IMG/VR virus record: IMGVR_UViG_3300020424_000002
Location: 32,001 to 96,000 of that record
Reading direction: 5' to 3' (one strand)
DNA: 64,000 bases
Source of the DNA: a virus
Shown here: positions 1-64,000 of the stretch, piece after piece
Layout of the letters: each line of letters opens with the position of its first letter
Position numbering within the stretch: position 1 is the first letter of the stretch
Translations under genes and position numbers: made by a program
Notes under the pieces: generated by a model
The model's database searches: none
What the model saw: only the letters and a program-made list of their open reading frames with translations
What the model was told of the DNA's origin: nothing

Positions 1-3000
1 GGAACTGATACTGGAGAGTTATGTCCTATGTCAACCTTAACTATTCCTTCATTGACATGATGTTCTTCTACTGTCGTTGCAGTAAAGTGTGTTGTTCCAC
101 CAGACTCATTTGTAATTGCTTCAGTTGTAAAACTTCCCAAATTTGCACCAAGTGAATCTGAACCTTCCCAAACAATAATAAACTTATTGACTGTATCATG
201 TTCCATGACACGACCTAACTTACCAGATGATGCACCTTTAACTGTTTGACCTATTGTAATTGCATTGTTTAATGTGGTATAATAAATTCTAGTATGTGCA
301 TAGTGTGGTAGTATTTCTAATTCTTTTATAACTTGATGACCATGTGCAGTTACATTTGCACGAATAATTCTGTCATATAATCCTACATCGGATTCTATAA
401 TATCTTCTCCAACAATAAATGCTTGTCCAGAACCTTGGTCTGTTTTAACACTTGCATCTGTAACTGAATTAACAATTGCTTTTGAACCAGATGATGCACC
501 AACAATACCATGTACAAACTCTATGTCTGTATCTGACTGGTCTGTTTTCCATTCACCACTTGTTTCCATAAACAAACTAAAGACACCAGGCCTACCATCT
601 TCTGATTGAAGTTGTTTCATTGCAGTATGGTCTGGTCTGATTTGGTCAATAATTAATGTGGTAGAATTACTTGAAACAACTCTACCTGTAATAGTTGCAA
701 TGTCTCCACTTGCAGTTTTAAATAAATTTTGTGATACTGTTTCTCCAACTGTAAATGTTGTTGAACCAGCTGGTGACATTCCTGTTGTGCTAACTGCTAA
801 TGATAATCTGTCGTCTGCAAGGAATCTCTCTGTTACTGCAACACCATCACCATTTTCTAATATTATATTTTGTTCTTCTGCATAGAATACATCTTCTTCT
901 CCAGATGCAACTGTACCTTCTTCTAAAATAATTTTTGCTGGGTCAATTTTAGAACCAATATAAAGTGTTGGAATAAATGACCTTGTAACTCTATCACCAT
1001 CAAATCCTTCGGTATTAGAACCAGCACGATATGTTTCTGCACTACCATCTATCTTATTACTGATTGCAACTTCACCAAAGAATATTGTACCAGCTGGATT
1101 TAATAACTGTTGAACCACTGAACGATAGTTGTTAATACTTTGACCAACTTTAATTACATATGAAAAGTCTTGATAGAACTTAGAGTCTTGAATTCTTTGT
1201 GCAGTTACAGATGGAAAACCAACATCACTTGTATAGTTTCCATCTACTTTAGATGTTGAATTATTTTTTGCACTAACTGTTGCTGGATTTCCTTCTAATA
1301 TAGTAAAACTTTTTCCATCGGATACTGTAACATGTTCTCCTATTTTAAAGAATCCTGTAATGTCTTCTAATGAAATAACTCCAGTATCACCATTAAATGA
1401 TTTTATTGTTGCAGTTGCATTACTGATACTACCAGTAACAGTTGTACCAGCAAGTGGGTTTGTACTTATTCTACCTATTACAAAGTGGTGATTAAAATCT
1501 GGAATACCTTGTGATTTATTAAAATGATTTCCAGATTCTATAACTCTTAACTTTCCTATTGAACCGATGTCATTACCATAAGGTAAAAGTCTTGCACCCA
1601 CTCCAGTAGTAAAACTGTTTTGTTTTGATGTTGCAGTAGCACCAGATGATGCACCTGTTAAAGTACTTCCTACTGTAAAAGTAGATGTATCAGTTGTAGT
1701 TTGTAATTTAGCAATAACAAGTTTTTTTGCACCTATATCATGGTCAACTAATTTACCTGTTGTAGTTCCAGATGTAATTGTTTCTCCTATCGTAAAATTA
1801 GGTGTGGTTGTTTCTGAATAAAATACTTCACCACCCACAAATGCTTGTGGAAGTGAGGTATATCCAACACCACTTGTTGTTATTCTGATTCTTGAAATTG
1901 CACCAGTTGGGTTTGCACCAGATTGGTCATAAAGTAATTTGTTTTCTCCTGTTGATTGTAATCCATCTTCCAGAATTAAAGTTGTTTCTTCTGGTTCTGC
2001 AAATACTTCTATTATTGTTCCAGCCTGACCAACATAATTTGCATGGGAACTGTTTGCATAAGTTCCTGTAAAAACAATAGAGTTTCCATTAAGTCCTACA
2101 TTTGCAGCTCCTCTAACTTCTTCAAATACTGAGAATGATACATTACCACCCTGTGCAGTTATGTTCTGAGATTCATCTGCCCTCTTTACTCTAACTACAA
2201 CTTTCTCTGGGTCATATACTAAAAGATTATCGTGTTTATCTTTTCCACTAAATGTAGTTTGTCCAGAAGACGCAGTAAATTCAAATGAACCAAATGTTGT
2301 TCCAGACTCTAAAAGTATGTCTCCAGAAATAGATGTAACTACACCCTGTGCAAGTGTTCCACCACTTCCTGTGTTATCAAAAACTACAAGGTCTCCATCA
2401 CTATATCCTGTTCCTCTTACATCTGGGTCTACTATAACTTTTTCTATTTTTCCATCTTCAACATTACCTATTAATGTTTTTGCAGATTGACCCACACCTA
2501 ATTCTGATTGTGGTAAATTAACTACAACATTTTCTGATTGTGAATACAATGCACCAGTAGATACTTCTTCTGATTTCATTGCACCACCAACTGCAGCTTC
2601 TGTTTGTGGTGTGTTAACTGTTTCTCTAACCATGATAGGTGTTTTACCATGGAGTTCGTTTGCAGTATTATCTGTTGATGTACCTTCTTCTAAAAGAATA
2701 AGATTGTTTGTTCCAACAACTAAGTTATCTGTTGCAGTTTCTAATTGGAATCCTTCGGTATCATCTGACTCTGCTGAGAAAAATCCTGTGTCTGTTCCAG
2801 ACTCAAGTCTGATAAGAACACTACTGTCTGTTGTGTCCATATCACTTATAATACCTCTAACAGTTGCAAGATGATACTTCCTTGAATTTTCTCTTGATTG
2901 TAATTCTACTGTGTCACCTATTGATAAACTTCCAATGTATGGCTCCATGATTACCACTTGGTAAACATTATCTCCTTCCCCACTCGTTGTTCTTGTAATT

Positions 3001-3851
3001 GTGTCTGCTTGAATATCGGTGACTACCTGTTGTTCGATATTTCTTTTTATTATTTTTCCTTTTGCATATTCAAGTAGATTTTCTTCTGAATGTAAATTTA
3101 ATACTGTTGATTCTGTCCATTTAGAATCAGATGGTTTTATCATGTTATCTCTAGGATAACTAACTTCTATGTCTTCGTTATATAATACTCTGAATAAGAA
3201 ATCATATGATGCCATACTACCTTTTGAAAGATAGATATTATTGATGTGTTTTGCAAGTAATCTTTTATCTGCAATTATTTTTGAATCAATTGTAGGCATG
3301 AAGTCTCTTCGGAAATATTCCAAAAAGTCTCCTGTAGTTTTATCTACATCTGCATAATCTAATAAATTATTTGCAGCGAATAATGCACCACCTTCAAAAG
3401 AGTTAACTTTTGCAGTGTACCCACTATTCTGACCAACAATTGTTTCTTCTGGTAAAAATTGTGCTTCGGTAAATACCTCGATATAAAGTTTGTTATCTAC
3501 AGTTGCAAGAACATCAATTCTTGCAGTTGCACCAGATGTAGAACCAACGACATATTCACCTATTTCCCAAAACCCTGTTTGTGTTTGACCTACAGTATTT
3601 TGTTCGAATAATATTTTTGCTTTGTCTATAGGTGATGGAGAAAAGGTTTTAGTCTCTTGTATGAGTGCCCCTTCTCCATCTTCTAATCCTATTGTCTCAA
3701 GGTCTGTGCCTTGTTCAAAGATAAGAATACCTTTCTCTAAGAAATCAAAGTAAGCAGTTAAAAACTTCTTAAATCCTTGACCTTCCTCATTCATGTACTC
3801 TGGTAAGAGTTCATGTAATTGGTCGGTTATTCTATCGTTGAGAATTGGCAT
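1..3851 (-). CDS. Large baseplate wedge protein (gp7-like), 3' end runs off window; missing from ORF track
   Basis: ATG at 3851 reading MPILNDRITDQLHELLPEYMNEEGQGFKKFLTAYFDFLEKG, later YLSKGSMASYDFLFRVLYNEDIEVSYPRD and RIQDSKFYQDFSYVIK, typical of T4-like wedge proteins; lies downstream of gp6. Confidence 0.75.
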   Translation of the reverse strand, partial: MPILNDRITDQLHELLPEYMNEEGQGFKKFLTAYFDFLEKGILIFEQGTDLETIGLEDGEGALIQETKTFSPSPIDKAKILFEQNTVGQTQTGFWEIGEYVVGSTSGATARIDVLATVDNKLYIEVFTEAQFLPEETIVGQNSGYTAKVNSFEGGALFAANNLLDYADVDKTTGDFLEYFRRDFMPTIDSKIIADKRLLAKHINNIYLSKGSMASYDFLFRVLYNEDIEVSYPRDNMIKPSDSKWTESTVLNLHSEENLLEYAKGKIIKRNIEQQVVTDIQADTITRTTSGEGDNVYQVVIMEPYIGSLSIGDTVELQSRENSRKYHLATVRGIISDMDTTDSSVLIRLESGTDTGFFSAESDDTEGFQLETATDNLVVGTNNLILLEEGTSTDNTANELHGKTPIMVRETVNTPQTEAAVGGAMKSEEVSTGALYSQSENVVVNLPQSELGVGQSAKTLIGNVEDGKIEKVIVDPDVRGTGYSDGDLVVFDNTGSGGTLAQGVVTSISGDILLESGTTFGSFEFTASSGQTTFSGKDKHDNLLVYDPEKVVVRVKRADESQNITAQGGNVSFSVFEEVRGAANVGLNGNSIVFTGTYANSSHANYVGQAGTIIEVFAEPEETTLILEDGLQSTGENKLLYDQSGANPTGAISRIRITTSGVGYTSLPQAFVGGEVFYSETTTPNFTIGETITSGTTTGKLVDHDIGAKKLVIAKLQTTTDTSTFTVGSTLTGASSGATATSKQNSFTTGVGARLLPYGNDIGSIGKLRVIESGNHFNKSQGIPDFNHHFVIGRISTNPLAGTTVTGSISNATATIKSFNGDTGVISLEDITGFFKIGEHVTVSDGKSFTILEGNPATVSAKNNSTSKVDGNYTSDVGFPSVTAQRIQDSKFYQDFSYVIKVGQSINNYRSVVQQLLNPAGTIFFGEVAISNKIDGSAETYRAGSNTEGFDGDRVTRSFIPTLYIGSKIDPAKIILEEGTVASGEEDVFYAEEQNIILENGDGVAVTERFLADDRLSLAVSTTGMSPAGSTTFTVGETVSQNLFKTASGDIATITGRVVSSNSTTLIIDQIRPDHTAMKQLQSEDGRPGVFSLFMETSGEWKTDQSDTDIEFVHGIVGASSGSKAIVNSVTDASVKTDQGSGQAFIVGEDIIESDVGLYDRIIRANVTAHGHQVIKELEILPHYAHTRIYYTTLNNAITIGQTVKGASSGKLGRVMEHDTVNKFIIVWEGSDSLGANLGSFTTEAITNESGGTTHFTATTVEEHHVNEGIVKVDIGHNSPVSV

Positions 3852-3863
3852 TATTAATTATCC

Positions 3864-4334
3864 TTAAGCAACAGTGTAAGAATTTCCACCTATAACAACC
3901 CAACCATATGTTGAACCTGTGTACAACATTTGGACTGAATCACCAGCACTATCAAGTTCTACATATGAACCACCAGTAAAAGTACCAGATGGACTTATAC
4001 GAACATTTTTACCGCCATCACTTACTAGAACAAAATATTTAATTTGTCCTGTAGAACCAGTTCCTACTGTTAAAGTGTCATGACTACCACTACCACTTGT
4101 TGTGATGTAGTGTGCCCATTTACCAGCTGTTGCAGTTGCTTGGTTCGAACTGAACGATACAGCTTCTGCTGATTGAGCAAATCCCAGATAATCTGGAAGG
4201 TTGTTTAAAACATTACTGACTGAAACCTTTTTATTTACTGGAGTTCCAGATGGGTCGTCAATAACATGAAGCAAGTCTTCACCTGCTATACCAGTCCCTA
4301 AATCTGATAGGGCCGTTACTTTTTTATCTGCCAT
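3864..4334 (-). CDS. Small virion/baseplate-associated protein
   Basis: [13 protein letters not shown]-terminus common in phage structural proteins; beta/Gly-Ser-rich; SD GAGG; structural context. Confidence 0.55.
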
Positions 4335-4415
4335 TTTAGTTTCCTCTCTAATTAAGCATTGTTAAAACCCACACCATGTGGGAATTCTACTTCATGCATA
4401 CACATGAATCATAGT

Positions 4416-6287
4416 TTAGGAGTAACTAGACGAGGATGTATATCCCACCCCAGCACTCGTATCACCAGATGCAATGGTGTCTGTTGCACCAGTCACATCA
4501 ATCAATGACGAGTTTATATCTAGAAGATTACTTCTAAATGCAACACTGTCATTTGAATTCGGTTTCACTGTAAAGTGAATTGTATCATCGGTATTAACTG
4601 TTGAAAGTATATTAATACCTGTTGTTGTAATTTTTCCATTTGAATAGTCTACTGTTCCTGCTTGATTATCTGCGTAGACTCTTGTTGAACCAGTAATTGA
4701 ATATCGTCTTAAATTACCATCACCATCATCATCAAAGTAAAATGTATCTGTAAATCCAGATACTAAAAAACCACTGGTTTCTAATATACCACCACCAGCT
4801 TTGTTATGACCACTATGAGGATTGTAAAAGGGATTACCACTACCAAAGTCGATAGTGTATCCTTTACTTTGATTAAAAGTAGGACTAATTGTTTTTCTAA
4901 GTTTGACAGTTGTGATATTCGAAAGAATCGAGGATTCTGCACTGTCTATGTCTTTCGCTAGAACTGAGTGCCTAAAGATACCATCAAACCCACTTAAATA
5001 AGTGCTGTCATGTGTAATAATTGCAGCTCTTACAAGTGTTTCCAGTTCAGATACAGTCTTTGTTGTTGCTTTAGGATTGTACTTAAAGTTAGTATTCACT
5101 AGAATGTCTATGACATCTGCATCAATCAATTCTGGTCTGACTGTTAACATATTTAGTGTTTTTAGTTTTTGCTTTAATATAGTTTTCTCAGAACTAGTTA
5201 ATTTGTTAACTGTCTGTGAAGGTTTAATTGCAATGAATATTTTTCCATATTGTGGTGGGTCATTATCTTCTCCACCCCAAACTGAAATTGAATCTGCGCC
5301 TGGGTATAGAGTTTGCAGTTTAGACTTATAATCGTCTACTGTGACTAATCTATTTTGTGAAGTATAAAATTTAGAAGCTGCAAACTTAATTGAATCAATA
5401 GATTCTTTATCTTTACCACCACTTGAATTTGTTTTAGTTATTAAAGTTACATCTGTGTTACCACCAACTGAATCTGTCATAGTAAATGAAGATGAACCAT
5501 CGGTATGATTTTCATTTGTTACTAGATATGAAATTGTAATTGTATCTCCATCTAAAGGTTCTGCACTAACAACACCATCACCAAAATATACTTCAAATAA
5601 TCCTTGGTCATTTTCTTGCACATACCATACTGTGCTATTTGAGTTTACAGAACTTATATCAGTTGATTGTGACCATGCAGAAGATGAACCACCTGTTGAT
5701 TGCACTGTAACTGTAATACTAGATGTATCTACGAGTTCTTCTGTAAGTGGAAATCTTTGATTTTGTATTTGACCATTGTATGCAAAGATATCAGAGTTCA
5801 TAGTTCCTTGATATATTTCAAGATTCTCAAATTTAAATACACCATTCAGAGGTGTAATTGTTTGTGATTCTAATAATACATATGGATAATTAAATCCATC
5901 ATAAACTGTTTTAAATTTATGTCCTCTATTAAGAGTTAATGATGTAGGAGTCTCACCACCAATCAAAGGATTGTTAACTTGTAAATCTATGGTTGCTGAT
6001 GAGGCAGTTGCACTTGTTGGTGTGTATCCTATTTCTTTTGCACGAGATACTACATTCTTTCTTATTTGTGCAGTATCTAAAAATAATTCAGATGCAACCA
6101 TGTTTGCATTGAACGCTGAGACATGTGAACTATATGCAAGAAGGTCTATAAGTAAACTAATATTACTTCCTTCAAAATCATAGTCTTTAAGAGTCGATTG
6201 ACCCTTTAAATAGTTTTTTAAATTTTTCGAAATATCATCGAAATCTAAATCGGTGATATTGACTTGTGAACTTTTTACTGTTGCCAT
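4416..6287 (-). CDS. gp6: Baseplate wedge subunit gp6
   Basis: DLDFDDI..NLKNYL, DYDFEGS, FLDTAQIRKNVVS.AKEIGY.P, VYFGDG, QNRLVTVDDY, VWGGEDNDPPQYGK. Confidence 0.95.
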   Translation of the reverse strand: MATVKSSQVNITDLDFDDISKNLKNYLKGQSTLKDYDFEGSNISLLIDLLAYSSHVSAFNANMVASELFLDTAQIRKNVVSRAKEIGYTPTSATASSATIDLQVNNPLIGGETPTSLTLNRGHKFKTVYDGFNYPYVLLESQTITPLNGVFKFENLEIYQGTMNSDIFAYNGQIQNQRFPLTEELVDTSSITVTVQSTGGSSSAWSQSTDISSVNSNSTVWYVQENDQGLFEVYFGDGVVSAEPLDGDTITISYLVTNENHTDGSSSFTMTDSVGGNTDVTLITKTNSSGGKDKESIDSIKFAASKFYTSQNRLVTVDDYKSKLQTLYPGADSISVWGGEDNDPPQYGKIFIAIKPSQTVNKLTSSEKTILKQKLKTLNMLTVRPELIDADVIDILVNTNFKYNPKATTKTVSELETLVRAAIITHDSTYLSGFDGIFRHSVLAKDIDSAESSILSNITTVKLRKTISPTFNQSKGYTIDFGSGNPFYNPHSGHNKAGGGILETSGFLVSGFTDTFYFDDDGDGNLRRYSITGSTRVYADNQAGTVDYSNGKITTTGINILSTVNTDDTIHFTVKPNSNDSVAFRSNLLDINSSLIDVTGATDTIASGDTSAGVGYTSSSSYS

Positions 6288-6706
6288 TATCGTACTCTCT
6301 GTAATATTACTTCTACTTCTTGGGGTTCTATCACACCTCTAATTCCATAATGTAAATTTATAAACATATTATTAGACTTATCTTCGTTTAAATATATTTC
6401 GTCTATTTGCACCCTAGGTTCATAAGCTTCTATTGCTTCTGTTATTTGTTTTCTTATTTCAAATTTAGTGATATCATCTGCAAGTTCAAATAAAAGACCT
6501 CTTAAGTTTGCACCAAAGTTTGGTCTAAAAGGTCTTTCATAATTATTAGTTAACATGATATTTCTTAGTGACCTTTTAATTGCATCCTTATCATACTTAA
6601 GAGTTAAGTCTTTAGAAGAAGGATGTGGGGTCAGATTTAAATCAATATCTGTATACCACCTTCTTGCAGTTATCTTGTTTTGATTCTTGAAATAATTATC
6701 ACTCAT
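6287..6706 (-). CDS. gp25: Baseplate wedge subunit gp25
   Basis: YTDIDL, AIKRSLRNI..T...ERPFRPNFG, YEPRV. Confidence 0.95.
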   Translation of the reverse strand: MSDNYFKNQNKITARRWYTDIDLNLTPHPSSKDLTLKYDKDAIKRSLRNIMLTNNYERPFRPNFGANLRGLLFELADDITKFEIRKQITEAIEAYEPRVQIDEIYLNEDKSNNMFINLHYGIRGVIEPQEVEVILQRVR

Positions 6707-6714
6707 ACTATTAT

Positions 6715-7821
6715 TTATGTCCCTTCTAGTACTAGATTAGAAACAGATATCTCTTTTGGGAAACCAAGGAACTCTAAGAACGAACATAGAGTAAATGGTA
6801 TCGGTATACCAGATGGTATAAGCATCCCAAGATATTTTGAAAGTTTTTCTAGAACTGCTTCAAGTAACATTTGAGGTAGATTTTTTATGAAGTTATCAAT
6901 TCTATCTCTTAACTTATCTATATTCCAGTTTGGAAAATCTACTTTTTTAAACTCACCTATTTCTTCTAAATCAATTAAGTCACCTAATGTCTTTGGTAAA
7001 TCAAGTCCTACTAATTCTGCTGAATCAGCTATTTCTGATACAAGTGGTAAAGGGTATGTAAGTAATTCTGTTTGAAAATCTTTACCTGCTTCTTTAAATT
7101 GTTTTTTTAATCCCATAAGAAATTTATCGGTATCAAAATCTAGTTGACCACCATTTACAACCATGCCTGGCAAACTTAATAATAATGCTAGGTAATCTGG
7201 AAATGGGTCTGGTAATGCTTCAATTGTTTCTATTGCAGCTTCCAGAGCTTCATTTTCTAGTATCTTTGCTAGTGTACCAAAAACATTTCCTTTAAATAAT
7301 TCTTTTACTTTTGCAACAAACTCTTTCCATGCTTTAGTCATCTTAATTGCTGGTGCATCGATACCATCTGTACCATCCCAGTTTTCTAAAACAAAATCTG
7401 GAACAAGTAAATCTATTATATCATCACCAGCTTCTTGAAATTGTGTTAAGAGTTGTCCTTTGTAATCTGGGTCTGTTATTAATAGTCTAACATCAACTGA
7501 TATACCTGTAATTGGTTCTACTACAACCATAGGAACTTTTATTATTTTACTGAATACTTCTGCAAGTTTTACCAGTGGATATAATTTAAATTCTTCAATG
7601 ATTGCTTGGATTTTATTTTCCCATTCTAATTCTGGTATATCTAAAGTAATACCATCCCAAGAATGAGATAAAGGAAATGCACCTAATAATTCTTCAAGAG
7701 GTTTAATATATTCCCAACCATATTGATTCCCAATAAAAATTATTATTTTTTCTAATTCATCAGCAGTTGGTACAACAACCTTTGGACATGGGACTTTAAC
7801 TGGTGCAGTAGAAGTTGTCAT
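6715..7821 (-). CDS. Hypothetical 368-aa helical protein between gp5 and gp25
   Basis: Long ORF abutting gp5; no recognised family. Confidence 0.6.
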   Translation of the reverse strand: MTTSTAPVKVPCPKVVVPTADELEKIIIFIGNQYGWEYIKPLEELLGAFPLSHSWDGITLDIPELEWENKIQAIIEEFKLYPLVKLAEVFSKIIKVPMVVVEPITGISVDVRLLITDPDYKGQLLTQFQEAGDDIIDLLVPDFVLENWDGTDGIDAPAIKMTKAWKEFVAKVKELFKGNVFGTLAKILENEALEAAIETIEALPDPFPDYLALLLSLPGMVVNGGQLDFDTDKFLMGLKKQFKEAGKDFQTELLTYPLPLVSEIADSAELVGLDLPKTLGDLIDLEEIGEFKKVDFPNWNIDKLRDRIDNFIKNLPQMLLEAVLEKLSKYLGMLIPSGIPIPFTLCSFLEFLGFPKEISVSNLVLEGT

Positions 7822-8912
7822 TAATCATACTTAGTACCATTTAATGATACATTACCTTTTATTCTTACTGCTTTAGTTTTATTCGTAAGTGTTAAATCAA
7901 TATTCCCATCAGCAGTCAAACTAATATTACCACCATCTTCGGTAGTACCTTTAGAAGCAATTAAATTATAATTACCATTGGAGAGTTCTATATCTGCACT
8001 TCCACCAATTAATATTTTCTTATCTTTTAAAGTAATCTCATAAGAGTCATTGACTATTTTCATAGTTTGAGAACCATCTGGTAATACTTCTAAACGAGTC
8101 CCAGACCTATGATACATGTGAATTCTTTCGGATGCTGGTGTGTCATCTAATTCTAGGACATGACCAGATTCAGATTCTATTACATGATTAAAAGGATAAA
8201 CTGGATTTACTACTGACTTACCTCTAGTTAATTCTTTGACTGTATTACCCTTAGACCTTTCAATCATATTATTTGGATAATTACTTGCACCACCAGTCGT
8301 TGCAATTTTATTTACATCGGAGCTAGACCTTTTAGTATAAGACTCTTTTGGATATCTTACACCTTTATCTGGATTATTAATCTTAGTACCAGAACCATCT
8401 AACTTCTGGTCTAAACTATCTGGGATTCTTGGTGAAGTGTCTAGTGCTTGAGTTAGATTCCAGTTACGACCATTATTACTATTTTTTGCACCATCGATAG
8501 AGTTGATATAATCTTTTCTAGTATCTCTACGAGGGTCATTGAATCCATGTTCGGCACTACGAGATATTGGATTAGAACCATCACCCTGTGGTATTTTCCA
8601 GTCATTACTTGGTAACCCAAACAGTGAACCCATGACTACAAAGTCTTGCATATCATATTCATCTCGGAACATACCCATGACAGTTGTACCTTCAACCAAA
8701 CCATGTGGAGACAGACCTAGACCAGACAAGGATGCTGTAGAGGTCGGCATAAGGACATCACACCAAGGTAAGTCTGGAGTTGCAATAAGAGTCTTGTCAT
8801 CGGTATGCAGTCCATAGATACGCACACGAACTCGACCAACTTGTAATGGGTCGTTTCGGTCTTCGACTACTCCTGTATAAAAGTTTGATTGTAATCCTGT
8901 AAATTTCGGCAT
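7821..8912 (-). CDS. gp5: Baseplate central spike gp5 (short, no lysozyme domain)
   Basis: OB-fold GVVEDRNDPLQVGRVRVRIYGLH...LPW; YPFNHVIESESGHVLELDDTP..ERIHMYHRSGT. Confidence 0.92.
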   Translation of the reverse strand: MPKFTGLQSNFYTGVVEDRNDPLQVGRVRVRIYGLHTDDKTLIATPDLPWCDVLMPTSTASLSGLGLSPHGLVEGTTVMGMFRDEYDMQDFVVMGSLFGLPSNDWKIPQGDGSNPISRSAEHGFNDPRRDTRKDYINSIDGAKNSNNGRNWNLTQALDTSPRIPDSLDQKLDGSGTKINNPDKGVRYPKESYTKRSSSDVNKIATTGGASNYPNNMIERSKGNTVKELTRGKSVVNPVYPFNHVIESESGHVLELDDTPASERIHMYHRSGTRLEVLPDGSQTMKIVNDSYEITLKDKKILIGGSADIELSNGNYNLIASKGTTEDGGNISLTADGNIDLTLTNKTKAVRIKGNVSLNGTKYD

Positions 8913-9289
8913 CAGTTTAATCCTAATAGTTCTCTGTACATTCGGTCTTTAGGGTCGATTATTTTTATTCTAGGTTCATGTCGTAAAGGTAGAACCTCGT
9001 AGTTATCGTCTAGGTAAATGTAAGAACAAATAATCAGTTCATCACCTATGTTGGTAAGATGAGCTCCTGCACCATTGACTGAAACTTCATTCGAACCTCT
9101 GGGTAAAGGTAGGACATAAGTCGTATGTCGGTTACCATTGGTTTTATTATAGACATCAACCTGTTCATGGACTAGGAGTCCCACCTCATCCATCCAGTCT
9201 TCGTCAATTAAAATAGAACCTTCATAATCTAAATCTACATCGGTACAAACTGCACCATGTATTTTACTATTTAAAAAACATCGTGTCAT
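8912..9289 (-). CDS. panD: Aspartate 1-decarboxylase (pyruvoyl-dependent)
   Basis: SKIH (K9,H11), YEG/SI autocleavage site G24-S25, R54, T57-Y58, NGAGA, GDELII. Confidence 0.93.
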   Translation of the reverse strand: MTRCFLNSKIHGAVCTDVDLDYEGSILIDEDWMDEVGLLVHEQVDVYNKTNGNRHTTYVLPLPRGSNEVSVNGAGAHLTNIGDELIICSYIYLDDNYEVLPLRHEPRIKIIDPKDRMYRELLGLN

Positions 9290-9474
9290 TATTTAATCCT
9301 TGAATGTTTACCATTCCCTTTATTATTACCAGAATCATATTCTGTTAATGCTTTAAAATATTCTCTTTTTTTAATATTAAATTTATACCAAAAAATATTC
9401 ATACCTCTAGGGTTTGAATGTTCCCCTATCATTAAAATAATACATGCAAGTAAAGGTATGAATATAAATTCCAT
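9289..9474 (-). CDS. Small hypothetical membrane protein
   Basis: Hydrophobic N-terminus; abuts panD. Confidence 0.5.
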   Translation of the reverse strand: MEFIFIPLLACIILMIGEHSNPRGMNIFWYKFNIKKREYFKALTEYDSGNNKGNGKHSRIK

Positions 9475-9475
9475 A

Positions 9476-9616
9476 TTAAAATATCCAAAATAATAAAAGA
9501 GTAAATAATACTCCCTTAATAAAACAAATCCATGCTAATTCATAGTCATTAATACCAGTTAAATCAATAAATTCATACATCATTTCCTTATGTTTGTCTA
9601 TTATTTTTTCTAACAT
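9476..9616 (-). CDS. 46-aa membrane protein (not in ORF track)
   Basis: MLEKIIDKHKEMMYEFIDLTGINDYELAWICFIKGVLFTLFIIWIF with SD AGGAG. Confidence 0.65.
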   Translation of the reverse strand: MLEKIIDKHKEMMYEFIDLTGINDYELAWICFIKGVLFTLLLFWIF

Positions 9617-9645
9617 ATATTTCTCCTATGTTTATTATTATTATT

Positions 9646-9737
9646 TAGGAGTCCCAGATAAACTCTAGGAGTCCCAGAACTTCCCAAGACATTTTAGGGC
9701 TGAGCAAAGGGCACAAAAAAATACCCTAGGAGTCCCA
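9646..9737 (+). repeat. Three direct copies of TAGGAGTCCCA (fourth at 9173-9183)
   Basis: Exact 11-mer at 9646, 9666, 9727 and 9173. Confidence 0.9.
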
Positions 9738-9760
9738 AACTACTGTCCCTTCGAGGCTCT

Positions 9761-11275
9761 CTAATATTGTGGTTCTGGCCCATGGTCTGCATGAGTATCC
9801 ATAGACACTTGATATCCATCCGAGGTGACTGTGAGTTGTGTTTCGAGTCCATCTCCTGTCCCTCTCCAAGTAATACCTTCTACAAGCATCTTGCCATTGT
9901 GCGTTATCTCATCCTTCACTGTAGTAGTCGGAGTTGGTTGTTTGATATCTATATTGATGACCATACCAGATGAAATATTAGTTCTCCCAGATATCTGAAT
10001 GTCCATACGATTACTCTCGAATAGTTTTTCTACTCTATCTCTGTTTAATTTATCACTCTCAGTCCCATATAATACACTATTTCCACTCGGATTTACTCCT
10101 TGACCCATGGAAAAAGGTGTATTATAATCAAAAGTGATAGACGCGCCTGGGTTTTCTATGATACTATCTCCCTTATGGGCAACAGTAGCGGTATCTAAGA
10201 CGCTTCCAACGCCCCCATCTGGTGGTATTCTGATAGATTCATTAGATAATCGGAAATTTGGCGCCTCACTTAAGGACTTTTTCTTGTAAGTAACTGCATC
10301 TCCACCTCTTTTTCCCTGTTTGAGAGAGAATTGTTGTGTAAATTGACTGTCAACAGTGGTCAAAGTCTTTGCAATAGGGTTATATACCTGTATAGCACCC
10401 CCATATAGGCCGTGAGAGTGATTATCTAAGACATTATGTGTGTTTCTCTTAATGTAGGAGAGTATGTCGTTCCCGCGTGCATCTACGAAGTCGTAATTAA
10501 AAGAGTCATCTCCATCTCCCATACGCGGAGCAAACTTCACATCTCCCTCTAAGTACTCTACTTTCATCATAGACTCCACATTGTGAAACTTAAAGCCATT
10601 TAATGCTGTCTGATAGAAGTAATAAGAGTCGCCCCAAGGCTTATCGGTGTCGTCTGAGGTGTGGTCTCTCAGCCACTCTAAGGTTTTATGCACTGACCAA
10701 TTAGGTACTAGGACTGAGGTTTCATCTCCCTCGGACTGAAAGACACTAAAGTAATTACCGAGTTCCTTCCCCCCTGGCGTATGCACTTTAGCATTGCTTT
10801 TATTCCCCTTAAATAATAATTTATCTTGACATATTTTATTTAATATATCTCCAGTCTTGCCTCTATACATCTGAGATATTCTCTGAGTTCTTGCTAAATA
10901 TTCCAAAGGAGAACAAAATTCTAGATTATATAATGTATTTGTAGGGTTATCTATGTCTCTGTAATGGACTGAAACATTAAATATTCGGAATACTTGGTCA
11001 ATTTGTTGGTCTGCTGGGACTATTTCTTCGTTTCCCTGTATACCACCGATATGTATTCGAATATATTCTTGACCAGTAAATCCAATACGATTAAAGAAAT
11101 TTGCAGAGTCCGCTAGTGTAATAGAACCTGTAAGAAACATCTGATAAATACTTTCAGATATCTCAAAGTCTACCATTAAATTACTTACTTCATAGGAATT
11201 ACCTTCATTATTACTAATAGTAATACTCTCAATCCTATAAGAATTAGGTTGATTTCTTCCGACTGTAATAGGCAT
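9761..11275 (-). CDS. Baseplate hub protein (gp27/gpD-like)
   Basis: ISESIY..FLTGSITLADS, IGFTGQEYI, YYFYQT..GFKF, ISG...I.SGMVI pattern; next to gp53. Confidence 0.7.
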   Translation of the reverse strand: MPITVGRNQPNSYRIESITISNNEGNSYEVSNLMVDFEISESIYQMFLTGSITLADSANFFNRIGFTGQEYIRIHIGGIQGNEEIVPADQQIDQVFRIFNVSVHYRDIDNPTNTLYNLEFCSPLEYLARTQRISQMYRGKTGDILNKICQDKLLFKGNKSNAKVHTPGGKELGNYFSVFQSEGDETSVLVPNWSVHKTLEWLRDHTSDDTDKPWGDSYYFYQTALNGFKFHNVESMMKVEYLEGDVKFAPRMGDGDDSFNYDFVDARGNDILSYIKRNTHNVLDNHSHGLYGGAIQVYNPIAKTLTTVDSQFTQQFSLKQGKRGGDAVTYKKKSLSEAPNFRLSNESIRIPPDGGVGSVLDTATVAHKGDSIIENPGASITFDYNTPFSMGQGVNPSGNSVLYGTESDKLNRDRVEKLFESNRMDIQISGRTNISSGMVINIDIKQPTPTTTVKDEITHNGKMLVEGITWRGTGDGLETQLTVTSDGYQVSMDTHADHGPEPQY

Positions 11276-11281
11276 TTCTGA

Positions 11282-12007
11282 TTATTCTCTTATCATACTC
11301 TTGAATTCTCTGAGTAATTGTGGTACAAAGTCTGTTTTAATATACCTTATATTCCTCTTCGAATCATTTAGAGTTTGTTCATATTCACTATTGGTGACCA
11401 TAGTAGTGGTCTCTGAGGTTGTTTTGTTACCATCTGAGTTGATATAATGGTGTGGACTATCTGAAAAATTTCTGACCGAACTAAGAGTAAAACTCTTGGA
11501 CGACTGGGAGCCTGTGACAGTTTCGTTTACTTGGAATATACCTTGGACATCATTGAGAATTAATTGTTTATTAGTAGGGTCTATCTTGGTGACATATCCA
11601 AATGCCGAACTGGTAGAACCTACTACCTTTTCTCCCTGTAAAAATTTCGAATCCGAACTAGATACGATATCCGACTGTTGGTTGCTGACCAGTGCTTTAC
11701 CACTATATTTTCTTGCAATAAATCGTTCTAATATGGACTGAGATTTGGGCCAATCATTATAGGTTGCAAATTGGTCATTTACCATCCAGAATAACCAGTA
11801 TAAGGTTGCATCTCCATATAGTTTAGTTGCAAGGACATCTGGTCTGTCTTGGTCATTAATATAATAATATTCGTATCCTGTGACCGCTTCATCACTGTTA
11901 TCTCTGACTCTAATATTACGAAAGATGTCTTTTGCTTCTATAAGTTCACCATCATTTTTGACATCGAAGTCAATAGTTGGATAATGTTTAAAGTATTTTT
12001 CTGCCAT
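11282..12007 (-). CDS. gp53: Baseplate wedge subunit gp53
   Basis: YFKHYPTI, DRPDVLA.KLYGD..LYW, DWP.S, HHY, EYE..LND.KR.I. Confidence 0.9.
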   Translation of the reverse strand: MAEKYFKHYPTIDFDVKNDGELIEAKDIFRNIRVRDNSDEAVTGYEYYYINDQDRPDVLATKLYGDATLYWLFWMVNDQFATYNDWPKSQSILERFIARKYSGKALVSNQQSDIVSSSDSKFLQGEKVVGSTSSAFGYVTKIDPTNKQLILNDVQGIFQVNETVTGSQSSKSFTLSSVRNFSDSPHHYINSDGNKTTSETTTMVTNSEYEQTLNDSKRNIRYIKTDFVPQLLREFKSMIRE

Positions 12008-13390
12008 TTATTCTCCCTCTACCTTTCTCCTTACTCCCCATGTTTCAATTGTTCTTTTCCCACTTGAAATGAAATATGCTTCATACTCAGGCCCTAATTG
12101 TCTTGCATAATTTTTGGCCATATGAGCAGCACTTTTACTAGTCCATGTTCTTTTTGCTAACTCAGCATCTTCTGTTGCCTCGTCTGTTGCTTTTTTATCA
12201 TTTACTTGGTCTTTTAAGTTTGTCTCAAAATCTCTTAATTCTTTTGCAACATCTTGTTCTCTACCTCTTGCATTTGCAGCCACTCTATCAATATATCTAA
12301 TTCTATCAATGTTGAGTATTTCTTGGAAAGACAAATTTAATATAACACCATTAGGATAATGTTGCATTGCAGAGTAATCATTTTGAGAAAAACCAGTATT
12401 ATCTTCGTCTTTTTGAGGGAATGACTCAATAAATGACATATCTTTACCACCAGAATAGTCCACATCACATGCAGTTAAGAAACAGTTTTGTGGATGTTCT
12501 ATGTGTCCTAATATAGGGCCTCTAAAGTCTATACTCCACTCTGCAGGCATTAACATTTGTCTTCTATTAGCACTCATAGACATTGGTAACATCATAGTCT
12601 TAAACCAATGTATTATTTTAGTAATTTCTTCTGCATCTGCTTTATTATATGGATTTAAACTAAATGAATAACTATGATTTCTAAATGTTACTCCTTGGAA
12701 TGTATTAAATTTAGGATTACCTGTGACTACTCCACTCTGTAGTTGTTCAAATGATACTAATCCTTCTCTTATTTTGTCGTATTGTTCTCCTAACATGGCT
12801 TTAAAATCTGTGCCTCTGAACTGAGATAAATCATTAACTGCAATATCAGCAAGACCAATATCTCTGACCTCATAATCAACATTGACTGCATCTTTGACAT
12901 TATTTGGAAAATACAACATAATAGTACATTCATCTGCACTATTATATTCTTTACCAGTATCTTTATCAATGTTTAAAGATAATCCATAATCATTAGGGTT
13001 TCCCACCCCTTGCGTCTTAGTTCCAGCAGCTAATCCAGCATGTGCTTTATGGATAGTTCTGAATATAATCCAGTTGTCAACAAATCTATTATCATCTGTA
13101 GGGAATCTCATTATTTCCCTACCTTCTGGTTTAACCTCTGATGTTATTTGTGCAATAGATTCACCTATGGCTTTTTCTGCTTTTGCTCTTCCTTCTGCAT
13201 TTAATAATGCTTCTTCTGTAATTTTAGATGGAATATTAGATAATTTAATACCTGTTTTCATTGCAATTAGGTCATCTAATGCACCACTTATTTTTGAATT
13301 AAATGATGCTCTTTGACCACCAAGTGCAGAGTTTAAGTCCTCTTTAATAGAACCAAGCAGTTTTGCTTTAAGGGATTTGAAAAAATTCAT
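12008..13390 (-). CDS. gp48: Baseplate tail tube cap gp48
   Basis: LYFP, NP..FQGVTFRNHSYSFSL.P.N..DA..I..II..FK, CFLT...VDY, LSFQE. Confidence 0.8.
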   Translation of the reverse strand: MNFFKSLKAKLLGSIKEDLNSALGGQRASFNSKISGALDDLIAMKTGIKLSNIPSKITEEALLNAEGRAKAEKAIGESIAQITSEVKPEGREIMRFPTDDNRFVDNWIIFRTIHKAHAGLAAGTKTQGVGNPNDYGLSLNIDKDTGKEYNSADECTIMLYFPNNVKDAVNVDYEVRDIGLADIAVNDLSQFRGTDFKAMLGEQYDKIREGLVSFEQLQSGVVTGNPKFNTFQGVTFRNHSYSFSLNPYNKADAEEITKIIHWFKTMMLPMSMSANRRQMLMPAEWSIDFRGPILGHIEHPQNCFLTACDVDYSGGKDMSFIESFPQKDEDNTGFSQNDYSAMQHYPNGVILNLSFQEILNIDRIRYIDRVAANARGREQDVAKELRDFETNLKDQVNDKKATDEATEDAELAKRTWTSKSAAHMAKNYARQLGPEYEAYFISSGKRTIETWGVRRKVEGE

Positions 13391-13432
13391 ATAAATATCT
13401 CTATAAGGTTAATGTATGTATAAGGTATTTAT

Positions 13433-13864
13433 ATGAGTTACAAGGGAAGATTCAAGCCAAAGAACTATAAAAAATATAAAGGTGACCCAACAAAAATTAC
13501 TTATCGTTCTATGTGGGAATTAAGGTTTATGAAGTATTGTGATAAGAATGATTCTATTCTAGAATGGAGTAGTGAAGAGATTATTATACCTTATCGTTCC
13601 ATTGATAATAAAGTCCATCGATATTATCCAGACTTTTGGATTAAATATAAGAACTTTGAGGGTAAGATAATTCAAGAAATAATAGAAGTTAAACCCAAAG
13701 CACAATGTGTAAGACCTAGTAAGAAAGGTAAACATTATGGTAAATATCTTCGTGAAGCAAGACGATATGCAATCAATGAGTCTAAATGGGATGCAGCGAG
13801 AGAGTTTTGTTTGGATAGAGGATATAAATTTAGAATATTAACCGAAGACCATCTAGTCAAATAG
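13433..13864 (+). CDS. gp4: Head completion nuclease gp4
   Basis: YKGRFKPKN..KYKGD, YRSMWE, WSSEE, HRYYPDF, IEVKP, N..KW.AA. Confidence 0.95.
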   Translation: MSYKGRFKPKNYKKYKGDPTKITYRSMWELRFMKYCDKNDSILEWSSEEIIIPYRSIDNKVHRYYPDFWIKYKNFEGKIIQEIIEVKPKAQCVRPSKKGKHYGKYLREARRYAINESKWDAAREFCLDRGYKFRILTEDHLVK

Positions 13865-13865
13865 C

Positions 13866-13990
13866 AAGAAAGACGAGGGTTCTTATGTTTCATTCGTCTT
13901 TCTTAACTCTTCCAGACCTAGGGAAGGGAGCGACCACTTCATTATTCTCCTGTCTGGGATTATCCCCTACGACCTATGGGGTCACGCCGT
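13866..13990. ncRNA. Structured intergenic element (candidate sRNA/terminator)
   Basis: 11-bp perfect inverted repeat 13866-76/13894-904; CCAGAC 13912/GTCTGG 13952; GACC/GGTC hairpin 13971-83; GC-rich. Confidence 0.4.
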
Positions 13991-14024
13991 TACTTTATTA
14001 TAAATCCATATCTCCAAACCTCAC

Positions 14025-14282
14025 TTAAATATCTGCTTTTTCTAACATTGAAAGAGGAACTCTGTATTGTTGACCTCTCATTTGAACAACCGCTTTCTTT
14101 AGTTTAATCTCGATGATTTTACCATAAGTTTTTTTAGTCTTTTGAACTACGAAAACACCATCACCTGCTTTGAAAGATGCCTTTGCAAGTGCATCCAATA
14201 TATCTTTACCAAAATTGTAAATTTCTGCTAACTGTTCTGGAGTTTTAATCTTTGACAGTTCTTTAATTAATGTTTTATTCAT
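14025..14282 (-). CDS. Hypothetical SH3/KOW-like early protein
   Basis: FKAGD.V.V......G.I..I..K.A.V......YRVP pattern; SD GAGG; own sigma70 promoter. Confidence 0.6.
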   Translation of the reverse strand: MNKTLIKELSKIKTPEQLAEIYNFGKDILDALAKASFKAGDGVFVVQKTKKTYGKIIEIKLKKAVVQMRGQQYRVPLSMLEKADI

Positions 14283-14306
14283 ATTTCCTCACTTAATTAC
14301 AAGAGT

Positions 14307-14336
14307 ATTATACAAAAATATGTACCTATCTGTCAA
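14307..14336 (-). promoter_or_regulatory. Sigma70-type promoter with GGTACA spacer box
   Basis: TTGACA-N4-GGTACA-N8-TATAAT. Confidence 0.85.
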
Positions 14337-14341
14337 AGTGG

Positions 14342-14349
14342 TATAAATA
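14342..14349 (+). promoter_or_regulatory. T4-type late promoter
   Basis: TATAAATA 5 nt before the gp2 ATG. Confidence 0.8.
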
Positions 14350-14354
14350 CATGT

Positions 14355-14939
14355 ATGGCAGGATTATTCGACAAGTTAGAAAGAGAAGCCTTTAGAGGTG
14401 GAATCCAAGCAAGGACTAAAGAGTCCATGAGATGGTTTAGAACTCGTGTCTCTCAAATAAAAGGTGTCAATAGAAACCAATTGATGAAAGATGCAAGAAA
14501 TAGAAAAAGGTTCATATATGGTGACATGTATATGTACATGTATGACCCTAAACATAAACGAACCTTACCTTATTATGATAGATTCCCTCTTACTATACCA
14601 ATAGAACCAGCAAAAGGTGGTTTTTTAGGGTTAAACTTGCATTATTTACCACATACATTGAGAGCTCAGTTTTTAGACCAATTATATGACCGAACAAATA
14701 ACACTAAGTATGACGAATCAACTAGATTTAATGTCACATATCAATTACTTAAAGGTATTAGTGGTAAACCATATTTTAAACCATGTGTAAAACATTATTT
14801 AACCAGTCAGATACGAAGCAGTTTTGCAATAGTAGACTCAGCAGATTGGGAGATTGCAATATTTCTACCAACTGAATCATTTAGAAAGTCTACTATGGAT
14901 AATGTCTGGAAAGAAAGTAGGAAGAAAATAGCAGGATGA
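14355..14939 (+). CDS. gp2: DNA end protector gp2
   Basis: MYMYMYDPKHK.TLPYYDRFPL, GFLGLNLHYL, KPCVKHYL, W..A.FLPTE.F. Confidence 0.95.
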   Translation: MAGLFDKLEREAFRGGIQARTKESMRWFRTRVSQIKGVNRNQLMKDARNRKRFIYGDMYMYMYDPKHKRTLPYYDRFPLTIPIEPAKGGFLGLNLHYLPHTLRAQFLDQLYDRTNNTKYDESTRFNVTYQLLKGISGKPYFKPCVKHYLTSQIRSSFAIVDSADWEIAIFLPTESFRKSTMDNVWKESRKKIAG

Positions 14940-15547
14940 AATTAGAAAGATTTAAAGCACAGATAGATAATTTGCAAAGACCCAATAGATATAATATATC
15001 AATGTTTGGCACTGGTGCAAAGACTGGTGGTCTATCAATCAGAGGATTAAAATGTGAATCTGCAACTATGCCAGGCAGAGGTTTCTTTACTCAAGAGGAA
15101 TCAGAATATGGGCCTAAAAGAGCAATCCCACACAAACCACAATATGACCAATTTGATTGTTCTTTTTATATGACAAACGATTTTGAAGAAAGAGAGTTGA
15201 TTGAATTGTGGCAATCACAAATAAATTCATTTCAAAGTGGTAATTTTCACAGTAAATTTCATGATGATTATACTGGAATTATATTACTAGAAATGTTAGA
15301 TAAAAATGATTTTGTTAATTACAGATGTATCATGACTGATGCATTTCCATTACAATTAGGTGTAATAAATGTAGGATATGAGAATACAGATGTAATGAAA
15401 TTTAACGCACAATTTAGATATAGATATTGGAATAGTGAATTTACTAATTCTAAACCATCTAACCTAATTACTGGTTATTTGGATAAATATTTTTCTAAAC
15501 TTGGAAACAAGGTAAGAGGTAAAATCGAAGATGCAATCTTTGATTAA
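14936..15547 (+). CDS. Baseplate tail-tube initiator (gp54/gp19-like)
   Basis: RPNRY, CESATMPG, DAFP, F.Y..W tube-fold motifs; position between gp2 and gp26. Confidence 0.75.
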   Translation: MKLERFKAQIDNLQRPNRYNISMFGTGAKTGGLSIRGLKCESATMPGRGFFTQEESEYGPKRAIPHKPQYDQFDCSFYMTNDFEERELIELWQSQINSFQSGNFHSKFHDDYTGIILLEMLDKNDFVNYRCIMTDAFPLQLGVINVGYENTDVMKFNAQFRYRYWNSEFTNSKPSNLITGYLDKYFSKLGNKVRGKIEDAIFD

Positions 15548-15563
15548 TTGATAGGAGTATATT

Positions 15564-16289
15564 ATGGCATTACCTAAATTAAATACTATAGAGTATTTTT
15601 GTAAGTTACCTGTCTCTGGTAGAGAAGCAAAATACCGACCATTCACTGTAGGTGAACAAAAGGTATTACTTCAAGCACTAGAAGATGGAGAAGTTAAGAC
15701 GATATCTAACACTGTTGTCAACTTAGTTGACTCGTGTTGCACTTTAACTGAGTCGAAAGACACTGTTAGGGATTTATCGAATACAGACTTAGAGTACTTA
15801 TTCTTACAAGTAAGGATTAAGTCTGTTGGTGAAGTCACCAATGTAGTACTTGGTTGTGAAAACCAACCTACATGTGATGGACAATCTACTGTAGAAGTAG
15901 ATTTAACAAGTATTGATATTGAAGGAGAAATTAAGGATAATAAAATTATGTTAACAGATAGTGTTGGTGTAACTCTAAAAGTTCCTAATTTCAACGAAAT
16001 ACAAGCAACTATTGGAGATATAACTGAAATAGGTTCTAGTGACATATTCAGTGTATTAGCACAATCAATAGAATCTATATTTGATGCAGAAGAAGTCCAT
16101 AATAAAGGTGATTTTACAACCAAAGAGTTAAATGATTTTGTTAATGAATTATCTACAGAACAATTTAACAATATAATGGAATGGTTTAGTAGCTTACCAA
16201 AACTGATTAAGGATGTCGAATACAATTGCAGTAAATGTGGAACACCATGTAAGGTTAGGTTAGAAGGAATACAGAATTTTTTCGTCTAA
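15564..16289 (+). CDS. gp26: Baseplate hub assembly chaperone gp26
   Basis: MALPKL, YRPFTV.E.K.LL.A, DLEYLFLQVR.KSVGE, C..C, LEG.QNFF. Confidence 0.9.
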   Translation: MALPKLNTIEYFCKLPVSGREAKYRPFTVGEQKVLLQALEDGEVKTISNTVVNLVDSCCTLTESKDTVRDLSNTDLEYLFLQVRIKSVGEVTNVVLGCENQPTCDGQSTVEVDLTSIDIEGEIKDNKIMLTDSVGVTLKVPNFNEIQATIGDITEIGSSDIFSVLAQSIESIFDAEEVHNKGDFTTKELNDFVNELSTEQFNNIMEWFSSLPKLIKDVEYNCSKCGTPCKVRLEGIQNFFV

Positions 16290-16474
16290 CCCTTTCTCAT
16301 GAAACACTTGCAAATTATATTCAAACAAACTTTGGTTTAATCCAACATCATGGTTGGTCACTAAACGAACTGGATGATATGCATCCATGGGAAAGGGAAA
16401 TATATGTTTCCCTACTACTACAACATCTCGAAGAAGAGGAGTTGAAGTATAAACAAGCTCAAAATAAAAGATAG
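16283..16474 (+). CDS. gp51: gp51-like domain with no start codon; probable -1 frameshift extension of gp26
   Basis: LSHETLANYIQTNFGLIQHHGWSLNELDDMHPWEREIYVSLL matches the short gp51 of T4-like phages; -1 frame relative to gp26; slippery T TTT TTC at 16277-83. Confidence 0.85.
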   Translation, partial: RLTLSHETLANYIQTNFGLIQHHGWSLNELDDMHPWEREIYVSLLLQHLEEEELKYKQAQNKR

Positions 16475-16483
16475 GAGAGTATT

Positions 16484-16867
16484 ATGAGTGATAGAGAAAA
16501 GTTTAGTGGTGACATGAGTCGTAATGAGGTTGAAATTGACCTCAGTAAATTTATGGAAATGGTCACTGAGAACAACGACCTCAAACAAAAAATATTTGAG
16601 TTAGAACATGATGACAAAAAAAATCCATGGCAAAAATGGATATTTCTTGCAAGAGCAGTAGATAGTTGGAGAATATGGCCTCGTGCATTTTTAAGTGTGT
16701 ACATATTCTTAATTTACTTCGTAGTAATGTGGTTCATAGGATTAGAAGCACCGACAATGGAACAGTCTGGTCTTATCAGTATTCTGGTAGGAGCTGGAGC
16801 TGCTTGGTTTGGACTGTATGTAAATAGTGCAGCTAAAGAACACGATTCAAATAACAATAGTAAATAA
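16484..16867 (+). CDS. Two-TM membrane protein with N-terminal coiled coil
   Basis: DSWRIWPR followed by two hydrophobic helices, GA.AAWFGLY; SD AGGAG. Confidence 0.65.
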   Translation: MSDREKFSGDMSRNEVEIDLSKFMEMVTENNDLKQKIFELEHDDKKNPWQKWIFLARAVDSWRIWPRAFLSVYIFLIYFVVMWFIGLEAPTMEQSGLISILVGAGAAWFGLYVNSAAKEHDSNNNSK

Positions 16868-16875
16868 ATAGTATT

Positions 16876-18813
16876 ATGGCAGAAGAACCTAAAGAAGTTG
16901 GAGCTGGGTTGGAAAAAATCTTCATGAATCGTATCGTGAAGCAAATAAAAGAATCCAATACAGAAAATACAATGACCCTTGCAGAAAAGATTGAGACTGC
17001 AATGGAAGGTATTTCTAATTTAAATGTTGCAGACACCAATAAATTAACCATGGCTACTAAAATGCAAGGTTCAATGGTCAAAGAATCAATAGATGACTTT
17101 ATAAATGAAAGTGGGATTGCAAATCTTACTAAAAATATAGACATTTTAGAATCAGACATATCTGATATGAAATCCACATTAGAAAAGAATGGTCAAGATA
17201 CCAATATATCTGCAATCAAAGAACTAGAGGAACAGAAAAGACAACTAGAAGAAATTCGTCAATATGGTAAAACTCTAAGTGGATTTGAAAGAAATGTTAT
17301 TAAAGTTTTTGGTGGTGGATTTGAAGAGTTAAAAAGGTCTGTTCAAGAAGGTGGTAACTTAACTGTTGCTGGAATTGCAACTTCATTTAAAGATAATCTT
17401 AGAGGAGACTTTGATAGAGTATTAAGTTTCTTTGGGCCTGCTGTTGGTATATTACAACAAATACCATTCCTTGGTACTATACTTACATTCATAGGACAAA
17501 GTATGAAATCAGTCTTGATTAGATTAGCAATGGCTGCCAAAGATAGAATATTTGGTAAAAAAACTGATAAGAAACGACTATCAATAGACGAAACTAATCT
17601 TAAAATAAATCAAAGGAATGTTAAACTTCAAGAACAACAATTAAGAACACAAAATAAAGCTGCAATATCTGGACAAACAGTTCTAGGTGGTGGAGATGAC
17701 CAACCAGTAGAAGCTGAAGGTGATGATGCAAAAGGTGGTGGTTCATTTAGAGCTGCATCTGTATTCTTAGGAGTTGCAGCTGCAATTGGTGGTGTTGCTG
17801 GTGCTGGATTATCTGCAGCTGCAGCTGGTATGAGTATATTTGCAAAAGGTGCTTTAAGATTTGCAGCTGCATTAGCAGTTGGTGGTCTTGCACTAGGTGT
17901 AGGGTTCACTGGTGTTTTTGGTGCATTTGCACTTGGTGAAAAGATGGGAGCATTCGATGGAATGGAAGCATTTGGTAAGGTCAATATGCTTAAAGTTCTT
18001 GGTAGTATGTTAGGTCTTGCAACTTTAATGGGAGTCTTAGGTTCAATTGTAACCTCTGGTATTGGTGCATTAATCATGGGAGCTGGTGCATTAGCAATCA
18101 TGGCTTTAGTAGGTACTTTGGTCTTGATGGGTAAAGGATTAGGTGAGTTTGCAGAGGGTATTTTACCTTTTGAAAAAATGAATATCCCTAGAATAAAAAC
18201 TAACATACAAGATATGGCAACTGTGGCTCCTGAGATTAAAGAATTAATGGATGCTGGTAGTGGTTCATTCTTTTCTTTTGGTGACCATCCTTTAAAGAAA
18301 CTTGCAGATGCATTAAGACCATATGAAGGTGATATGGGAAATGCAGCTGGAAATCTTAAAGAACTTAAAGGTGCATTAACAAATTTCGAATTACCTAAAA
18401 CAACTCTAGGAGAAGCATTGAGAGATTTCTTTGGTGTAGGTGCAATTGACCAATTAAATAGACTTGGAGAAATAGAAATAAAAGATGGACTAGGTGTTGA
18501 AATGTCTAGTCTTGGTAATGGTGTAAGTGTATTATCAAAGGCATTAAATAATTTAGATAGTACTAAAGTTGGACATTTAAAAGAACTATCAAATGCATTA
18601 GGTCGTATGAATAAAGTTGAGTTGAATTTTGGAACTGTTGGAATCCAGTCACCAACATTTACATCTGAAAATGGTGATATGACTGGTCAAACAGTTATTA
18701 ACAATGTAGTTTCAAATCCAATAAGTCAAAATAATACAACTATTAGACAAAGTTATATGGCAACTGGTTCTAAGGCAGTTCCTTCCCACATTCATTATAA
18801 TTCAATGAAGTAA
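16876..18813 (+). CDS. Tail tape measure protein (gp29-like)
   Basis: Coiled-coil N-terminus, Gly/Ala-rich hydrophobic core, C-terminal TVINNVV motif; follows gp26/51. Confidence 0.7.
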   Translation: MAEEPKEVGAGLEKIFMNRIVKQIKESNTENTMTLAEKIETAMEGISNLNVADTNKLTMATKMQGSMVKESIDDFINESGIANLTKNIDILESDISDMKSTLEKNGQDTNISAIKELEEQKRQLEEIRQYGKTLSGFERNVIKVFGGGFEELKRSVQEGGNLTVAGIATSFKDNLRGDFDRVLSFFGPAVGILQQIPFLGTILTFIGQSMKSVLIRLAMAAKDRIFGKKTDKKRLSIDETNLKINQRNVKLQEQQLRTQNKAAISGQTVLGGGDDQPVEAEGDDAKGGGSFRAASVFLGVAAAIGGVAGAGLSAAAAGMSIFAKGALRFAAALAVGGLALGVGFTGVFGAFALGEKMGAFDGMEAFGKVNMLKVLGSMLGLATLMGVLGSIVTSGIGALIMGAGALAIMALVGTLVLMGKGLGEFAEGILPFEKMNIPRIKTNIQDMATVAPEIKELMDAGSGSFFSFGDHPLKKLADALRPYEGDMGNAAGNLKELKGALTNFELPKTTLGEALRDFFGVGAIDQLNRLGEIEIKDGLGVEMSSLGNGVSVLSKALNNLDSTKVGHLKELSNALGRMNKVELNFGTVGIQSPTFTSENGDMTGQTVINNVVSNPISQNNTTIRQSYMATGSKAVPSHIHYNSMK

Positions 18814-18817
18814 ACCT

Positions 18818-19045
18818 TCAAGTTAACCCCATATCTTTACCCCAAGGCCCTTCATAATTAGGTGAGGGATACTTATCCTTTCTTTTGTACTTAGTTTTAT
18901 CTCGATGGACTTGAGACTGTCCATGTTTAGGTGTCACCTTGCGTGACTTAACCTTTGGTTCTTTCTTACCAAATGCCTTTTCCCAATTATCCTCGAATTG
19001 TTTATCACTGACCACTGTAGGTCTCCTTTTAGAACCTTTTCCCAT
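18818..19045 (-). CDS. Small basic hypothetical protein
   Basis: MGKGSKRRP...F..NW..AFGK; Lys/Arg-rich. Confidence 0.6.
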   Translation of the reverse strand: MGKGSKRRPTVVSDKQFEDNWEKAFGKKEPKVKSRKVTPKHGQSQVHRDKTKYKRKDKYPSPNYEGPWGKDMGLT

Positions 19046-19059
19046 AATTAATTAGAAGT

Positions 19060-19215
19060 GTTAAGAGCCCCTCAGTTATCCCGCTCGTTAACATGATATC
19101 CTCTGCCGCTGTCGATATCTTACCACGATTATGTACCCAAACCTCAACCATCCTACTTGGTACATTCTCTGAGTCAAGTGGTAACTCAGCCCCCTAAGTC
19201 AATCCTTTAGTGCAT
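19060..19215 (-). ncRNA. Candidate late-expressed multi-hairpin RNA
   Basis: TATAAATA at 19220-27 (-); hairpins 19169-89, 19131-65 and 19095-119, plus an enclosing stem 19085/19128; GC-rich and non-coding. Confidence 0.55.
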
Positions 19216-19254
19216 AGTATATTTATAATTCAAATAACTTAGGATTGACAATCC

Positions 19255-20148
19255 TTACACATCATTTGCAAGTTTTTGGAAGTATGAGATTGACTCATCT
19301 TCATCTACATCTGTTGTAGCAGTTGTAGGTTCTGCAACTGTTGGTTCTGGACTTGGAAATGCAACATCATCAAAGTCTGATGCAGTTGAAGCTGCAGTAG
19401 CAGTCGATGCTGTCATTCCTAAAACTCTGTCGAGTTTTTGTTTCAGTTCATCATAAGATTTGAACTGGTCTGGTGCAATCACCTCTTGTAGAGAATGTTG
19501 ACTATTCCAAACTGCTTCCAATTTTGCATCATCATCTGATAATGGTTTTGGAGTTGCAAACTCAGACTTATCATAGTTCCAGTAACCATCTACTTTACGA
19601 ACTTTAATTTTAAAGTCTGCACCTTCCCACAAATCAAAAGGATTCATTGGTGTTTCATCCTCAAATTGTGGTTGCATTTTGTCTTTCAACATTTCAAAGA
19701 TTTTCTTCCCATATCTGAACAGTTTGACTTGTCCTTCATTCTCTGGATGTGTTGGGTCAGAAACTACAAGAACATTAGACACATAGTGCAATCTTCTTTT
19801 TTGTTTCCTAGCAATATCTTTGTTTGCCTCTAATCCAGTATTCCACAATTCAGTATTGTGTTCTGATACTGGGTCTTTTTGATTAAGAGTAGTCAATGAC
19901 TTCTCTATATACCATCCACCTGGCCCTTGAAAACCATGGTCGAAGTATTGTACCCAAGGCATATCCTCACCTTGAGACGCAGGTAAAAATCTCACAACAG
20001 CATAACCATTACCAGTCTTATCTAAATCGATTTTCCAGTATCGGTCATCATTGTAGGATTTTGCTTCAGTTCCACCAGAAGTAGTTTCTAGTGTTTTTTG
20101 TAAGGTGTCGAATCCACCTCTAGATTTTTTTAAGTCTTGAAATGACAT
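19255..20148 (-). CDS. gp32: Single-stranded DNA-binding protein gp32
   Basis: DDRYWK..DKTGNGYAVVRFLP, HGFQGPGGWYIE, YGKKIF, NPFDLWEGADFK.K, NYDKSEF, acidic tail. Confidence 0.97.
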   Translation of the reverse strand: MSFQDLKKSRGGFDTLQKTLETTSGGTEAKSYNDDRYWKIDLDKTGNGYAVVRFLPASQGEDMPWVQYFDHGFQGPGGWYIEKSLTTLNQKDPVSEHNTELWNTGLEANKDIARKQKRRLHYVSNVLVVSDPTHPENEGQVKLFRYGKKIFEMLKDKMQPQFEDETPMNPFDLWEGADFKIKVRKVDGYWNYDKSEFATPKPLSDDDAKLEAVWNSQHSLQEVIAPDQFKSYDELKQKLDRVLGMTASTATAASTASDFDDVAFPSPEPTVAEPTTATTDVDEDESISYFQKLANDV

Positions 20149-20196
20149 AATTATATCCTCGTATTAGCATTATATTTGCATTTTATTATTATTGTA

Positions 20197-20991
20197 TTAG
20201 AACAAGTATTCATCCAATGGAGAAACACTTAATTCATCCTTCATTATATAATAGTCTATGTTTGGAAATATGTCAACTAAAGTTTTTAGTTGGTCTGTCT
20301 GGGATATCCAACCTTGGTCACCAGTCTCAACAAGTCTGTTGTTTTCTGGGTCGTCTTCTGTCCCATAACATCGAGTTCCAGCATAGATGTTATTATATTT
20401 AGTCGAATCGTAATTCCAAACAGAATCAAATCCAACAAAAACTACATTATTGTAGTCGTGGTTCATTGATGCCATTGCAGCTGCAGTAGTACCAGCAAAC
20501 CAATTCTCAAATATGTGGTAGTCATGTTCTGGGCCACATACTTTTGAAATCTTGTAGTCATCCTCTATTCCTATTGCTTGCATTTCTAGGATACCAACAT
20601 TACCATTACCCTTTCCATGCATAGTCACTTTAGAATGACTTGGGTCTATCCATTCTCTCACTGGTACACCCATTGTTTCTTTTATTACATTATATTCTTC
20701 AAATCCTAATGGGTCATCCCATTCTCCAGAGAAGTAACATTTATTAAGTTTAGGATATCTAGACTCACAACATTCACCCATAATACTAACATCTACAATT
20801 GTGAGGTAGTCTGGAGTATAGTCTCTAAACAGTGCATTACACCCCCATATGTCCCCGCTAAGGACATTTAGGTCTAATCCTTGTCTAGATGTCCCATTAC
20901 CTATAATATATGCTGTATGACCACCATCTAGGTTCAGATATGAGTACATATCTGGTCTTAATTCTTCTGCTACGATTGCATCAACTGTCAT
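20197..20991 (-). CDS. Hypothetical Rossmann-like protein (sialyltransferase/MptE-like fold)
   Basis: IIGNGTSR, GCNALFRD..PDYL..VD, FVGFD. Confidence 0.5.
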   Translation of the reverse strand: MTVDAIVAEELRPDMYSYLNLDGGHTAYIIGNGTSRQGLDLNVLSGDIWGCNALFRDYTPDYLTIVDVSIMGECCESRYPKLNKCYFSGEWDDPLGFEEYNVIKETMGVPVREWIDPSHSKVTMHGKGNGNVGILEMQAIGIEDDYKISKVCGPEHDYHIFENWFAGTTAAAMASMNHDYNNVVFVGFDSVWNYDSTKYNNIYAGTRCYGTEDDPENNRLVETGDQGWISQTDQLKTLVDIFPNIDYYIMKDELSVSPLDEYLF

Positions 20992-21592
20992 ATATTTCTA
21001 ATACTTTTTCTTTTAACTTTTTATTGTTATATCCAATAAATCCTTGAGTCTTTTGTATCCTTCTTTGTAATTCTGGCCAAACATACTTTTCAGTTATGTT
21101 TACGCTGGAACTCCATCGTATGAGGGAATCGAGTAATACTCCAGTGGCAAAGGATATGGACTTGGATAAAATAGAGGAGACAATGATAGGATGACTAGAG
21201 CTATCAGTACTAAATAAATTGTCCAATACTCCTTCAAGTGAGTTAAGATATCTGATATCTTTCTCAAAACAGTAGAGTAAAGATTGGTTGTATTTTTTCC
21301 ATTCTGTGTAGTTTTCTTTTGCTTCTTCACCAAATAAGTCTCCTATCCAATAGTCTTTGTACATAAAGTTTGCAATGTAAAAGTCTTTAAGGTTTTCTCC
21401 ATGTTGTTTTCGTAATTTAGAAAACTGGAACTTATCAGACCTTTTGAGATAACTCTCAAACGATGCACTAACTTTACCATTATACTTGTTAAAATCATAA
21501 TCTGAATTGTAATGTAATTTGATACCAAGGTATAACTGATACGATTCATATCCGAACCTTGCATTGACATTTTCATAACCATGCCAACTCAC
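20981..21592 (-). CDS. gp59: Helicase loader gp59
   Basis: Y..YL.IKLH...YDF.KY.GK, F..R.D..QF.KL; upstream of gp32. Confidence 0.85.
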   Translation of the reverse strand: MSWHGYENVNARFGYESYQLYLGIKLHYNSDYDFNKYNGKVSASFESYLKRSDKFQFSKLRKQHGENLKDFYIANFMYKDYWIGDLFGEEAKENYTEWKKYNQSLLYCFEKDIRYLNSLEGVLDNLFSTDSSSHPIIVSSILSKSISFATGVLLDSLIRWSSSVNITEKYVWPELQRRIQKTQGFIGYNNKKLKEKVLEIYDS

Positions 21593-21594
21593 TA

Positions 21595-21870
21595 TTAATA
21601 CCTTCCACTTCTTTTGTAAGCTTCCAAGGCTTGTTCTTCACGAATCTTATCAATCTTAATCTTTCTCTTCCATGCATTGATTTTCTTTTGTCTTCTTGAA
21701 GAAGGTTTTTCATAATATTGTCTCTCACGAACCTCTGCAACAACACCACTTCGTTCACATTTCTTTTTGAATCGTCTCATTAAGACATCAAATGGTGGTG
21801 GGCCTGATGGTTTTTTGGGTTTTCTTCCCCATTCTTTTGACCTTTGTGGTCTTCGATTATAATGTTTCAT
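21595..21870 (-). CDS. rpsU: Ribosomal protein bS21
   Basis: [27 protein letters not shown]. Confidence 0.88.
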
Positions 21871-22097
21871 ATTGGTAGTTTACCTTTTCCTCGTTTTGCA
21901 TTTGGTTTTAACATATTATAAGATATTGCATCATTCTCTATTTTTTCTTTTAGAGGTGGTGTTATCAAATTCTTTACTGACTCTGGGTCTAGATGTTCTT
22001 TTTCACAATAGTATATTATTGCATCGATATAGTTTAATCCTTTTTGCAATACAACAGTTTCTATGGCTTCTGCAAATCTTTTTTTAGTGAGTATCAT
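21867..22097 (-). CDS. gp33: Late transcription coactivator gp33
   Basis: F...IE..V....NYIDAI..YCE....E.V..LI..PLKEKIE. Confidence 0.9.
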
Positions 22098-22486
22098 GCC
22101 TCTTTATCGATATCCCATTTAATTCTTTTTTCATAGTTTGGTTTCTTCAACCTTGAGTCCATTTTCTCTATTCTTTGTTGTGTTCTATATGCAGATACCC
22201 AGTTACCGCCATTCCTTTCTGCTTCTTTAAATATGTAATTAGTTATCATGATTGGTATGAGGACTGCCATGTGAATTATGATTGACCAAACGATACTATA
22301 TCCTATCCAGTTCATCCAGTGCAGTGCAACTACACCAAAATAACAAGACCACATTATGAATAATGCAAGGGTAAAGTATGATTGAATTGAAGGGTCGTGT
22401 ATGTGTCTTAAAGGATTGTATCGATTGTCCATTACAACTCTCCAACAATCAATAACAAAAAACACCAGTCTTTTTAAAATATCCAT
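22094..22486 (-). CDS. Hypothetical membrane protein
   Basis: VMD.RYNPLRHI.D..Q....L..MW, two TM helices; TTGACA-N16-TATAAT promoter at 22493-520. Confidence 0.65.
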   Translation of the reverse strand: MDILKRLVFFVIDCWRVVMDNRYNPLRHIHDPSIQSYFTLALFIMWSCYFGVVALHWMNWIGYSIVWSIIIHMAVLIPIMITNYIFKEAERNGGNWVSAYRTQQRIEKMDSRLKKPNYEKRIKWDIDKEA

Positions 22487-22524
22487 AATATAATTATACT
22501 ACCAAACTCTATATTGTCAAGTCT

Positions 22525-22974
22525 TTAATATCCATATCCATTTGGGTCTTCCCATCTACCCTGTTGGTTATGTTTTCTATGTGCAGTTTTTTCTTCCCAG
22601 TTTTCTATTGCTCGTTTGATTCCTTCTTCTGCAAGGACTGAACAGTGCAGTTTGATTGCAGGCAATTCAAGAGCATCTGCAATTTCTTTATCTTTAATAA
22701 GTTTTGCTTGTTCAATTGTTTTACCTTTAAGCATTTCAACAAACATTGTTGATGATGCAATAGCAGAACCACATCCATAAGTTTTGAACTTGACATCTTC
22801 AATTAAATCTCCATTCATTTTAAGGTCGAGTTTCATAACATCACCACACGCAGGAGCTCCAACTAATCCAGTTGCAACATTAGGGTCTTTAGGGTCGAAC
22901 CTACCGACTGCATGTTTCTCTGGATTGTTTAGAACATCTTCGAATCTTTGTACAACTTTTTTACTATATGCCAT
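22525..22974 (-). CDS. iscU: Fe-S cluster scaffold IscU/NifU-N
   Basis: GAPACGDVMKL, FKTYGCGSAIASS, LELPAIKLHCSVLAE. Confidence 0.95.
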   Translation of the reverse strand: MAYSKKVVQRFEDVLNNPEKHAVGRFDPKDPNVATGLVGAPACGDVMKLDLKMNGDLIEDVKFKTYGCGSAIASSTMFVEMLKGKTIEQAKLIKDKEIADALELPAIKLHCSVLAEEGIKRAIENWEEKTAHRKHNQQGRWEDPNGYGY

Positions 22975-23089
22975 GATTTTTTTAAAAATTAAGATTATAA
23001 CTATTATAAATATAAATGATAATTATCTATAACCAGATAGTATATCACTATTTTTAACCCTAAAACTATTTATAAGGAGAACAATTCTC

Positions 23090-23227
23090 ATGATGAGTGC
23101 TGTTAATTATATTATTGAACATCGATGCGAAATTTGTGAAAAAATAAGAGAAGCTTTTTCATTTTCTTTTTTCATGTTGGCACCAATTGCAATACCATTT
23201 TTAATAATGTGGATGGCTAGTCACTAG
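23090..23227 (+). CDS. 45-aa single-TM protein (not in ORF track)
   Basis: SD AAGGAG; MMSAVNYIIEHRCEICEKIREAFSFSFFMLAPIAIPFLIMWMASH; TATAAATA at 23005-12. Confidence 0.65.
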   Translation: MMSAVNYIIEHRCEICEKIREAFSFSFFMLAPIAIPFLIMWMASH

Positions 23228-23898
23228 TAACCATACATCCCTTTATAACTATCTCTAAGTTCTAATAACTTAGTGTGGTAAACTTCACTCGGTTTTTCTA
23301 TGAACAACTGACTTGTCCCATTACTCACTGCTATTAAGGTGATAATGTTCTCTACCTTCTTACCAGTTAAATCTTCAAACATTTTTGCATATGCAGTTTC
23401 TTGTATAAAATAGTTTTGTATCCATTCTGTCTTTTTTGGTTTTGCACTGGTTTTAAAATCAATGACTGATATCTCACCTTCCCACTCTGCAATACAATCT
23501 ACTCTACCAGCAAGTTGTAGGTTATGTGAATAAAGTGGTGATTCAAGTGCATGAACAGTTCCAATCTGATTTAATTCTTTTTCTACCGAAATAAATGCTT
23601 GTTGTGTAGTGGGCATTGCACCCTTAAACTTTTCTTCAAAGTTATCATTTCTAATATAGTCTTCGAATAGTTGGTGTGCAGATGTTCCATGTCTTGCAGC
23701 TTGAGTTGATATCTTGTTTGCTTGTTTTTCACCAACTTTTTTTCTCCACTTCTTAATTGCTTCTTTATTTAAAAGTCCAGTAACCGATGTCACTGATGGA
23801 TACTTCTCACCAGTTGGTGTGATATAGTATCGTTTACCATCTATATTTTCTGTAGGTAATGATTGAAAATCATAATCTAATATTTCAAAGGTCTTCAT
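23224..23898 (-). CDS. PD-(D/E)XK exonuclease (Cas4/lambda-exo-like)
   Basis: YPSVTSV, W..KVG, GT..H, AGRVDCIAE, IDFKTS, YF.Q..AYA. Confidence 0.88.
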   Translation of the reverse strand: MKTFEILDYDFQSLPTENIDGKRYYITPTGEKYPSVTSVTGLLNKEAIKKWRKKVGEKQANKISTQAARHGTSAHQLFEDYIRNDNFEEKFKGAMPTTQQAFISVEKELNQIGTVHALESPLYSHNLQLAGRVDCIAEWEGEISVIDFKTSAKPKKTEWIQNYFIQETAYAKMFEDLTGKKVENIITLIAVSNGTSQLFIEKPSEVYHTKLLELRDSYKGMYGY

Positions 23899-24122
23899 GG
23901 AAATATTCTTTGTGGTTTTACATCCTCTGTCATTGCATCAAGTTCATTTATATCATGTTTACCATGAATTGTGACCTTAAATGTATCATCTGCTTTAATA
24001 AACTCTACCTCAAATGGTAGGTCATAACCTTTACCTTGTAGAATTGCAACTCTATCATTAAACTCTCTGTATTCGTCTCTTGTTAGTATTGTAGGTTTAA
24101 GTTCCATCATTATAACTCCCAT
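23895..24122 (-). CDS. Hypothetical protein
   Basis: Tightly packed ORF. Confidence 0.55.
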   Translation of the reverse strand: MGVIMMELKPTILTRDEYREFNDRVAILQGKGYDLPFEVEFIKADDTFKVTIHGKHDINELDAMTEDVKPQRIFP

Positions 24123-24693
24123 ATTCTTTACTTCCTATTGGCCCTGTATATGCAATATCAAATGATATTGAATATGATGGTTTATGACTATGCCATACCA
24201 CTGAATGTCCTATCCAAGATGGATGTATAATCACTTTACCTTTAGGCATATTAGTAAAAGGTGTGTAATCTTGATTAAAATCCGAAGGTTTTTCAACTTC
24301 TGGAAAATACATGTTTTGATATCCAGCATTAGGATTTACATAATATGTAGTATGTCCAGCATCTTCTGGAAAAAATGTTCCAGCCCATGAACAATTTTGA
24401 TGCCAATGAACTGGTAATGCGCTTCTAGTTTCATCATATACATTTAACCATAACTGATTAATTTTCATAGGTTGTTTAACAAAACCTACTTCAACTATTA
24501 AATTATTTGCACACTCTAATATCTTTTCCTCTAATTCTGGTAAATCTAAATCTAATACATTAGAATTAACAACACCTTTTCTATTATGTCCATCTACAAA
24601 TTTTTCATCTTTTGGTATTTCATATTCGTAATCAATATCACCAAGAAAAAATGGTGTTTGAAACATTCCTAGTACAGATTCATTCTCTTTCAT
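24097..24693 (-). CDS. 2OG-Fe(II) oxygenase-like protein
   Basis: W.N, HWH..CSW.G.F, PKG..II.PSW..HSV, SISF. Confidence 0.75.
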   Translation of the reverse strand: MKENESVLGMFQTPFFLGDIDYEYEIPKDEKFVDGHNRKGVVNSNVLDLDLPELEEKILECANNLIVEVGFVKQPMKINQLWLNVYDETRSALPVHWHQNCSWAGTFFPEDAGHTTYYVNPNAGYQNMYFPEVEKPSDFNQDYTPFTNMPKGKVIIHPSWIGHSVVWHSHKPSYSISFDIAYTGPIGSKEYGSYNDGT

Positions 24694-25252
24694 GTTTCAA
24701 ATCTTTACAGATTGCTTTATATGTACCAACCTGTTCTCCAGTTTCAACCACTCGTTGAACTCCTGTTTCAGTTATAATACCATCGTTGTTTACAAATGAT
24801 GTATTTTCTGTCTCTAGTGTTTGACCTACTAATATAGCTTTATCATAGGTATGACTAATTTCTATCATAGGACAAAATCTTCTCATTGCAAATAAACAAT
24901 TAAGACCAGCAGTTGCATCACTAATAGCTCCTCTTGCAGGCCCACCCATTTTTGTCCTAGGGTTGTTTTCCACTGAATGAAATTCTTTTACAGTTAAAAG
25001 AGTAATAAATCCTTGTGCTTGTCCTTCTTCAACTCTGACTCTCCATCCCCAAAAGAAATCTGGGTCAATCCAGTTACATGATATCATTTGATTAAATGCA
25101 GAAGGTCTATTTTGTTTTTGGGTTTGAGAAAAGACACCTTCTCCTTTAATCAATCCCCTATCTTTTGATTGGGCTTTCATAGTTTCTATTAAAGTCTCAT
25201 CACTTGCAAAGGGACTAAATCCTTCATTTTTTATATATTCTTTTATATTCAT
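24680..25252 (-). CDS. Hotdog-fold (PaaI-like) thioesterase
   Basis: N.....GG.....D...G helix motif followed by hotdog beta strands. Confidence 0.5.
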   Translation of the reverse strand: MNIKEYIKNEGFSPFASDETLIETMKAQSKDRGLIKGEGVFSQTQKQNRPSAFNQMISCNWIDPDFFWGWRVRVEEGQAQGFITLLTVKEFHSVENNPRTKMGGPARGAISDATAGLNCLFAMRRFCPMIEISHTYDKAILVGQTLETENTSFVNNDGIITETGVQRVVETGEQVGTYKAICKDLKHERE

Positions 25253-25575
25253 TCTTTTATTATACCTTGTCTTTTTTGAATCTCTACATGTTTTTTAATG
25301 ACTTCATCTGTCTTAACTTCTTTTGCACTTCTTCTACGATGTGTCTTTGCAAGTTCTGACCTAGGATGTTTATCTGCAACTTTAGACAACACCTCATTAA
25401 ATCCACCAGACTTACCAAAATCAGTTCTTGAACCAACATTTGATACAATGTTAGGTGATGAAATTCTTTTTTCAAGATGTGGATTGTCTTCTGCAAACTT
25501 ATCTAAGTCTTTATAAGACATTCTATGTTCTTCCATTTCATCTGTTTTGGTATTGTAGAATTCATATGTAGGCAT
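25249..25575 (-). CDS. FmdB-like (Cys-less) small protein
   Basis: MPTYEF.N..T.E..E, NPHL, GFNEVLSKV. Confidence 0.6.
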   Translation of the reverse strand: MPTYEFYNTKTDEMEEHRMSYKDLDKFAEDNPHLEKRISSPNIVSNVGSRTDFGKSGGFNEVLSKVADKHPRSELAKTHRRRSAKEVKTDEVIKKHVEIQKRQGIIKE

Positions 25576-26138
25576 TATGATGCGTATCCAGCGTGTGTTT
25601 CAAAATTCATAAACTCTGGCACTGGTCTATTAGTCCACTTTGCAAAGTCTTTCTTGTAGTTTATATAGTAGTTCTTATATGCTTCTACTACATTTGTTTG
25701 TTTGACATCATCTGGCATTGCAAGATATGGGTCAACATATGGTTCTACATCAATTTGCATTGGTGCAGACTGTAACATTTCTCTGAGTTTTTTATCTGTT
25801 AGATGCACTTTACCATAACGATGTGTATACTCATCACATAGATGTGTCCACATTTGATATAACCAGTTGTAATGATTCTGTGATGCTCTAACCCATAAAT
25901 TACTAGGATGTTTCACATGGGATGCTTTGTATAAAGTTTTTTCCATTTTAGGTAGTGGATGTTTCCATCTTTGTATTCTACGACCACCTAGAGTCTGAGA
26001 TACATATGGGTCTCCATCAATAACACGATGTGCAGTTGACATCAACTGTGCATATTCGATAATCATTTTGACCACATGTTTATCACAATGCATTTCTGCA
26101 CATGTTTTTGGGTCTTTGTCTAAGTAAAAAATATTCAT
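25575..26138 (-). CDS. Pyrimidine-dimer DNA glycosylase-like protein
   Basis: MNIFYLD.DP..CA..HCDKHVVKM..E..Q..ST.H, LYK..H..HP...W, EY..RYGK.H, AMPD. Confidence 0.8.
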   Translation of the reverse strand: MNIFYLDKDPKTCAEMHCDKHVVKMIIEYAQLMSTAHRVIDGDPYVSQTLGGRRIQRWKHPLPKMEKTLYKASHVKHPSNLWVRASQNHYNWLYQMWTHLCDEYTHRYGKVHLTDKKLREMLQSAPMQIDVEPYVDPYLAMPDDVKQTNVVEAYKNYYINYKKDFAKWTNRPVPEFMNFETHAGYAS

Positions 26139-26159
26139 AATATAATTATAACCTCATAG

Positions 26160-26933
26160 TTATTTTTTGTCAAAGAAAAAAGTTGCAGAGTTTCTAGGAA
26201 AAGGTGCTTCCCAAGATACACCTGTCACTTTATGAAATATATCTCCACGAAATACCACTGCACTACCACCTTTTGGACATGCAGTTGCACGAACAAAGTC
26301 TATATCGTCATTCCAAAACAAAGTTTCTCCACCCCATTTTCTTAAATCCCATATGTCTGTTGGATTAAGATAAACTATTGCACTGTAATCCATGTAATCT
26401 TGATGAGCCCAACTAGAATCTCCATGTTGAAATGCATGGACATAACAGTTATTGTAATCTTTTACTTCAAGACCTAATGCCTCTTCAAAATGTGGTTTAA
26501 AAGTATTCCATATCTCATCAACTGTATTATGCACTACTGGATGATGTTTAAATATATCTACAGGTAATCCCCATTCTTGACCTTCTTTATCCCAGTATGC
26601 TTCATTACCATCGTCTTTTTGTTTGTATGCTCTTCCAGCTGCTTTTGTAAATGCTTCTTGACTTCGAGATACATTCATATACCAAGTATTTTTTTCTAAT
26701 GTGCCTGTTATCTTATTAGAAAAACCACCTTCCTCTCTTATTTTTTTTATCATTTCTGGGTCACCAGTTTTATCCATACTAGGATGTGGTGGATTACCAC
26801 CATATGCAAGAAATCCTTGTATAAATGAACCATGATTGTATAAATCAGTCCACCACTTTGCAACTCTTCCTTGTTGTTCAACATCGTCAATAAGAAATAT
26901 TTCTTCACCCATTAAGTCTATATTCTTATGCAT
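26160..26933 (-). CDS. 2OG-Fe(II) oxygenase (prolyl-hydroxylase-like)
   Basis: H.D (HQD), YLN..W...WGGET.F, FRG...H, R. Confidence 0.85.
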   Translation of the reverse strand: MHKNIDLMGEEIFLIDDVEQQGRVAKWWTDLYNHGSFIQGFLAYGGNPPHPSMDKTGDPEMIKKIREEGGFSNKITGTLEKNTWYMNVSRSQEAFTKAAGRAYKQKDDGNEAYWDKEGQEWGLPVDIFKHHPVVHNTVDEIWNTFKPHFEEALGLEVKDYNNCYVHAFQHGDSSWAHQDYMDYSAIVYLNPTDIWDLRKWGGETLFWNDDIDFVRATACPKGGSAVVFRGDIFHKVTGVSWEAPFPRNSATFFFDKK

Positions 26934-27255
26934 TTGCTAATCTCTTTTCTTTTCTTTTTCTTGCAACTTCTCGTTTTTTTAATTGTGCTTGAACGATAAT
27001 TCGTTCTTTCTTATTGAGACAACTAATATCTTTAGGGCCCCAGACTGTACCAATACGAGTTAGTTTATCACATGCAGTTAACATATGATTCCATACATCA
27101 TCTTCTGCACTTCCATTTCTATCTGTTTCGAATTCTTTTCTACTGAATCGTAGAGAGGTTGTTTTGTTCTTTTCTGCATACTTAGAGATTTCTCTACCTA
27201 GTTCTGCATAAAACATTTCTTTTGGTGTAATATCGTAATTACTAAATTTGTTCAT
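26926..27255 (-). CDS. Hypothetical early protein
   Basis: Downstream of GGTACA promoter; SD AGGA. Confidence 0.6.
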   Translation of the reverse strand: MNKFSNYDITPKEMFYAELGREISKYAEKNKTTSLRFSRKEFETDRNGSAEDDVWNHMLTACDKLTRIGTVWGPKDISCLNKKERIIVQAQLKKREVARKRKEKRLANA

Positions 27256-27288
27256 AATATAGTCCTATCATAGTATAAAATGGGTTTT

Positions 27289-27318
27289 AGTATATCAAAA
27301 AATGTACCTATAAATCAA
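27289..27318 (-). promoter_or_regulatory. Sigma70-type promoter with GGTACA box
   Basis: TTGATT-N4-GGTACA-N8-TATACT. Confidence 0.7.
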
Positions 27319-27320
27319 AT

Positions 27321-27740
27321 TTATTTTTCTGGAAACAGTTGAATAACATTATCCTTACTTTTAGGTTTTTCTTTTGATTCTTGTTTATCTTGTTCATCAA
27401 TTTCTTTTTGTAGTTCTGGTGGGATAGAATAACCTAAATTATTAAGATAGTCTCCTAGGATATATGGGTCTAACATATCTTGATTCCACTCTTGTTCTTG
27501 TAGTAAATCATGACCATCTTCTTGTATTAAGTTCTGTCTACTTCTGAGATAGGTGTCACATATCATTGAAAGATGTGTAACTGCTTTGTAAAGTGATAAC
27601 CAATCGTTACTCATTTGGATTGAATTATCATAATCATCTGCAAATGCAATTGACATTTTTTTGAACCATCCATCATCACTATTGACAATCAATGCAATGT
27701 CTCCTCTTTTGAGTTTAAGAATATGTTCTTTATCTGTCAT
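27321..27740 (-). CDS. Hypothetical protein
   Basis: Ends in the NVIQLFP motif common in phage proteins. Confidence 0.6.
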   Translation of the reverse strand: MTDKEHILKLKRGDIALIVNSDDGWFKKMSIAFADDYDNSIQMSNDWLSLYKAVTHLSMICDTYLRSRQNLIQEDGHDLLQEQEWNQDMLDPYILGDYLNNLGYSIPPELQKEIDEQDKQESKEKPKSKDNVIQLFPEK

Positions 27741-27742
27741 AT

Positions 27743-28876
27743 TTAACTGATATTTTTACCAAATTCTACTTGTACTGAGTCTGGTATTACTTGAGTTCCA
27801 TCATTAAACCCTGCTTCATCTGGAAAGTGTTGTTTCATATCAATACCACCTTCTAAATTTTGATTACTAGTATGTTGAGCTATTATTGGATGTCCAGCTG
27901 GTAATCCAAAAACACCACTATCGATATCTTGTAATGTAGTTTCTACTCTTGCACCACCTACAAAGTTATAACATTCTTTTAGCACTCTTGCTTGTCCTAT
28001 TACCTGTGGTGTATGTGTTACCCAAATATTATCTTGTTTTGAACTTCTTCCATATCCATTTGCAATACACCAGTTATCAACTTCACTTGTAATTGCAGTG
28101 TTATCATTCTTTACCCACTCCATTTTATATTTCATGCCAGCACCAGATACTAAAAAATCATTCATACATGTTAGTTTTGTAATATATGTTTCACCAGCTG
28201 TGTCTTGTTGAAGATGTCTCTCTGTATCATTTGGTGCTGGATATTCACCTGTTGTACCTTGGAATTTTGAAGCTGCATATTGTTCATCTGTTGTTGCTAA
28301 TGGGCCTTCTGATATTCTTGCTCTTGTTCTTTTTGCAACTGTGGCTTCTGGATTAACTTCATTACACATTGCTTTTTTGTAATCAGATGCATATCTCCAG
28401 CATACACCTTTCTTAATAGAAGTAAATTCATCATCTTTAGTAACTTCTGTATCACCTATCCAAAAAGTAGTAGGTATTGAATATGCATCAAGTCCAGAGT
28501 TTCCTACCCACATACCAGCACCATAATTTGCAGTGTCATTTTCGTCCTCACCACTTAATGCTGGAATAACACCCATGGGTTTTCCATCTGAATTTTGTGA
28601 ACCTGTAACATTAAGTTGTTCTGGTAATTCTTCTACTTTGTTATAGTTTCTTTGTGAATCTACAAAAAACTTACCATCATATGCACTGTTATCTTTAAAC
28701 TTACCATCACGAACTATTGAACCTTCGTAATGTGTTTTCCATAATGCTCTAAAATCTGCATCTGAACATGGAGTTACATGTCCTTCATTGGAAGTAAATG
28801 TTGCCATGGATTTTAATTCATATGAATTGTCTTCTACCCATGAAGGAATAGTTTGTCCTATTGCATCTGTAGCCAT
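27743..28876 (-). CDS. Hypothetical 377-aa protein
   Basis: Long ORF with typical codon usage and SD GAGG; no family recognised. Confidence 0.6.
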   Translation of the reverse strand: MATDAIGQTIPSWVEDNSYELKSMATFTSNEGHVTPCSDADFRALWKTHYEGSIVRDGKFKDNSAYDGKFFVDSQRNYNKVEELPEQLNVTGSQNSDGKPMGVIPALSGEDENDTANYGAGMWVGNSGLDAYSIPTTFWIGDTEVTKDDEFTSIKKGVCWRYASDYKKAMCNEVNPEATVAKRTRARISEGPLATTDEQYAASKFQGTTGEYPAPNDTERHLQQDTAGETYITKLTCMNDFLVSGAGMKYKMEWVKNDNTAITSEVDNWCIANGYGRSSKQDNIWVTHTPQVIGQARVLKECYNFVGGARVETTLQDIDSGVFGLPAGHPIIAQHTSNQNLEGGIDMKQHFPDEAGFNDGTQVIPDSVQVEFGKNIS

Positions 28877-28878
28877 AA

Positions 28879-29298
28879 TTAACCTCTAGTTACTTTTTTA
28901 ACTCTTTCAATTTGTTGATTTATAATTGCCTTACGATTAGGCCAATAGATGTATTCTTTGTCCTCATTTTCCATGAGTTTGTGCAGAAGAGGTAAGATAA
29001 GTTCTTCTGCATCTGCAAGTTGTGATTTCAATTTTGATACTGCAACATCTGTAGAACTTCCTACATTTGTTTTTGCCTCTTCCAATTCATCTAGTGCATT
29101 AGATACTAATTTGTTGAGAACATCAACTTTTGCATCTAAATTTTCTATCTGTTCAGAATTAACTGCTCCTTTAGATGACTCTGCAACTTTCTTAAGGTCT
29201 TCTGCAATCTTCTCATTAAGAGCTGCACTTTCCCCTGTTTTAGTTGTAAGTTCATCTTGGTCTACAGCAGTGAAACCAAAATCGAAATTATCTGCCAT
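28879..29298 (-). CDS. Conserved T4-like hypothetical protein
   Basis: FDFGFTAVD..., I.PLL..L.....KEYIYWPNR. Confidence 0.7.
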   Translation of the reverse strand: MADNFDFGFTAVDQDELTTKTGESAALNEKIAEDLKKVAESSKGAVNSEQIENLDAKVDVLNKLVSNALDELEEAKTNVGSSTDVAVSKLKSQLADAEELILPLLHKLMENEDKEYIYWPNRKAIINQQIERVKKVTRG

Positions 29299-29609
29299 TA
29301 CTTCTTACCTTTACTTCTTTTTATTTTTTCTCTTGCATCAATAACTGGTTCAACAGTTTCATTACCTTCTGTTTTACCACCATCAAGAGTAGATTCAACT
29401 TCTTGTTGTTGTGCAAGTTGTTGTCTAATCTGTGCTTGAGTTTGACTTTCTGCAATTAGTATTTCTCTTAATCTTCCGATTGTTGAAAACTCTTCTGCTT
29501 TAAAAGTTCCTCTACTCGCTGCAGTATCAATAACTGCAATCATTTGTGCAAGTTCTTTTAAACCTAAAATCTGTGTTTGCATCAAATCAACTTTTTCTAC
29601 TTGTTCCAT
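29298..29609 (-). CDS. Hypothetical protein
   Basis: ID.A..RG.FK.EE...IG; SD GGAG. Confidence 0.65.
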   Translation of the reverse strand: MEQVEKVDLMQTQILGLKELAQMIAVIDTAASRGTFKAEEFSTIGRLREILIAESQTQAQIRQQLAQQQEVESTLDGGKTEGNETVEPVIDAREKIKRSKGKK

Positions 29610-29637
29610 AATATCTCCATACTATATTTTATTCCAA

Positions 29638-29949
29638 TTAATCTAAAGGATTACTTGGAAACCTTTTGATTGTTACTGGGACATCACCTGTCTGAGTATC
29701 AATCTGTTTAATTACTGGTTCTTCTATGTTCCAATCACATGTAATGTTTGTGCCTGGCACGAACCATTTACTTAAGTCCCTATTGTAAATCATTTCATGA
29801 ACGAATCCACTCATAGGGTCTATAATCTTTAACAATCCCATTACTGGGTCATAATGACGAACCTCTGCAATTCTACTTACACCATTATCAGTGTAGGTAA
29901 TTGCTCTGTCTTCATCGGTTAAACCCAGTCTGTTAATTGCCTTTTCCAT
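29638..29949 (-). CDS. Hypothetical late protein
   Basis: TATAAATA 5 nt upstream of ATG. Confidence 0.6.
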   Translation of the reverse strand: MEKAINRLGLTDEDRAITYTDNGVSRIAEVRHYDPVMGLLKIIDPMSGFVHEMIYNRDLSKWFVPGTNITCDWNIEEPVIKQIDTQTGDVPVTIKRFPSNPLD

Positions 29950-29969
29950 AGTAGTATTTATATCAATAC

Positions 29970-30665
29970 TTACTTAGGAGTTAAGTCAAATCCAGCATCT
30001 TCACAAATTTCTTTGGTAATAGATTTGAAAGGCATAGTCTTATCTTTAATTGCAAGTAAGAACTCTGCTTCAGATTTCTCAAGTGACCTTAAAGTGTTTA
30101 GGAATATTTCTTCCTGTTTTGCAACTTTGCTTGTACTGTTTGCAAGACCACCTTTTACCCAATATTGCATTCTTTTGAATACACGAATAAATCTCTCTGG
30201 AGCCATATCCATTGCACCCTCTGGTGTGTCTGGGTCTCCAATTTGAGTTCCTTCTGGTATACCTTCTGGTAAAGTAAACTGAACTCTGTCATCAAATGCA
30301 GCTTTAAGTGCATATTTGACATCGTTTCTACTAGTAAACTGTTTTAAAATATCAATTTTAGATTGTTTACCTTTTGTTTCTTCAACTAATCCTAGTATCT
30401 CTACAATACTTGGATTTCTTGGAAGGTCTTTAACAGTTCTAACTTTAGTATCAGGCCCATCAAGAACTTTCTTTTGAGTTTTCCCAAGAGGTTTTTCATA
30501 TTTGGACATGACATCAGCTGCATCATCTACTGCTGATGGTGGTGATGCTTGTTTTGTTAAAACTGCATCTGCTTTCTCTAAAGCAACTTCTTGTTCTTTT
30601 TCTTGAACAATTTTCTCTAGAGTTTTTTTGTTTAACGACCCTTTAGGTCTTCCTCGTTTTGCCAT
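29970..30665 (-). CDS. Conserved T4-like protein downstream of rnh, with AT-hook-like N-terminus
   Basis: KRGRPKGS; F.LPEG; E.IF...L..L...EA..L...KDK. Confidence 0.65.
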   Translation of the reverse strand: MAKRGRPKGSLNKKTLEKIVQEKEQEVALEKADAVLTKQASPPSAVDDAADVMSKYEKPLGKTQKKVLDGPDTKVRTVKDLPRNPSIVEILGLVEETKGKQSKIDILKQFTSRNDVKYALKAAFDDRVQFTLPEGIPEGTQIGDPDTPEGAMDMAPERFIRVFKRMQYWVKGGLANSTSKVAKQEEIFLNTLRSLEKSEAEFLLAIKDKTMPFKSITKEICEDAGFDLTPK

Positions 30666-30667
30666 AA

Positions 30668-31513
30668 TTAAAAGTCTCCAATACTTTCTTGTAAATCCAT
30701 CAATCTGTTATTGATAAAGTATGTTAGTAATCCACCTCTTGGTGCAACTACAACATTATCAAACTCTTGAAGAATTTGTTCTTTGTATTTACTAGGTATA
30801 TAGGACAAATCTATAAGACTCCTATTCCTAGATAAATTCCTGTCTATCTCACTGTCATTCATGACGAGAGGGTCTTTGATAGTGTCTCTTTTCTTCTTAG
30901 ACAAAGGTCTCTGTCTCGACCCAGACACAAATACATCATCTTGAGATAAACAGTTAGGAACACCATCCCCAGTATCACCACTAATTATGTGGTCATTGAG
31001 ATACTCCAAAGCTTGTTCCTGTGTTAATTTAATATCTTTCTTTGTGATAGGTGAAAACTGTCTAACCTTACTGTATCTCTGTAATTGTTGAAAGTCTTTA
31101 TCTCCACTGATAATCATAATGTTTTCAGTGTCACCATACTTTTCACAAAGTGTCCCTATTATATCATCTGCTTCACATTTTGATATGTAGATATATTTAT
31201 AAGGAAAATTATACTTTAATTCTTCTCTGATTACAGATATACAATCGAATATTTGATTCCAATCTTTGGTATCTTTATCTCTAGTTTTTTTACGATTTGC
31301 CTTGTAGTATGGGAATACATCTTTTCTCCAAACATTATAAGAATCGTCTGCAAGGACTAACTCTCCATATTTGTTTTTGTATTTCTTACGATACATTGCA
31401 AGTGATTTAAGTGCAATGTGTCTTACTAGGTCTTCACTGATAGGTTCTTGTCCACCTCTGGTTGATGCCATTAGTGATGCAATTAGAACCTGTGTTAGGT
31501 CTACTATAATCAT
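30668..31513 (-). CDS. rnh: RNase H / 5'-3' exonuclease
   Basis: IVD, WR...FPYYKANR, EADDII, SGDKDFQQL, GD.GDGVPN. Confidence 0.95.
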   Translation of the reverse strand: MIIVDLTQVLIASLMASTRGGQEPISEDLVRHIALKSLAMYRKKYKNKYGELVLADDSYNVWRKDVFPYYKANRKKTRDKDTKDWNQIFDCISVIREELKYNFPYKYIYISKCEADDIIGTLCEKYGDTENIMIISGDKDFQQLQRYSKVRQFSPITKKDIKLTQEQALEYLNDHIISGDTGDGVPNCLSQDDVFVSGSRQRPLSKKKRDTIKDPLVMNDSEIDRNLSRNRSLIDLSYIPSKYKEQILQEFDNVVVAPRGGLLTYFINNRLMDLQESIGDF

Positions 31514-32616
31514 TCAGTTCTTAATAATATAATGTGTTCGTTTATTCTTCCAGTTGGTTTAGATGATTTTGTGTTTATTTCATCTAATACTTTACTTAAT
31601 ACTATTTTACCACCTTCTTGGATTCTGTCAAGGAAATGTTTTGTCCTGTTTCCAATCTTTTTAGTTGCACTGTATTTTCCAAAGTTTTGAATAGTTGTTC
31701 CTTTCACTCCAAGACCAGCTCTATCTTCTGATTCATATTTGGTAATCTCTTTGGTTTTGGTATTGAATGCCCATAGTTGTCCAGACCCTACAATTAACTC
31801 TGGATTAATTGATGTAAGATGATACTCTGTATCAGTTATCTTGTAGTTTAACTTTTTAGTTTGTTCTTGTGCAGAGTAAACTTTTTTTCTTCTAGTTTTC
31901 TTCTGACCCATTTTACCTTTTGCATACTTATCACATTCTTCTCTGATACCACAAACATATTTGTATGCATCCCTTAGTCCTTTTTTAGATAAGAATGAGT
32001 ATGCTTCTTTTAGTTGTGGACATTTACCTTCAACTGCTTCTTCTAATTCTTTTTCTAGGTTGTGGAAATTATCACCTACTTTTACTGCAACTGGGCCTGA
32101 TACTTGTTCATCTGTTAGATATGCAAAGACATCAAATTTGTTTTTAGGGTCATCAAAGTATAAATCTAATTGATATTCTATCTCACCAGCATATTCATTT
32201 GCTTTGTTTAGAATTCTTTCTTGAATAGAGATAACTGGTTTCTTTTTCTTTTCTTCGTCTTTGATTGCTTTGAGAGAATCTATGTCTTTGATACATTTAT
32301 CGACATGTTTTTCTATGAATGCAGTTGTAGATGGATTTAGTAAATCCCCTTCGAACATACAAGGAACTGACCTAGTTTGCATTCTTGCAAGGGCAGCTGC
32401 AGTTCTAGGGACATACTTAAGTCTCTTAACTCCTTTGATATATTTGTCTTCATAGTCCCTATCAGACATCCATGTTGATAACCATTCACCACATGATTTA
32501 TTATCACTCATGTAGTTGTACCAATTCATGCATCTTCCTTTGTCTCTTTCGTCTTCTGCATGAGGTTCTACACCATAATAGATTTCATCAAGAGATTTTT
32601 GTTTTCTCTTACTCAT
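31510..32616 (-). CDS. Conserved T4-like hypothetical protein
   Basis: NWYNY, ISIQER, QLKEAYS.L, S..P..IVG...LW.FNTK, VKGTTI. Confidence 0.7.
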   Translation of the reverse strand: MSKRKQKSLDEIYYGVEPHAEDERDKGRCMNWYNYMSDNKSCGEWLSTWMSDRDYEDKYIKGVKRLKYVPRTAAALARMQTRSVPCMFEGDLLNPSTTAFIEKHVDKCIKDIDSLKAIKDEEKKKKPVISIQERILNKANEYAGEIEYQLDLYFDDPKNKFDVFAYLTDEQVSGPVAVKVGDNFHNLEKELEEAVEGKCPQLKEAYSFLSKKGLRDAYKYVCGIREECDKYAKGKMGQKKTRRKKVYSAQEQTKKLNYKITDTEYHLTSINPELIVGSGQLWAFNTKTKEITKYESEDRAGLGVKGTTIQNFGKYSATKKIGNRTKHFLDRIQEGGKIVLSKVLDEINTKSSKPTGRINEHIILLRTE

Positions 32617-32642
32617 GTTAATTACTTATAAAAAACAAATTT

Positions 32643-32873
32643 TTAAGTATTATCTCCCTCAGTATAAGTAGTTCTCTGTTTATCAAACTGACCTTTACCT
32701 GTAAGTGGTTGTTTCTGAAAAGGAAACGCATCTTCTCTTCTCTCAGGCAAGTTATCTATGTGATTTTTAATTCTTTTTCTTTTCTTCTCCTCTGCAATTA
32801 TGATTGTAGTTCCAATTGCAAAAATTCCAGAAGCAAGAAGTAAAAGAACTTTTAGTACTATTTCCCAATCCAT
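32643..32873 (-). CDS. Small membrane protein
   Basis: N-terminal TM helix; SD GAGG. Confidence 0.55.
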   Translation of the reverse strand: MDWEIVLKVLLLLASGIFAIGTTIIIAEEKKRKRIKNHIDNLPERREDAFPFQKQPLTGKGQFDKQRTTYTEGDNT

Positions 32874-33181
32874 TCTATATCCTCTTTTGGTATTACTTGA
32901 TATGCACCTTTGTTGTACGCTGGTGCAACTGTAAACTTTTTAGACTCTTCTAACTTCCAACTGTTATCTACATTCTTTGTTGGTCTTGCATTGACACCTA
33001 AAGAAGGATACTTCTTCCTATGGTCTTCTGATGCTCTTATCCTGTCTAATTCAGATTGACTTGGTTTTAACTTTTTGTATGACATAGTATGACACTTTTT
33101 CTTCGTAGAAAGACTCTTGGTCTTTCTTTTACGACCTGTCATGTCATACCTTAAACTGTTTCCTAAATTTATTGTACCCAT
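32858..33181 (-). CDS. Conserved hypothetical protein
   Basis: C-terminal TVAPAYNKGAYQVI motif. Confidence 0.65.
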   Translation of the reverse strand: MGTINLGNSLRYDMTGRKRKTKSLSTKKKCHTMSYKKLKPSQSELDRIRASEDHRKKYPSLGVNARPTKNVDNSWKLEESKKFTVAPAYNKGAYQVIPKEDIEWIGK

Positions 33182-33567
33182 AATGTAATCAAGTTCCTTA
33201 GTAAGAAAAACAATCCTACTGCATTTAACATAATCAATGCTCTATCTTTCCATGCAATAGAGACACCTACCCAACCACTGATACCAATGATTGATAAAAT
33301 CAAATCTACATTTTGTAATTCTGGAATCCCACGAATTGACATTGCACCTAATATAAATGCAGAAGATATCCACTTAAGATACCAATCCCATGTATACTTT
33401 GGTGTTGCAGATTTAAATATCCTAGTAGAGTTTTTTAACTCTTCTTGAGTAAACTTACTAGACTGTTTCTTTGCTTTTTCTTTGAGACTCAGCAATCTGT
33501 TTTTTAAGTTCTTTTTCAAAATCTTTCCACTCCTTAAGTGTTTTGAATTCACTTTGGTATTTACCAT
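33169..33567 (-). CDS. Membrane protein (start uncertain)
   Basis: RIFKSATPKY..DWY.KW, W.DRALI.LN; three TM helices. Confidence 0.6.
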   Translation of the reverse strand: MVNTKVNSKHLRSGKILKKNLKNRLLSLKEKAKKQSSKFTQEELKNSTRIFKSATPKYTWDWYLKWISSAFILGAMSIRGIPELQNVDLILSIIGISGWVGVSIAWKDRALIMLNAVGLFFLLRNLITLWVQ

Positions 33568-33604
33568 ATATTTTTAATCTTTGTTGTTGTTGAGGTTGAC
33601 TCAT
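33458..33604 (-). CDS. 48-aa hypothetical protein (not in ORF track)
   Basis: MSQPQQQQRLKIYGKY...; ATGA overlap with upstream stop; overlaps the track ORF ending at 33567. Confidence 0.45.
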   Translation of the reverse strand: MSQPQQQQRLKIYGKYQSEFKTLKEWKDFEKELKKQIAESQRKSKETV

Positions 33605-33762
33605 CTTCCTTGTCCTCTATATTTTTTATAAGACCTTTTCTTATGTTTATTCATGTGAGACATAGAAATTTTAGTTCTACGACTCCTACCGCCTGTACCC
33701 TGTGATGTACATTTTCTTACACTTACATGTGTAGTTGTAAATCCTCTAGTCTTTACTGCCAT
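33601..33762 (-). CDS. 53-aa basic protein (not in ORF track)
   Basis: SD AGGAG; ...KCTSQG...MNKHKKRSYKKYRGQGR. Confidence 0.7.
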   Translation of the reverse strand: MAVKTRGFTTTHVSVRKCTSQGTGGRSRRTKISMSHMNKHKKRSYKKYRGQGR

Positions 33763-33786
33763 TATACTCCTGTTCTATCTCTCCAG

Positions 33787-33910
33787 AAAAAAGTGAAGTG
33801 ACAACGATGATGGGGAAGGAGAGAGTAAACCCAATCACCAGCACCTTTAGGGGTTTTATATGAGAATCAGACTCAGACCCAATATACAACTGCCATGAGT
33901 TGTCACTTCG
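33787..33910 (-). ncRNA. Candidate structured sRNA closed by an 11-bp stem and U-tract
   Basis: GAAGTGACAAC 33795-805 / GTTGTCACTTC 33899-909; inner hairpin 33808-37; T6 on minus strand. Confidence 0.5.
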
Positions 33911-33917
33911 AAACTGT

Positions 33918-34121
33918 TTACCTTGGTTCTAAAATAGAATTGTTCACTGCTTGTAATCTCTGCCAGTCTTTAAACTCTTTGTAAGACCTTAGTCCTTCTG
34001 GTGCAGAATAGATAGCTTGAACTTCATCGAAATAAGGATGTGAGTCATCACACTTGTAACCCATATCATTGATTTCTTTTATCCTAATATCTTTCCAAGA
34101 TTGTTTGTTTTCATTTGTCAT
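33918..34121 (-). CDS. Hypothetical early protein (leaderless)
   Basis: ATG 6 nt after promoter -10. Confidence 0.6.
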   Translation of the reverse strand: MTNENKQSWKDIRIKEINDMGYKCDDSHPYFDEVQAIYSAPEGLRSYKEFKDWQRLQAVNNSILEPR

Positions 34122-34127
34122 ATTTGT

Positions 34128-34157
34128 ATTCTACTATAAGTTGTACCTATCTGTCAA
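34128..34157 (-). promoter_or_regulatory. Sigma70-type promoter with GGTACA box
   Basis: TTGACA-N4-GGTACA-N8-TAGAAT. Confidence 0.85.
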
Positions 34158-34543
34158 TACCCAATTCTCTCTGTGATTTTTTCATGGAGACCAAACTCAA
34201 GTTTTTTTGCCTCTCGTTCACTAGGATATCGACCCTCTAAAAATTGTTTACAATGTACCATTTCATGTGCAAGAGTTTGATACATATCATCATCCTCTTT
34301 GGTTAGTTCTATAGTGACAGACTCTTTATCACCATAACAATAACCTATTGCATAATCATAGTCTTTTGGAAACTTGTTGTAAAGAAGAACCTCTATATCT
34401 GCATCAATAATTTTTAATTGTCGACATGCTTCTACAACATAATTGTAGATAAGTTGTTCATCTTCTATTCTTATGCGACCCCCTCTAGGGCCTGAAATTG
34501 TAACCTCAATCATTCCAATTGTACTCTGGTGTGACTTGTCCAT
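34154..34543 (-). CDS. HEXXH metallopeptidase-like protein (start probably 34513)
   Basis: G.C, TLAHEMVH..Q, E.EA. Confidence 0.7.
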   Translation of the reverse strand: MDKSHQSTIGMIEVTISGPRGGRIRIEDEQLIYNYVVEACRQLKIIDADIEVLLYNKFPKDYDYAIGYCYGDKESVTIELTKEDDDMYQTLAHEMVHCKQFLEGRYPSEREAKKLEFGLHEKITERIGY

Positions 34544-34892
34544 TTACAATTTCTTGTATGAAATCGACAGCTTCATATGAATTACCACCAATGTGCCAGT
34601 CATATTCACCTATTGGAGTACTACCACCAGTTTTCCAATTGTAAACTGTTGCTTTAATATATTCAAAGTCTTTATCACCCCATTGGTCTGTAAAATAAAC
34701 TTTACCATCAATAACCCATTCAGTTTGGGTTTTTTCATATGGGTCTCCTGTAGAAAAAGTTGGTTTACCAAAAAGATTTTCTAATGTACTATATGTTGCA
34801 TTAACTGTTCCTTGCAAACTAGTACCACTTACTAGACTAAAATCATTTGCAACTTCATATTCAATATTTTCTGATAAGATATCTATTAACAT
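34506..34892 (-). CDS. Conserved hypothetical phage protein
   Basis: GTSLQG.....Y..L...FG.P, K...EW, AT.Y.WK, WHIGG. Confidence 0.7.
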   Translation of the reverse strand: MLIDILSENIEYEVANDFSLVSGTSLQGTVNATYSTLENLFGKPTFSTGDPYEKTQTEWVIDGKVYFTDQWGDKDFEYIKATVYNWKTGGSTPIGEYDWHIGGNSYEAVDFIQEIVNGQVTPEYNWND

Positions 34893-35092
34893 ACTGCTAA
34901 CTCCTCAAATTGTTCATTTACTACTAATTCTTTTGCATACTCCACAAAATCTCCACCACCTTCTTTACCAGTGAATTGAGATAAAAGTTTCACACCACCT
35001 TCACTTAAAAGTGATGCAAGTTCTTGAAGAGTTTTACCTTCTAACTCTTCGTAAAGGTTTTCTTTGATTACTGTATTTGTATTATTTGACAT
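34886..35092 (-). CDS. Hypothetical early protein
   Basis: SD AAGGAG; directly after promoter. Confidence 0.6.
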   Translation of the reverse strand: MSNNTNTVIKENLYEELEGKTLQELASLLSEGGVKLLSQFTGKEGGGDFVEYAKELVVNEQFEELAVC

Positions 35093-35114
35093 ATTACTCC
35101 TTTATTACAAAAGT

Positions 35115-35144
35115 ATTATATCAAAAGATGTACCCACCTGTCAA
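35115..35144 (-). promoter_or_regulatory. Sigma70-type promoter with GGTACA box
   Basis: TTGACA-N4-GGTACA-N8-TATAAT. Confidence 0.85.
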
Positions 35145-35145
35145 A

Positions 35146-35221
35146 TGGTGGAGCTGATAGGAATCGAACCTACGACCTTCTGGATGCAAACCAGACGCTC
35201 TCCCAACTGAGCTACAGCCCC
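35146..35221 (-). tRNA. tRNA-Ala(UGC), CCA encoded
   Basis: GGGGCTGTAGCTCAGTTGGGAGAGCGTCTGGTTTGCATCCAGAAGGTCGTAGGTTCGATTCCTATCAGCTCCACCA; 76 nt; G3:U70; GCA is the dominant Ala codon in the window. Confidence 0.97.
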
Positions 35222-35790
35222 TCACTATATTTGAAATTGATATCACTATGATGTTGCTCATCTGCTCTGACCTTTTTGATTAGGTCTGAAAGCTTTGCAC
35301 TTTTTTTCATCCCATAGTATTCTATTGCAAGTTGTGGTGCTGGGATGTTTTCTACTTCACCACTTTCTACCATCTTAAGGTATTCTGTATATGACTTTAC
35401 TGCTTCTTCTTCGAAGTAATGTATCATTCTATGTGCAGTCTTGGGGAAGAACACATACAGTATAAAATAAAATATCCAAAAGATTGCCTGTGCAAATAAC
35501 ACTAACCATCTTTCAAATACATTTGGTTTGGTAATTTCTATGAAAAACATAAGATGCATTCTTTCATTCTCTGCCTCTGCAAGAAGTTCTCTTATCATAG
35601 GGCCATACCCTGTTTTCATTTGTCTAAGACTTGTTAGGTGCATCCACATACCAGCAACCATGCCAGGCACACCAGCAACTGTTTCTAGGACAACTGCACG
35701 ATGTCCATACCTCTTTGCAAAAAATGTATCTGCAACAAAACGAAAGAACTTCGTCATTGACATTGCAAACCAATCTGATACTTTATTCAT
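35212..35790 (-). CDS. aox: Alternative oxidase (ubiquinol oxidase)
   Basis: LETVAGVPGMV, EAENERMHL, YFEEEAVKSY, VRADEQHH diiron motifs; start placed at MNKVSD. Confidence 0.95.
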   Translation of the reverse strand: MNKVSDWFAMSMTKFFRFVADTFFAKRYGHRAVVLETVAGVPGMVAGMWMHLTSLRQMKTGYGPMIRELLAEAENERMHLMFFIEITKPNVFERWLVLFAQAIFWIFYFILYVFFPKTAHRMIHYFEEEAVKSYTEYLKMVESGEVENIPAPQLAIEYYGMKKSAKLSDLIKKVRADEQHHSDINFKYSEGL

Positions 35791-36118
35791 CCTTATGCAT
35801 TTTAATGAATGCCTCTGCATCTATAACCACTAATGGTTTATGATGATTCTTTTTAATTACGACTATGGGTTCATAGTCCCCAGAATTCTCTAGTGCTTGC
35901 TTGTACGACTCCCAGACATTGACTCGTTCTTGATTTTTACATTCAATTGAGTAAGGAAATTTCTTCCTTGCAGCTCTTGCCATAATGAGGTCTTCACCAG
36001 AAGCACCCATAGACCTACTTTCAACATCTTCTTCATGTATTTCTAATTCCTCAATGAGTCTCTCACGAGTCCATTTTTGTAAATTTCTTCCCTTTGCCTT
36101 AGCAGATTGTACCTTCAT
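35783..36118 (-). CDS. Holliday-junction-resolvase-like PD-(D/E)XK nuclease
   Basis: SAKAKGR.LQ, SMGASGED, SIECKNQE, P.V..K.N. Confidence 0.7.
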   Translation of the reverse strand: MKVQSAKAKGRNLQKWTRERLIEELEIHEEDVESRSMGASGEDLIMARAARKKFPYSIECKNQERVNVWESYKQALENSGDYEPIVVIKKNHHKPLVVIDAEAFIKMHKDE

Positions 36119-36329
36119 TCACTTTTTCCCATGATATAATTGTGTCCCACTCAATGTCATCCCACTTTGAGTTTTCAACATCCCAAACTACAACTTTATT
36201 ACTTTGTACACTTTGTTTTGCTGAATGTCCTTTATAAACTCCAGTTATATTCCTACCAGAGTTTAAAGAACGAAAATCTATTTTAACTTTAGATGTTTTT
36301 AATGCATCTAATATTACCTGTCTATTCAT
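36099..36329 (-). CDS. Small SH3/WYL-like protein
   Basis: L....V.I.F....G, VWDVE...W. Confidence 0.55.
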   Translation of the reverse strand: MNRQVILDALKTSKVKIDFRSLNSGRNITGVYKGHSAKQSVQSNKVVVWDVENSKWDDIEWDTIISWEKVNEGTIC

Positions 36330-36495
36330 CGAAGTCTAACTCCTCGTTCATATCAAAATCATCTTCTATTTTTAATTCTGAACCACAAAATGGACAAAAT
36401 TTAACTTCATATCCATCACCCAACTCATGTTCTATATCACCTTCTGCACCACACTCTAAACAATAAAACGACTCCACAAAATCTGGGTCTTGCAT
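36322..36495 (-). CDS. 57-aa zinc-ribbon protein with acidic tail (not in ORF track)
   Basis: CLEC...FCPFCG; SD AGGAG. Confidence 0.75.
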   Translation of the reverse strand: MQDPDFVESFYCLECGAEGDIEHELGDGYEVKFCPFCGSELKIEDDFDMNEELDFDE

Positions 36496-36507
36496 AATTG
36501 ATTCTCC

Positions 36508-36732
36508 TTATTTTTGATTATGCCATGCATATAACTGGTCATAACCACCGATGTTTTCACCTTCTACTCTTATCTGAGGGAAGGTTCTTGCGCCTGGAAA
36601 TTGTTCAAATAACTCTTCCCTAGTAAAGTCTACATCTAATTGTTTGTAGACAAATTCGTATCCTTCTCGTTCACAAAGTTGTTTTGCTTTATCACAATAA
36701 GGACATACTGGTTTTCCATATATCTCTATCAC
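36508..36732 (-). CDS. Glutaredoxin (RNR reductant)
   Basis: CPYC, RTFPQI, IGGY. Confidence 0.95.
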   Translation of the reverse strand: MIEIYGKPVCPYCDKAKQLCEREGYEFVYKQLDVDFTREELFEQFPGARTFPQIRVEGENIGGYDQLYAWHNQK

Positions 36733-37172
36733 TTCATAGTCTCCTGTATAAATTCACCTAATAGTTCTATATCACTATCTGACAACATTGCAGCTTGTCC
36801 CCACATTGTGGATGACATTGCACCTACTGTTTCTCTGTTTTTGTAAGAAGTAAGTCTTCCTATAATATAATCTGAACTTTGACCTGCTAATCTAGGGAAT
36901 GTTGCAATACCTTGTCCTTCATTTCCATGACAAGCTGCACATCCAGCCCATAATCCTCTAATAGATGAAAATGGGTCACCAGCATCTGCAAGTTGTTTTG
37001 CCTGTAGTTGTTCTACTACTGAACCATGTGTTCTTACATATTCTTCATAACACTCACCTGTGCATGTATGAGCACTCTGATAACCTGTATATTCTAAGTT
37101 AGGGTATATCATTGTAGAAAAAAATATTCCAAATGCAAATACACCTACCAAAACCATTCCTAATTCTCTCAT
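36729..37172 (-). CDS. Membrane-anchored monoheme cytochrome c (c553/c4-like)
   Basis: N-terminal TM; CAACHG, P.LAGQ..YI..L..YK, axial Met region M..QA..LSD.DI. Confidence 0.9.
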   Translation of the reverse strand: MRELGMVLVGVFAFGIFFSTMIYPNLEYTGYQSAHTCTGECYEEYVRTHGSVVEQLQAKQLADAGDPFSSIRGLWAGCAACHGNEGQGIATFPRLAGQSSDYIIGRLTSYKNRETVGAMSSTMWGQAAMLSDSDIELLGEFIQETMK

Positions 37173-38290
37173 AATTTAAATCCCTCAAATGTATTTTCTT
37201 TTATGTCTTGTTTAATACCACCGATAACATAAGATTCAATCTCTGTCTCCTGTGGTGCATTCTGTTGTCCTCTAGATGATAACCAGTGTTGTGTCCATGG
37301 TAATGGATTAGTTCTACTTGAGATATCATATATAGGGTTCAAACCAATTGCACGAAGTCGTCTATTTGCAATATACTCTACATATTGACTTAACAATGCA
37401 GTTGATAATCCTAACATACTACCATATTTAAATAGGTATTCTGCCCAATCTTTTTCTTCTGTAACTGCATCTTCATACATTTTGTAAACATCTGGTTCAC
37501 AATCTTTCATAACTTTTAACATTACTTTATCTTTTTCTTCTTTTTGATAACATTTTAAAATGTGTTGTGATATTGCAAGATGTTGTGCTTCGTCTCTTGC
37601 AATCAGACTAATAATCTTTGCAGAACCTTCCATCTTTTTCATTTCTCCAAATGCAAAAGTACATGCAAATGATACAAAGAAACGAATACCTTCAAGTATG
37701 TTAATACTAATTAGTGCAAGATATAATCTTTTCTTAAGTTCATATTCATCTTTTTCGTATCCTAAACTATATCTCTGTGCATAGTCTATGAACTCATCAT
37801 ATCTTTTTGTGACTGATTCTGCTCTTGCAATAATCTTTTCGTCATCTAGAATCGTATCAAATACCTTTGATGGGTCTGAATACAAATTCTTTATCATGTA
37901 AGTGTAGGAACGACTATGGATAGTTTCCATAAAGTCCCATGCAATGATACATCCTTCTAACTCTGGAAGAGTACAGAAAGGTAACAATGCAGTAGCAGGG
38001 CCTCTACCTTGAACTGAATCTAAAAGTGTTTGATACTTTAGATTACTAGTAAAGATATGTTTATGTGCTTTACTTAGTTCATTGTAGTCGTTCCTATCTT
38101 TTTGAAGAGAAACTTCTTCTGGTCTCCAGAAATACCCAAGTTGTCTTTGTGTTAATTTGTCGAAAATCGGATATTTAAAATCGTCATATCGTTGGGTATT
38201 AAGTTCCTCTCCAAAGAAAATTGGATTCTTTAAAAAATTTACTTTGTTTCTATTAAATACTTTACTCATATTTTTCGTATCCTTTACCAC
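37169..38290 (-). CDS. nrdB: Ribonucleotide reductase class Ia beta subunit (start probably MSKVF)
   Basis: FWRPEEVSL, LDSVQGR, ETIHSRSY, EGIRFFVSFAC, RDEAQH, APQETEI. Confidence 0.97.
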   Translation of the reverse strand: MVKDTKNMSKVFNRNKVNFLKNPIFFGEELNTQRYDDFKYPIFDKLTQRQLGYFWRPEEVSLQKDRNDYNELSKAHKHIFTSNLKYQTLLDSVQGRGPATALLPFCTLPELEGCIIAWDFMETIHSRSYTYMIKNLYSDPSKVFDTILDDEKIIARAESVTKRYDEFIDYAQRYSLGYEKDEYELKKRLYLALISINILEGIRFFVSFACTFAFGEMKKMEGSAKIISLIARDEAQHLAISQHILKCYQKEEKDKVMLKVMKDCEPDVYKMYEDAVTEEKDWAEYLFKYGSMLGLSTALLSQYVEYIANRRLRAIGLNPIYDISSRTNPLPWTQHWLSSRGQQNAPQETEIESYVIGGIKQDIKENTFEGFKL

Positions 38291-39272
38291 ATGGTTTACC
38301 TGTGATAGGGTCTGTTAATGCAGAATTTCCATATGTCCAATATGTTTCTGCACTTTGTATTGCATCATTTGCCTTATTCCATTCTCTACTTGCCTTACTA
38401 CCTACTCCATGATATATTGATGGTCTACCATCATATTTTAATATAGGAAAGTCTCTATGCATTGGCCCATCTTTATGCAAATAATGTATAAAAATTTGTC
38501 TTGCACTATCTCCAGCAAGTCTTTCTCTCCAATGTATTACATTACTTCCTTGATAAAATAATGCATCGCCTGGTTCTAGATTTACTGGTATACAGTTTTC
38601 TCTCTCATCAAAAGGACTTCCCATTGTTAAATCCCATGATGTGGTATTATCCATTCCACAATAATTCATATCATTACGAACCCATATTGTCCATGGTTTA
38701 TTATCATCGGTATCATATGATATAGGAAAAGTTGCACTAAATTCACATGATGGTCTATCAGTATGACTTAGTAACCTTGAATGTCTGTCATAAGTTCTTC
38801 CATATGAATATGTTGGAACTAATCGAACACCAAATAAGTCTTCAATTTTCTTTTGATACATTAAAAGAATTGTTTCTCCATAATTTGGAAAAGGCATTCC
38901 TTTACTAACCCATGTATCTAATCCTTTACCTTTATCATCAAAGTTTTCTGAAATAATATGTTCTTCACGATAATATTGTTTTCGTTGTTCTTGGAACTTA
39001 AACATATGTTCAGTCCAATTAATGTGAGACTGACTAAAGAAGTCTCTTGCAACAAAAAATCTATTCTTTGCAAACGAATAACCTTCCTTGGTTATTTCTG
39101 GTGCATCCTCTGGATGGTCTGTCTCTGGGTTGAAGATTTTATTTCTTCCTTCAACTGATAGATTATAGTTTCTTAAAATTCTTTCTTGAATTTGTTTTAC
39201 ACTTTCAAGATGTTGTTCTTTTCTTTGTTGTTTTTCTTCTTTACTTACTCTTGCAAATTCTAAATGGCGCAT
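38262..39272 (-). CDS. 2OG-Fe(II) oxygenase
   Basis: PTYSY.R.Y, HTDRPSCE.S.T, PGDA..Y.G....HWRE, Q.F.HY. Confidence 0.85.
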   Translation of the reverse strand: MRHLEFARVSKEEKQQRKEQHLESVKQIQERILRNYNLSVEGRNKIFNPETDHPEDAPEITKEGYSFAKNRFFVARDFFSQSHINWTEHMFKFQEQRKQYYREEHIISENFDDKGKGLDTWVSKGMPFPNYGETILLMYQKKIEDLFGVRLVPTYSYGRTYDRHSRLLSHTDRPSCEFSATFPISYDTDDNKPWTIWVRNDMNYCGMDNTTSWDLTMGSPFDERENCIPVNLEPGDALFYQGSNVIHWRERLAGDSARQIFIHYLHKDGPMHRDFPILKYDGRPSIYHGVGSKASREWNKANDAIQSAETYWTYGNSALTDPITGKPCGKGYEKYE

Positions 39273-41560
39273 GCGTCACATTCCTCATCATCTAATTCTT
39301 CCTGTACTGGAAGTGGTTCGTCTTTTACTTCGACAACCTCATCTGTCTTCATATCATATGTATTTTGGTAATAAGAAGTCTTCCATCCATATTTATAAGT
39401 TTTAAGAAGGTCTGTTGCCATCTCAGAGATAGGAACTTCGTTATTTTCATAGTTTTCTGGGTTATAAGACCAGTTACCACTAATACCTTGGTCAAAGAAT
39501 TTCTGCATAACAGAAACTACTTTGATATATCCATCATTGTCTTGCATATCCCATAATAATGTATAGAAGTTCTGCAACATTTGATATGATGGAACAACCT
39601 GTTTTAGAGGCCCTTTCTTAGACTTTTTAATAGTAATATAGTCTCTAGGTGGTTCTATACCATTTGTCTCGTTAGAAACGACGCTAGAGGACTCTGAGGG
39701 CATCTGTGCAGACAATGTACTATGTCTTAGTCCAAAACTCTCTATTGACTTTCTTAATTTATCCCAGTTTTCTTTATACACTGGTTTTGCAATTTCGTCA
39801 ACATCTTTTTTATATGTATCAATAGGTAGTTTACCTTCTGCATATTTTGTTCTATCAAACCACTCACATTTACCTTTTTCTTTTGCAAGTTTGTTTGATG
39901 CTTTCAATAAGTTATATTGGAAACTTTCTGTAAGTTCATGCACTAATTTATGTGCTTTTGCATCACCATATTTAACTTTGTTCTTTGCAAGAAAATGTGC
40001 AAGTCCAATGTATCCAATCCCTAAACTTCTTCTTGCCTTTGTTGATATTTCTGCAGCTTTTACTGGATATCTTTGATAATCAATTAGTTCATCTAATCCA
40101 CGAACTGATAATTGACATAATTCTGGTAGTTCTTCTAGTTTAATTGCACCTACATTGATTGCAGATAGTATACAAAGTGCAATCTCACCTTCTTCATCAT
40201 CTGGATGACTTATAGGTGTTGTTGGTAAAGTAATTTCTTGACATAAGTTGCTCATGTTCACTTTGTCAAGAAAACTACTATGACTATTACTATGGTCTAT
40301 ATTCATAATATAGATTCTTCCTGTTTCTGCTCTTTCTTTGAGCATATCCATAAACAGTATTCTTGCACTTACTTTCTTTTTAGGGATAGAATAAGCTCTC
40401 TCGTACTTTTCGTATAGTTCATCAAACTTATCTGTGCCAAATGCATCGTACAAATCAGGCACATCGTGAGGAGAAAACAAAGTGATATCCTCGTCTTTAA
40501 TAAATCTTTCATAAAATAATTTAGATAACTGAATCGAATAGTCTAACTTTCTGACTCTATTGTCTTCTGTTCCTTTGTTATTTTTGAGGACAATAATGTC
40601 TTCAATCTCTTGATGCCAGATTGGGAAATGGACAGTAGCTGACCCACCCCTAACACCATTTTGTGTACAACATCTGACTGTTGATTCAAATTTCTTGAGG
40701 AAAGGTATAACTCCTGTGTGCTGTACTTCTCCACCACGAATTTTAGAGTTGATTCCACGAATCCTACCAGCATTAATACCAATTCCAGCCCTCTGTGCAA
40801 CATACCTACCGATAGCCATATCACTAGAAAAAATACTTGGCAAAGTGTCATCACTGTCCACCAAAACACAACTAGCAAACTGTCGAAGAGGAGTTCTAAC
40901 CCCCGCCATAACTGGGGTTGGTATGTTGATTTTAAATTGACTAATCGCGTCATAATATCTTTTAACATAATTTAACCTCGTTTCTTTAGGGTAGTCCTTA
41001 AATAGAACTGCACTAATCAAAATGTACATAAACTGTGGAGACTCATACAGTTTACCAGTTGACCTGTCCTGTACAAGATATTTATCCACTACCTGTCGAA
41101 GACCTGCGTATGCAAACATCAAGTCTCGATTATGATTCAGATATGAGTTTAATTTACTCCATTCATCATCGTCATAATAACCTATCAATTCTTTGTCATA
41201 AACACCTAGTTCTATATTTCTTTCTACTATCTCTTTTAATGGTGGATATATTTTACTATCTTTCCATTTGGTATTAAAGACATCTTTACGAATTGCAAAC
41301 AATAATAATCTTGCAGCTACATATTGATAATTTGGTGTATCCAATGATATCAAATCAGATGCAGATTTTATTAATGTGTCTTGAATCTCTTGAGTTGTGA
41401 CTCCATCATAAAAAGATAAGTTTGCACTCATTTCAACCTGTGATGCAGAAACCCCATTGATACCATCACATGCAGCTTCTACCATTTTATGAATTTTATC
41501 TAAATTTAAATTTTCTTTTGACCCATCCCTCTTTACTATACTAAGTCCATTACCATTCAC
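39260..41560 (-). CDS. nrdA: Ribonucleotide reductase class Ia alpha subunit
   Basis: ATP cone (KRDG), FASCVL, CCTQNGVRGG, SNLCQEI, MPSESSS, C-terminal CDAC. Confidence 0.98.
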   Translation of the reverse strand: MNGNGLSIVKRDGSKENLNLDKIHKMVEAACDGINGVSASQVEMSANLSFYDGVTTQEIQDTLIKSASDLISLDTPNYQYVAARLLLFAIRKDVFNTKWKDSKIYPPLKEIVERNIELGVYDKELIGYYDDDEWSKLNSYLNHNRDLMFAYAGLRQVVDKYLVQDRSTGKLYESPQFMYILISAVLFKDYPKETRLNYVKRYYDAISQFKINIPTPVMAGVRTPLRQFASCVLVDSDDTLPSIFSSDMAIGRYVAQRAGIGINAGRIRGINSKIRGGEVQHTGVIPFLKKFESTVRCCTQNGVRGGSATVHFPIWHQEIEDIIVLKNNKGTEDNRVRKLDYSIQLSKLFYERFIKDEDITLFSPHDVPDLYDAFGTDKFDELYEKYERAYSIPKKKVSARILFMDMLKERAETGRIYIMNIDHSNSHSSFLDKVNMSNLCQEITLPTTPISHPDDEEGEIALCILSAINVGAIKLEELPELCQLSVRGLDELIDYQRYPVKAAEISTKARRSLGIGYIGLAHFLAKNKVKYGDAKAHKLVHELTESFQYNLLKASNKLAKEKGKCEWFDRTKYAEGKLPIDTYKKDVDEIAKPVYKENWDKLRKSIESFGLRHSTLSAQMPSESSSVVSNETNGIEPPRDYITIKKSKKGPLKQVVPSYQMLQNFYTLLWDMQDNDGYIKVVSVMQKFFDQGISGNWSYNPENYENNEVPISEMATDLLKTYKYGWKTSYYQNTYDMKTDEVVEVKDEPLPVQEELDDEECDACAI

Positions 41561-42552
41561 TATACTTTACTCCAGTTATTAATCACAAGATTTAATGATA
41601 AACCTTGTTGTGTATTCTCTTTTATCACATCAATGATGTCTGGTATCCGATTGAGTACCATATCATTAATATCTTTTTCTTTTATTGTCTCAGGCCATAC
41701 ACAAACTTTGTATCCAAGCTCTGACATTTTTCTCATCTTCTTGATGATTTCCTTATTCCTTGGTTCATTATCAAAGACAAGAGTTGAATTACTCTTGGAT
41801 ATTTCGTTTGTTACCTTGGAGAAGTCTGAACCTGCGACTGCAATGCAGTTGTCCAGAAATAAAGAGTCAATTGGCCCTTCAACAACATAAAGAGGTTGGT
41901 TGAAATCAACTTTGTCGAGATTGAAAATAAGTGGTTTTTCTTCATCGAATCGTAGTGTTAAATATCTCAGTTGTGAATCATTTAATGCTCTACCTGTGAC
42001 TCCTATGAGATTTTTTTGTCTATCATAGAAGGGTAAAACAAGTCTTGGGTCATTTCCTAAAACTCTCTTATTATACTTATAATTTATTGAACTTAGACTT
42101 TGTGCAGACTCAACAAAGTAAAAATCATCCCACCACTTCTTTGGTATTTCTCTTCTAGTTAGATAGTCAACACATAACTGACTTTCAGTTGCCCTAGGAT
42201 ATTTACCAAGTGGGTTCTCTTTAAACTTTGGTGGTTCAAAAGTAAAGTTCTGTTGTGCAACTGGTCTGGTATCATTCTTCTTACCGAATCTTTCCATGAC
42301 CCATTGTTTATACAACATTTCATCGTGGTCTTTGAGAAAAATACCTATATTGGTTGAATGACCACAATTGTGACATTTATAGACATAGGTATCCTTATGT
42401 TGAAAGTGATATCCTCTTGCTTTTAACTGGTTCTTGGAACTGTCTCCACAATATGGACATGAATGGTTAAGAACTTTATCGTCCTTCCATTTCACATTAC
42501 GAAATTTAGGGGATACCAATTTAAGGTATTTTTTATCAATCCACAAAGACAT
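41560..42552 (-). CDS. gp61: DNA primase gp61
   Basis: CPYCGDS..KARG, CHNC, VVEGPIDSLF, FDNEPRN, KDINDM. Confidence 0.95.
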   Translation of the reverse strand: MSLWIDKKYLKLVSPKFRNVKWKDDKVLNHSCPYCGDSSKNQLKARGYHFQHKDTYVYKCHNCGHSTNIGIFLKDHDEMLYKQWVMERFGKKNDTRPVAQQNFTFEPPKFKENPLGKYPRATESQLCVDYLTRREIPKKWWDDFYFVESAQSLSSINYKYNKRVLGNDPRLVLPFYDRQKNLIGVTGRALNDSQLRYLTLRFDEEKPLIFNLDKVDFNQPLYVVEGPIDSLFLDNCIAVAGSDFSKVTNEISKSNSTLVFDNEPRNKEIIKKMRKMSELGYKVCVWPETIKEKDINDMVLNRIPDIIDVIKENTQQGLSLNLVINNWSKV

Positions 42553-42627
42553 ATACCTATAATACTATATAATTGGTATTTGTCAAGGTAATAATCCCTC
42601 TCTCTTGGGATTACTTAGACATTGGTT

Positions 42628-43158
42628 TTAATTTTTCTTGATAACTGCAGCTTGACCCTGTGAGGTAGAACCATCTGGGTTCTTGATGGTGACATTTCTG
42701 TAGTAAACTACCACTTCTTGTACTTCACGAATGTATCTTCGTAGTTCTTGCATGTTGTATGCAAGGAGTTCATAATCACTGACCGAGAATGCAACAAAGA
42801 CGATATCACCATTGTTCATCTTCTTCATATCATCCATAAATCTATCGAGATATGTGTAATCTTCTGGCCAATCTGGATTTTCTTTACCCAAATCACATAC
42901 CCATTTACCATCTACTTTGGTTCTAGGTCTTTTACCTTCTTCATTTTTGATACATGGATTTGCAATCTTGGCTTCAGATACCACATAAAACCTAGGTTCT
43001 TTCAAATCAATGTTCCTAGGCATTGTTGGTTGTAATATATCTATTTCTAATGGTTTGGATACGATATCTACTTTCTTAGTCCCAAAACTAGCACAACTAG
43101 TTGTTAGGATTAATATCAGCGGAAGGGTCGTCCAAAGAATCCAGTTCTTTACTGTCAT
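42628..43158 (-). CDS. Outer-membrane lipoprotein, o-spanin-like
   Basis: Signal peptide with lipobox-like TTSC; DYE.L..NM.EL.RYI......V.YY; overlaps i-spanin 3' end. Confidence 0.7.
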   Translation of the reverse strand: MTVKNWILWTTLPLILILTTSCASFGTKKVDIVSKPLEIDILQPTMPRNIDLKEPRFYVVSEAKIANPCIKNEEGKRPRTKVDGKWVCDLGKENPDWPEDYTYLDRFMDDMKKMNNGDIVFVAFSVSDYELLAYNMQELRRYIREVQEVVVYYRNVTIKNPDGSTSQGQAAVIKKN

Positions 43159-43492
43159 TTTCTATACTCTCAAAAACTTGTGCAGTACCATCGTTGATTC
43201 TTTTTTCAATCATTCCTGGCTTTGCAATTGCAAGTTGGTTTAAATTATGTCTTCTAAAAATGTCTAGATATTGATTCATTTCTTCTTCAATCTGAGCATT
43301 TTTTTGCATCATTTGTTGTAAGGATTTACCTTGTAATTCAAATGATTCTTTCATTGCAGTCATGGCTGCTTGTTGTTCCTCAACTGCACCTTCAAGTGCA
43401 AGGTTGTTTGCAGTTAATGTTTGGTTTTGATTATAAAGATAAAAGGTTGCAAGACCTAATATCAATATAATACCCATGAACATTTGATTCAT
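43097..43492 (-). CDS. Inner-membrane spanin (i-spanin)-like
   Basis: N-terminal TM plus coiled coil; A.AKPG.IE.RIN.GT. Confidence 0.7.
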   Translation of the reverse strand: MNQMFMGIILILGLATFYLYNQNQTLTANNLALEGAVEEQQAAMTAMKESFELQGKSLQQMMQKNAQIEEEMNQYLDIFRRHNLNQLAIAKPGMIEKRINDGTAQVFESIENDSKELDSLDDPSADINPNN

Positions 43493-43710
43493 TATGAATA
43501 TTCCTCAATGTATTTTTTTACATCACCTACAGTAATTAGATTATCTGTATCCTCATCTGGTATTTCCATATCAAATTCTTTTTCAAATAACATTACAAGT
43601 TCTACTGTATGTAAAGAATCTGCACCTAAATCTTCCATGATTTTACTGTCATCATTTATTGTTGATGCATCTATATGTAAATGGTCTGCAATTAATTGTT
43701 CTACTGACAT
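43492..43710 (-). CDS. acpP: Acyl carrier protein
   Basis: EDLGADSLH.VELVM.FE.EF..EIPDED...TVGD; SD AGGAG. Confidence 0.93.
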   Translation of the reverse strand: MSVEQLIADHLHIDASTINDDSKIMEDLGADSLHTVELVMLFEKEFDMEIPDEDTDNLITVGDVKKYIEEYS

Positions 43711-43711
43711 T

Positions 43712-43963
43712 TTATAACTCCTTTATTATATAGTTCAGTCCAGCTGCACTTCTATATTCTACAACCTCATCATCTTCGGTTGTAAACTTTAAATGTTTTT
43801 CTTTCTGTACTGAAATCTTTTTCACTATATAACTTTTATCATCTGCATCACCCCATTCTTTGTTGAATGATACTGTCACTTCATATCTTGTTCTGAATAA
43901 GTCTATAAACCACCAAAATGCAAACTTAATCCATTCCCAAATTTTAATTATCCACTTTCGCAC
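43712..43963 (-). CDS. Hypothetical protein (GTG start proposed; track extends to 44062)
   Basis: GGAG upstream of GTG at 43963; Trp-rich amphipathic N-terminus. Confidence 0.55.
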   Translation of the reverse strand: MRKWIIKIWEWIKFAFWWFIDLFRTRYEVTVSFNKEWGDADDKSYIVKKISVQKEKHLKFTTEDDEVVEYRSAAGLNYIIKEL

Positions 43964-45038
43964 TTGCTCTCCACTGATAACATGACCAATATCTTGCTTT
44001 CCATTTAGGGCCAGGGTCTGAACAATTATGTCTTGCTCTAAATGACTTTCTTCGTTCTGCATTATCTCTGTTTATACCCATGTTAGGGTCTCCAAAACGA
44101 ACCACTACGACTTTTCCTTTCTCATTCTTTACATAGACCTTAAACTTCTTGTTAGGGTTCTCAGAAGTCCTTATAGGGTCGTTTAGTGTAACTTTCTTAC
44201 CTTGATACTCTGCTTCTGTAATTACATGGTCATAATATCCTAAACATTCTGCACAACATTCTTCTTGAGCTCTTTTGATTTGGTCTGCTGTAGGAGCTCC
44301 TTTTTCACCCTTTTTCCTCATCTTCTCACCAGAACCAGCTTTAATTCTTGCCTTTTTCTTTCTGATATTGTCCCAGAGACCTTCGTCTAATTCATCATCA
44401 CCTAATTTTAAAAACATTCTATTTTTAATTTGTTTTTTATCGGATGCAGTCATTCCTGCTTGTTTTGCAAGAGAGTTGATAAATGCAAGACCATCTTTTT
44501 CATTTGCTTTGTATCTCCTACCCATTTCTTTCTTAAGACCATTTGCAATTATGTCAAGAACATGAGATACATTTGTCACTATCCTACCATCTGTCATAAG
44601 TCTTGCCTCATTTACAGACTGTAGTGAACCTTTTAAAACAACTTTTTTCTTTTCTTTTTCTTTGTTTTTTACAAGAGGTGGATGTTCGTCTTCGTCACCA
44701 GCAACAATCATACCTATTTGATTTATTAAAGATGTAACTACTGGTGTGGGTAATTGTGATAATTGTTGCATCACATCTTTAGATAGACCTTTTACATTTT
44801 TTAGTTTCTTTTTCCAAGAAGAGATTGCAGTCATATCTTTTTTTCTTGATTCATTCATTGACTGACCAGGCGTATCATCCATATACCTTTTCAAAAGTTC
44901 TGGTGTTCCTACTTCTCTATAACCAGAGTCTTCTTTCTTTTTCTTTTTACGAACAATAGGTTTATCAGTAGAAACTGCAGCTCCAGTTGAGTTTACTGGT
45001 GCGTCTTCGAACATTTCTTTAAACCTTTTTATTTTCAT
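43944..45038 (-). CDS. Modular basic protein, putative internal head polyprotein
   Basis: MKIKRFKEMFE; modules start after SMNE, SVNE, ELDE, VITE; C-terminal AEYQG...RRKSFRARHNC...RYWSC domain. Confidence 0.6.
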   Translation of the reverse strand: MKIKRFKEMFEDAPVNSTGAAVSTDKPIVRKKKKKEDSGYREVGTPELLKRYMDDTPGQSMNESRKKDMTAISSWKKKLKNVKGLSKDVMQQLSQLPTPVVTSLINQIGMIVAGDEDEHPPLVKNKEKEKKKVVLKGSLQSVNEARLMTDGRIVTNVSHVLDIIANGLKKEMGRRYKANEKDGLAFINSLAKQAGMTASDKKQIKNRMFLKLGDDELDEGLWDNIRKKKARIKAGSGEKMRKKGEKGAPTADQIKRAQEECCAECLGYYDHVITEAEYQGKKVTLNDPIRTSENPNKKFKVYVKNEKGKVVVVRFGDPNMGINRDNAERRKSFRARHNCSDPGPKWKARYWSCYQWRASAKVDN

Positions 45039-46126
45039 GCTACCTCTTCTAATGGTTTACTTAATTCTTCCCATGATGTTTCGTAGTCTGATTCTGCATC
45101 AATCCATTGTGAAACACCTAACTGTTCATATTTAGGTAAAAGTCTATCTGGAAGTAGTCCAATCTTCTTAAGATTAGGCATGACTCTGTTAAATAATAGA
45201 TATTGAAATTGTGAACTTAATGTATTTTCTTTAGACCATTCGTCTGTATATTCTAAATCAAATCCCCATTTTTCCCAAACTTCATATTGTTTAAATCTAT
45301 TTCTCATAACAGTACATGCTTCCAAACAAAAATCTTCTCTTTCTATTCTTTCTTTTTCTGTTAGTGTTGTAACAAAACTTGTTAAATAATTTACACCAAA
45401 TGTTACATGTCTTGCTTCATCACGAATTACAAGTCCTAACAATCTTTTAAATACTGGGTCTTGAGTAGTATCTCTTATAGTATTAAAGATTGCAAGTGCA
45501 AGTCCTTCTATGATAATTTGCATTCCTATGAATTTAAAATCCCACCTTGGGTCTGTGAGTATCTTATCTAGTAATGCTTTTAAATTTTTTCCAATAGGCA
45601 TAATTCTACCTATTCTAGTTTGTAAATATTTGTTAAATGCTTCTACATGTCTTGCCTCATCAAAGGTCTGAGAAGCTGCATATAGTTTTGCATTGAATGT
45701 TGGAGCACAACTTGTAAGTTGAGATGCAACTAGTAATGCACCTTGTTCACCATGCATAAGTTGACTTATAGTCCAATCTTGACTATCCTTAATAAACTGA
45801 CATCTATCTTCATAGGATAACTTTGCATAATCTTTATGGTTTTTCCATTGGTCATCCATAAACTTAAAACCTTCATCACTAAATTCTGGATAAGGAATAC
45901 TCCAATCTACATCCTTTTCTACATTCCATTCTAACTCTTTACCAAGTTCATATAATTTTTTTATACGATTATCTTGTACTTTGTAATCCCAGTTATAACA
46001 ACCAGTTAAAGGTGTGTTAAATATTTCTATCACATCTTCTGGATTTATTTCTTGTTCTACTGGATAGTTTGCACCTTCAAATAGTTTGTCTTCTAAAGGT
46101 GGATTGTCTACTTTAGATATTTTCAT
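45035..46126 (-). CDS. Ferritin-like diiron enzyme (AurF/desaturase-like)
   Basis: HGEQGAL, DEARH, EGLAL, RDEARH. Confidence 0.85.
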   Translation of the reverse strand: MKISKVDNPPLEDKLFEGANYPVEQEINPEDVIEIFNTPLTGCYNWDYKVQDNRIKKLYELGKELEWNVEKDVDWSIPYPEFSDEGFKFMDDQWKNHKDYAKLSYEDRCQFIKDSQDWTISQLMHGEQGALLVASQLTSCAPTFNAKLYAASQTFDEARHVEAFNKYLQTRIGRIMPIGKNLKALLDKILTDPRWDFKFIGMQIIIEGLALAIFNTIRDTTQDPVFKRLLGLVIRDEARHVTFGVNYLTSFVTTLTEKERIEREDFCLEACTVMRNRFKQYEVWEKWGFDLEYTDEWSKENTLSSQFQYLLFNRVMPNLKKIGLLPDRLLPKYEQLGVSQWIDAESDYETSWEELSKPLEEVA

Positions 46127-46707
46127 TTTACATCGTGTCCTGTTATTAACATTGATTGGTCTTTACTGTAGTTATATACACGATATATATCTACACCCAT
46201 GACATTATCAGTTTTACCTAAGATTTGTACTCGGTCTCCTCTAGTACCAATACAATCTTCTTCGTTCCAAACTGATTGTCGTAATTCGTAGTCTTTTCCT
46301 TTTACCAAATTATTTTTATTATCATGTCCTTCTAAAAGGTCAAGTGTTAAATCATTTTCTTTTAAATATGTGTAGAACGATTCTTCTAGATATTTTCCAT
46401 CTATTTCAAAATGTTCTTTGAGAAGTGCTAACGATGCAGCGTAAGATGCAAGTCTTGTCCTACCAAATGGTAGAAGTTCTAAGACTCTTTTTAAATTAAA
46501 TACTAACCTGTGTAGTAATGTGAATGAATTTTTTTCTTCTGAGGTTTTAGGTTTTTTGGTTTTTATTCTTTTACCATTATCATCAATGAGACCGAACTTA
46601 TATGCATCCATCTCACTCCACTTTCTGGTCATCATTTTTAGAATACGAAATACAATGACTGTATCAACTACATTCATTGCACCTTCTTTTAACTGTACCT
46701 GTGTCAT
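46123..46707 (-). CDS. Conserved T4-like hypothetical protein
   Basis: AYK.G.ID..GK, T.LHRLVFNLKR, SYAA.L.L.KE. Confidence 0.7.
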   Translation of the reverse strand: MTQVQLKEGAMNVVDTVIVFRILKMMTRKWSEMDAYKFGLIDDNGKRIKTKKPKTSEEKNSFTLLHRLVFNLKRVLELLPFGRTRLASYAASLALLKEHFEIDGKYLEESFYTYLKENDLTLDLLEGHDNKNNLVKGKDYELRQSVWNEEDCIGTRGDRVQILGKTDNVMGVDIYRVYNYSKDQSMLITGHDVK

Positions 46708-47072
46708 AATTCTCTTAATACCCCTGCTACTTCCATATCTATTGGTATTTCAGTCTTCCAATCTTCTGTCACATAGTCCATATAGATTAAACAAGTTTTG
46801 AGTACAGGCCAGTACTCTTGGTCTATTTTGAATTCTAACATTTTTATTGTATTTTCGAATCCAAAAATATTGAAAATGACAATGAGATGATTAAGAATTA
46901 ATCTTTCTCTGAGTTCACCATTTTTATAATATCTTCGTAGTAATCTTTTTAAATACCTAAACCTACGAAGGTCTTCCATGAACTCTTCCATCGATGTGCA
47001 TTGAGGGTTATCATAACACTGCATTGCAAACATCGTGAAGTTCTCATCTGTTAAATTTTCAAATAATTTCAT
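46704..47072 (-). CDS. Conserved T4-like hypothetical protein
   Basis: L...NF..FA...YDNPQC....EF.EDL.RF.Y.KRL, ERLILNH. Confidence 0.75.
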   Translation of the reverse strand: MKLFENLTDENFTMFAMQCYDNPQCTSMEEFMEDLRRFRYLKRLLRRYYKNGELRERLILNHLIVIFNIFGFENTIKMLEFKIDQEYWPVLKTCLIYMDYVTEDWKTEIPIDMEVAGVLREL

Positions 47073-47121
47073 AATTTATATCCTAGTATTATACTAGTAT
47101 ATAGGTGAATTATAAGAAAGT

Positions 47122-47568
47122 TTACTTAATGTTTGCAACTACTTTAAACATCTTGTTAGGAAGTCTTTCGTATTCAACATGCATTTTAAGTTCTGGGCCT
47201 TTTGATGAAATGAAGTCGTCATCTAAGTCGTTACCTTCTTCATCTTTACCCATTCTACCACCATATTGAGTGATAGGTAAGTCCATTGAACCAGAATCAG
47301 ATACATCTTCATCTATGATTGTGTCAAATTCTATTCCAACTTGTTCTACTTTTCTGTATAATTGTTCTAAAGCAGCTTGAACTGTAATGTGTTCTCTATC
47401 TGCAATGTCACCTATCCAAGTATTTAATCTAGACAAAACTTTTGAATCAGATGCAAATAGGTGTAAATCCTCTGTAGGTACTCGACCTGTAACATCTTTG
47501 TTTAGTCTGTATCCACCATTTGCACCTGTATCATATGCTTCACTAATGTATTTCTTGAATGATTTCAT
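47122..47568 (-). CDS. Putative internal head protein
   Basis: N-terminus MKSFKKYISE resembles the T4 capsid targeting sequence. Confidence 0.6.
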   Translation of the reverse strand: MKSFKKYISEAYDTGANGGYRLNKDVTGRVPTEDLHLFASDSKVLSRLNTWIGDIADREHITVQAALEQLYRKVEQVGIEFDTIIDEDVSDSGSMDLPITQYGGRMGKDEEGNDLDDDFISSKGPELKMHVEYERLPNKMFKVVANIK

Positions 47569-47580
47569 AATAATTTCCTA

Positions 47581-48150
47581 TTATGCAGCTACTGTAATTG
47601 TACCCGCTGCAGTTCCTATTGAAGCTGCACTTGTAATTGTTGCATTACCACCCTCTGCTCTATCAACGATAGTTCCACTGTTAAGTGCTAGTGGGTTTGC
47701 ACCGAAACTTAATATATCACCTGCGTTTGTAGCTGCATTGTTAGCTCCAATTGCAAGAGAGAATGTAAGTTTGTTGGTTGATGAACCACTTGCATATGCA
47801 AGTAAGTGTGGCCCTCTTCCAGAACCAGAACCTTGGTTTCCATTAGTTACTGATAATGTAGGTGTTCCACCAGAAGTATTAACTGTTACTTTTTCATTAA
47901 AAGTTACTGTTGCTGATAATGTACCACCATCTGATTTATCAAATGCTGTTGATACCCAATCAATACTTGTTATGTCTGCTTGACCGATAGAAGTTGCAAG
48001 TTCTCCAATTGCACAGAGAACCTCTTCTGGATGATTGTCAGACTTCTTAAATATCCAGCCTCTTGCATCTGCAAAGACCAATTTCTTTTGTGCAGCTGTC
48101 AACCACTTTGGTTTGGCTTCGTCTGCATCTGAATTACCCCATAAAGACAT
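47581..48150 (-). CDS. Virion structural protein with Ig-like domain
   Basis: MSLWG, KPKWL, V.FNE.V.V..G.P.L, YASGS.TN.L.F; late promoter at about 48207. Confidence 0.65.
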   Translation of the reverse strand: MSLWGNSDADEAKPKWLTAAQKKLVFADARGWIFKKSDNHPEEVLCAIGELATSIGQADITSIDWVSTAFDKSDGGTLSATVTFNEKVTVNTSGGTPTLSVTNGNQGSGSGRGPHLLAYASGSSTNKLTFSLAIGANNAATNAGDILSFGANPLALNSGTIVDRAEGGNATITSAASIGTAAGTITVAA

Positions 48151-48226
48151 AATTATCTCCTCATTTGTTAGTTCTCTGACTGAAAACTTTTTTGTTTATA
48201 CTCTTGTATTTATAACTTTTGATATC

Positions 48227-49447
48227 TCAATCACCCCAATATGCTTTAAAATCCGATTCTTTTTCTACTTCATTTACAAAGTCCATATTGATTTCATCTT
48301 CAAAAACCACTACAACACCATTAGCACTGAAATTATGTGGGTTTACAATATATTTATCTTCAATAATTTCTATGTTTGTAGGATGTGGAAGACCATATTT
48401 TTCATGTAAATGCACTGGATATTCTTTACCATTTTGTAAAACTAACTTAGGAAATTTCTTACCGACAAAACAATCACCTATCTTCTGAGGATTGTTTCTA
48501 AATGCATCTAAGTATTCGTTACCACCTAAAAGTAATGGAAAAGTATTTTGTACATATGGTCTACAATTATTTTCTAAGAAATATAATTCACCATCTTCTC
48601 CTAACATCTGAGTAATACTACCTTCATATGTACCACCCAGTTTAGCAGCTGCATTTAAATAATCTACTACATTATCCCTAACCTGTTTATCTATTTCTGG
48701 TGTGAGTTGTTCTATAATTGTATTAGTAAACCATGCAGTAGGGCCTTCCCCAGCAATTTGTTTTGATTTTGACTCATCACAATGTTCTGAAAATGTAAAT
48801 GACCATTTTCCTTCTGACATAATGTAAGATATGTTTGTTTCATATCCTTTAATACGCTCCTCACAAAAATATTTCATTTTAATTGGAATACCTAATAGGA
48901 CTCCAATTGGTGTTTTTTCAAGTATTTTTTTATCTTGGACAACTGTTGAAGAATTCCAAAACTCAGATGGTTTTAAAATAAACTGATTAGGTAATGGTTC
49001 TGTATTTAACTCTCTGTGGTCTTCACCTGTTTGTAGAGTTTTAGGTACTTTCATACCACACTTTTCTGCAAACATTTTTCCAAATTGTTTTTCTGTTTCT
49101 AATTTTATTGATGTTTCATTTGCAGATATGATATCAATTCCAAAATCTTTTTTATGTATAATACTATTAAAAGTAGGCCAAGTGTTTATGATTAAATCAA
49201 TTTTATATTTTTCTATTACTTGTTCTAATTTATCTAAATGTGTTAGTGGTAAGTTGTTACTGAGTTCAGTATAATTGTCTGGATTTGTAAAAACACGATA
49301 TTCAATGTCTGATATTGAATTTATGTTGAGTGTTTTTAAATAATTTGGACTTCCTGTTTGAGTAGTATATACTGTGTGACCATCTTCAACTAATTTTACT
49401 TGCCATTGAAGATTATGATACTCCATTTCTGTAAATAATATATTCAT
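48227..49447 (-). CDS. Divergent ATP-grasp protein (PurD-like fold)
   Basis: LE..K.FGK.F....G..VP, ILKP, EE.I.G.E, FLE.N.R; lacks the PurD GGREH motif. Confidence 0.6.
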   Translation of the reverse strand: MNILFTEMEYHNLQWQVKLVEDGHTVYTTQTGSPNYLKTLNINSISDIEYRVFTNPDNYTELSNNLPLTHLDKLEQVIEKYKIDLIINTWPTFNSIIHKKDFGIDIISANETSIKLETEKQFGKMFAEKCGMKVPKTLQTGEDHRELNTEPLPNQFILKPSEFWNSSTVVQDKKILEKTPIGVLLGIPIKMKYFCEERIKGYETNISYIMSEGKWSFTFSEHCDESKSKQIAGEGPTAWFTNTIIEQLTPEIDKQVRDNVVDYLNAAAKLGGTYEGSITQMLGEDGELYFLENNCRPYVQNTFPLLLGGNEYLDAFRNNPQKIGDCFVGKKFPKLVLQNGKEYPVHLHEKYGLPHPTNIEIIEDKYIVNPHNFSANGVVVVFEDEINMDFVNEVEKESDFKAYWGD

Positions 49448-49465
49448 AATATAGATATGTAGGTG

Positions 49466-50458
49466 TTATGCCATACTTCTTTTTATTGCACCCAGAGCTT
49501 TCATAAAAGATTGTTTGTTCTTCCCTAATAATTTGATTAGTTGTACTCTCATTTGTGGTTTTACTCTATCTAGTGCCATGTTAATTATTTTTGCATTTTT
49601 TTGGGTTACCTTAATTGTTTTACCATCGTCTAGTTTTACATCACTACCAGTTCTTAAATCCTCTGCACCTTTAAGTTGTACTTGAAGATTTTGGTCTGGG
49701 TCATTTGCACGAGGGCCTAACTTTTTAACTCTATCCCTTTGTTGAATAAAGTCTTTAATATTTTGTGAGATATCTTTATCTGGTTCAAAATCTGTATACT
49801 TACCAGCACCGACTGCTTGTGCAAACTTTTTACTTGGTGTTGATGACCCTTTTGCAAAGTTTACTATTTTATTCATTGCATCTTTAAAGTCTTTTGCTTT
49901 ATTTGCAATGTCTCTTATTTTATTATTTGCAGCTGGACTGTTTGCACCAAAGTCATGAAATGCACGAGCTTCATATGCAAGAACTTCTCCATACATTTTT
50001 TGATAGTCTTTAGTATACTTAGACTTACGCATAGGTTCTTTTCTTGCTTTTTTATCGCCTGGTGCATCTTTATATGCAGATGGGTCTGAATCAGATTTTT
50101 CTTTTCCTCTTTGGAAATGTGCATCTCTTTTGGACTTAGTAGATTTTTTGAGACCTTTAAAATACTTTGCTGGTTGAGTTCCTTTTTTATCTTTGATATC
50201 TTTGTCTTGAGGTTCTCTTTCCTCATCTCTGAGACGAGGTTCAGTCCTGTTATACTTTTGTGTAACTATTGAAAGATTTGACTTATCGTTATTCATAGGA
50301 TTACCATCTTTATGATGCACATCTTTACCAACAATACCTTTGGTATCTTTTAGTTGTCTTCGTGCATGATTTCTACCAGCTCTTCTTTTTTTCTGTTCTG
50401 GTTTAGAATGGTAGTTTTCGTATTCTTTTTTGTAGTTCCTTTCTTTGAAAGTCTCCAT
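49466..50458 (-). CDS. Modular protein: HNH-like module plus basic modules
   Basis: METFKE|RNYKKEY, DVHHKDGNP.NN..NL; Y.KGL.KS...DPSAYK.APGD module. Confidence 0.6.
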   Translation of the reverse strand: METFKERNYKKEYENYHSKPEQKKRRAGRNHARRQLKDTKGIVGKDVHHKDGNPMNNDKSNLSIVTQKYNRTEPRLRDEEREPQDKDIKDKKGTQPAKYFKGLKKSTKSKRDAHFQRGKEKSDSDPSAYKDAPGDKKARKEPMRKSKYTKDYQKMYGEVLAYEARAFHDFGANSPAANNKIRDIANKAKDFKDAMNKIVNFAKGSSTPSKKFAQAVGAGKYTDFEPDKDISQNIKDFIQQRDRVKKLGPRANDPDQNLQVQLKGAEDLRTGSDVKLDDGKTIKVTQKNAKIINMALDRVKPQMRVQLIKLLGKNKQSFMKALGAIKRSMA

Positions 50459-50467
50459 GACGACTCC

Positions 50468-53065
50468 TTAGAATGAACTTATAACATCTTTGTGATTTGA
50501 ATACTTACTTGATGATTGTCTCATGAGATTATCATAGATTTGACCTCTGGTTCTCATTAATCCATCTGGCATGTGACCGAGTGCTTTGTGAGTCATCATA
50601 ATACCTTTTAATGCATCTAGTCCTTTTTTATCACCAAGAAGTTTTGCAAGATGCATTAATGAACCAGTGTGGTCATTTCTATCTGTCATTTTTTTAATCT
50701 TGTTGATATCTGCAGCTGACATTTCTTTTTTCTCTACAAGTTCTTCGATACCTTCTTTGATATCTTCTATCTTCTGATGCCACTCTACCATCTCATCTGT
50801 ACCTTCTTTATAGAAGATTGCTTTCTTAGTCACTGGGTCTAATCCCATGTACTTACCTTTGAGAGAAGGCATCTTAACACCAATGTCTCTTAACATTGCA
50901 ACCATCTTATGAAGTCTTTCCCAGTTTGCTGGTGGATGTTTTTGTTTCCAGATTTGACCCATTAATTTGTCAATACTTTTCTCTGGGTCTTTTTCATCAA
51001 ATGGTAGTTTAGTCATCTTTGCCATCATCTTACCAAATGTTTTAAGTTTAACAACATTTGCTGGTGATAGGTTTTCAATCACTACATGATGACCTGTAAA
51101 TTCTTTTGATTCGTTTGCATGTCTAAGTGCAAGTTTAACTGCTGGATTCTTAGATAATCCTCTTTTAAGTTTTTCTATTTCTTTGATTGCATAGTTAGTT
51201 GCACCACTTAAATCAAGTGCAAGTTCAATTGCTTTCTTAACTGTTTTATCTCTTGCAGCTGCTTTTTGTTTTGGATTGTCTCTGTAATATTTGTTTATTT
51301 CTTGACCTGTAAGTTTAGATTTACCCATCTTAGATAGTGGGTCTAACTTACCATCTTTGACTCTTTCATCTATTTTCTTACCATCTTTATCATACTTACC
51401 AGACTTTTTCTTTGCAATTGCAATTGCAGCTTGTTGTGCAAAGTTTTTACCTTTACCTTCTGATACTTCTTCTCGTATTTTTTCCATACCTTTTGGATTT
51501 TTAGTCACTATATCTCTCTGAGATAATATTTTTATTAAATCTTTGACCTCATCTGGTGCAATCATAAAACTTTCATTTCTAAATCTAATAGAATACATTG
51601 TATTCGGTGCTGGAAAGACAAGATTTATTGAGAATTTACCAGATTTTTTTAATCTAGGCATCGGTAGTGATGTTTTCATTGCTTCCTCAAGTTCTTCACT
51701 TACTGCTTTTTCTAAATCATCTGCTTGTTTTGCATGTTTCTTACTTGCTTTCTTCAACATAGTGACAATCTTTTTCACTACTGGTTTGTCGTCATTATCG
51801 AGTTCTTCTGGTAAAGGTTTTACACCTTGTTGTTTGAACATCTTCATCAAGGCATTGTTAGTTGCAAGTTTGATTTTGTTATCTTTACCCATTGCAACCA
51901 TAGTATTTTTAAATCCTTGAGGATTTTGTTTTTGCATTGCCATTGCAACTTTAACACCAGTCATGTTAAGAAGTTTTGCAACACCATACTGGAACATTTT
52001 ATCACCACCAGTTTTAAATAGTTTGTCAATCATTTCACCAGCAGATGCTTCTACTAGTTCAAAATCTTCTTTTTGCATTGCGAGTTTAGTGTTAAGAGTT
52101 CCAATCATCTTAAGGATTGTATCTCTTGCATCTAAAACTTTTTTGTAATCTTTGTTATGAACTGTATTCTTAAGTTCTTTATCACCCATGTTTGCAATCT
52201 TCTGATAAGCTTTTAAGACACTCTGCATGTCTTTAGAAACCTTTTTCATTGCCTCGACTTCTTGTCTCTTGACTTCATCTAAAGATTCTTTTCTATACTG
52301 TCTCATTAATGAATCTATTTGTTTTTGGATTCTATGATATTCATCACTGTCATACTTGACATCCATCTTTTTATTTCTAAGATTACTGATTCTATCTTTA
52401 ACTGAATCAGGCATAGTTGTTAGTGCTTCTAACATATTGTCATCTGGATGTATGACATGTGCAAGGTCTTTATCGTGATTTAGATTACCTTTTTTCTTCT
52501 TGACTATAAATGCATTTACTCTTGCCATTCCCCACTGCTGTGGAGTAGTTCCTGGCCTGTGTCCTGTTTTCCATGCAGCCATTCCACGATTGTAAACTTT
52601 TCTTAATGTTCCTACTGAGATACCAGATTTTTTAGCTTTAGCTGCAAGACCTTTAGATTCATCTAAATCATTATCTTCCATCATCTTCATAAGAGGTTTA
52701 TCTTTTTGGATGTCTTTCATTAAGTTGTCAATATCTTTGTCATTACCCTTGAAGTTTACATTATTATCATCTACAAATTTACCTTTGGATTGTGTACCAA
52801 ATGTTATTTTAACTTTTGGATGTTTTTTTGCATACTTACTGATTAATGCCTGTTGAATTTTTTTCTTGTTTTTCATTGGTACAGACATCATACCATCTTC
52901 TTCAAGATAATCTAACCAATCATTGATTTCTTCGTCACGAACATCTTCGATGAGAGAGTCAATTAACTCCTCATTTAAGATATCTTCATTTGGTGTTGCA
53001 TACATTTCTCTGTATGCATCTGCAACAGATGACAGAGTTTTTCTGTTTCTCATGTAGTTTGACAT
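50468..53065 (-). CDS. 865-aa modular basic protein, putative polyprotein
   Basis: Acidic N-terminus, then about ten Lys-rich modules separated by (L/I/V)xE linkers. Confidence 0.6.
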   Translation of the reverse strand: MSNYMRNRKTLSSVADAYREMYATPNEDILNEELIDSLIEDVRDEEINDWLDYLEEDGMMSVPMKNKKKIQQALISKYAKKHPKVKITFGTQSKGKFVDDNNVNFKGNDKDIDNLMKDIQKDKPLMKMMEDNDLDESKGLAAKAKKSGISVGTLRKVYNRGMAAWKTGHRPGTTPQQWGMARVNAFIVKKKKGNLNHDKDLAHVIHPDDNMLEALTTMPDSVKDRISNLRNKKMDVKYDSDEYHRIQKQIDSLMRQYRKESLDEVKRQEVEAMKKVSKDMQSVLKAYQKIANMGDKELKNTVHNKDYKKVLDARDTILKMIGTLNTKLAMQKEDFELVEASAGEMIDKLFKTGGDKMFQYGVAKLLNMTGVKVAMAMQKQNPQGFKNTMVAMGKDNKIKLATNNALMKMFKQQGVKPLPEELDNDDKPVVKKIVTMLKKASKKHAKQADDLEKAVSEELEEAMKTSLPMPRLKKSGKFSINLVFPAPNTMYSIRFRNESFMIAPDEVKDLIKILSQRDIVTKNPKGMEKIREEVSEGKGKNFAQQAAIAIAKKKSGKYDKDGKKIDERVKDGKLDPLSKMGKSKLTGQEINKYYRDNPKQKAAARDKTVKKAIELALDLSGATNYAIKEIEKLKRGLSKNPAVKLALRHANESKEFTGHHVVIENLSPANVVKLKTFGKMMAKMTKLPFDEKDPEKSIDKLMGQIWKQKHPPANWERLHKMVAMLRDIGVKMPSLKGKYMGLDPVTKKAIFYKEGTDEMVEWHQKIEDIKEGIEELVEKKEMSAADINKIKKMTDRNDHTGSLMHLAKLLGDKKGLDALKGIMMTHKALGHMPDGLMRTRGQIYDNLMRQSSSKYSNHKDVISSF

Positions 53066-53758
53066 TTACTTTCCAGCTTTTCTATTATTGTATATTAAAG
53101 ATTTTTCCTTAACATATCCTAACCTTCTTAAGGTTTCTTTAAATGATTTACTTCTTGCATCATATTTAATCTCAGATGCATCTTCGTTTTTACCGATTGC
53201 TTTTGAGATTGCTTTTCTTTTCTTATGCAAGAATTTATCAGATGAATCAACATCACCATCATTGTCGATGTCTTTGTCTTTTCTATCTTTAAACTTTTTC
53301 TTAACTGCTTTTTTGTCTACTTTATCAAGTCCTTCACCATCATCTGATTTATCATTAGATGCATCTTCTGTATTACAATGACTTGCCTTTAGGTCTTTTT
53401 TGAGTTTTTTCTTTCCATCCTCAGAACCCATATCAGCCATTTCACCGACTGTACAAGGATACTCTTTACCAGCAAACATAAAGGTTTTATCACCATTTTT
53501 CTTTGCTTGTCTTGCAGCTGCAATGAATGACCTTTTGTCATCATTTACTGCTTTTCTAAGTTCTTGTAGTTCTTTATTGAACGATTCTGCAACTTCTGGT
53601 TTGTCCTGTAAAGGATATCCCATAAGTTCTGCTTGTTGTGCAAAACGAGATTTTGCTGGTTGTCCAGAATTAAGGACTTCTGAGACCGCATCAGCAACAG
53701 ATTTAGTTACTTTATCAGTCCCACTGTTGAATTTTAATCTATCTTTTATATCTGACAT
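53066..53758 (-). CDS. Charged modular protein (internal head/scaffold-like)
   Basis: FIAAA..AK..G.K.F.FAGK.YP; DIDNDGD.D.SD..L...RKAI; late promoter at about 53787, SD AGGAG. Confidence 0.55.
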   Translation of the reverse strand: MSDIKDRLKFNSGTDKVTKSVADAVSEVLNSGQPAKSRFAQQAELMGYPLQDKPEVAESFNKELQELRKAVNDDKRSFIAAARQAKKNGDKTFMFAGKEYPCTVGEMADMGSEDGKKKLKKDLKASHCNTEDASNDKSDDGEGLDKVDKKAVKKKFKDRKDKDIDNDGDVDSSDKFLHKKRKAISKAIGKNEDASEIKYDARSKSFKETLRRLGYVKEKSLIYNNRKAGK

Positions 53759-53798
53759 TGTGGTCTCCTATTAATGTTTCCTCTAGTATTTATATATA

Positions 53799-55220
53799 TC
53801 ACTTCTTCGACTGTGATTGTCTAAACTTTTTAAGTCGTTCTACTTCACCTTTTTTAACTTTAGGGAAGAGTTTTTTACTTAATTTTGCAATTGCACTCTT
53901 CTTTTTATCTAATTTTTTACCGATTGCAATTCTAGCACCCATTGAAAGTTCACTTGCAGCCTTACCACCAGACATTTTTTTAAATAAAATTGCTCTTGCA
54001 GTCTTCATTGCTTTTGTTTTCAATTGGTCATTAGTCTTCATTCTTTTCTTTTTACGAGCTTTAGTTCTTGCAATCTTCTGTGCAAGTCGTCTCATTCTCA
54101 TACCAATTGCCCTTCTTTGTTGCATATTAAGTACTTCTAACTGTAATTGTCTTGTTAATTCACTAGTAAATTTACCTTCTGCAACCTTATGTTGTTTCTT
54201 TGCCATGTTCATTGCTGTCCCATGCATTACTTCTTTTGCTTTATCACCATACTCTTTTTCAAAGTAATCTTTCTTTTTCTTTAAATCTTTGTAAATCTTT
54301 TCTTTCGTAGCCATAACTGCATCGGATACTTCGTTTGTATCAGTCGGATTTGTACTTCTATTTTTAAGTCTAGTTAATCTTCTTCTATCTGCATCCATTT
54401 CTCTGTCATGTTTAATTTTTAATTGTTCTTTTTCTCTAGATTGTTTGTCTTTTAGGTTATCTGTAGTTTCATCTTCATTGAATAATCTTTTTTCCATATC
54501 TACTGGATGTTCATAGGAAGCTGCAAGTGCAACATTTTTCATAGGTTTCATGGTCAATGCAGATTTCCATGCAGTTGCCATTTTGTTTGAAGGGAAAGAT
54601 TTTACGAATGCTCTAAGTCTAGGGAAAATTTTAGTGGTGTTTTTATCCAAATCATTCATATCACCATCATTATCTACAATAAAAAAGTTTTGTCTACCAA
54701 ATGTAGCTTGTAGTTTACCCATGTTTTTTCTGACTGTTGCATGATTGCTTTGTACTATATTGTCTGGGATACTTCTTTCTCGTTGTCTATTTCTATCTAA
54801 TGCAGTTTCTAATGAAGTATTTACGAATACCATTGCAGTTTCGTATCCTAAATCTTGAAGGAGTTTTCTTTGTTTTACGATATTTTTTACATCTCTTGCA
54901 GTTGAATCAATAACAAGTCCTAACCGACCTTTAATATACATTTCTTGTCGTTTACCAGTGATTGCTTTTGCATGAACACGAATTGCATCTCTTTGTTCTT
55001 CTTCACTCTCTGGCATTTTAAGTGAAAGACCTGCTTTCTTAAGACCCATTTCAAATGATTGGTCTGAGTTTACTGGTCGTAAACCCATAGAACCGAACCC
55101 TAATTTTTTAGCTGCAAGTGATTTACCACTGCCTGGGCCACCTGCCATAAAGACAGCCTTAAATACGCCTGGGTCGTTAATTCCTTCGTTAAGCGAGTCG
55201 TATGTATTTTCCAATATCAT
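53799..55220 (-). CDS. Zeta-toxin/AAA_33-like P-loop kinase plus basic modules
   Basis: EGINDPGVFKAVFMAGGPGSGKS, NSD, VIDST, VFVNTS...A..RN..R.R. Confidence 0.75.
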   Translation of the reverse strand: MILENTYDSLNEGINDPGVFKAVFMAGGPGSGKSLAAKKLGFGSMGLRPVNSDQSFEMGLKKAGLSLKMPESEEEQRDAIRVHAKAITGKRQEMYIKGRLGLVIDSTARDVKNIVKQRKLLQDLGYETAMVFVNTSLETALDRNRQRERSIPDNIVQSNHATVRKNMGKLQATFGRQNFFIVDNDGDMNDLDKNTTKIFPRLRAFVKSFPSNKMATAWKSALTMKPMKNVALAASYEHPVDMEKRLFNEDETTDNLKDKQSREKEQLKIKHDREMDADRRRLTRLKNRSTNPTDTNEVSDAVMATKEKIYKDLKKKKDYFEKEYGDKAKEVMHGTAMNMAKKQHKVAEGKFTSELTRQLQLEVLNMQQRRAIGMRMRRLAQKIARTKARKKKRMKTNDQLKTKAMKTARAILFKKMSGGKAASELSMGARIAIGKKLDKKKSAIAKLSKKLFPKVKKGEVERLKKFRQSQSKK

Positions 55221-55845
55221 CTGTTATGTACTCTGGTATATGATGGAATTCTTCTCGAATTGCCATTCCTTTTCTTACTGCTTTATACAGTTGTTTTCCT
55301 TGTCTAAAAGTTCTTGGTAATGATTTAACAAATGTTTTTTCATCACCATCGAAAGCCATTGCTCTCATCTTAGATGCAGACATACCAGATATGTCATCTG
55401 CATCTGGGTCTCTTTCACCTGCTGATACCAATTCGATACTTTTAAAGTTATAGAAACCATGTCTACCTTTCACACCATTGTACTTTGTGAGTAGACTCTC
55501 AAATTCTCTTAGTCTATCTGAACCAGCAACCATCTTTACACTTCTGTATCCTTGGTTATACAAGTCAACCACCACATCAAATACTGTTCTAGAATTAGAT
55601 GTAGAAACTGTTACTTTTGCTGGTCTAAACAAGAGTTTCATGAACTTTGTTTTGGTTCTATAATCTAGTGGATTCTTCTTTGGGTCTTGACTATGACTTG
55701 TATAGATGAATCCATCATCCGAACCAGCAACCTGTTTCACTTTCATTGCAAGTTTGAGATGTCCAGCAGTTGGTGGATTAAACCTACCGAATGCAAACAC
55801 AGCAGTTTGTGAATTTATCTCAACAATGTCTTTGAAACTTTTCAT
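55189..55845 (-). CDS. Cytidylyltransferase-like (HIGH superfamily) nucleotidyltransferase
   Basis: FGRFNPPTAGH, KNPL, GSDR, SAGERDPD, SASKMR. Confidence 0.85.
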   Translation of the reverse strand: MKSFKDIVEINSQTAVFAFGRFNPPTAGHLKLAMKVKQVAGSDDGFIYTSHSQDPKKNPLDYRTKTKFMKLLFRPAKVTVSTSNSRTVFDVVVDLYNQGYRSVKMVAGSDRLREFESLLTKYNGVKGRHGFYNFKSIELVSAGERDPDADDISGMSASKMRAMAFDGDEKTFVKSLPRTFRQGKQLYKAVRKGMAIREEFHHIPEYITDDIGKYIRLA

Positions 55846-55853
55846 GTAAGTAT

Positions 55854-57041
55854 TTATGTTTTTACAAATTTCTGTTCGTTGATTTTAAGTGCATCATAAT
55901 CCATTTGCACATATTCTCTACATACATCCCACCACTCTTTTAAGTCTTCATCTTCTTGTAGTTCTTCTATAACTCTTTGTCTAATTTCTGGTGTGACATT
56001 CATATGAGTATGGGCATACATGCTGTGAGATTGTTTTTGGTGAAACTTAACCTTAACTTCATCATCAATAAATCCTAAATCTATTAATGTATCAATTGCA
56101 CCAGCTGTCTTTTTCAAAGATTCTTCTGATGGATGTAGAAAACCTAGTCCACTTTGTGTATAGTCTATGTCGTGTTTATAGTGTACAAGATTATCGTAAA
56201 TGTCATACATTGATTTACCATTCCACAATGGTCTTGATAATACGAAAGTATGATTCATTTGTTGTCCTTCTAATCCACCTATTAGTAATCTTTCTGGTGG
56301 ACAAAAATATATTATTCTTTTTGCAGAATTGTAATATCTTTCCCATCCTTCTTCTGTATCTGCATCTAAATCATATATCCATGGACAAGACATACCATTA
56401 TCCATTTCAGTTATAAGACCAGATATAAATCTTTCCCAAGGGTCACGAACAAGTAAATACGATGTCCAATCGTTGAAAAAATTTAATTCTTGAAATGGTG
56501 GAGTCAGTTCTGAATCACGACCTTCACCATAATTTTTAGGAGTAGCTTTCATTCCATAATCCCATGGACAGTTATCACCAAAAAATTCTTTTGCTTCTTT
56601 CGAACCCCTCTTAATAATTTTTGAATATGCAGTAAGAGGATTCAAACTCCCATCAGGAGCCTGTTTCCAGTGTTCTGGAATATTTTCATAACCATGCATT
56701 ACAACTCTTTTGTTAGGTTGATACATATCTGTAACAAATTGCAGATATTCTTCATCTGATAACCAAGTTCTTGGATTACGATTTTGGTCTTCAATCCAAA
56801 CCCAGTCATCATCAAACATTTCGTTTTGTGCGTTTAGATAAAAACGAATTGAGGAATGTCCTACTTTACGAGGACATGTAAGTATTACTTTTCTTTTTTT
56901 AGATATGAATGTGGGATGACATCTTTCCCAACATGTTTCACCATCAAAATGTGCATTAACAGTAAAAGTTTGTTTTCCAACTGTTATTTGAACTTCATTA
57001 TTTTCATTAAATGAAGCAAAAGATTTCAAAGAATCTGACAT
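55854..57041 (-). CDS. Sulfotransferase-like protein
   Basis: PAPS-binding-like RKVGHSSIR and VRDPWERFISG; Y...DY tail. Confidence 0.6.
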   Translation of the reverse strand: MSDSLKSFASFNENNEVQITVGKQTFTVNAHFDGETCWERCHPTFISKKRKVILTCPRKVGHSSIRFYLNAQNEMFDDDWVWIEDQNRNPRTWLSDEEYLQFVTDMYQPNKRVVMHGYENIPEHWKQAPDGSLNPLTAYSKIIKRGSKEAKEFFGDNCPWDYGMKATPKNYGEGRDSELTPPFQELNFFNDWTSYLLVRDPWERFISGLITEMDNGMSCPWIYDLDADTEEGWERYYNSAKRIIYFCPPERLLIGGLEGQQMNHTFVLSRPLWNGKSMYDIYDNLVHYKHDIDYTQSGLGFLHPSEESLKKTAGAIDTLIDLGFIDDEVKVKFHQKQSHSMYAHTHMNVTPEIRQRVIEELQEDEDLKEWWDVCREYVQMDYDALKINEQKFVKT

Positions 57042-57057
57042 AATATAACTCCATAAT

Positions 57058-58269
57058 TTATTTGTCCCAGTCTTTTTGTACTGTAAAGTTATTTAGTGAG
57101 AACTCCATTCGGTCTACTAACTTCACTGCACCACCAAGATTATTGTCAATTGCAACAAAACCCTCTGGTGCAACGACATCAAAACCATTATCTTTTTTTA
57201 CAAACAATTGTGTTAATTGTTTTGCTTTATTTACTTTAGTAAGTATCTTAATCTTTGCATAGTTTATCAATGCTTGAAACTCTACTAAAGTTTTAAGTAA
57301 TGTTAAATGTTTTCTAATTTGTGTAAGATGTATGTTTTTGTTTTTCTCTGCTGTCTTTTTTGCAGATGTAACTTTGAGTTTATCTATTTGTGCATCAAAC
57401 TTTTCCTCTACAAATTTAAAATAACCATCTGCATGATTCTTATAGTTTAATCGTAAAAAGTTTGTTCCTTCTCTTACTTTACTATTGTGATATGTTTTGT
57501 AACTCATGCCTGGCTTCATCTCTGATTGATGTTTTAAGAATGAATCTAGTGATGGTTTTCTTATCTTCTGAAAAACCTTACCTGTTCTGGACATCAATCT
57601 GGTTATTTCTGCACTGTCTTTTTGCGTAAAGGTTGCAGTTCCAGATACATCATTGTAGGATGCATCATCCATCCAGACCTTACTTGTTTTTTTAAGACCA
57701 GATATGTTTGCACCAAATGATGCAGTTAAATCTGATAATGAATCTCCTGTATAAGTTGTATGAAATACAATACCCACATTTGCTCTTCTCATAGTAGATG
57801 CAAGTTTAGATGTAGAAGGTACTGCATACATGATTGTATTTGGTTGAAAGGTTTCATACGATTCACCATTGATATCTTTCTTTTCTAGGTCACCTTTTGT
57901 AAACATCAAGTCACCTTGAAGTATATCTTTAATACCGATATCTTTCAGATTGTTATAACATGCTTTGAATTTTTCTGCAAGTTGTCCAGATAAATCTGCA
58001 TTTATCTCTGCAATTGATGTGTAGTATTTTGGTGTTTTGTTAAATAAACTTTTCTTTGCAACAAAGAATTTACCTGTCTCTGGGTCATTACCACAAAAGA
58101 TAGCAGGAGCTCCATCCCATTTTACAGTGACATTAACACTTCTCTTACTTCCAGACATCAACATGTCACGAAGTGACCTTATAAAGTTTATAGATGCACG
58201 ACCACCATCAATACCATTATTGAATATTTCGTCTTCTATATGTTCTAAATGTACATTAGGACTTGGCAT
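57058..58269 (-). CDS. Conserved T4-like protein of unknown function
   Basis: HLEHIED, VKWDGAPA, QGD.MF, FQPNT..Y, PEGFVA, KLVDR.EFS..NF; KxDG suggests a ligase-like nucleotidyltransferase fold. Confidence 0.7.
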   Translation of the reverse strand: MPSPNVHLEHIEDEIFNNGIDGGRASINFIRSLRDMLMSGSKRSVNVTVKWDGAPAIFCGNDPETGKFFVAKKSLFNKTPKYYTSIAEINADLSGQLAEKFKACYNNLKDIGIKDILQGDLMFTKGDLEKKDINGESYETFQPNTIMYAVPSTSKLASTMRRANVGIVFHTTYTGDSLSDLTASFGANISGLKKTSKVWMDDASYNDVSGTATFTQKDSAEITRLMSRTGKVFQKIRKPSLDSFLKHQSEMKPGMSYKTYHNSKVREGTNFLRLNYKNHADGYFKFVEEKFDAQIDKLKVTSAKKTAEKNKNIHLTQIRKHLTLLKTLVEFQALINYAKIKILTKVNKAKQLTQLFVKKDNGFDVVAPEGFVAIDNNLGGAVKLVDRMEFSLNNFTVQKDWDK

Positions 58270-58588
58270 TTCTTTCCTTCGTTTTCTTTTTCATCTTGTT
58301 TATGTATGCACGATAGACAGCTGCCTGTGCATTCTTACCCATCTCTCTTGCTCTTTGTTCCATTGCAATTGCAGCTTGTATTTTATGTGCATGAGATTTA
58401 CCAGAATTTTTAATCTTAGTGACACTTGCTTTTGCATCATCAACTGTTGCAAATTTTAATCCATGAATAGTTCCTTTAGGATTTTCATCTGTATATAAAT
58501 CAGAATGTTTTTTAGAGTTTGCAGGCTGACCTTTCTTTCTAGGTATCCTAGGATTCTTTTGTTCTATAAATTGTTTGAAAGAAATCAT
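58256..58588 (-). CDS. Putative internal head protein
   Basis: MISFKQFIE; DLYTDENPKGTI.GL.F, MEQRA. Confidence 0.6.
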   Translation of the reverse strand: MISFKQFIEQKNPRIPRKKGQPANSKKHSDLYTDENPKGTIHGLKFATVDDAKASVTKIKNSGKSHAHKIQAAIAMEQRAREMGKNAQAAVYRAYINKMKKKTKERNAKS

Positions 58589-59310
58589 TTGTTTCTTACA
58601 TTTCCTATTGCATCTGTATATGCAAGTGTTAAAGGTAGTAAGTCTTTAATAGGTAAATCTATTTCTAATGCAGTTACTTGTATAGCTGGGTCAACCAATA
58701 CAGCAGATAAGAATCTGTGGTGACCATCTATAATTCTGTCATCTTTAGATACTACATAAAAATTATTCTTAGATGCAGAAAAATCTTTAGTCCCTTTTGC
58801 ACCAAACTTAGATACATTCTTAATTGACTTGTCAAAATATATTTGACTTTGAATAGGTTTTAGTTTTCCTACTGCAATCTTTTTAATTCTAACATTTACT
58901 TTGTCATCGTCTTTATCACCATCATTCTTTGCAAGACCACCACTTACCCATTTTTTTCCTGTCTCTTTGTCTAGTCCTTGAGGAAATGGGTCATCTGGAA
59001 CTTCGTTCTTTGCAAAGGGTCTTGCAATATCAATTGCACCTGCTTTTAATCTTCTTTGTAATAGTTTGATATCTCTGTTATCGATTACAGGCATATCTTT
59101 TCTTTGTGCAAATCCCATCCTTGCAAGTTTTTTTGCAAGTTTATAGTTTCTATCGAAGTTAGGAATCTCTTTATCTATATCAAATCCTTTCTTATCAAAA
59201 AGTTTTTTTGCATATTCATATGCTTTCTTCTCATCTGTTTTGATAAGTTCCATCTTACCAGCTTCTGCACCGCCTTTACCTTCTGCTATGTATCTTCTAA
59301 AACTTTTCAT
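58585..59310 (-). CDS. ParB/Srx-like domain protein with capsid-targeting-like N-terminus
   Basis: MKSFRRYIAE; R.DMPVI, LKP.Q..I, VS.D..IIDGHHR. Confidence 0.75.
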   Translation of the reverse strand: MKSFRRYIAEGKGGAEAGKMELIKTDEKKAYEYAKKLFDKKGFDIDKEIPNFDRNYKLAKKLARMGFAQRKDMPVIDNRDIKLLQRRLKAGAIDIARPFAKNEVPDDPFPQGLDKETGKKWVSGGLAKNDGDKDDDKVNVRIKKIAVGKLKPIQSQIYFDKSIKNVSKFGAKGTKDFSASKNNFYVVSKDDRIIDGHHRFLSAVLVDPAIQVTALEIDLPIKDLLPLTLAYTDAIGNVRNK

Positions 59311-59318
59311 ATCTTTTC

Positions 59319-61427
59319 CTATACTAATGGGAATGATTTTGCAGATGATGTTATTTTAACAGTTTGAACTTGTAATCCAAAAAAGTTTAACAATGCATTG
59401 AACATTCCTTTTCCTAAATTTTTAATTTTTTTAAATACTGCTTTAACTCTTTTCATAATTGCATTTAAAATTTTCTTTGCTTGATTCTTTATTGCAGAAC
59501 CCACATCTTTAACCTTTTGTACTAATCTACTAAACATTTGAAACTCATCTAATTGTTCTACTGCACCTTCATGTAAAAGTTGCATACCCATTCTTTCTTT
59601 TTGTAATTCTTCTTTTACAATTTGTTTAAAGTTTACTTTACCACTTCTCATGGAGAGATAAGGTTTAGAACCACCACCACCTGTTTTAAATGATACATAG
59701 AACTTGTTTGTTTGTGCAAGAACTTTTGCATCCGATGGTTTGTTCATAGGAAGATGTTTAGTAATTGTTCCATTATCTGCATTAAACTCTACCAATTCAT
59801 TTGCAACTGCAAGTGGTTCTGCAAATTTTCCTATTCCAGTTGCAGCTTCAAAGCAGAAGAATTGTTTGAAATCTAAACTTTCAAATAAAGAATCCATTTC
59901 AGCAGTTAGTTCTTTTGCAGTAAATTGTAAGTTTTCCATTTGTTCTATACTTTTCTTTTGTGCTGGTGTTAAAGGTTTACCACTATCTCTAAGTTTTTCT
60001 AATGCACCTATAGTTCCTTTTTCATTCATTTCACCCATTTTCTTTTCTAAACTATCAATAACACTCTTAACTTGTCTAGGTGAATTTTCTCCCATCATTG
60101 ACATTGCAGACTCAAATGTTGATATTGTTTCTTCTTTTTTACCAGACATTAACTGTGAACCACCAGCTTTCTTTAGAGATATTTTTCTTTTTCTTTTATT
60201 ACCAAGTAAATCTGTTTTAGGTGTTTTGTTTTTACCTTTCCATTTTGGATTTAATTTTGCAGTTGAACTTCCAAACTGTTCTAGTTCAGTTATTCCTAGT
60301 TTCTTTTTGAATGTTTTTCCAAGTTTAATTGCATCCTCTCCATAGTTTGCCCAAAACTTTTCTGCTCTGTCCCACTCTGCACCTTCTTGTTTATCATTGA
60401 CTGCAACTGCAATTAGAGCTTCCCAATCTTCTCCTGCTGGTGTTGGGTTTCCATCTGGTAATCTAGTAAAGTAAGAACCATAAGAACTTGAAGTACCAGC
60501 AAGTGTTATTGATTTACCATCTGGTGCTTTTAGTTGTTTTCTTGCATCACCTGTTCCTATATCTACTGGCAAATCTTTATCATCTTCAACTTCAAACACA
60601 TCACCAGACTTATATCCTAATGAATTTAATTTACCCCATTTACCATTGTATAAAAATTGAAATCCTGTTTTATACTTTCCTTGCATTATAGATGCTTCAT
60701 TTAAATCTGAAATACCTTCAAAGTGTAGTTTAGTTTCTTTTATACCAGACTTTTCTTTGTAGTGATTATAGAATGCACCAGCAAGTTGATGACCAAACTC
60801 TGTATCCGAAGGATAGTGAACTCCAGCAATCTGTCTAGAATTACCTATATCGTCACCTATTCTTTTGATGTTACCTTTATGTTCAAATGGTACTCTGTCT
60901 GCAAGATACAAACTTACAAACCTACCTTCGGTTGCATGTCCAGAAGGATATGCTGGTGTCTCTGCTGTTTTTAGTGGATAAACATTGAAGTTTGCTTGAC
61001 GAAAGAATGTAAGAACTTTCGACAGTTTTTGTGGTCTTGGTCTGTTGTAATGTATCTTAAGTTGTAGAACAATAGGTGCAAGTTGGTCTTTTAATTTTAT
61101 AACATCTTCCAAATCTTTCATTGGTAAATCATGTTCTTTGTAATAATTCTTAAATGGTTTCATCAACTTTTGGTCAACTAAGTCCATAAATTCTCTTGCA
61201 TCATTACGATAAACTTCGTAAGATTGTAATATTTTAAGTTCTTGTTTTGTTGCTACAGAAGAATTTTTGTAAGGATGATACTCTACCCACTGTTGAACTG
61301 GGAAATCTTTAAACACTCCTCTGTCTGCATTTAACTGTTTTTTTCTCTTGGGAGACATAGGCATGTTATGACCTAGATTGTCTACTGAGGAGTTGTCTTC
61401 TTTTAGGTGTTCGTAAAATGTTTGCAT
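59319..61427 (-). CDS. PAP2-family phosphatase fused to a PD-(D/E)XK-like domain
   Basis: K...NRPRP, AYPSGH, SR..AGVHYPSD; C-terminal E...KTDL...ISLKK; start MQTFYEHLKE 5 nt after late promoter. Confidence 0.75.
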   Translation of the reverse strand: MQTFYEHLKEDNSSVDNLGHNMPMSPKRKKQLNADRGVFKDFPVQQWVEYHPYKNSSVATKQELKILQSYEVYRNDAREFMDLVDQKLMKPFKNYYKEHDLPMKDLEDVIKLKDQLAPIVLQLKIHYNRPRPQKLSKVLTFFRQANFNVYPLKTAETPAYPSGHATEGRFVSLYLADRVPFEHKGNIKRIGDDIGNSRQIAGVHYPSDTEFGHQLAGAFYNHYKEKSGIKETKLHFEGISDLNEASIMQGKYKTGFQFLYNGKWGKLNSLGYKSGDVFEVEDDKDLPVDIGTGDARKQLKAPDGKSITLAGTSSSYGSYFTRLPDGNPTPAGEDWEALIAVAVNDKQEGAEWDRAEKFWANYGEDAIKLGKTFKKKLGITELEQFGSSTAKLNPKWKGKNKTPKTDLLGNKRKRKISLKKAGGSQLMSGKKEETISTFESAMSMMGENSPRQVKSVIDSLEKKMGEMNEKGTIGALEKLRDSGKPLTPAQKKSIEQMENLQFTAKELTAEMDSLFESLDFKQFFCFEAATGIGKFAEPLAVANELVEFNADNGTITKHLPMNKPSDAKVLAQTNKFYVSFKTGGGGSKPYLSMRSGKVNFKQIVKEELQKERMGMQLLHEGAVEQLDEFQMFSRLVQKVKDVGSAIKNQAKKILNAIMKRVKAVFKKIKNLGKGMFNALLNFFGLQVQTVKITSSAKSFPLV

Positions 61428-61445
61428 AATACTATTTATGCAAAT

Positions 61446-61475
61446 AAAAAAGGGAACAATGGCCATTGTTCCCTT
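61446..61475 (-). terminator. Rho-independent terminator
   Basis: Perfect palindrome AAGGGAACAATGGCCATTGTTCCCTT running into a U-tract on the minus strand. Confidence 0.8.
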
Positions 61476-61553
61476 AGTAGCAATTTACTCTGTTAGTTAT
61501 ATGTGAATGTTTTCCTAACTTGTTCCGAGCGGAAGGACGCCAATCGACTCTAT

Positions 61554-61700
61554 CTACTGCCCTACGATTTCACTGGACTCATTTCTTTGTTTTTCTTTTT
61601 CCCAATCTTCCCAATCATGTGGTGTTCCAGCATTAGGTCTGGAATTAGATTTTGCTCTTTCCCATGCTTGTTTTTCTAATGTTCTAGGAAAATCTTTCAT
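61554..61700 (-). CDS. 48-aa hypothetical protein (not in ORF track)
   Basis: MKDFPRTLEKQAWERA...PHDWEDWE; ATGA overlap with upstream stop. Confidence 0.55.
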   Translation of the reverse strand: MKDFPRTLEKQAWERAKSNSRPNAGTPHDWEDWEKEKQRNESSEIVGQ

Positions 61701-61954
61701 TTCTTTAATCTATGTTGTTTTAAAAGATTGTCGTATTCTTCAATTTGGTTTTGAAGTTTTATTTGTTTGTCTTCGTTTACTTTGAGTTTTCTTAAGTGTA
61801 TAAGTTCTTTCTTCAAAGTAACTTTTCTTTGAAGAATATCAACTGTTGCATTACTACTTAAAGTACCAAGTTTGTTCCCATTATCAGACATATTATAATT
61901 ATTCCTATCAAAATGTATCGATTTCTCCTTACTCTTTGACGATACTGTAACCAT
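61697..61954 (-). CDS. Hypothetical coiled-coil protein
   Basis: Packed ORF; start may be the internal MSDNG with SD AGGA. Confidence 0.55.
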   Translation of the reverse strand: MVTVSSKSKEKSIHFDRNNYNMSDNGNKLGTLSSNATVDILQRKVTLKKELIHLRKLKVNEDKQIKLQNQIEEYDNLLKQHRLKK

Positions 61955-62026
61955 GGTAAAAAATCTTCACCAATTTTTGGTATATAATCCTTAAACTCTG
62001 AGTTAGGAAATATATCCTTAAAGTAT

Positions 62027-62563
62027 TTATGCATTTTTAGATTCTCCTTTTACCAATTTTAATACGCTTCTCATTTTTTTAAGTTCTTCAATAGTGTGTT
62101 TTGCAGACTTATGTAAGATACCAATTCCACCAGCATTCTCCCATGCTTCTATGTTTTTTGGTCTGTCGTCAATTAAAACATTACCTTTTTGTGCAAAAAC
62201 AGCCTTTTGAGTACCACTATAAGTGCATGTAACTACAACATAAGGGTCTACATACTGTTTAATCCACTCGTTTTTATCATAAACTACAATGTTTCTATTG
62301 ATTGCACCAGCAGCTGTAAGTATTTCCCAAGGTAATCCAGTATGTTTTACATACCCAATCAACTCATGATAATCAACCATTGGTGGTAAATTTCTAAATA
62401 ATCTTTTGTTTGTTAGTTCTTCTTTTCTCTCATCATACTCAGAATGACCATAATCATCGGAAGTTAATGGTCTACCTAACATATCACTGACACCAGCAAG
62501 GAAATCAACAAGGACTCCATCCATGTCAATAAAAATTCTTTTTGGTGCTACTTTATTCTCCAT
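62027..62563 (-). CDS. HAD-family 5'(3')-deoxyribonucleotidase
   Basis: DMDGVLVDF, ILT, K..W, LIDDR..N...W...GG. Confidence 0.88.
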   Translation of the reverse strand: MENKVAPKRIFIDMDGVLVDFLAGVSDMLGRPLTSDDYGHSEYDERKEELTNKRLFRNLPPMVDYHELIGYVKHTGLPWEILTAAGAINRNIVVYDKNEWIKQYVDPYVVVTCTYSGTQKAVFAQKGNVLIDDRPKNIEAWENAGGIGILHKSAKHTIEELKKMRSVLKLVKGESKNA

Positions 62564-62762
62564 GTAATGCTCTCCAGTCTGCTGGAGTATATCCAGTCAT
62601 GATAAACTCCCTCTCATCATCATTAAGGTTAGGGAAGATATCTTGAATTAATCTCCTCTCTTCAGCAGGTGCATTCCACTCTGCAATTTGTTCTTGACTA
62701 ATGTCAAGATACATCTTGTTAACATTACCTGTTAGGGGACTAATTCTTGTTACTTCTACCAT
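62553..62762 (-). CDS. Conserved hypothetical protein
   Basis: R.S..TG, LIQ..FP.L...EREFI.TG. Confidence 0.65.
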   Translation of the reverse strand: MVEVTRISPLTGNVNKMYLDISQEQIAEWNAPAEERRLIQDIFPNLNDDEREFIMTGYTPADWRALHGE

Positions 62763-62785
62763 ATTTACTCCTTTACTATGTACAT

Positions 62786-62815
62786 AGTATACAATTTTAT
62801 GTACCTATGTGTCAA
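62786..62815 (-). promoter_or_regulatory. Sigma70-type promoter with GGTACA box
   Basis: TTGACA-N4-GGTACA-N8-TATACT. Confidence 0.85.
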
Positions 62816-62816
62816 A

Positions 62817-63164
62817 TTACCTTAAATAGTCTGGGCCGTATATTCTCATTGAGTTAGGGTCAATTCTATATCCATCAAAAAGGTTTCCTCTTGGTGCATT
62901 CAAAGCTGGTGTTTTCCATCCAGCAGATTTGAGAATATCACCTTCTCTAAAAGTGATTCCACTTGGTTTAGACCATTCCTTTTTGTTAATAAAACCCCAT
63001 ACTGAACGATGGTCACCATGTTCACAATTGATTATACGAATGTATTTTGGGCCAACTGAATAATCAAAAGATACTTTATCTCTACTGTGTTCCCATCTTT
63101 CATGCATTGCTTTTGTCAAACACTCACATAACCTTTCTACTTTTTCTTTTAACTCTGGACTCAT
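62817..63164 (-). CDS. Conserved hypothetical early protein
   Basis: G.KYI.I, SV.GFI, GDILK.A.W..PA.N..RGN. Confidence 0.7.
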   Translation of the reverse strand: MSPELKEKVERLCECLTKAMHERWEHSRDKVSFDYSVGPKYIRIINCEHGDHRSVWGFINKKEWSKPSGITFREGDILKSAGWKTPALNAPRGNLFDGYRIDPNSMRIYGPDYLR

Positions 63165-63469
63165 TATGCAATCTCCCTATCATATTCAAAACCTTCTTTC
63201 ATCCAATCGACTAAAGTACCTTTCATACTCCATGCATTGTAATCACCAGTACATTTAATTCCTATACCATATGAATCAAAAACTAACTTGTAGTATTTGT
63301 TTCCATCAATCATATCGTAACCATCTTTTCCACTTAACCAATATGCATCATATTGACCTTTAACTGGAACTAAATTTATATTACATTTTTTACGAAGAAA
63401 ATTTACAACTTTATCAACTGAAATTTTTCCTTCTTTACTTAATATTAGTTTTGCATTACCTAATTTCAT
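63164..63469 (-). CDS. Hypothetical early protein
   Basis: SD GAGG; directly after promoter. Confidence 0.6.
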   Translation of the reverse strand: MKLGNAKLILSKEGKISVDKVVNFLRKKCNINLVPVKGQYDAYWLSGKDGYDMIDGNKYYKLVFDSYGIGIKCTGDYNAWSMKGTLVDWMKEGFEYDREIA

Positions 63470-63493
63470 TTATACCTCACAATTTATACATAT

Positions 63494-63523
63494 ATTATAC
63501 TAAAATGTGTACCCTAGTGTAAA
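63494..63523 (-). promoter_or_regulatory. Sigma70-type promoter with GGTACA box
   Basis: TTTACA-N4-GGTACA-N8-TATAAT. Confidence 0.8.
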
Positions 63524-63735
63524 GGTCTTTCGTCACCATTTACAAAGATGGATACTAAGTCATAATTTCCAATGATGTCAATACCTATACGATATCTGAC
63601 ACTTTGACACATTAAATCCCAACTTGCATCAATATCAGATTTATCAAGTGCAAGTTGCATTTCTTTCGAATTGAGAGGGATGTTGATGAGACGAAAGTCT
63701 CCACCCCTTTGTTGTATTACTATCCCATTTTTCAT
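63514..63735 (-). CDS. Hypothetical early protein (leaderless; start corrected from 63771)
   Basis: ATG 6 nt after promoter -10. Confidence 0.6.
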   Translation of the reverse strand: MKNGIVIQQRGGDFRLINIPLNSKEMQLALDKSDIDASWDLMCQSVRYRIGIDIIGNYDLVSIFVNGDERPLH

Positions 63736-63741
63736 ACTTAT

Positions 63742-63771
63742 ATTATATGAAAAAATGTACCTATGTGTCAA
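63742..63771 (-). promoter_or_regulatory. Sigma70-type promoter with GGTACA box
   Basis: TTGACA-N4-GGTACA-N8-TATAAT. Confidence 0.85.
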
Positions 63772-64000
63772 TCCCAGTGTGGTGGTTGATTTTCAAAATC
63801 GTGATGAATATTACCAGCTATACAATATCTATCTGTTTTAACTGTTACTGGTTTTACTTGATGAAAACAGTATGCTGGAAAGACTACTAATTGTCCTGTA
63901 TGTGGTGGAATGCTAAGCATGGTTTTCCCCCATTGATGTGTTTTTTCTTGCACATGGTCTGCACACATAGATAAATCCATTTCTATACTACCATCTGGGA
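63768..64000 (-). CDS. 2OG-Fe(II) oxygenase-like protein, C-terminal part (5' end probably outside window)
   Basis: P..G.LVVFPA...H.V.P......R.CIAGN. Confidence 0.7.
   Translation of the reverse strand, partial: PDGSIEMDLSMCADHVQEKTHQWGKTMLSIPPHTGQLVVFPAYCFHQVKPVTVKTDRYCIAGNIHHDFENQPPHWD

Follow-up and report, generated by a model that had tools for sequence, protein, structure and literature searches.

Target words in the window

The DNA considered here, referred to as the window, is a stretch of 64,000 nt within a 146,136-bp record (about 81% complete) of a marine T4-like phage that is represented only in assembled contigs and whole-genome-amplified Illumina runs, and from whose DNA about a dozen nuclease target words have been erased. 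GATC, ACGT, CCGG and GGWCC are absent from the window on direct counting, as the first-pass annotation had claimed, and GC-less GGNNCC occurs nowhere between positions 1 and 64000. Because GATC and GGWCC are both at zero, Asp-Pro is written GAC CC and Gly-Pro GGS CC, a habit also recognised in that annotation. CCWGG remains at 19 sites, every one of them GCCWGG or CCWGGC (Table 1); all had been listed before as G-C flanked, correctly except that the site placed at 10774 begins at 10773. The description of GC-containing sites as abundant (window counts of 679 for TGCA, 110 for AGCT, 43 for GGCC and 71 for GCWGC) holds for TGCA, which is enriched across the record (1558 vs 932 expected), but not for AGCT and GCWGC, which at 0.86 and 1.0 of expectation are neither avoided nor abundant.

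The null model consisted of 200 synonymous-codon shuffles in which every protein and the codon usage were held fixed. It predicts 413 GATC, 225 ACGT, 54 CCGG, 66 GGWCC and 54 unflanked CCWGG for the whole record, which contains no GATC, ACGT or GGWCC, two CCGG (as GCCGG and CCGGC) and 49 CCWGG, with HCCWGGD at zero. All 49 are G-C flanked, against an expected fraction of 0.19 (largest 0.28; p about 3e-36), a lower chance level than the roughly 30% supposed earlier. The flank-split comparison of observed with expected counts that had been suggested as a check thus lies far beyond chance, and neither many CCWGG lacking a GC flank nor normal GATC and GGWCC frequencies were encountered. Unflanked CCGT stands at 0 vs 231 expected and GGSCC at 58 vs 8.7. 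Target words are therefore depleted on both strands relative to a null that preserves proteins and codon usage, as in restriction-site avoidance, and both orientations are purged on the coding strand (GGAGG 2 vs 94, CCTCC 1 vs 20), a strand symmetry indicating that avoidance acts on DNA and not on translation.

Table 1. The CCWGG sites of the window, all at Pro-Gly, with strand, codons and origin of the G-C flank
Feature	Position	Strand	Codons	Flank
CCWGG	586..590	-	AGG CCT GGT (RPG)	preceding G-ending codon
CCWGG	5299..5303	-	TAC CCA GGC	rare GGC
CCWGG	7166..7170	-	TTG CCA GGC	both sides
CCWGG	10146..10150	-	AAC CCA GGC	GGC
CCWGG	10773..10777	-	ACG CCA GGG	rare ACG ahead of Pro
CCWGG	15071..15075	+	ATG CCA GGC	both sides; sole window site in a + strand gene
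CCWGG	19919..19923	-	GGG CCA GGT	GGG ahead of Pro
CCWGG	29753..29757	-	GTG CCA GGC	both sides
CCWGG	35663..35667	-	GTG CCT GGC	both sides
CCWGG	36593..36597	-	TTT CCA GGC	GGC
CCWGG	38569..38573	-	GAA CCA GGC	GGC
CCWGG	43215..43219	-	AAG CCA GGA	AAG; small ORF missed by gene caller
CCWGG	44011..44015	-	GAC CCT GGC	GGC
CCWGG	44866..44870	-	ACG CCT GGT	rare ACG
CCWGG	50058..50062	-	GCA CCA GGC	GGC
CCWGG	52551..52555	-	AGG CCA GGA	AGG ahead of Pro
CCWGG	55132..55136	-	GGC CCA GGC	GGC
CCWGG	55168..55172	-	GAC CCA GGC	GGC
CCWGG	57509..57513	-	AAG CCA GGC	both sides

Codon choice at Pro-Gly

Since Pro-Gly cannot be encoded without CCNGG, the CCWGG copies found there are unavoidable, and in-frame Pro-Gly accounts for 46 of the 47 coding CCWGG in the record. 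Of the 47 glycine codons at coding CCWGG, 40 are GGC, compared with 76 of 3179 (2.4%) elsewhere, and in the remaining seven cases an NNG codon precedes the proline. The dipeptide itself is halved in the proteome. At 14 Pro-Gly positions common to this phage and HTVC008M, the former has GGC 12 times and the latter GGT 11 times; HTVC008M has no preference for GGC after proline (11/115, against 11% overall).

Exemption at other words

The same exemption is seen at other avoided words, whose G-flanked copies are near expectation while H-flanked copies are down to 0-3%. Across the record flanked copies make up 11/11 of CCGT (6.7% expected, p 1e-13), 4/4 of CCTCC, 19/22 of CCTGA (p 8e-19), 11/13 of CCTGCA, 18/19 of CCCG, 12/13 of CTGAAG and 2/2 of CCGG, leaving as unflanked exceptions three CCTGA, two CCTGCA, one CCCG and one CTGAAG, and a GC lies inside 58/58 copies of GGNCC and 21/21 of GGNNCC. 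The residual copies in the window (four CCGT, 12 CCTGA of which 10 are flanked, five CCTGCA of which four are flanked, five CCCG, six CTGAAG, 32 GGNCC and nine GGNNCC) overlap a GpC with few or no exceptions. The exempting context is GCC for CCWGG, CCGT, CCTCC, CCTGA and CCTGCA, GCT for CTGAAG and GCG for CCCG.

The contexts seen to protect are thus GCC, GCT and GCG, and a GpC within TGCA gives no exemption. The proposal that purging is needed only for sites without GpC is accordingly too simple, CCTGCA, GTGCAC and GCAGCA being purged despite a GpC in GCA/TGCA context. One of these counts against the rule as we state it: GCAGCA/TGCTGC is purged (5 vs 103) despite an internal GCT on its lower strand, so that either GCT at that position is non-protective or the rule is incomplete. 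The TGCA context holds 47% of all GpC in this phage vs 14-18% in relatives without the methylase.

Modification genes outside the window

The search of the rest of the genome that the first-pass annotation had recommended yielded one of the two kinds of gene it named. A profile search of the record finds one intact C5-methyltransferase (MTase) gene outside the window (PF00145 at 3e-49, profile positions 2-324), whose full-length domain carries motifs I (FxGxG), IV (PC, with the catalytic Cys), VI (ENV), VIII (QxRxR) and X, placing it in the C5-cytosine methyltransferase family; the stretches FFAGGGG, SPPCPPFS, CENVKG, QKRERVF and GLMVAP are invariant in 10 relatives. The end of this gene is overlapped by an ORF for a TET/JBP dioxygenase (P0002; PF12851 at 2e-11), in which AHLD, LHGV and RLS supply the HxD...H iron ligands and the 2OG-binding Arg. 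The pair, which also occurs in phage Melnitz, has the composition of a C5-MT/TET (5mYOX) cluster; it is followed by a P-loop kinase3 (PF18751), and the set sits between the clamp-loader genes gp44 and gp62. Two ORFs of the cassette, 255 and 329 aa long, match no family.

Compared with Melnitz-type MTases, whose place behind a DNA polymerase agrees with the published account of clade II, the enzyme has 22 extra residues in its target recognition domain (TRD). Clade I is marked by an additional TRD insert relative to clade II and by a P-loop kinase or glycosyltransferase in the cluster; gene neighbourhood and TRD insert suggest a clade I-type enzyme here, with the corresponding specificity. Opposite R350 of the CmoX copy of phage S-B05 the alignment places Leu392, an invariant Leu in this MTase family, so that the SPPC motif of CmoX is present and its Arg350 equivalent is not; CmoA/CmoY-type neighbours of the MTase were not found in the cassette. 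The other genes sought, those for 7-deazaguanine, are missing: TGT/DpdA (PF01702) and QueC (PF06508) are absent from the 146-kb, 81% complete record, all 14 control genomes being positive. The earlier suggestion that C or G of GpC is modified is therefore supported for the GpC context and not for G, since the lack of TGT/DpdA and QueC, together with the C5-MTase/TET pair, points to cytosine (C5) as the modified base.

Distribution of the footprint among relatives

Among the relatives sampled, the footprint tracks this methylase. The cultured phage Melnitz, whose genome is complete and encodes the MTase and TET, has 68 CCWGG with none unflanked and uses GGC after Pro in 49/70 cases; it infects an OM43 strain whose genome is very small (PMC9004378). 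Eighty metagenomic loci with the MTase hold 134 CCWGG, three of them unflanked, compared with 401 of 538 in 79 HTVC008M-like loci without it, 112 of 136 in HTVC008M and 142 of 171 in P-SSM7, both of which lack the MTase. The MTase is missing from the near-complete records G001 (99%), G018 (90%) and G020 (94%), which are footprint-negative, and S-CRM01, which bears a CmoX-like gene, has no footprint. CCWGG is purged in all MTase-bearing lineages and GGWCC nearly always, regardless of the other avoided words; avoidance of GATC, ACGT, CCGT, CCTCC and CCTGA switches on and off independently between lineages.

Proposed mechanism and alternatives

A modification in GpC context is supported as the only single cause covering one and the same G-C exemption at ten unrelated words. 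The unavoidable words overlap the G-C step modified by relatives of the methylase/TET pair, which indicates a sparse DNA mark as the shield, and the whole-genome extent of the purge and recoding implies that phage DNA carries the mark and is protected by it. We consider it likely, with good confidence, that a GC[C/T/G]-directed C5 mark written by the phage itself shields it from nucleases and that purge and recoding follow from this. Beyond the observed statistics, codon mechanism, genes and association among relatives, we infer the presence of the mark on virion DNA, its chemistry and the owner of the nucleases.

On this model the phage's own C5-methyltransferase would modify the cytosine of G-C-[C/T/G] after replication, and the TET/JBP dioxygenase next to it (yielding 5hmC) and the P-loop kinase would probably process the mark further. 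Nuclease cutting would be stopped at any recognition site containing such a C, even if only one strand carried it. Words never able to hold a modified C (GATC, ACGT, GGWCC and GC-less GGNNCC) would be removed, as would unflanked copies of the C-initial words CCNGG, CCGT, CCTCC, CCTGA, CCTGCA, CCCG and CTGAAG. Where Pro-Gly is needed, either GGC, a rare codon for Gly, or a G-ending codon ahead of Pro would become fixed, and the recoded site, now GCCWGG on one strand, would come under the shield. The selecting agents would be sequence-specific nucleases, most likely restriction enzymes of the host population; counting against this, a dozen restriction systems are, to our knowledge, not known for the streamlined genomes of the likely SAR11/OM43-type hosts.

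That last point lends some weight to the view that the shield works as proposed and the purging nucleases are those of the phage or of competing mobile elements, serving for instance to degrade host DNA, as do the universal CCWGG purge and nearly universal GGWCC purge in MTase-bearing lineages and the very small genome of the Melnitz host, for which about a dozen avoided words are many. We nevertheless regard it as unlikely: no candidate nuclease was identified, T4-type degradation of host DNA needs global and not sparse self-marking, and the lineage-by-lineage variation of GATC, ACGT, CCGT, CCTCC and CCTGA is what differing host repertoires predict. A real shield with a writer other than the MTase/TET pair seems to us improbable to a similar degree. 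Another GC-directed enzyme could lie in the missing 19% of the record or among unannotated genes such as the two unmatched cassette ORFs, and marine T4-like phages do have other GC-specific C5 writers (CmoX of S-B43; PMC12783734); yet the footprint is in every sampled MTase record and missing from every near-complete MTase-less one, and protection by GCC, GCT and GCG but not TGCA matches what was measured for MTases of this kind.

The two remaining accounts dispense with a cytosine mark. Modified guanine, a 7-deazaguanine inserted in GGC/GpC context by a DpdA-type transglycosylase, would suit the GGC readable on one strand of every exempt site, and Tsai and colleagues are said to have found dG+ at GA and GGC in phage 9g in 2017. 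It is very improbable given the lack of PF01702 and PF06508 genes in the 146-kb record, the C5-MTase/TET pair present instead, and the exemption of CTGAAG via GCT and CCCG via GCG, contexts without GGC. That there is no modification at all, nucleases simply failing at G-preceded or C-followed sites or GGC after Pro being a translational codon-pair preference, is the minimal reading of the flank bias and has nothing specific in its favour; it would need identical flank sensitivity at ten unrelated words, and it fits neither the GpC internal to GGNCC and GGNNCC, nor the purge in both strand orientations, nor the close relative HTVC008M (G+C 33% vs 34%) with its lack of GGC preference after Pro. 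We hold it to be just as improbable.

A wider reading, to which we give somewhat less than an even chance, is that the genome and its sparse, sequence-specific hypermodification have evolved together: a GC[C/T/G]-limited mark would serve as a complete shield, with uncoverable words purged at the cost of halving Pro-Gly, unavoidable ones recoded, and GpC funnelled into non-target TGCA, minimising superfluous targets. If so, phage genomes would record in readable form both what the writer targets and which restriction enzymes uncultured SAR11/OM43-type hosts possess.

Comparison with known systems

We found no published description in the literature of such a footprint, with restriction sites kept only beside GpC. 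The closest known systems are the phage C5-MT/TET clusters (5mYOX clades A and B) for post-replicative cytosine hypermodification of Burke et al. 2021 (PMC8256090), which were studied in E. coli on the basis of contig fragments, with their role left open, and in which MTases were measured at GpC[C/T] and those of clade I with a TRD insert at GpC[C/T/G] and not GpCA; a restriction-shield role for such clusters was later doubted (bioRxiv 10.1101/2023.12.21.572611). The present cassette resembles them, especially the clusters with a P-loop kinase (contigs 49, 76 and 88) and those with clade I MTases, in its adjacent C5-MTase and TET/JBP genes, P-loop kinase3, marine T4-like setting beside a clamp-loader gene and a TRD insert like that described for clade I, and the contexts that protect according to the genome (GCC, GCT and GCG, not TGCA) equal the clade I specificity. 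It differs in that a purge-plus-recoding footprint is seen here in a whole genome.

CmoX, CmoA and CmoY of Synechococcus phage S-B43 carry out GC-specific cytosine C5-carboxymethylation that blocks a restriction enzyme in vitro, with Arg350 of CmoX binding the carboxymethyl group of Cx-SAM (PMC12783734). Our MTase shares with CmoX the SPPC motif, a GC target (predicted here), a marine T4-like phage and, at 36% identity to the S-B05 copy, a homologous C5-transferase fold, but has Leu392 for Arg350 and a TET partner in place of CmoA/CmoY. M.CviPI, the chlorella virus GpC methyltransferase (cited in PMC8256090), is likewise a virus-encoded orphan C5-MTase, its target being the dinucleotide GpC. 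Unlike the present case, in which GpC in TGCA context gives no shield, it methylates any GpC, and the chlorovirus has no TET or kinase partner.

Classical palindrome avoidance in phages, as in the loss of GATC from staphylococcal phage K, similarly removes short target words wholly through synonymous choices; here the avoidance is flank-conditional and would be tied to a sequence-specific modification made by the phage itself, with Pro-Gly halved and rescue by rare codons. In Dam/Dcm overlap, a laboratory nuisance in cloning, an enzyme that recognises another site is blocked by the methyl group of an overlapping neighbour motif, often on a single strand, whereas here the overlap would be an evolved, genome-wide strategy.

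Purged words and their expectation

The window covers bases 32001-96000 of an IMG/VR virus record. The record is linear, with 146,136 bp at 34% G+C, and is about 81% complete (CheckV), the minus strand carrying about 90% of its genes. The phage is of the T4-like marine type, with an NrdA approximately 75% identical to that of cyanomyoviruses and, as in Pelagibacter phage HTVC008M, the curli genes CsgF/CsgG. Near-identical DNA occurs in at least eight marine metagenome studies dated 2014 to 2025. In these the phage is represented by assembled contigs or by Illumina reads of whole-genome-amplified DNA, with no nanopore runs among them, and a search with a structural protein of the window returned only 14 short contigs.

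The first-pass annotation had noticed no GATC, ACGT, CCGG or GGWCC in the window, and had listed 19 CCWGG sites that were each GCCWGG or CCWGGC; our counts bear out both statements, all four words standing at zero and the 19 sites lying at the listed places. Across the whole record GATC, ACGT and GGWCC remain at zero, the two CCGG copies are GCCGG and CCGGC, and none of the 49 CCWGG copies is unflanked (HCCWGGD, lacking the adjoining G or C that gives a GpC overlap). Expectations come from 200 synonymous-codon shuffles preserving every protein and the codon usage, in which the flanked fraction of CCWGG is 0.19 (maximum 0.28), against 49/49 observed (p ~3e-36). Further purged words were found by scanning all words against these shuffles.

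Word counts in the whole record against synonymous-codon shuffles
Word	Observed	Expected	GpC overlap	Copies without GpC, observed vs expected	Surviving forms
GATC	0	413			
ACGT	0	225			
CCGG	2	54			
GGWCC	0	66			
Unflanked CCWGG	0	54			
GCCWGG	41	6.6			
CCGT/ACGG	11		11	0 vs 231	
CCTCC/GGAGG	4		4	0 vs 108	
CCTGA	22		19	3 vs 208	
CCTGCA	13		11	2 vs 78	
CCCG	19		18		GCCCG or CCCGC
CTGAAG	13		12		GCTGAAG or CTGAAGC
GGNCC	58		58 (GC inside)		
GGNNCC	21		21 (GC inside)	0 vs ~68	

G-flanked copies of the purged words occur at about their expectation (GCCTGA, for example, 19 vs 17). Asymmetric words are depleted in both orientations on the coding strand, which places the pressure on DNA and not on translation; Shine-Dalgarno avoidance was rejected as the cause of GGAGG loss, since coding-strand CCTCC is purged too. 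Among the exempt CCWGG sites 35/49 are flanked on one side only, so that modification of just one base, the outer C of CCWGG in one of the two strands, would have to suffice.

The contexts that exempt a site are GCC, GCT (in CTGAAG) and GCG (in CCCGC). The GpC of TGCA gives no exemption, CCTGCA being purged unless GCC-flanked, and GTGCAC is absent (0 vs 19 expected). GCAGCA is reduced to 5 copies in the whole genome against 103 expected (0 vs 93 on the coding strand), and Ala-Ala is never written GCA GCA, though 76% of the codons for Ala are GCA. Each of the five remaining copies reads AGCAGCA, and phage Melnitz does not avoid the word. One exception to the context rule is TGCTGC, which is purged despite its internal GCT.

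Recoding of Pro-Gly

Within called genes 46/47 CCWGG sites are in-frame Pro-Gly, and the site at window position 43215 is also Pro-Gly, in a small minus-strand ORF (...AKPGMIEKR..., window region 43159-43943) missed by the ORF-based gene caller. As CCN GGN always produces CCWGG or CCSGG, the latter containing CCGG, a genome avoiding both is left with no site-free way of writing this dipeptide. The Gly codon following Pro is GGC in 40/47 cases, compared with 76/3179 Gly codons elsewhere, and in the remaining 7/47 the preceding codon is NNG (e.g. AGG, ACG, GCG, GGG); either solution creates GCCWGG on one strand. GGC follows Pro in 49/70 cases in Melnitz and 11/115 in HTVC008M, and at the 14 Pro-Gly positions common to this phage and HTVC008M the former uses GGC 12 times and the latter GGT 11 times.

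The dipeptide itself is scarce: this phage has 47 copies against about 110-114 expected, whereas Melnitz has 70 and HTVC008M 115. A further thirty Pro-Gly sites of HTVC008M correspond to another dipeptide in this phage, and 12 in the reverse direction. From this halving, the proteins themselves, and not just the codons, seem to have been altered by restriction avoidance, so that the pressure would extend to proteins. Gly-Pro, being low in each of the three phages compared, is uninformative.

A candidate writer and its cassette

The GpC C5-methyltransferase that the first-pass annotation suggested looking for has a counterpart in the record, a single C5-cytosine methyltransferase (MTase) with a predicted GC target. 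It lies in a cassette with the order gp45, gp44, 255-aa ORF, MTase, TET/JBP dioxygenase (TET), 329-aa ORF, P-loop kinase3 (PF18751), gp62, regA.

Features of the methyltransferase cassette, in coordinates of the whole record (those of locus L100 in brackets)
Feature	Position	Strand	Remarks
255-aa ORF	116848-117615 (L100:8848-9615)	minus	before MTase; outside window
MTase	115586-116851	minus	PF00145 3e-49, all catalytic motifs; outside window, sole copy in record
TET/JBP dioxygenase	overlaps MTase		PF12851 2e-11; HxD...H and Arg present
329-aa ORF	113526-114515 (L100:5526-6515)	minus	between TET and kinase; outside window

The 255-aa and 329-aa ORFs matched no Pfam or PHROGs family, and searching the PDB by sequence with the TET protein brought up no meaningful match. 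The other route proposed in the first-pass annotation, deazaguanine, was rejected, as searches of the record for TGT/DpdA and QueC were empty; N6/N4 and Dam-type methylases were likewise not found in the record. The MTase has an SPPC motif, and its identity as a CmoX-type carboxymethyltransferase was rejected, the equivalent of Arg350 being an invariant Leu.

Footprint and methylase among relatives

CCWGG counts in relatives with and without the methyltransferase
Genome or set	MTase	CCWGG	Unflanked
This record	yes	49	0
Methylophilales phage Melnitz (complete, cultured)	yes (55% identical), with TET and kinase	68	0
80 IMG/VR loci found with MTase (911 kb)	yes	134	3, all in L050
Pelagibacter phage HTVC008M	no	136	112
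79 HTVC008M-like loci (808 kb)	0 in 16 records searched	538	401
P-SSM7	no	171	142
S-CRM01 (CmoX-like gene, no TET)	no	252	184

Unflanked CCWGG is absent from all MTase-bearing loci except L050, and GGWCC from all MTase-bearing lineages except L050 and the Melnitz-like group (Melnitz itself having 0). L050 (IMGVR_UViG_3300000168_000002), the only such locus with unflanked CCWGG (3/7), also has two GGWCC and four CCGG, and is possibly a recombinant or chimeric contig. Three near-complete records, G001 (99%), G018 (90%) and G020 (94%), lack both MTase and footprint; fragments that show the footprint but measure at most 40 kb do not include the MTase region and are silent on its presence. Among MTase-bearing lineages (L002-L081) the purges of GATC, ACGT, CCGT, CCTCC and CCTGA vary independently, a modular pattern that fits different nuclease repertoires met by different lineages.

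Phages lacking the MTase have purges of their own. HTVC008M (L092-L099) avoids TGCTGCA (0 vs 29), GTGCAC (0 vs 13) and GGCC (22 vs 81), and is depleted of AGCT (153 vs 436) and GATC (83 vs 338), while P-SSM7 (L113-L122) has no CCGG or GCGC in 182 kb. In a group of NrdA relatives (L222-L225, L230) GATC and ACGT are nearly absent and the TGCA fraction is ~0.3-0.36, but GGWCC occurs and CCWGG sites are unflanked. The group is intermediate and seems to purge without a GC shield.

Enrichment of TGCA

TGCA occurs 1558 times genome-wide against 932 expected (679 copies in window 1-64000), and GCT, GCG and GCC stand at 0.70, 0.43 and 0.83 of expectation. It accounts for 47% of all GpC in this phage and 37-48% in relatives whose MTase has the same type of insert (L002-L065). 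The share is lower in Melnitz (27%) and the Melnitz-like loci (20%), and comes to 14-18% where the methylase is lacking; L072 has an insert-type MTase yet falls in the 20% group. The shift of GpC into TGCA possibly reflects selection for fewer modified sites or decay of methyl-cytosine, either of which agrees with the data, which do not separate them; in the deamination signature (GTB excess, as CpG decay predicts) this phage is not distinguishable from HTVC008M. In the HTVC008M-like loci L172, L173, L175, L176, L183 and L202 (~41% G+C) TGCA is only ~1% of GpC, and TGCA itself seems to be purged in that lineage, the opposite of this phage.

Meaning of the footprint and comparison with known systems

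The enzyme cluster and site avoidance are both already known; a literature search found no paper on flank-conditional purging with synonymous recoding of forced sites. The discoverers of the phage MTase/TET clusters considered a broad shield against restriction improbable for a mark confined to GpC, and regarded it as unknown whether phage or host DNA is its substrate (bioRxiv 10.1101/2023.12.21.572611). The footprint is indirect, evolutionary evidence, read from genomes, that in nature the mark would lie on the phage genome and block site-specific nucleases, the phage's own sequence editing making a sparse mark sufficient. The modified base may be 5mC, 5hmC, or a derivative that is phosphorylated or processed further.

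A dozen nuclease specificities is many for hosts of the SAR11/OM43 type, and a minority alternative is that the pressure comes from a nuclease carried by the phage or by a mobile element. Writers directed at GC but with a different chemistry also exist, CmoX being one, and hence the writer needs checking genome by genome. Phage Melnitz on OM43 strain H5P1 is a cultured system in which the reading is directly testable, and the footprint offers a route, by computation alone, to the specificity of a DNA-modifying enzyme and to the nucleases met among marine bacteria that are abundant but hard to culture.

Phage MTases of MTase/TET clusters methylate GpC[C/T], those of clade I, marked by a TRD insert, methylating GpC[C/T/G] and not GpCA; the accompanying TETs oxidise the resulting 5mC, and phosphorylation of 5hmC has been proposed for clusters with a P-loop kinase (Burke et al. 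2021, PMC8256090). Compared with the Melnitz type, which lies behind a DNA polymerase as described for clade II, the MTase of this phage carries a TRD insert of 22 residues. The specificity suggested by the genome (GCC, GCT and GCG, not TGCA) matches that of clade I.

Follow-up and report, generated by a model that had tools for sequence, protein, structure and literature searches.

The chaperone gene and its overlapping reading frame

The stretch of viral DNA that we analysed (the window; 64,000 nt, positions 32,001 to 96,000 of IMG/VR record IMGVR_UViG_3300020424_000002) contains a gp26-type gene at positions 15564 to 16289 of the plus strand. The encoded protein of 241 residues was assigned to the short form of the tail assembly chaperones (TAC-N) on the basis of an AlphaFold2 model and of its matches to PF12322 (T4_baseplate; E = 6e-51, 173.6 bits against a curated cut-off of 24.5) and phrog_150 ('baseplate hub'; E = 5e-53). 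A DNA end protector gene (14355 to 14939) and a gene for a tube-like protein of the gp54/gp48 tube initiator type (14936 to 15547, plus strand; phrog_45 'tail tube', E = 2e-29) precede gp26, the latter directly upstream of it. A tail tube initiator is annotated at the position equivalent to 14936 to 15547 in Pelagibacter phage HTVC008M and Vibrio phage CZ01. Genes for a predicted membrane protein of 127 residues (16484 to 16867, plus strand; phrog_10198, E = 5e-19) and for a 645-residue tape measure candidate in the position of gp29 (16876 to 18813, plus strand) follow. The gene order is tube-like gene, chaperone gene, extension, small ORF and tape measure candidate, which places the pair downstream of a tube gene and just upstream of a tape measure candidate, the location expected of tail assembly chaperones.

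An earlier note on this DNA had proposed that a programmed −1 frameshift fuses the end of gp26 to a gp51-like sequence that lacks a start codon of its own. Inspection of the gp26 3′ end agreed with the layout on which this proposal was built. The gene ends with CAG AAT TTT TTC GTC TAA, in which a slippery heptamer of the form X XXY YYZ is set in the gp26 frame (T TTT TTC, 16277 to 16283, plus strand). The heptamer ends two codons before the stop, such that a single codon separates it from the zero-frame TAA (16287 to 16289, plus strand). The −1 frame is closed by a TAG at 16256 to 16258 (plus strand), which marks the 5′ limit of the region in which a shift could occur, and is then open from 16259 to a TAG at 16472 to 16474 (71 codons, VRRNTEFFRLTLSHETLANY...). 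No ATG, GTG or TTG occurs in this frame before the ATG at 16379, which falls midway through the conserved segment. The part that extends from the heptamer (16283 to 16474, plus strand; 63 residues plus stop; phrog_634) is a gp51-type C-terminal segment and is startless. The interval available for a shift, bounded by the −1-frame stop and the gp26 stop, was found to be 31 nt instead of about 28 nt, and the lengths of gp26 and of the conceptual fusion came to 241 and 303 residues as had been claimed. A startless −1 ORF therefore overlaps the 3′ end of gp26, and a conserved X XXY YYZ sequence lies inside the overlap, which is the arrangement of a frameshift pair.

The likeness of the −1 peptide to gp51 was borne out by a match to phrog_634 ('baseplate hub assembly catalyst'; E = 6e-27). 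The 71-codon peptide also matches the C-terminal end of phrog_150 (positions 228 to 279 of 282), a first hint that some members of this family carry both parts in one chain. A Pfam search of the extension returned no matching model, and the segment is labelled PF28602 in a protein database. The window's own genome (a 146-kb record that is estimated to be 81% complete) contains one PF12322 gene, so that a long form would arise there only via recoding.

Equivalence of the conceptual fusion and T4 gp51

PF12322 is found in both T4 gp26 (208 residues) and T4 gp51, as it is in gp26 of the window. T4 gp26 consists of the PF12322 domain alone. In T4 gp51 (249 residues), residues 1 to 201 match PF12322 (E = 4e-52) and residues 147 to 246 match phrog_634 (E = 1e-23), such that this protein combines, in a single ORF, a gp26-type domain with the same C-terminal extension as in the window. 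Comparison of the fusion with full-length T4 gp51, one of the checks suggested earlier, gave one HSP that covered residues 13 to 285 of the fusion and 7 to 244 of T4 gp51 (E = 7e-11). The alignment is ungapped at the junction (window fusion GIQNFFRLTLSHETLANY, T4 gp51 DIVDVFKLLVNPDEIFTF), and the extension is colinear with residues 201 to 244 of T4 gp51.

Because T4 gp51 is a gp26-type domain plus extension and T4 gp26 is the domain alone, the short and long forms of T4 are two paralogous genes. Genes 26 and 51 of T4 are divergent neighbours; the long form is encoded there by a separate single ORF on the strand opposite gene 26 and requires no slip, whereas the window would use one gene and a slip. 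A single-ORF long form is present in about 1,375 records from phages of the enterobacterial, Acinetobacter and Aeromonas groups and their relatives, and in one of these records it is annotated as 'tape measure protein assembly chaperone'. Both T4 proteins are listed as chaperones of hub assembly, and virions contain no gp51 (PMC3004832).

Conservation of the probable slip site across related phages

We examined nine annotated phages, comprising cyanophages ACG-2014d, P-SSM2, S-T4, ACG-2014b and S-MbCM6 and the non-cyanophages Pelagibacter phage HTVC008M, Agrobacterium phage Atu_ph04, Vibrio phage CZ01 and Sinorhizobium phage phiM7. In all nine, T TTT TTY occupies a pair of Phe codons located 0 to 2 codons before the gp26 stop and the gp51-like frame is −1. 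Metagenomic loci (30 close and 80 distant) were added, both parts being located by HMMs. The 117 loci with both parts span the Kyanoviridae, HTVC008M, a KVP40-like vibriophage, phiM7, Atu_ph04 and about 110 metagenomic contigs, and clustering at 60% gp26 identity reduced the loci to 62 lineages. The relative phase of the two parts was not random in these homologs: the gp51-like ORF was in the −1 frame at each of the 117 loci, and none of them was fused.

The heptamer, whose conservation the earlier note had proposed to check, was present as T TTT TTN in all 62 lineages (33 with C, 25 with T and 4 with A in the last position), and in every one of them the first T of the run coincided with the first X of X XXY YYZ. 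Together with the phrog_634 match, the recurrence of phase and heptamer places the overlap well beyond coincidence. The codon before the heptamer specifies Ser, Asn, Asp, Ala or Gly and is always AGT, AAT, GAT, TCT, GCT or GGT, with a third-position T in 62 of 62 lineages; gene-specific codon usage gives P of about 1e-16 for this pattern, a value that is overstated in that the lineages were treated as independent. Similarly, the first Phe codon is TTT in all 62 lineages compared with 72% elsewhere (P of about 1e-11). Four lineages with TTT TTA (Phe-Leu) retain the heptamer, which indicates that it is kept even without the Phe-Phe motif of the short form. Judged from these codon choices, the constraint on the slip site acts at the nucleotide level. 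The zero-frame stop is also close by throughout, 0 to 3 codons past the heptamer in 62 of 62 lineages and exactly one codon past it in 46, and the interval available for a shift shrinks to as little as 10 nt among the 62 lineages.

The same 303-residue fusion would result if RNA polymerase added one U on the T6 run in some transcripts, as a one-base insertion gives the identical −1 phase and junction peptide, and runs of seven or eight T do occur in 25 of the 62 lineages. However, the other 37 lineages, the window included, have only six T, and six T is shorter than the runs known for useful slippage by bacterial RNA polymerase. Moreover, the third-position T is kept (62 of 62) even where TTT TTT T already provides seven T, and the X XXY YYZ register is fixed in all 62 lineages, whereas a site for polymerase slippage would be a long homopolymer in free register. 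A tandem −1 slip by the ribosome is the mechanism best supported by these data because it needs both the fixed register and the third-position T, which the polymerase does not. We consider transcriptional slippage unlikely and retain it because it yields the same protein.

A second consideration is whether gp51 could be a small gene in its own right, with ribosomes re-initiating after gp26 termination or using a non-canonical start codon such as AUU or CUN. GenBank records of several phages do contain a separate short gp51, an ATG is found within 14 codons of the heptamer in 18 of the 62 lineages, and T4 gene 26 carries an annotated internal product, 26′. Against this, we found no conserved gp51 start. 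In 28 of the 62 lineages no ATG, GTG or TTG occurs within the 14 codons that follow the heptamer; in the window none precedes the middle of the domain. SD-like motifs were absent before the candidate gp51 starts of the 62 lineages, whereas in the real genes of the window a TAGGAG stands some 7 nt ahead of the ATG. An independent gene would also leave the heptamer, the fixed −1 phase and the third-position T unexplained, and T4 gp51 shows the segment at work as the C-terminal part of a chain that begins with a gp26-type domain. We regard a separate gp51 as quite improbable. The suggestion that the short gp51 of these phages is not an independent gene was thus strengthened, both by the lack of a conserved start and by the finding that T4 gp51 is the single-ORF equivalent of the fusion.

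The T6 run of the window is shared by five contigs of 90-98% identity from different metagenomes, which excludes an assembly or sequencing indel. More generally, although homopolymers are error-prone and 'fused' singleton proteins of about 300 residues are found in metagenome gene catalogues, the reading of the locus as an indel error in the T-run or as a gene broken by a frameshift mutation is refuted by the same T-run and phase in 117 of 117 loci, isolate genomes and independent assemblies included, by purifying selection on both frames and by the nature of the fused forms, which are nearly all singletons, several with irregular junctions.

Annotation of the locus in databases

Ribosomal slippage was annotated in none of the nine GenBank/RefSeq records that we inspected. 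The gp51-type segment was unannotated in four records and was given in five as a truncated ORF that begins at an internal ATG, in two of these as a hypothetical protein. Metagenome catalogues list in-frame 'fused' proteins of about 300 residues that contain both PF12322 and PF28602 (P0003 to P0049 and P0096). The irregular junctions in some of them (SFFSRKYGH, SFWLGM) suggest homopolymer indel errors. P0096 (292 residues, 4 members, 5 contigs, junction FIDFFFNHLTL) may represent a true fused lineage. Gene catalogues hold truncated or spuriously fused versions of the chaperone. Rules for annotation could draw on the counts obtained here (62 lineages, the constraint on synonymous sites and the SD-like element and stop codon as possible stimulators).

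Proposed mechanism and possible stimulators

At gp26/gp51 we observed the overlap, the phase, the heptamer and the homology directly. From the comparison of sequences it is very probable that a −1 slip on TTTTTTC yields proteins of 241 and 303 residues from one tail-assembly gene. According to this model, most ribosomes would stop at the TAA at 16287 to 16289 to produce the 241-residue short form. A minority would slip back by one base with two Phe-tRNAs on UUU UUC (16278 to 16283), which would re-pair on UUU UUU. Following the slip, these ribosomes would read CGU CUA ACC... and continue to the TAG at 16472 to 16474, thereby producing the 303-residue long form (...LEGIQNFF-RLTLSHE...). If the long form arises by a slip, then the 'gp51' ORF would be its C-terminal extension and not a gene. 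By analogy with lambda G/GT, both forms would coat the tape measure protein, the extension might recruit tube or hub subunits, and the ratio of the short to the long form would presumably matter; it is from this analogy that we infer a role for the extension and the 'fixed ratio' that was proposed earlier.

Heptamers of the X_XXY_YYZ type have been described previously, and U_UUU_UUA/U is shift-prone in E. coli (PMC5009743). The slip site of pea enation mosaic virus is reported to be stop-dependent (PMC5009743), and the stop in the window has the same geometry. In addition, an SD-like sequence in the window, AAGGA (16264 to 16268, plus strand), lies 8 nt upstream of the heptamer. An SD-like 4-mer was found 6 to 18 nt upstream of the heptamer in 59 of 62 lineages compared with 10% of control windows, a signal that is confounded by a conserved E-G dipeptide. 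Where a Glu codon occupies the SD-like site it is GAG in 21 of 43 cases (49%), compared with 25% elsewhere in the same genes. Both the upstream AAGGA and the stop one codon downstream are possible stimulators of the shift.

RNA structure downstream of the heptamer was not significant in the window (z of −0.6 to −1.0), and a weak tendency toward such structure was seen across lineages (mean z of −1.35 compared with −0.47 for controls). Tentatively, the site could function as a minimal cassette that has no downstream structure and in which efficiency is set by the SD-like GAGG or AAGG sequence 8 to 10 nt upstream together with the next-codon stop. In P-SSM2 (L002:1519-1580), a hairpin of −18.8 kcal/mol (z of −4.5) starts a few bases past the heptamer; neither the window nor most of the lineages have such a hairpin.

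Predicted structure of gp26 and of the extension

An AlphaFold2 model of gp26 was built from 58 sequences (pLDDT 90.8). In a structural search of 48,161 chains that was independent of Foldseek, the top three matches were 3FGX (Z 6.8), 3KLU (YqbN; Z 6.4) and 2OB9 (Z 6.2), each to residues 1 to 98 of the model, with 82 to 85 residues aligned at an rmsd of 3.9 to 4.6; these fits are of modest strength, with Z below 7. The third of these, 2OB9, is the HK97 tail assembly chaperone and was also the highest-probability, though weak, Foldseek row for gp26, and we take 3FGX and 3KLU to be chaperone-type proteins of phage or prophage origin as well. The fourth structural row had a Z of 4.8 and is likewise from a phage satellite. 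A Foldseek search of the gp26 model against the PDB gave nothing at E ≤ 0.001, and the gp26 profile had no match to PDB chain sequences up to E = 10. Although the scores are modest, a ranking in which chaperones come first for the modelled N-terminal domain would be hard to put down to chance. As the structural matches are limited to residues 1 to 98, gp26 looks like a chaperone-type N-terminal domain to which a second, beta-rich domain bearing Cys pairs is joined. The predicted fold of gp26 thus resembles solved tail assembly chaperones with modest strength, and in this respect it agrees with the phase, the heptamer and the equivalence to T4 gp51 in pointing to a chaperone of the lambda G/GT type, as the earlier note had read it.

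The two Cys pairs of gp26, CENQPTC (residues about 97 to 104) and CSKCGTPC (residues about 222 to 229), are common to T4 gp26 and to the proteins of the Vibrio and Agrobacterium phages. In most of the cyanophage homologues only the first pair survives, NPKTKK having replaced the second. The two pairs suggest a zinc ribbon.

In a model of P0042, a fused metagenome relative of 299 residues, the extension is predicted, with low to moderate confidence, to form three or four helices (pLDDT 51 to 76). A complex prediction that paired the extension with gp19, the major tube protein encoded by this genome, returned 'no answer' with a score of 0.00, which counts neither for nor against such a complex.

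Relation to known frameshift systems

Levin et al. (1993) and Xu, Hendrix and Duda (2004) are said to have described lambda gpG/gpGT and the −1 frameshift that is conserved in the chaperone genes. The gp26 protein of the window has no detectable sequence similarity to gpG/gpGT; with its 241 residues it is the larger protein, and it contains an extra beta-rich domain with Cys pairs. The lambda slip site is G GGA AAG, whereas the heptamer of the window is U UUU UUC, and the window differs from lambda further in that an ORF for a small membrane protein lies before the tape measure candidate. In E. coli dnaX the heptamer is A AAA AAG and is followed by a strong hairpin, which has no counterpart in the window. 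The known geometry of the upstream SD-like element of dnaX is possibly shared, this element being about 8 to 10 nt upstream of the heptamer. In lambda, binding to the tape measure protein is a property of gpG and the G part and binding to the tube protein a property of the T part, with a 30:1 ratio of the two products (PMC5009743). The −1 frameshift itself, conserved among tail assembly chaperone genes, is reviewed in the same paper (PMC5009743).

A closer precedent exists within the T4-like phages. According to papers that cite it, Vladimirov et al. 2022 described short TAC-N and long TAC-NC isoforms, and one such paper credits this work with the observation that TAC-N genes in T4-like phages carry poly-T signals for a −1 slip. 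Citing the same source, the PRFect paper (PMC10885494) states that some T4-like phages dispense with a slip and have a short gene plus a second, longer gene for the fusion. As represented in these citing papers, the chaperone frameshift of T4-like phages is already known (Vladimirov et al. 2022), and the window adds an ordinary case to it, with the same gene family and feature in one more uncultured marine member. In the parts of the literature on gp26/gp51 and frameshifting that were available to us, there was no direct report beyond the papers citing Vladimirov et al. 2022. T4-like phages are, since the publication of 2022, no longer an apparent exception to the rule that long-tailed phages make a short and a long chaperone.

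The tape measure candidate and the small ORF

The earlier note had placed a tape measure gene two ORFs downstream of gp26. The 645-residue ORF is indeed found there; its identity as a tape measure protein is a matter of position, size, composition and look-alikes from a language model (Atlas); BLASTP comparisons with T4 gp29 and with the tape measure protein of HTVC008M gave no match. The Atlas feature matches were to PF25671 (T4_Tape_measure) clusters, with scores of 0.92 to 0.93. The middle of the protein (residues about 290 to 420) is a long, hydrophobic stretch that is rich in Gly and Ala.

The 127-residue protein whose gene (16484 to 16867) separates the chaperone gene from the tape measure candidate is hydrophobic in its C-terminal half, and phrog_10198, to which it belongs, is a family of unknown function. 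This protein could be a gp28-like part of the hub or a further assembly factor. A small ORF is present at the same place in HTVC008M and phiM7.

Follow-up and report, generated by a model that had tools for sequence, protein, structure and literature searches.

The window analysed here, a 64,000-nucleotide stretch of the genome of a marine T4-like phage (IMGVR_UViG_3300020424_000002:32001-96000; positions are counted from its first letter), holds between 43944 and 61427 a block of 17 genes, in which an earlier note had claimed that unrelated proteins begin with a shared N-terminus resembling the capsid-targeting sequence (CTS) of phage T4. This N-terminus, referred to below as the leader or tag, was defined as a strict pattern located at a real gene start, i.e., M..[FY] followed by either ...h.E or ..hhE (h, hydrophobic residue), for which M-x-x-F-x-x-(x)-h-(x)-E serves as shorthand. 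The features of the block, together with its late-promoter-like boxes, are as follows:

43944..45038, minus strand: 364-aa basic protein (pI 9.8) with a variant leader; its C-terminal domain is fused behind a tagged nucleotidyltransferase in Melnitz-3
45035..47072, minus strand: untagged genes for an AurF/R2-like di-iron oxygenase, a 194-aa protein and a DUF7207 protein, conserved neighbours in Melnitz-3 and S-CREM2
47122..47568, minus strand: 148-aa protein of no known family, strict 10-residue leader
47581-48150: 189-aa gene, no leader
48207..48214, minus strand: TATAAATA box, 56 nt upstream of the 189-aa gene
49466..50458, minus strand: 330-aa basic HNH_3 + DUF5824-N protein, weak six-residue resemblance to the leader
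50468..53065, minus strand: 865-aa basic DUF5824 protein, no clear leader
53066..53758, minus strand: untagged basic protein of 230 aa; in cyanophages, the nucleotidyltransferase gene is followed by its counterpart
53787..53794, minus strand: TATAAATA late-promoter-like box, 28 nt upstream of the 230-aa gene and ahead of the 230-aa, 865-aa and 330-aa genes
53799..55220, minus strand: 473-aa P-loop kinase (AAA_33/Zeta_toxin), Walker A GGPGSGKS
55189..55845, minus strand: 218-aa HxGH-class nucleotidyltransferase (CTP_transf_like, NMNAT-like), strict 9-residue leader; orthologue of the cyanophage core gene T4-GC190
55851..55858, minus strand: CATAAATA late-promoter-like box, 5 nt ahead of the nucleotidyltransferase ATG
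55854..57041, minus strand: 395-aa acidic protein, variant leader from codon 5, sulfotransferase-like lead only
57058..58269, minus strand: 403-aa protein of family DUF6267, bearing the ligase-like motifs KxDG and EG; untagged in this lineage
58256..58588, minus strand: 110-aa very basic protein (pI 10.3), strict leader
58585..59310, minus strand: 241-aa basic protein, strict leader, C-terminal ParB/Srx-like DGHHR motif
59319..61427, minus strand: 702-aa protein, strict leader, PAP2 (class A acid phosphatase-like) domain followed by an uncharacterised C-terminal domain
61433..61440, minus strand: CATAAATA box, 5 nt ahead of the ATG at 61427

All eight N-termini listed in the earlier note were recovered on the minus strand (45038, 47568, 50458, 55845, 57041, 58588, 59310, and 61427), but the claim of a common start applies to them unequally: the strict leader is found at five (47568, 55845, 58588, 59310, and 61427) and a variant at two (45038 and 57041), while the resemblance at 50458 extends over six residues only and is weak, so that the membership of the 330-aa protein in the set is uncertain. 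Position 4 is Phe or Tyr in all strict leaders, and position 7 is Tyr, Phe, His, Leu or Ile. The variant at 45038 has two extra residues ahead of the Phe; at 57041 the gene starts with ATG and the motif runs from codon 5 with Asn replacing the hydrophobic residue (F-x-x-F-N-E type), and two relatives of this protein begin right at the motif. The start at 61427 is the second ATG of an ORF opening at 61466; relatives start at the equivalent of 61427, and the location of the CATAAATA box just before this ATG, inside the longer ORF, argues for the downstream, tagged start. The 473-aa kinase has a conserved 12-residue N-terminus ending in h-x-E that may be a degenerate leader, and its C-terminal domain occurs free-standing, with a leader of its own, in Melnitz-3. 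The earlier note placed several of these proteins under late promoters, and late-promoter-like boxes lie ahead of four block genes. Boxes of the type NATAAATA precede these four genes as well as many structural genes, with 38 on the coding strand vs. 8 on the other, whereas the total count of TATAAATA in the window did not exceed that of shuffled sequences (11 vs. 8.8), which leaves position and strand bias as the informative properties.

The motif is restricted to the block and to one head-core gene. Contrary to what would be expected of a start equally frequent among other genes, the strict pattern was found at just one gene start outside the block in the 146-kb genome, namely that of a 122-aa gene in the T4 gene-68 position, adjoining the gp21-type protease; five of the six strict gene-start matches thus fall within 17 of about 175 genes (P = 2.7e-5). 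Across 80 related viral contigs the pattern was present at 150 of 2160 start-proximal ATGs, whereas internal ATGs showed it in 14 of 7130 cases; the odds ratio is 38, or 27 if the bait family is left out. The block also stands out by its charge: 10 of 15 block proteins have a pI > 9, compared with 14 of 120 proteins from the rest of the genome (P = 9e-6), and T4 internal proteins are likewise basic.

The likeness to the T4 targeting sequence proved close. Most of the differences between the N-terminal 10-mers of T4 ipII and ipIII (NC_000866) and the leaders at 47568 and 59310 are conservative, and the conserved leader positions (4, 7, 8, and 10) are those to which amber-suppressor mutagenesis in T4 assigned targeting (residues 4 and 7) and processing (residues 8 and 10) (PMC9026906). 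The genome carries a head module in T4 gene order, gp20-67-68-21-22-23, with PHROG matches for the protease (4e-79), scaffold (4e-69), portal (3e-205), and capsid (2e-156), and h-x-E also occurs in the major capsid protein where it aligns with the cleavage site of T4 gp23. The same strict leader heads the gene in the gp68 slot, and its product has several h-x-E sites in an acidic C-terminal part. Since the sequences of T4 gp68 and gp67 have no CTS-like start, the argument from the gene-68 position is one of synteny only, and the gene is a positional rather than a sequence analogue.

Identical leader residues are encoded by differing codons and the DNA upstream of the leaders is unrelated, which places the likeness at the protein level. 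This bears on the reading that the shared start is a tag for some process outside the capsid, such as a handle for a modifying enzyme, a secretion or membrane signal, or a feature of translation initiation. AT-rich starts, e.g., Met-Lys, are common in highly expressed phage genes and would fit it, but besides the codon usage and the upstream DNA, the block showed no partner gene of the radical-SAM or a similar kind, the leader is too little hydrophobic for a signal peptide, and both the match to the four functional T4 positions and the detection of tagged proteins in virions (see below) would be left unexplained, making this reading highly improbable.

The leader is conserved in relatives, nearly universally so in families defined by homology of the protein body (16/17, 8/9, and 11/15 members, plus 32/32 with h-x-E), and members of a family resemble each other more in the tag than in the body. 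In the 148-aa family, 16 of 17 homologues are tagged while body identity goes down to 24%, and four of the nine invariant columns are leader positions (M1, K2, F4, and E10). In the 241-aa family, h-x-E lies ahead of the conserved core in each of the 32 members, and those with Asp at position 10, a change that in T4 blocks cleavage and leaves targeting intact, have an extra h-x-E downstream. The leader is also portable between families: it heads more than 12 further unrelated families in the related contigs, it directly precedes the conserved core in 26 of 68 DUF6267 homologues, and it stays N-terminal in Melnitz-3, where domains are split or fused. Relatives of the 865-aa protein start with a Tyr-type leader variant, and a piece of this family is fused to the tagged nucleotidyltransferase in Melnitz-3. 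The nucleotidyltransferase leader is present in P-SSM2, Syn9, S-RIM2, and S-SZBM1; the second tagged gene of P-SSM2, PSSM2_115, was found in P-SSM2 alone. Megablast of the block against isolate phages returned no close relative, just short matches at 77–82% identity, and the closest isolate is Melnitz (MZ577098; host OM43 strain H5P1), which has tagged genes at record positions 12203, 13281, 14525, 14914, and 21306.

The virion proteomes considered are those of cyanophage relatives. Published mass spectrometry of S-CREM2 virions (PMC10665884) detected four strict-leader proteins, gp6 (SAM hydrolase), gp14 (kinase), gp136, and gp154 (nucleotidyltransferase), and gp92 (66 aa) was the sole strict-leader gene product that it missed; this corresponds, with five genes only, to 4/5 tagged genes vs. 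a background of 52/221 (P = 0.0115). The variant-leader proteins gp13 and gp15 were detected there as well. The tagged nucleotidyltransferase family was present in S-SM1 virions (PMC3037559) and has also been reported from virions of S-SCSM1, S-CBWM1, and another phage (PMC9602691). The 218-aa protein of the block (55189-55845) is homologous to these NMNAT-like/cytidylyltransferase virion proteins of cyanophages (T4-GC190), with 36–46% identity and the same leader, but many cyanophages have a longer version or a fusion with DUF6267 or DUF5824. Abundant contaminants can show up in virion mass spectrometry.

These detections are also relevant for the reading that the tagged proteins are parts of the prohead core or scaffold that serve assembly only and are degraded or expelled at maturation like T4 gp22, gp67, and gp68. 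The leader on the gp68-slot gene, with its acidic, h-x-E-containing C-terminal part, would agree with such a role, and T4 IPIII also affects head morphogenesis (PMC9026906). Tagged proteins were, however, seen in mature CsCl-purified cyanophage virions, at 11–26% sequence coverage, most of them are folded enzymes with intact active-site motifs, and the density of internal h-x-E sites is not raised (0.4–2.3 sites per 100 residues). We regard an assembly-only function as unlikely.

The explanation that we consider probable (roughly 0.78) is that the shared N-terminus is a T4-type CTS and that the tagged proteins are packaged in the head. Such packaging is well supported by the specificity of the motif, the conserved T4 key positions, its portability, and the virion detections in relatives; with a T4-like tag and tagged cyanophage relatives in purified virions, the tagged block proteins are most likely head-packaged cargo. 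Residues 1 to 9-10 (position 4 aromatic, position 7 aromatic or hydrophobic, position 8 Ile/Leu/Val, position 10 Glu) would tether each protein to the scaffolding core during prohead assembly, a gp21-type prohead protease would then cut after the leader Glu, and the mature protein would remain in the head with the DNA. By analogy with T4, we infer that the tagged proteins bind the core, lose their tag by cleavage, and are ejected into the host. Judging from their sequences, at least six proteins would be internal head proteins (the 148-aa, 110-aa, 241-aa, and 364-aa proteins, the NMNAT-like nucleotidyltransferase, and the PAP2 protein), and this group probably extends to the kinase and the 395-aa protein. 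About half of the 17 block genes lack the tag, among them DUF6267 in this lineage, an observation that counts against the CTS reading. With this share of untagged genes, the earlier description of the block as a cargo arsenal overstates what the sequence allows.

The block shares with T4 IPI, IPII, IPIII, and Alt an N-terminal leader of about 10 residues with key positions 4, 7, 8, and 10, the h-x-E cleavage rule (L/I-x-E for gp21), the same head-gene module, and unrelated, mostly basic mature parts behind a common leader; an enzyme, Alt, is found among the T4 cargo too. Unlike in T4, the putative cargo set is larger, lies in one block, and consists mostly of big proteins (up to 702 aa) that are enzymes or resemble them; domains are combined differently from phage to phage, the leader also comes in 9-residue and F-x-x-F-N-E variants, and the cargo role in this lineage is predicted from sequence. 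In the giant phages phiKZ and SPN3US, with their ejection and inner-body proteins, many head-internal proteins, some of them enzymes (virion RNA polymerase), are also cut after Glu by a gp21-related protease (PMC5694885), but their propeptides mostly exceed 100 residues and share no 10-mer.

The enzymatic identities proposed earlier fared differently. The nucleotidyltransferase call was upheld (Pfam 26.5 bits vs. a cut-off of 21; TxGH motif at residue 26), and the match to NMNAT TIGR00482 was weak, far below cut-off. HNH scored at the Pfam cut-off. PAP2 could be confirmed by all three signature motifs (Kx6RP, PSGH, and SRx5Hx3D, which the 702-aa protein has at residues 124, 161, and 197) and by a match to PDB acid phosphatases (E = 1.6e-7), although its Pfam score (PF01569, 21.2) is below the cut-off of 27.2. 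For the ParB/Srx assignment of 58585-59310, the DGHHR motif is there and invariant (residues 195-199 of the 241-aa protein), but Pfam support is weak: ParBc_2 was matched by 9 of the 32 members of the family, the strongest match having an E of 0.003 (families at issue PF02195 and PF08857), and a search of PDB with the family profile gave no match. DUF6267 was compared with the covalent nucleotidyltransferases (ATP-dependent ligases, capping enzymes), which are marked by a motif I KxDG lysine and motifs III-V; it has the invariant residues K50-W-D-G, G119-D120, E369-G370, and K383, and its model resembles the RNA-editing ligase 1xdn weakly (VIA-align, Z 6.4, rmsd 3.3 over 117 residues within residues 48-207). 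Foldseek found no significant match of the model in PDB, the ESM Atlas fold search returned its own family only, hhalign against T4 Rnl2 aligned the EG motif alone (E = 0.34, not significant), and a profile search against PDB gave no significant ligase match.

The earlier note went further in suggesting that these enzymes enter the host along with the phage DNA and work there ahead of phage gene expression, possibly against host defences; we consider such a counter-defence role possible though doubtful. They might be directed against nucleotide-signalling or NAD-depleting systems, or the kinase, phosphatase, ligase-like protein, and NMNAT-like transferase might form a healing-and-sealing kit against host nucleases. 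T4 ejects both IPI and Alt, the first of which blocks GmrSD (PMC3012670, PMC9026906), a tagged SAM hydrolase is packaged by S-CREM2 and belongs to a class of enzymes known to counter restriction early, and the block unites the NMNAT-like transferase, a kinase with polynucleotide-kinase PHROG matches, an intact PAP2 site, and DUF6267 with KxDG + EG and its structural resemblance to 1xdn; the nucleotidyltransferase is furthermore fused to the kinase or to DUF6267 in relatives. Against this, activity, substrate, and ejection of the block proteins are putative only, the ligase assignment of DUF6267 did not reach significance in the searches above, DUF6267 has no leader in this phage, and PADLOC reported no relevant defence or counter-defence family, just weak HNH matches.

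T4-like myoviruses are among the most abundant ocean viruses. It is conceivable, as a speculation that we think improbable in its full form, that the marine ones (cyanophages, methylophage-/pelagiphage-like myoviruses) share a combinatorial, CTS-addressed kit of virion-delivered enzymes that act as the DNA enters, either restoring NAD or repairing damage done to nucleic acids by host defences, and whose content can be read by scanning N-termini. Going by domain content, such a kit would comprise the NMNAT-like transferase, the P-loop kinase, the PAP2 phosphatase, the ligase-like DUF6267, and the ParB/Srx protein; some phages would add a SAM hydrolase or a protein kinase. Cyanophage virions have repeatedly yielded "non-structural" enzymes (NMNAT-like transferase, SAM hydrolase, kinases), and the accessible sections of the proteome papers report their presence without naming a loading signal; within the searchable portion of the full-text literature, no paper linking cyanophage virion enzymes to a capsid-targeting sequence was found. 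If the packaging reading is true, a short, sequence-readable address tag explains these enzymes, virion cargo becomes predictable from metagenomes, pointing to the proteins that first meet the host, the cyanophage core gene T4-GC190 gains a defined place in the infection cycle, and the tag could serve to load foreign proteins into the heads of marine phages, a use to which the T4 CTS is already put in the laboratory.

A reading of the 865-aa gene as a polyprotein found no support, its [LIVM]-x-E density (2.3 per 100 residues) being within the range of its neighbours (0–4.9). The first 12 residues of the 110-aa protein resemble the leader and junction of DUF6267 in distant relatives.

The genes of the block at 43944-61427, all of which lie on the minus strand, were screened for an N-terminal motif of about 10 residues (the leader; strict pattern M..[FY] followed by ...h.E or ..hhE, with h hydrophobic). 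The earlier note had proposed eight shared starts: the strict motif stands at five of them (47568, 55845, 58588, 59310, and 61427) and a variant at 45038 and 57041, but the start at 50458 has a six-residue resemblance only. Translation of the 702-aa gene probably begins at the tagged ATG, 61427, where the relatives also start and which has a CATAAATA box 5 nt ahead of it within the longer ORF. Genome-wide, only one other gene opens with the strict pattern: it encodes 122 aa and is flanked by the gp67-like gene and the protease, the position that gene 68 has in T4. With 5 of 6 strict occurrences inside the 17-gene block (P = 2.7e-5), the sharing exceeds chance. The same leader residues are encoded by differing codons and the DNA upstream of the leaders is unrelated, which indicates selection at the protein level and rules out a DNA repeat.

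Genes in or beside the block (43944-61427, minus strand)
43492-43710: acyl-carrier-protein-like 72-aa ORF, in or beside the block, without leader
43944-45038: 364-aa protein, variant leader
45035-46126: AurF/R2-like di-iron oxygenase, in or beside the block, without leader
48227-49447: ATP-grasp-like protein, in or beside the block, without leader
50468-53065: 865-aa protein
53066-53758: 230-aa protein
53799-55220: 473-aa protein, P-loop kinase (Walker A motif present)
55854-57041: 395-aa protein, variant leader
57058-58269: 403-aa protein of family DUF6267
58256-58588: 110-aa ORF, strict leader

The virus record (146,136 bp, 34% G+C, with the window covering 32001-96000) holds a complete T4-type gene set (baseplate, gp32, ribonucleotide reductase, gp41, UvsX, polymerase), and outside the window the portal, gp67-like gene, gp21 protease, gp22 scaffold, and gp23 capsid genes follow the T4 order. 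The N-terminal region of the capsid protein aligns with T4 gp23, and an h-x-E stands opposite the T4 cleavage point. The nearest isolate is Methylophilales phage Melnitz-3 (Kyanoviridae, ~49% protein identity); a nucleotide search with the block found no near-identical isolate phage.

T4 leaders were taken from the T4 sequence itself, in which the classical 10-mer opens both ipII and ipIII, and ipI has a related start; most of the changes that separate the leaders at 47568 and 59310 from the ipII/ipIII 10-mer are conservative. Amber-suppressor mutagenesis of the IPIII leader assigned capsid targeting mainly to residues 4 and 7 and processing to 8 and 10, and Asp at position 10 blocked processing but not targeting (review, PMC9026906). 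These four positions are the ones conserved in the leaders of this phage. A near-perfect 10-mer of this type was also seen at the N-terminus of T4 gp61.1 (NC_000866 18966-19130), an unannotated 54-aa protein.

Two families, defined as all others here by body homology, fit this residue rule. Among 32 aligned sequences of the 241-aa family (52–79% identical), h-x-E directly precedes the conserved core in all 32 and the aromatic pair is kept in 28, while members with Asp-10 carry 7–10 additional residues terminating in a new h-x-E, which, judged from the alignment, looks like a natural way to compensate for a first site that cannot be cut. In the 148-aa family, with body identity down to 24%, M1, K2, F4, and E10 make up four of the nine invariant columns. 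Across 80 viral contigs gathered with the nucleotidyltransferase as bait, the strict leader stands at 150 of 2160 start-proximal ATGs vs. 14 of 7130 internal ones. It heads homologues of the 148-aa (16/17), 241-aa (8/9), and PAP2 (11/15) proteins, of the transferase (64/75, strict plus loose), and of DUF6267 (26/68, the window's own lineage being without it), as well as a dozen or more families that the window lacks. In Melnitz-3 the block domains are cut and joined in other arrangements, the C-terminal domains of the kinase and of the PAP2 protein being separate proteins and the transferase being fused with parts of the 865-aa protein and of the 364-aa one, and the leader opens every resulting polypeptide.

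The S-CREM2 genome was scanned over ~96% of its length (three gaps with a few gene starts lay outside the scan), and five annotated genes start with the strict leader: gp6 (SAM hydrolase), gp14 (kinase), gp92, gp136, and gp154 (nucleotidyltransferase). According to the published virion proteome (52 of 221 gene products, PMC10665884), four of the five are virion proteins (P = 0.0115), the exception being the undetected 66-aa gp92. The same source lists gp13 and gp15, both with variant leaders, and gp12, a 'Cas9-like' nuclease (segment coordinates 4205-6814) with a leader-like stretch at residues 17–25; either the true start lies downstream of the annotated one or its propeptide is longer. In two further papers, the transferase family, known as the cyanophage core gene T4-GC190, is reported in S-SM1 virions (PMC3037559), and NMNAT-like proteins in those of S-SCSM1, S-CBWM1, and another phage, a detection termed 'frequent' (PMC9602691). 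The transferase leader is present in P-SSM2, S-CREM2, Syn9, S-RIM2, and S-SZBM1. Full-text searches that paired capsid targeting with cyanophage or marine terms brought up papers on T4 and on giant phages and none of the cyanophage proteome papers; in the literature searched, the link to capsid targeting appears undrawn.

The leader is best read, with a probability of about 0.78, as a T4-type signal for capsid targeting and processing, and at least six block proteins as internal head proteins. Like the T4 internal proteins, the block proteins are mostly basic (pI above 9 in 10/15 vs. 14/120 elsewhere). By analogy with T4 IPI and Alt, they could plausibly be ejected and act early, the more so as S-CREM2 has a tagged SAM hydrolase; a counter-defence or repair role is possible but doubtful. 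About half of the block genes are without leader, and since some of these are fused behind tagged domains in relatives, we conjecture that their products may ride along.

Regarding the putative cargo, the 218-aa protein belongs to the HxGH class of nucleotidyltransferases (Pfam score over the cut-off, NMNAT model match weak), the active site of PAP2 is intact in the 702-aa protein, and the 241-aa protein, proposed as ParB/Srx, has an invariant DGHHR motif and a weak ParB-like Pfam match. DUF6267 has invariant KxDG, GD, EG, and K in an order like ligase motifs I, III, IV, and V, and its model (pLDDT 79) weakly matches an RNA-editing ligase; none of the tests of ligase likeness reached significance, and we treat it as a lead. 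The 110-aa ORF shares 14 nt with the DUF6267 gene, and its first 12 residues resemble the leader and junction of DUF6267 in distant relatives; this lineage may have undergone a split of the gene or an insertion into it, with the result that the ligase-like body is untagged. A lead only for the 395-aa protein is a sulfotransferase-like cluster, the nearest among the named ones of the ESM Atlas (score 0.94, family on 16% of members). An Asp-rich D-x-D-N-D-G-D segment of the 230-aa protein recurs in the gene after the nucleotidyltransferase in Syn9 and S-RIM2 (segment coordinates 1635-2288 and 1632-2318), a gene pair that is conserved across Kyanoviridae.

NATAAATA late-promoter-like boxes, with a strong strand bias, precede four block genes and many structural genes. 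In several late genes the boxes lie 5–6 nt ahead of the ATG (window 55851-55858 and 61433-61440; portal gene, genome 143256 region), a spacing at which the mRNAs would have hardly any 5' leader and no Shine-Dalgarno sequence.
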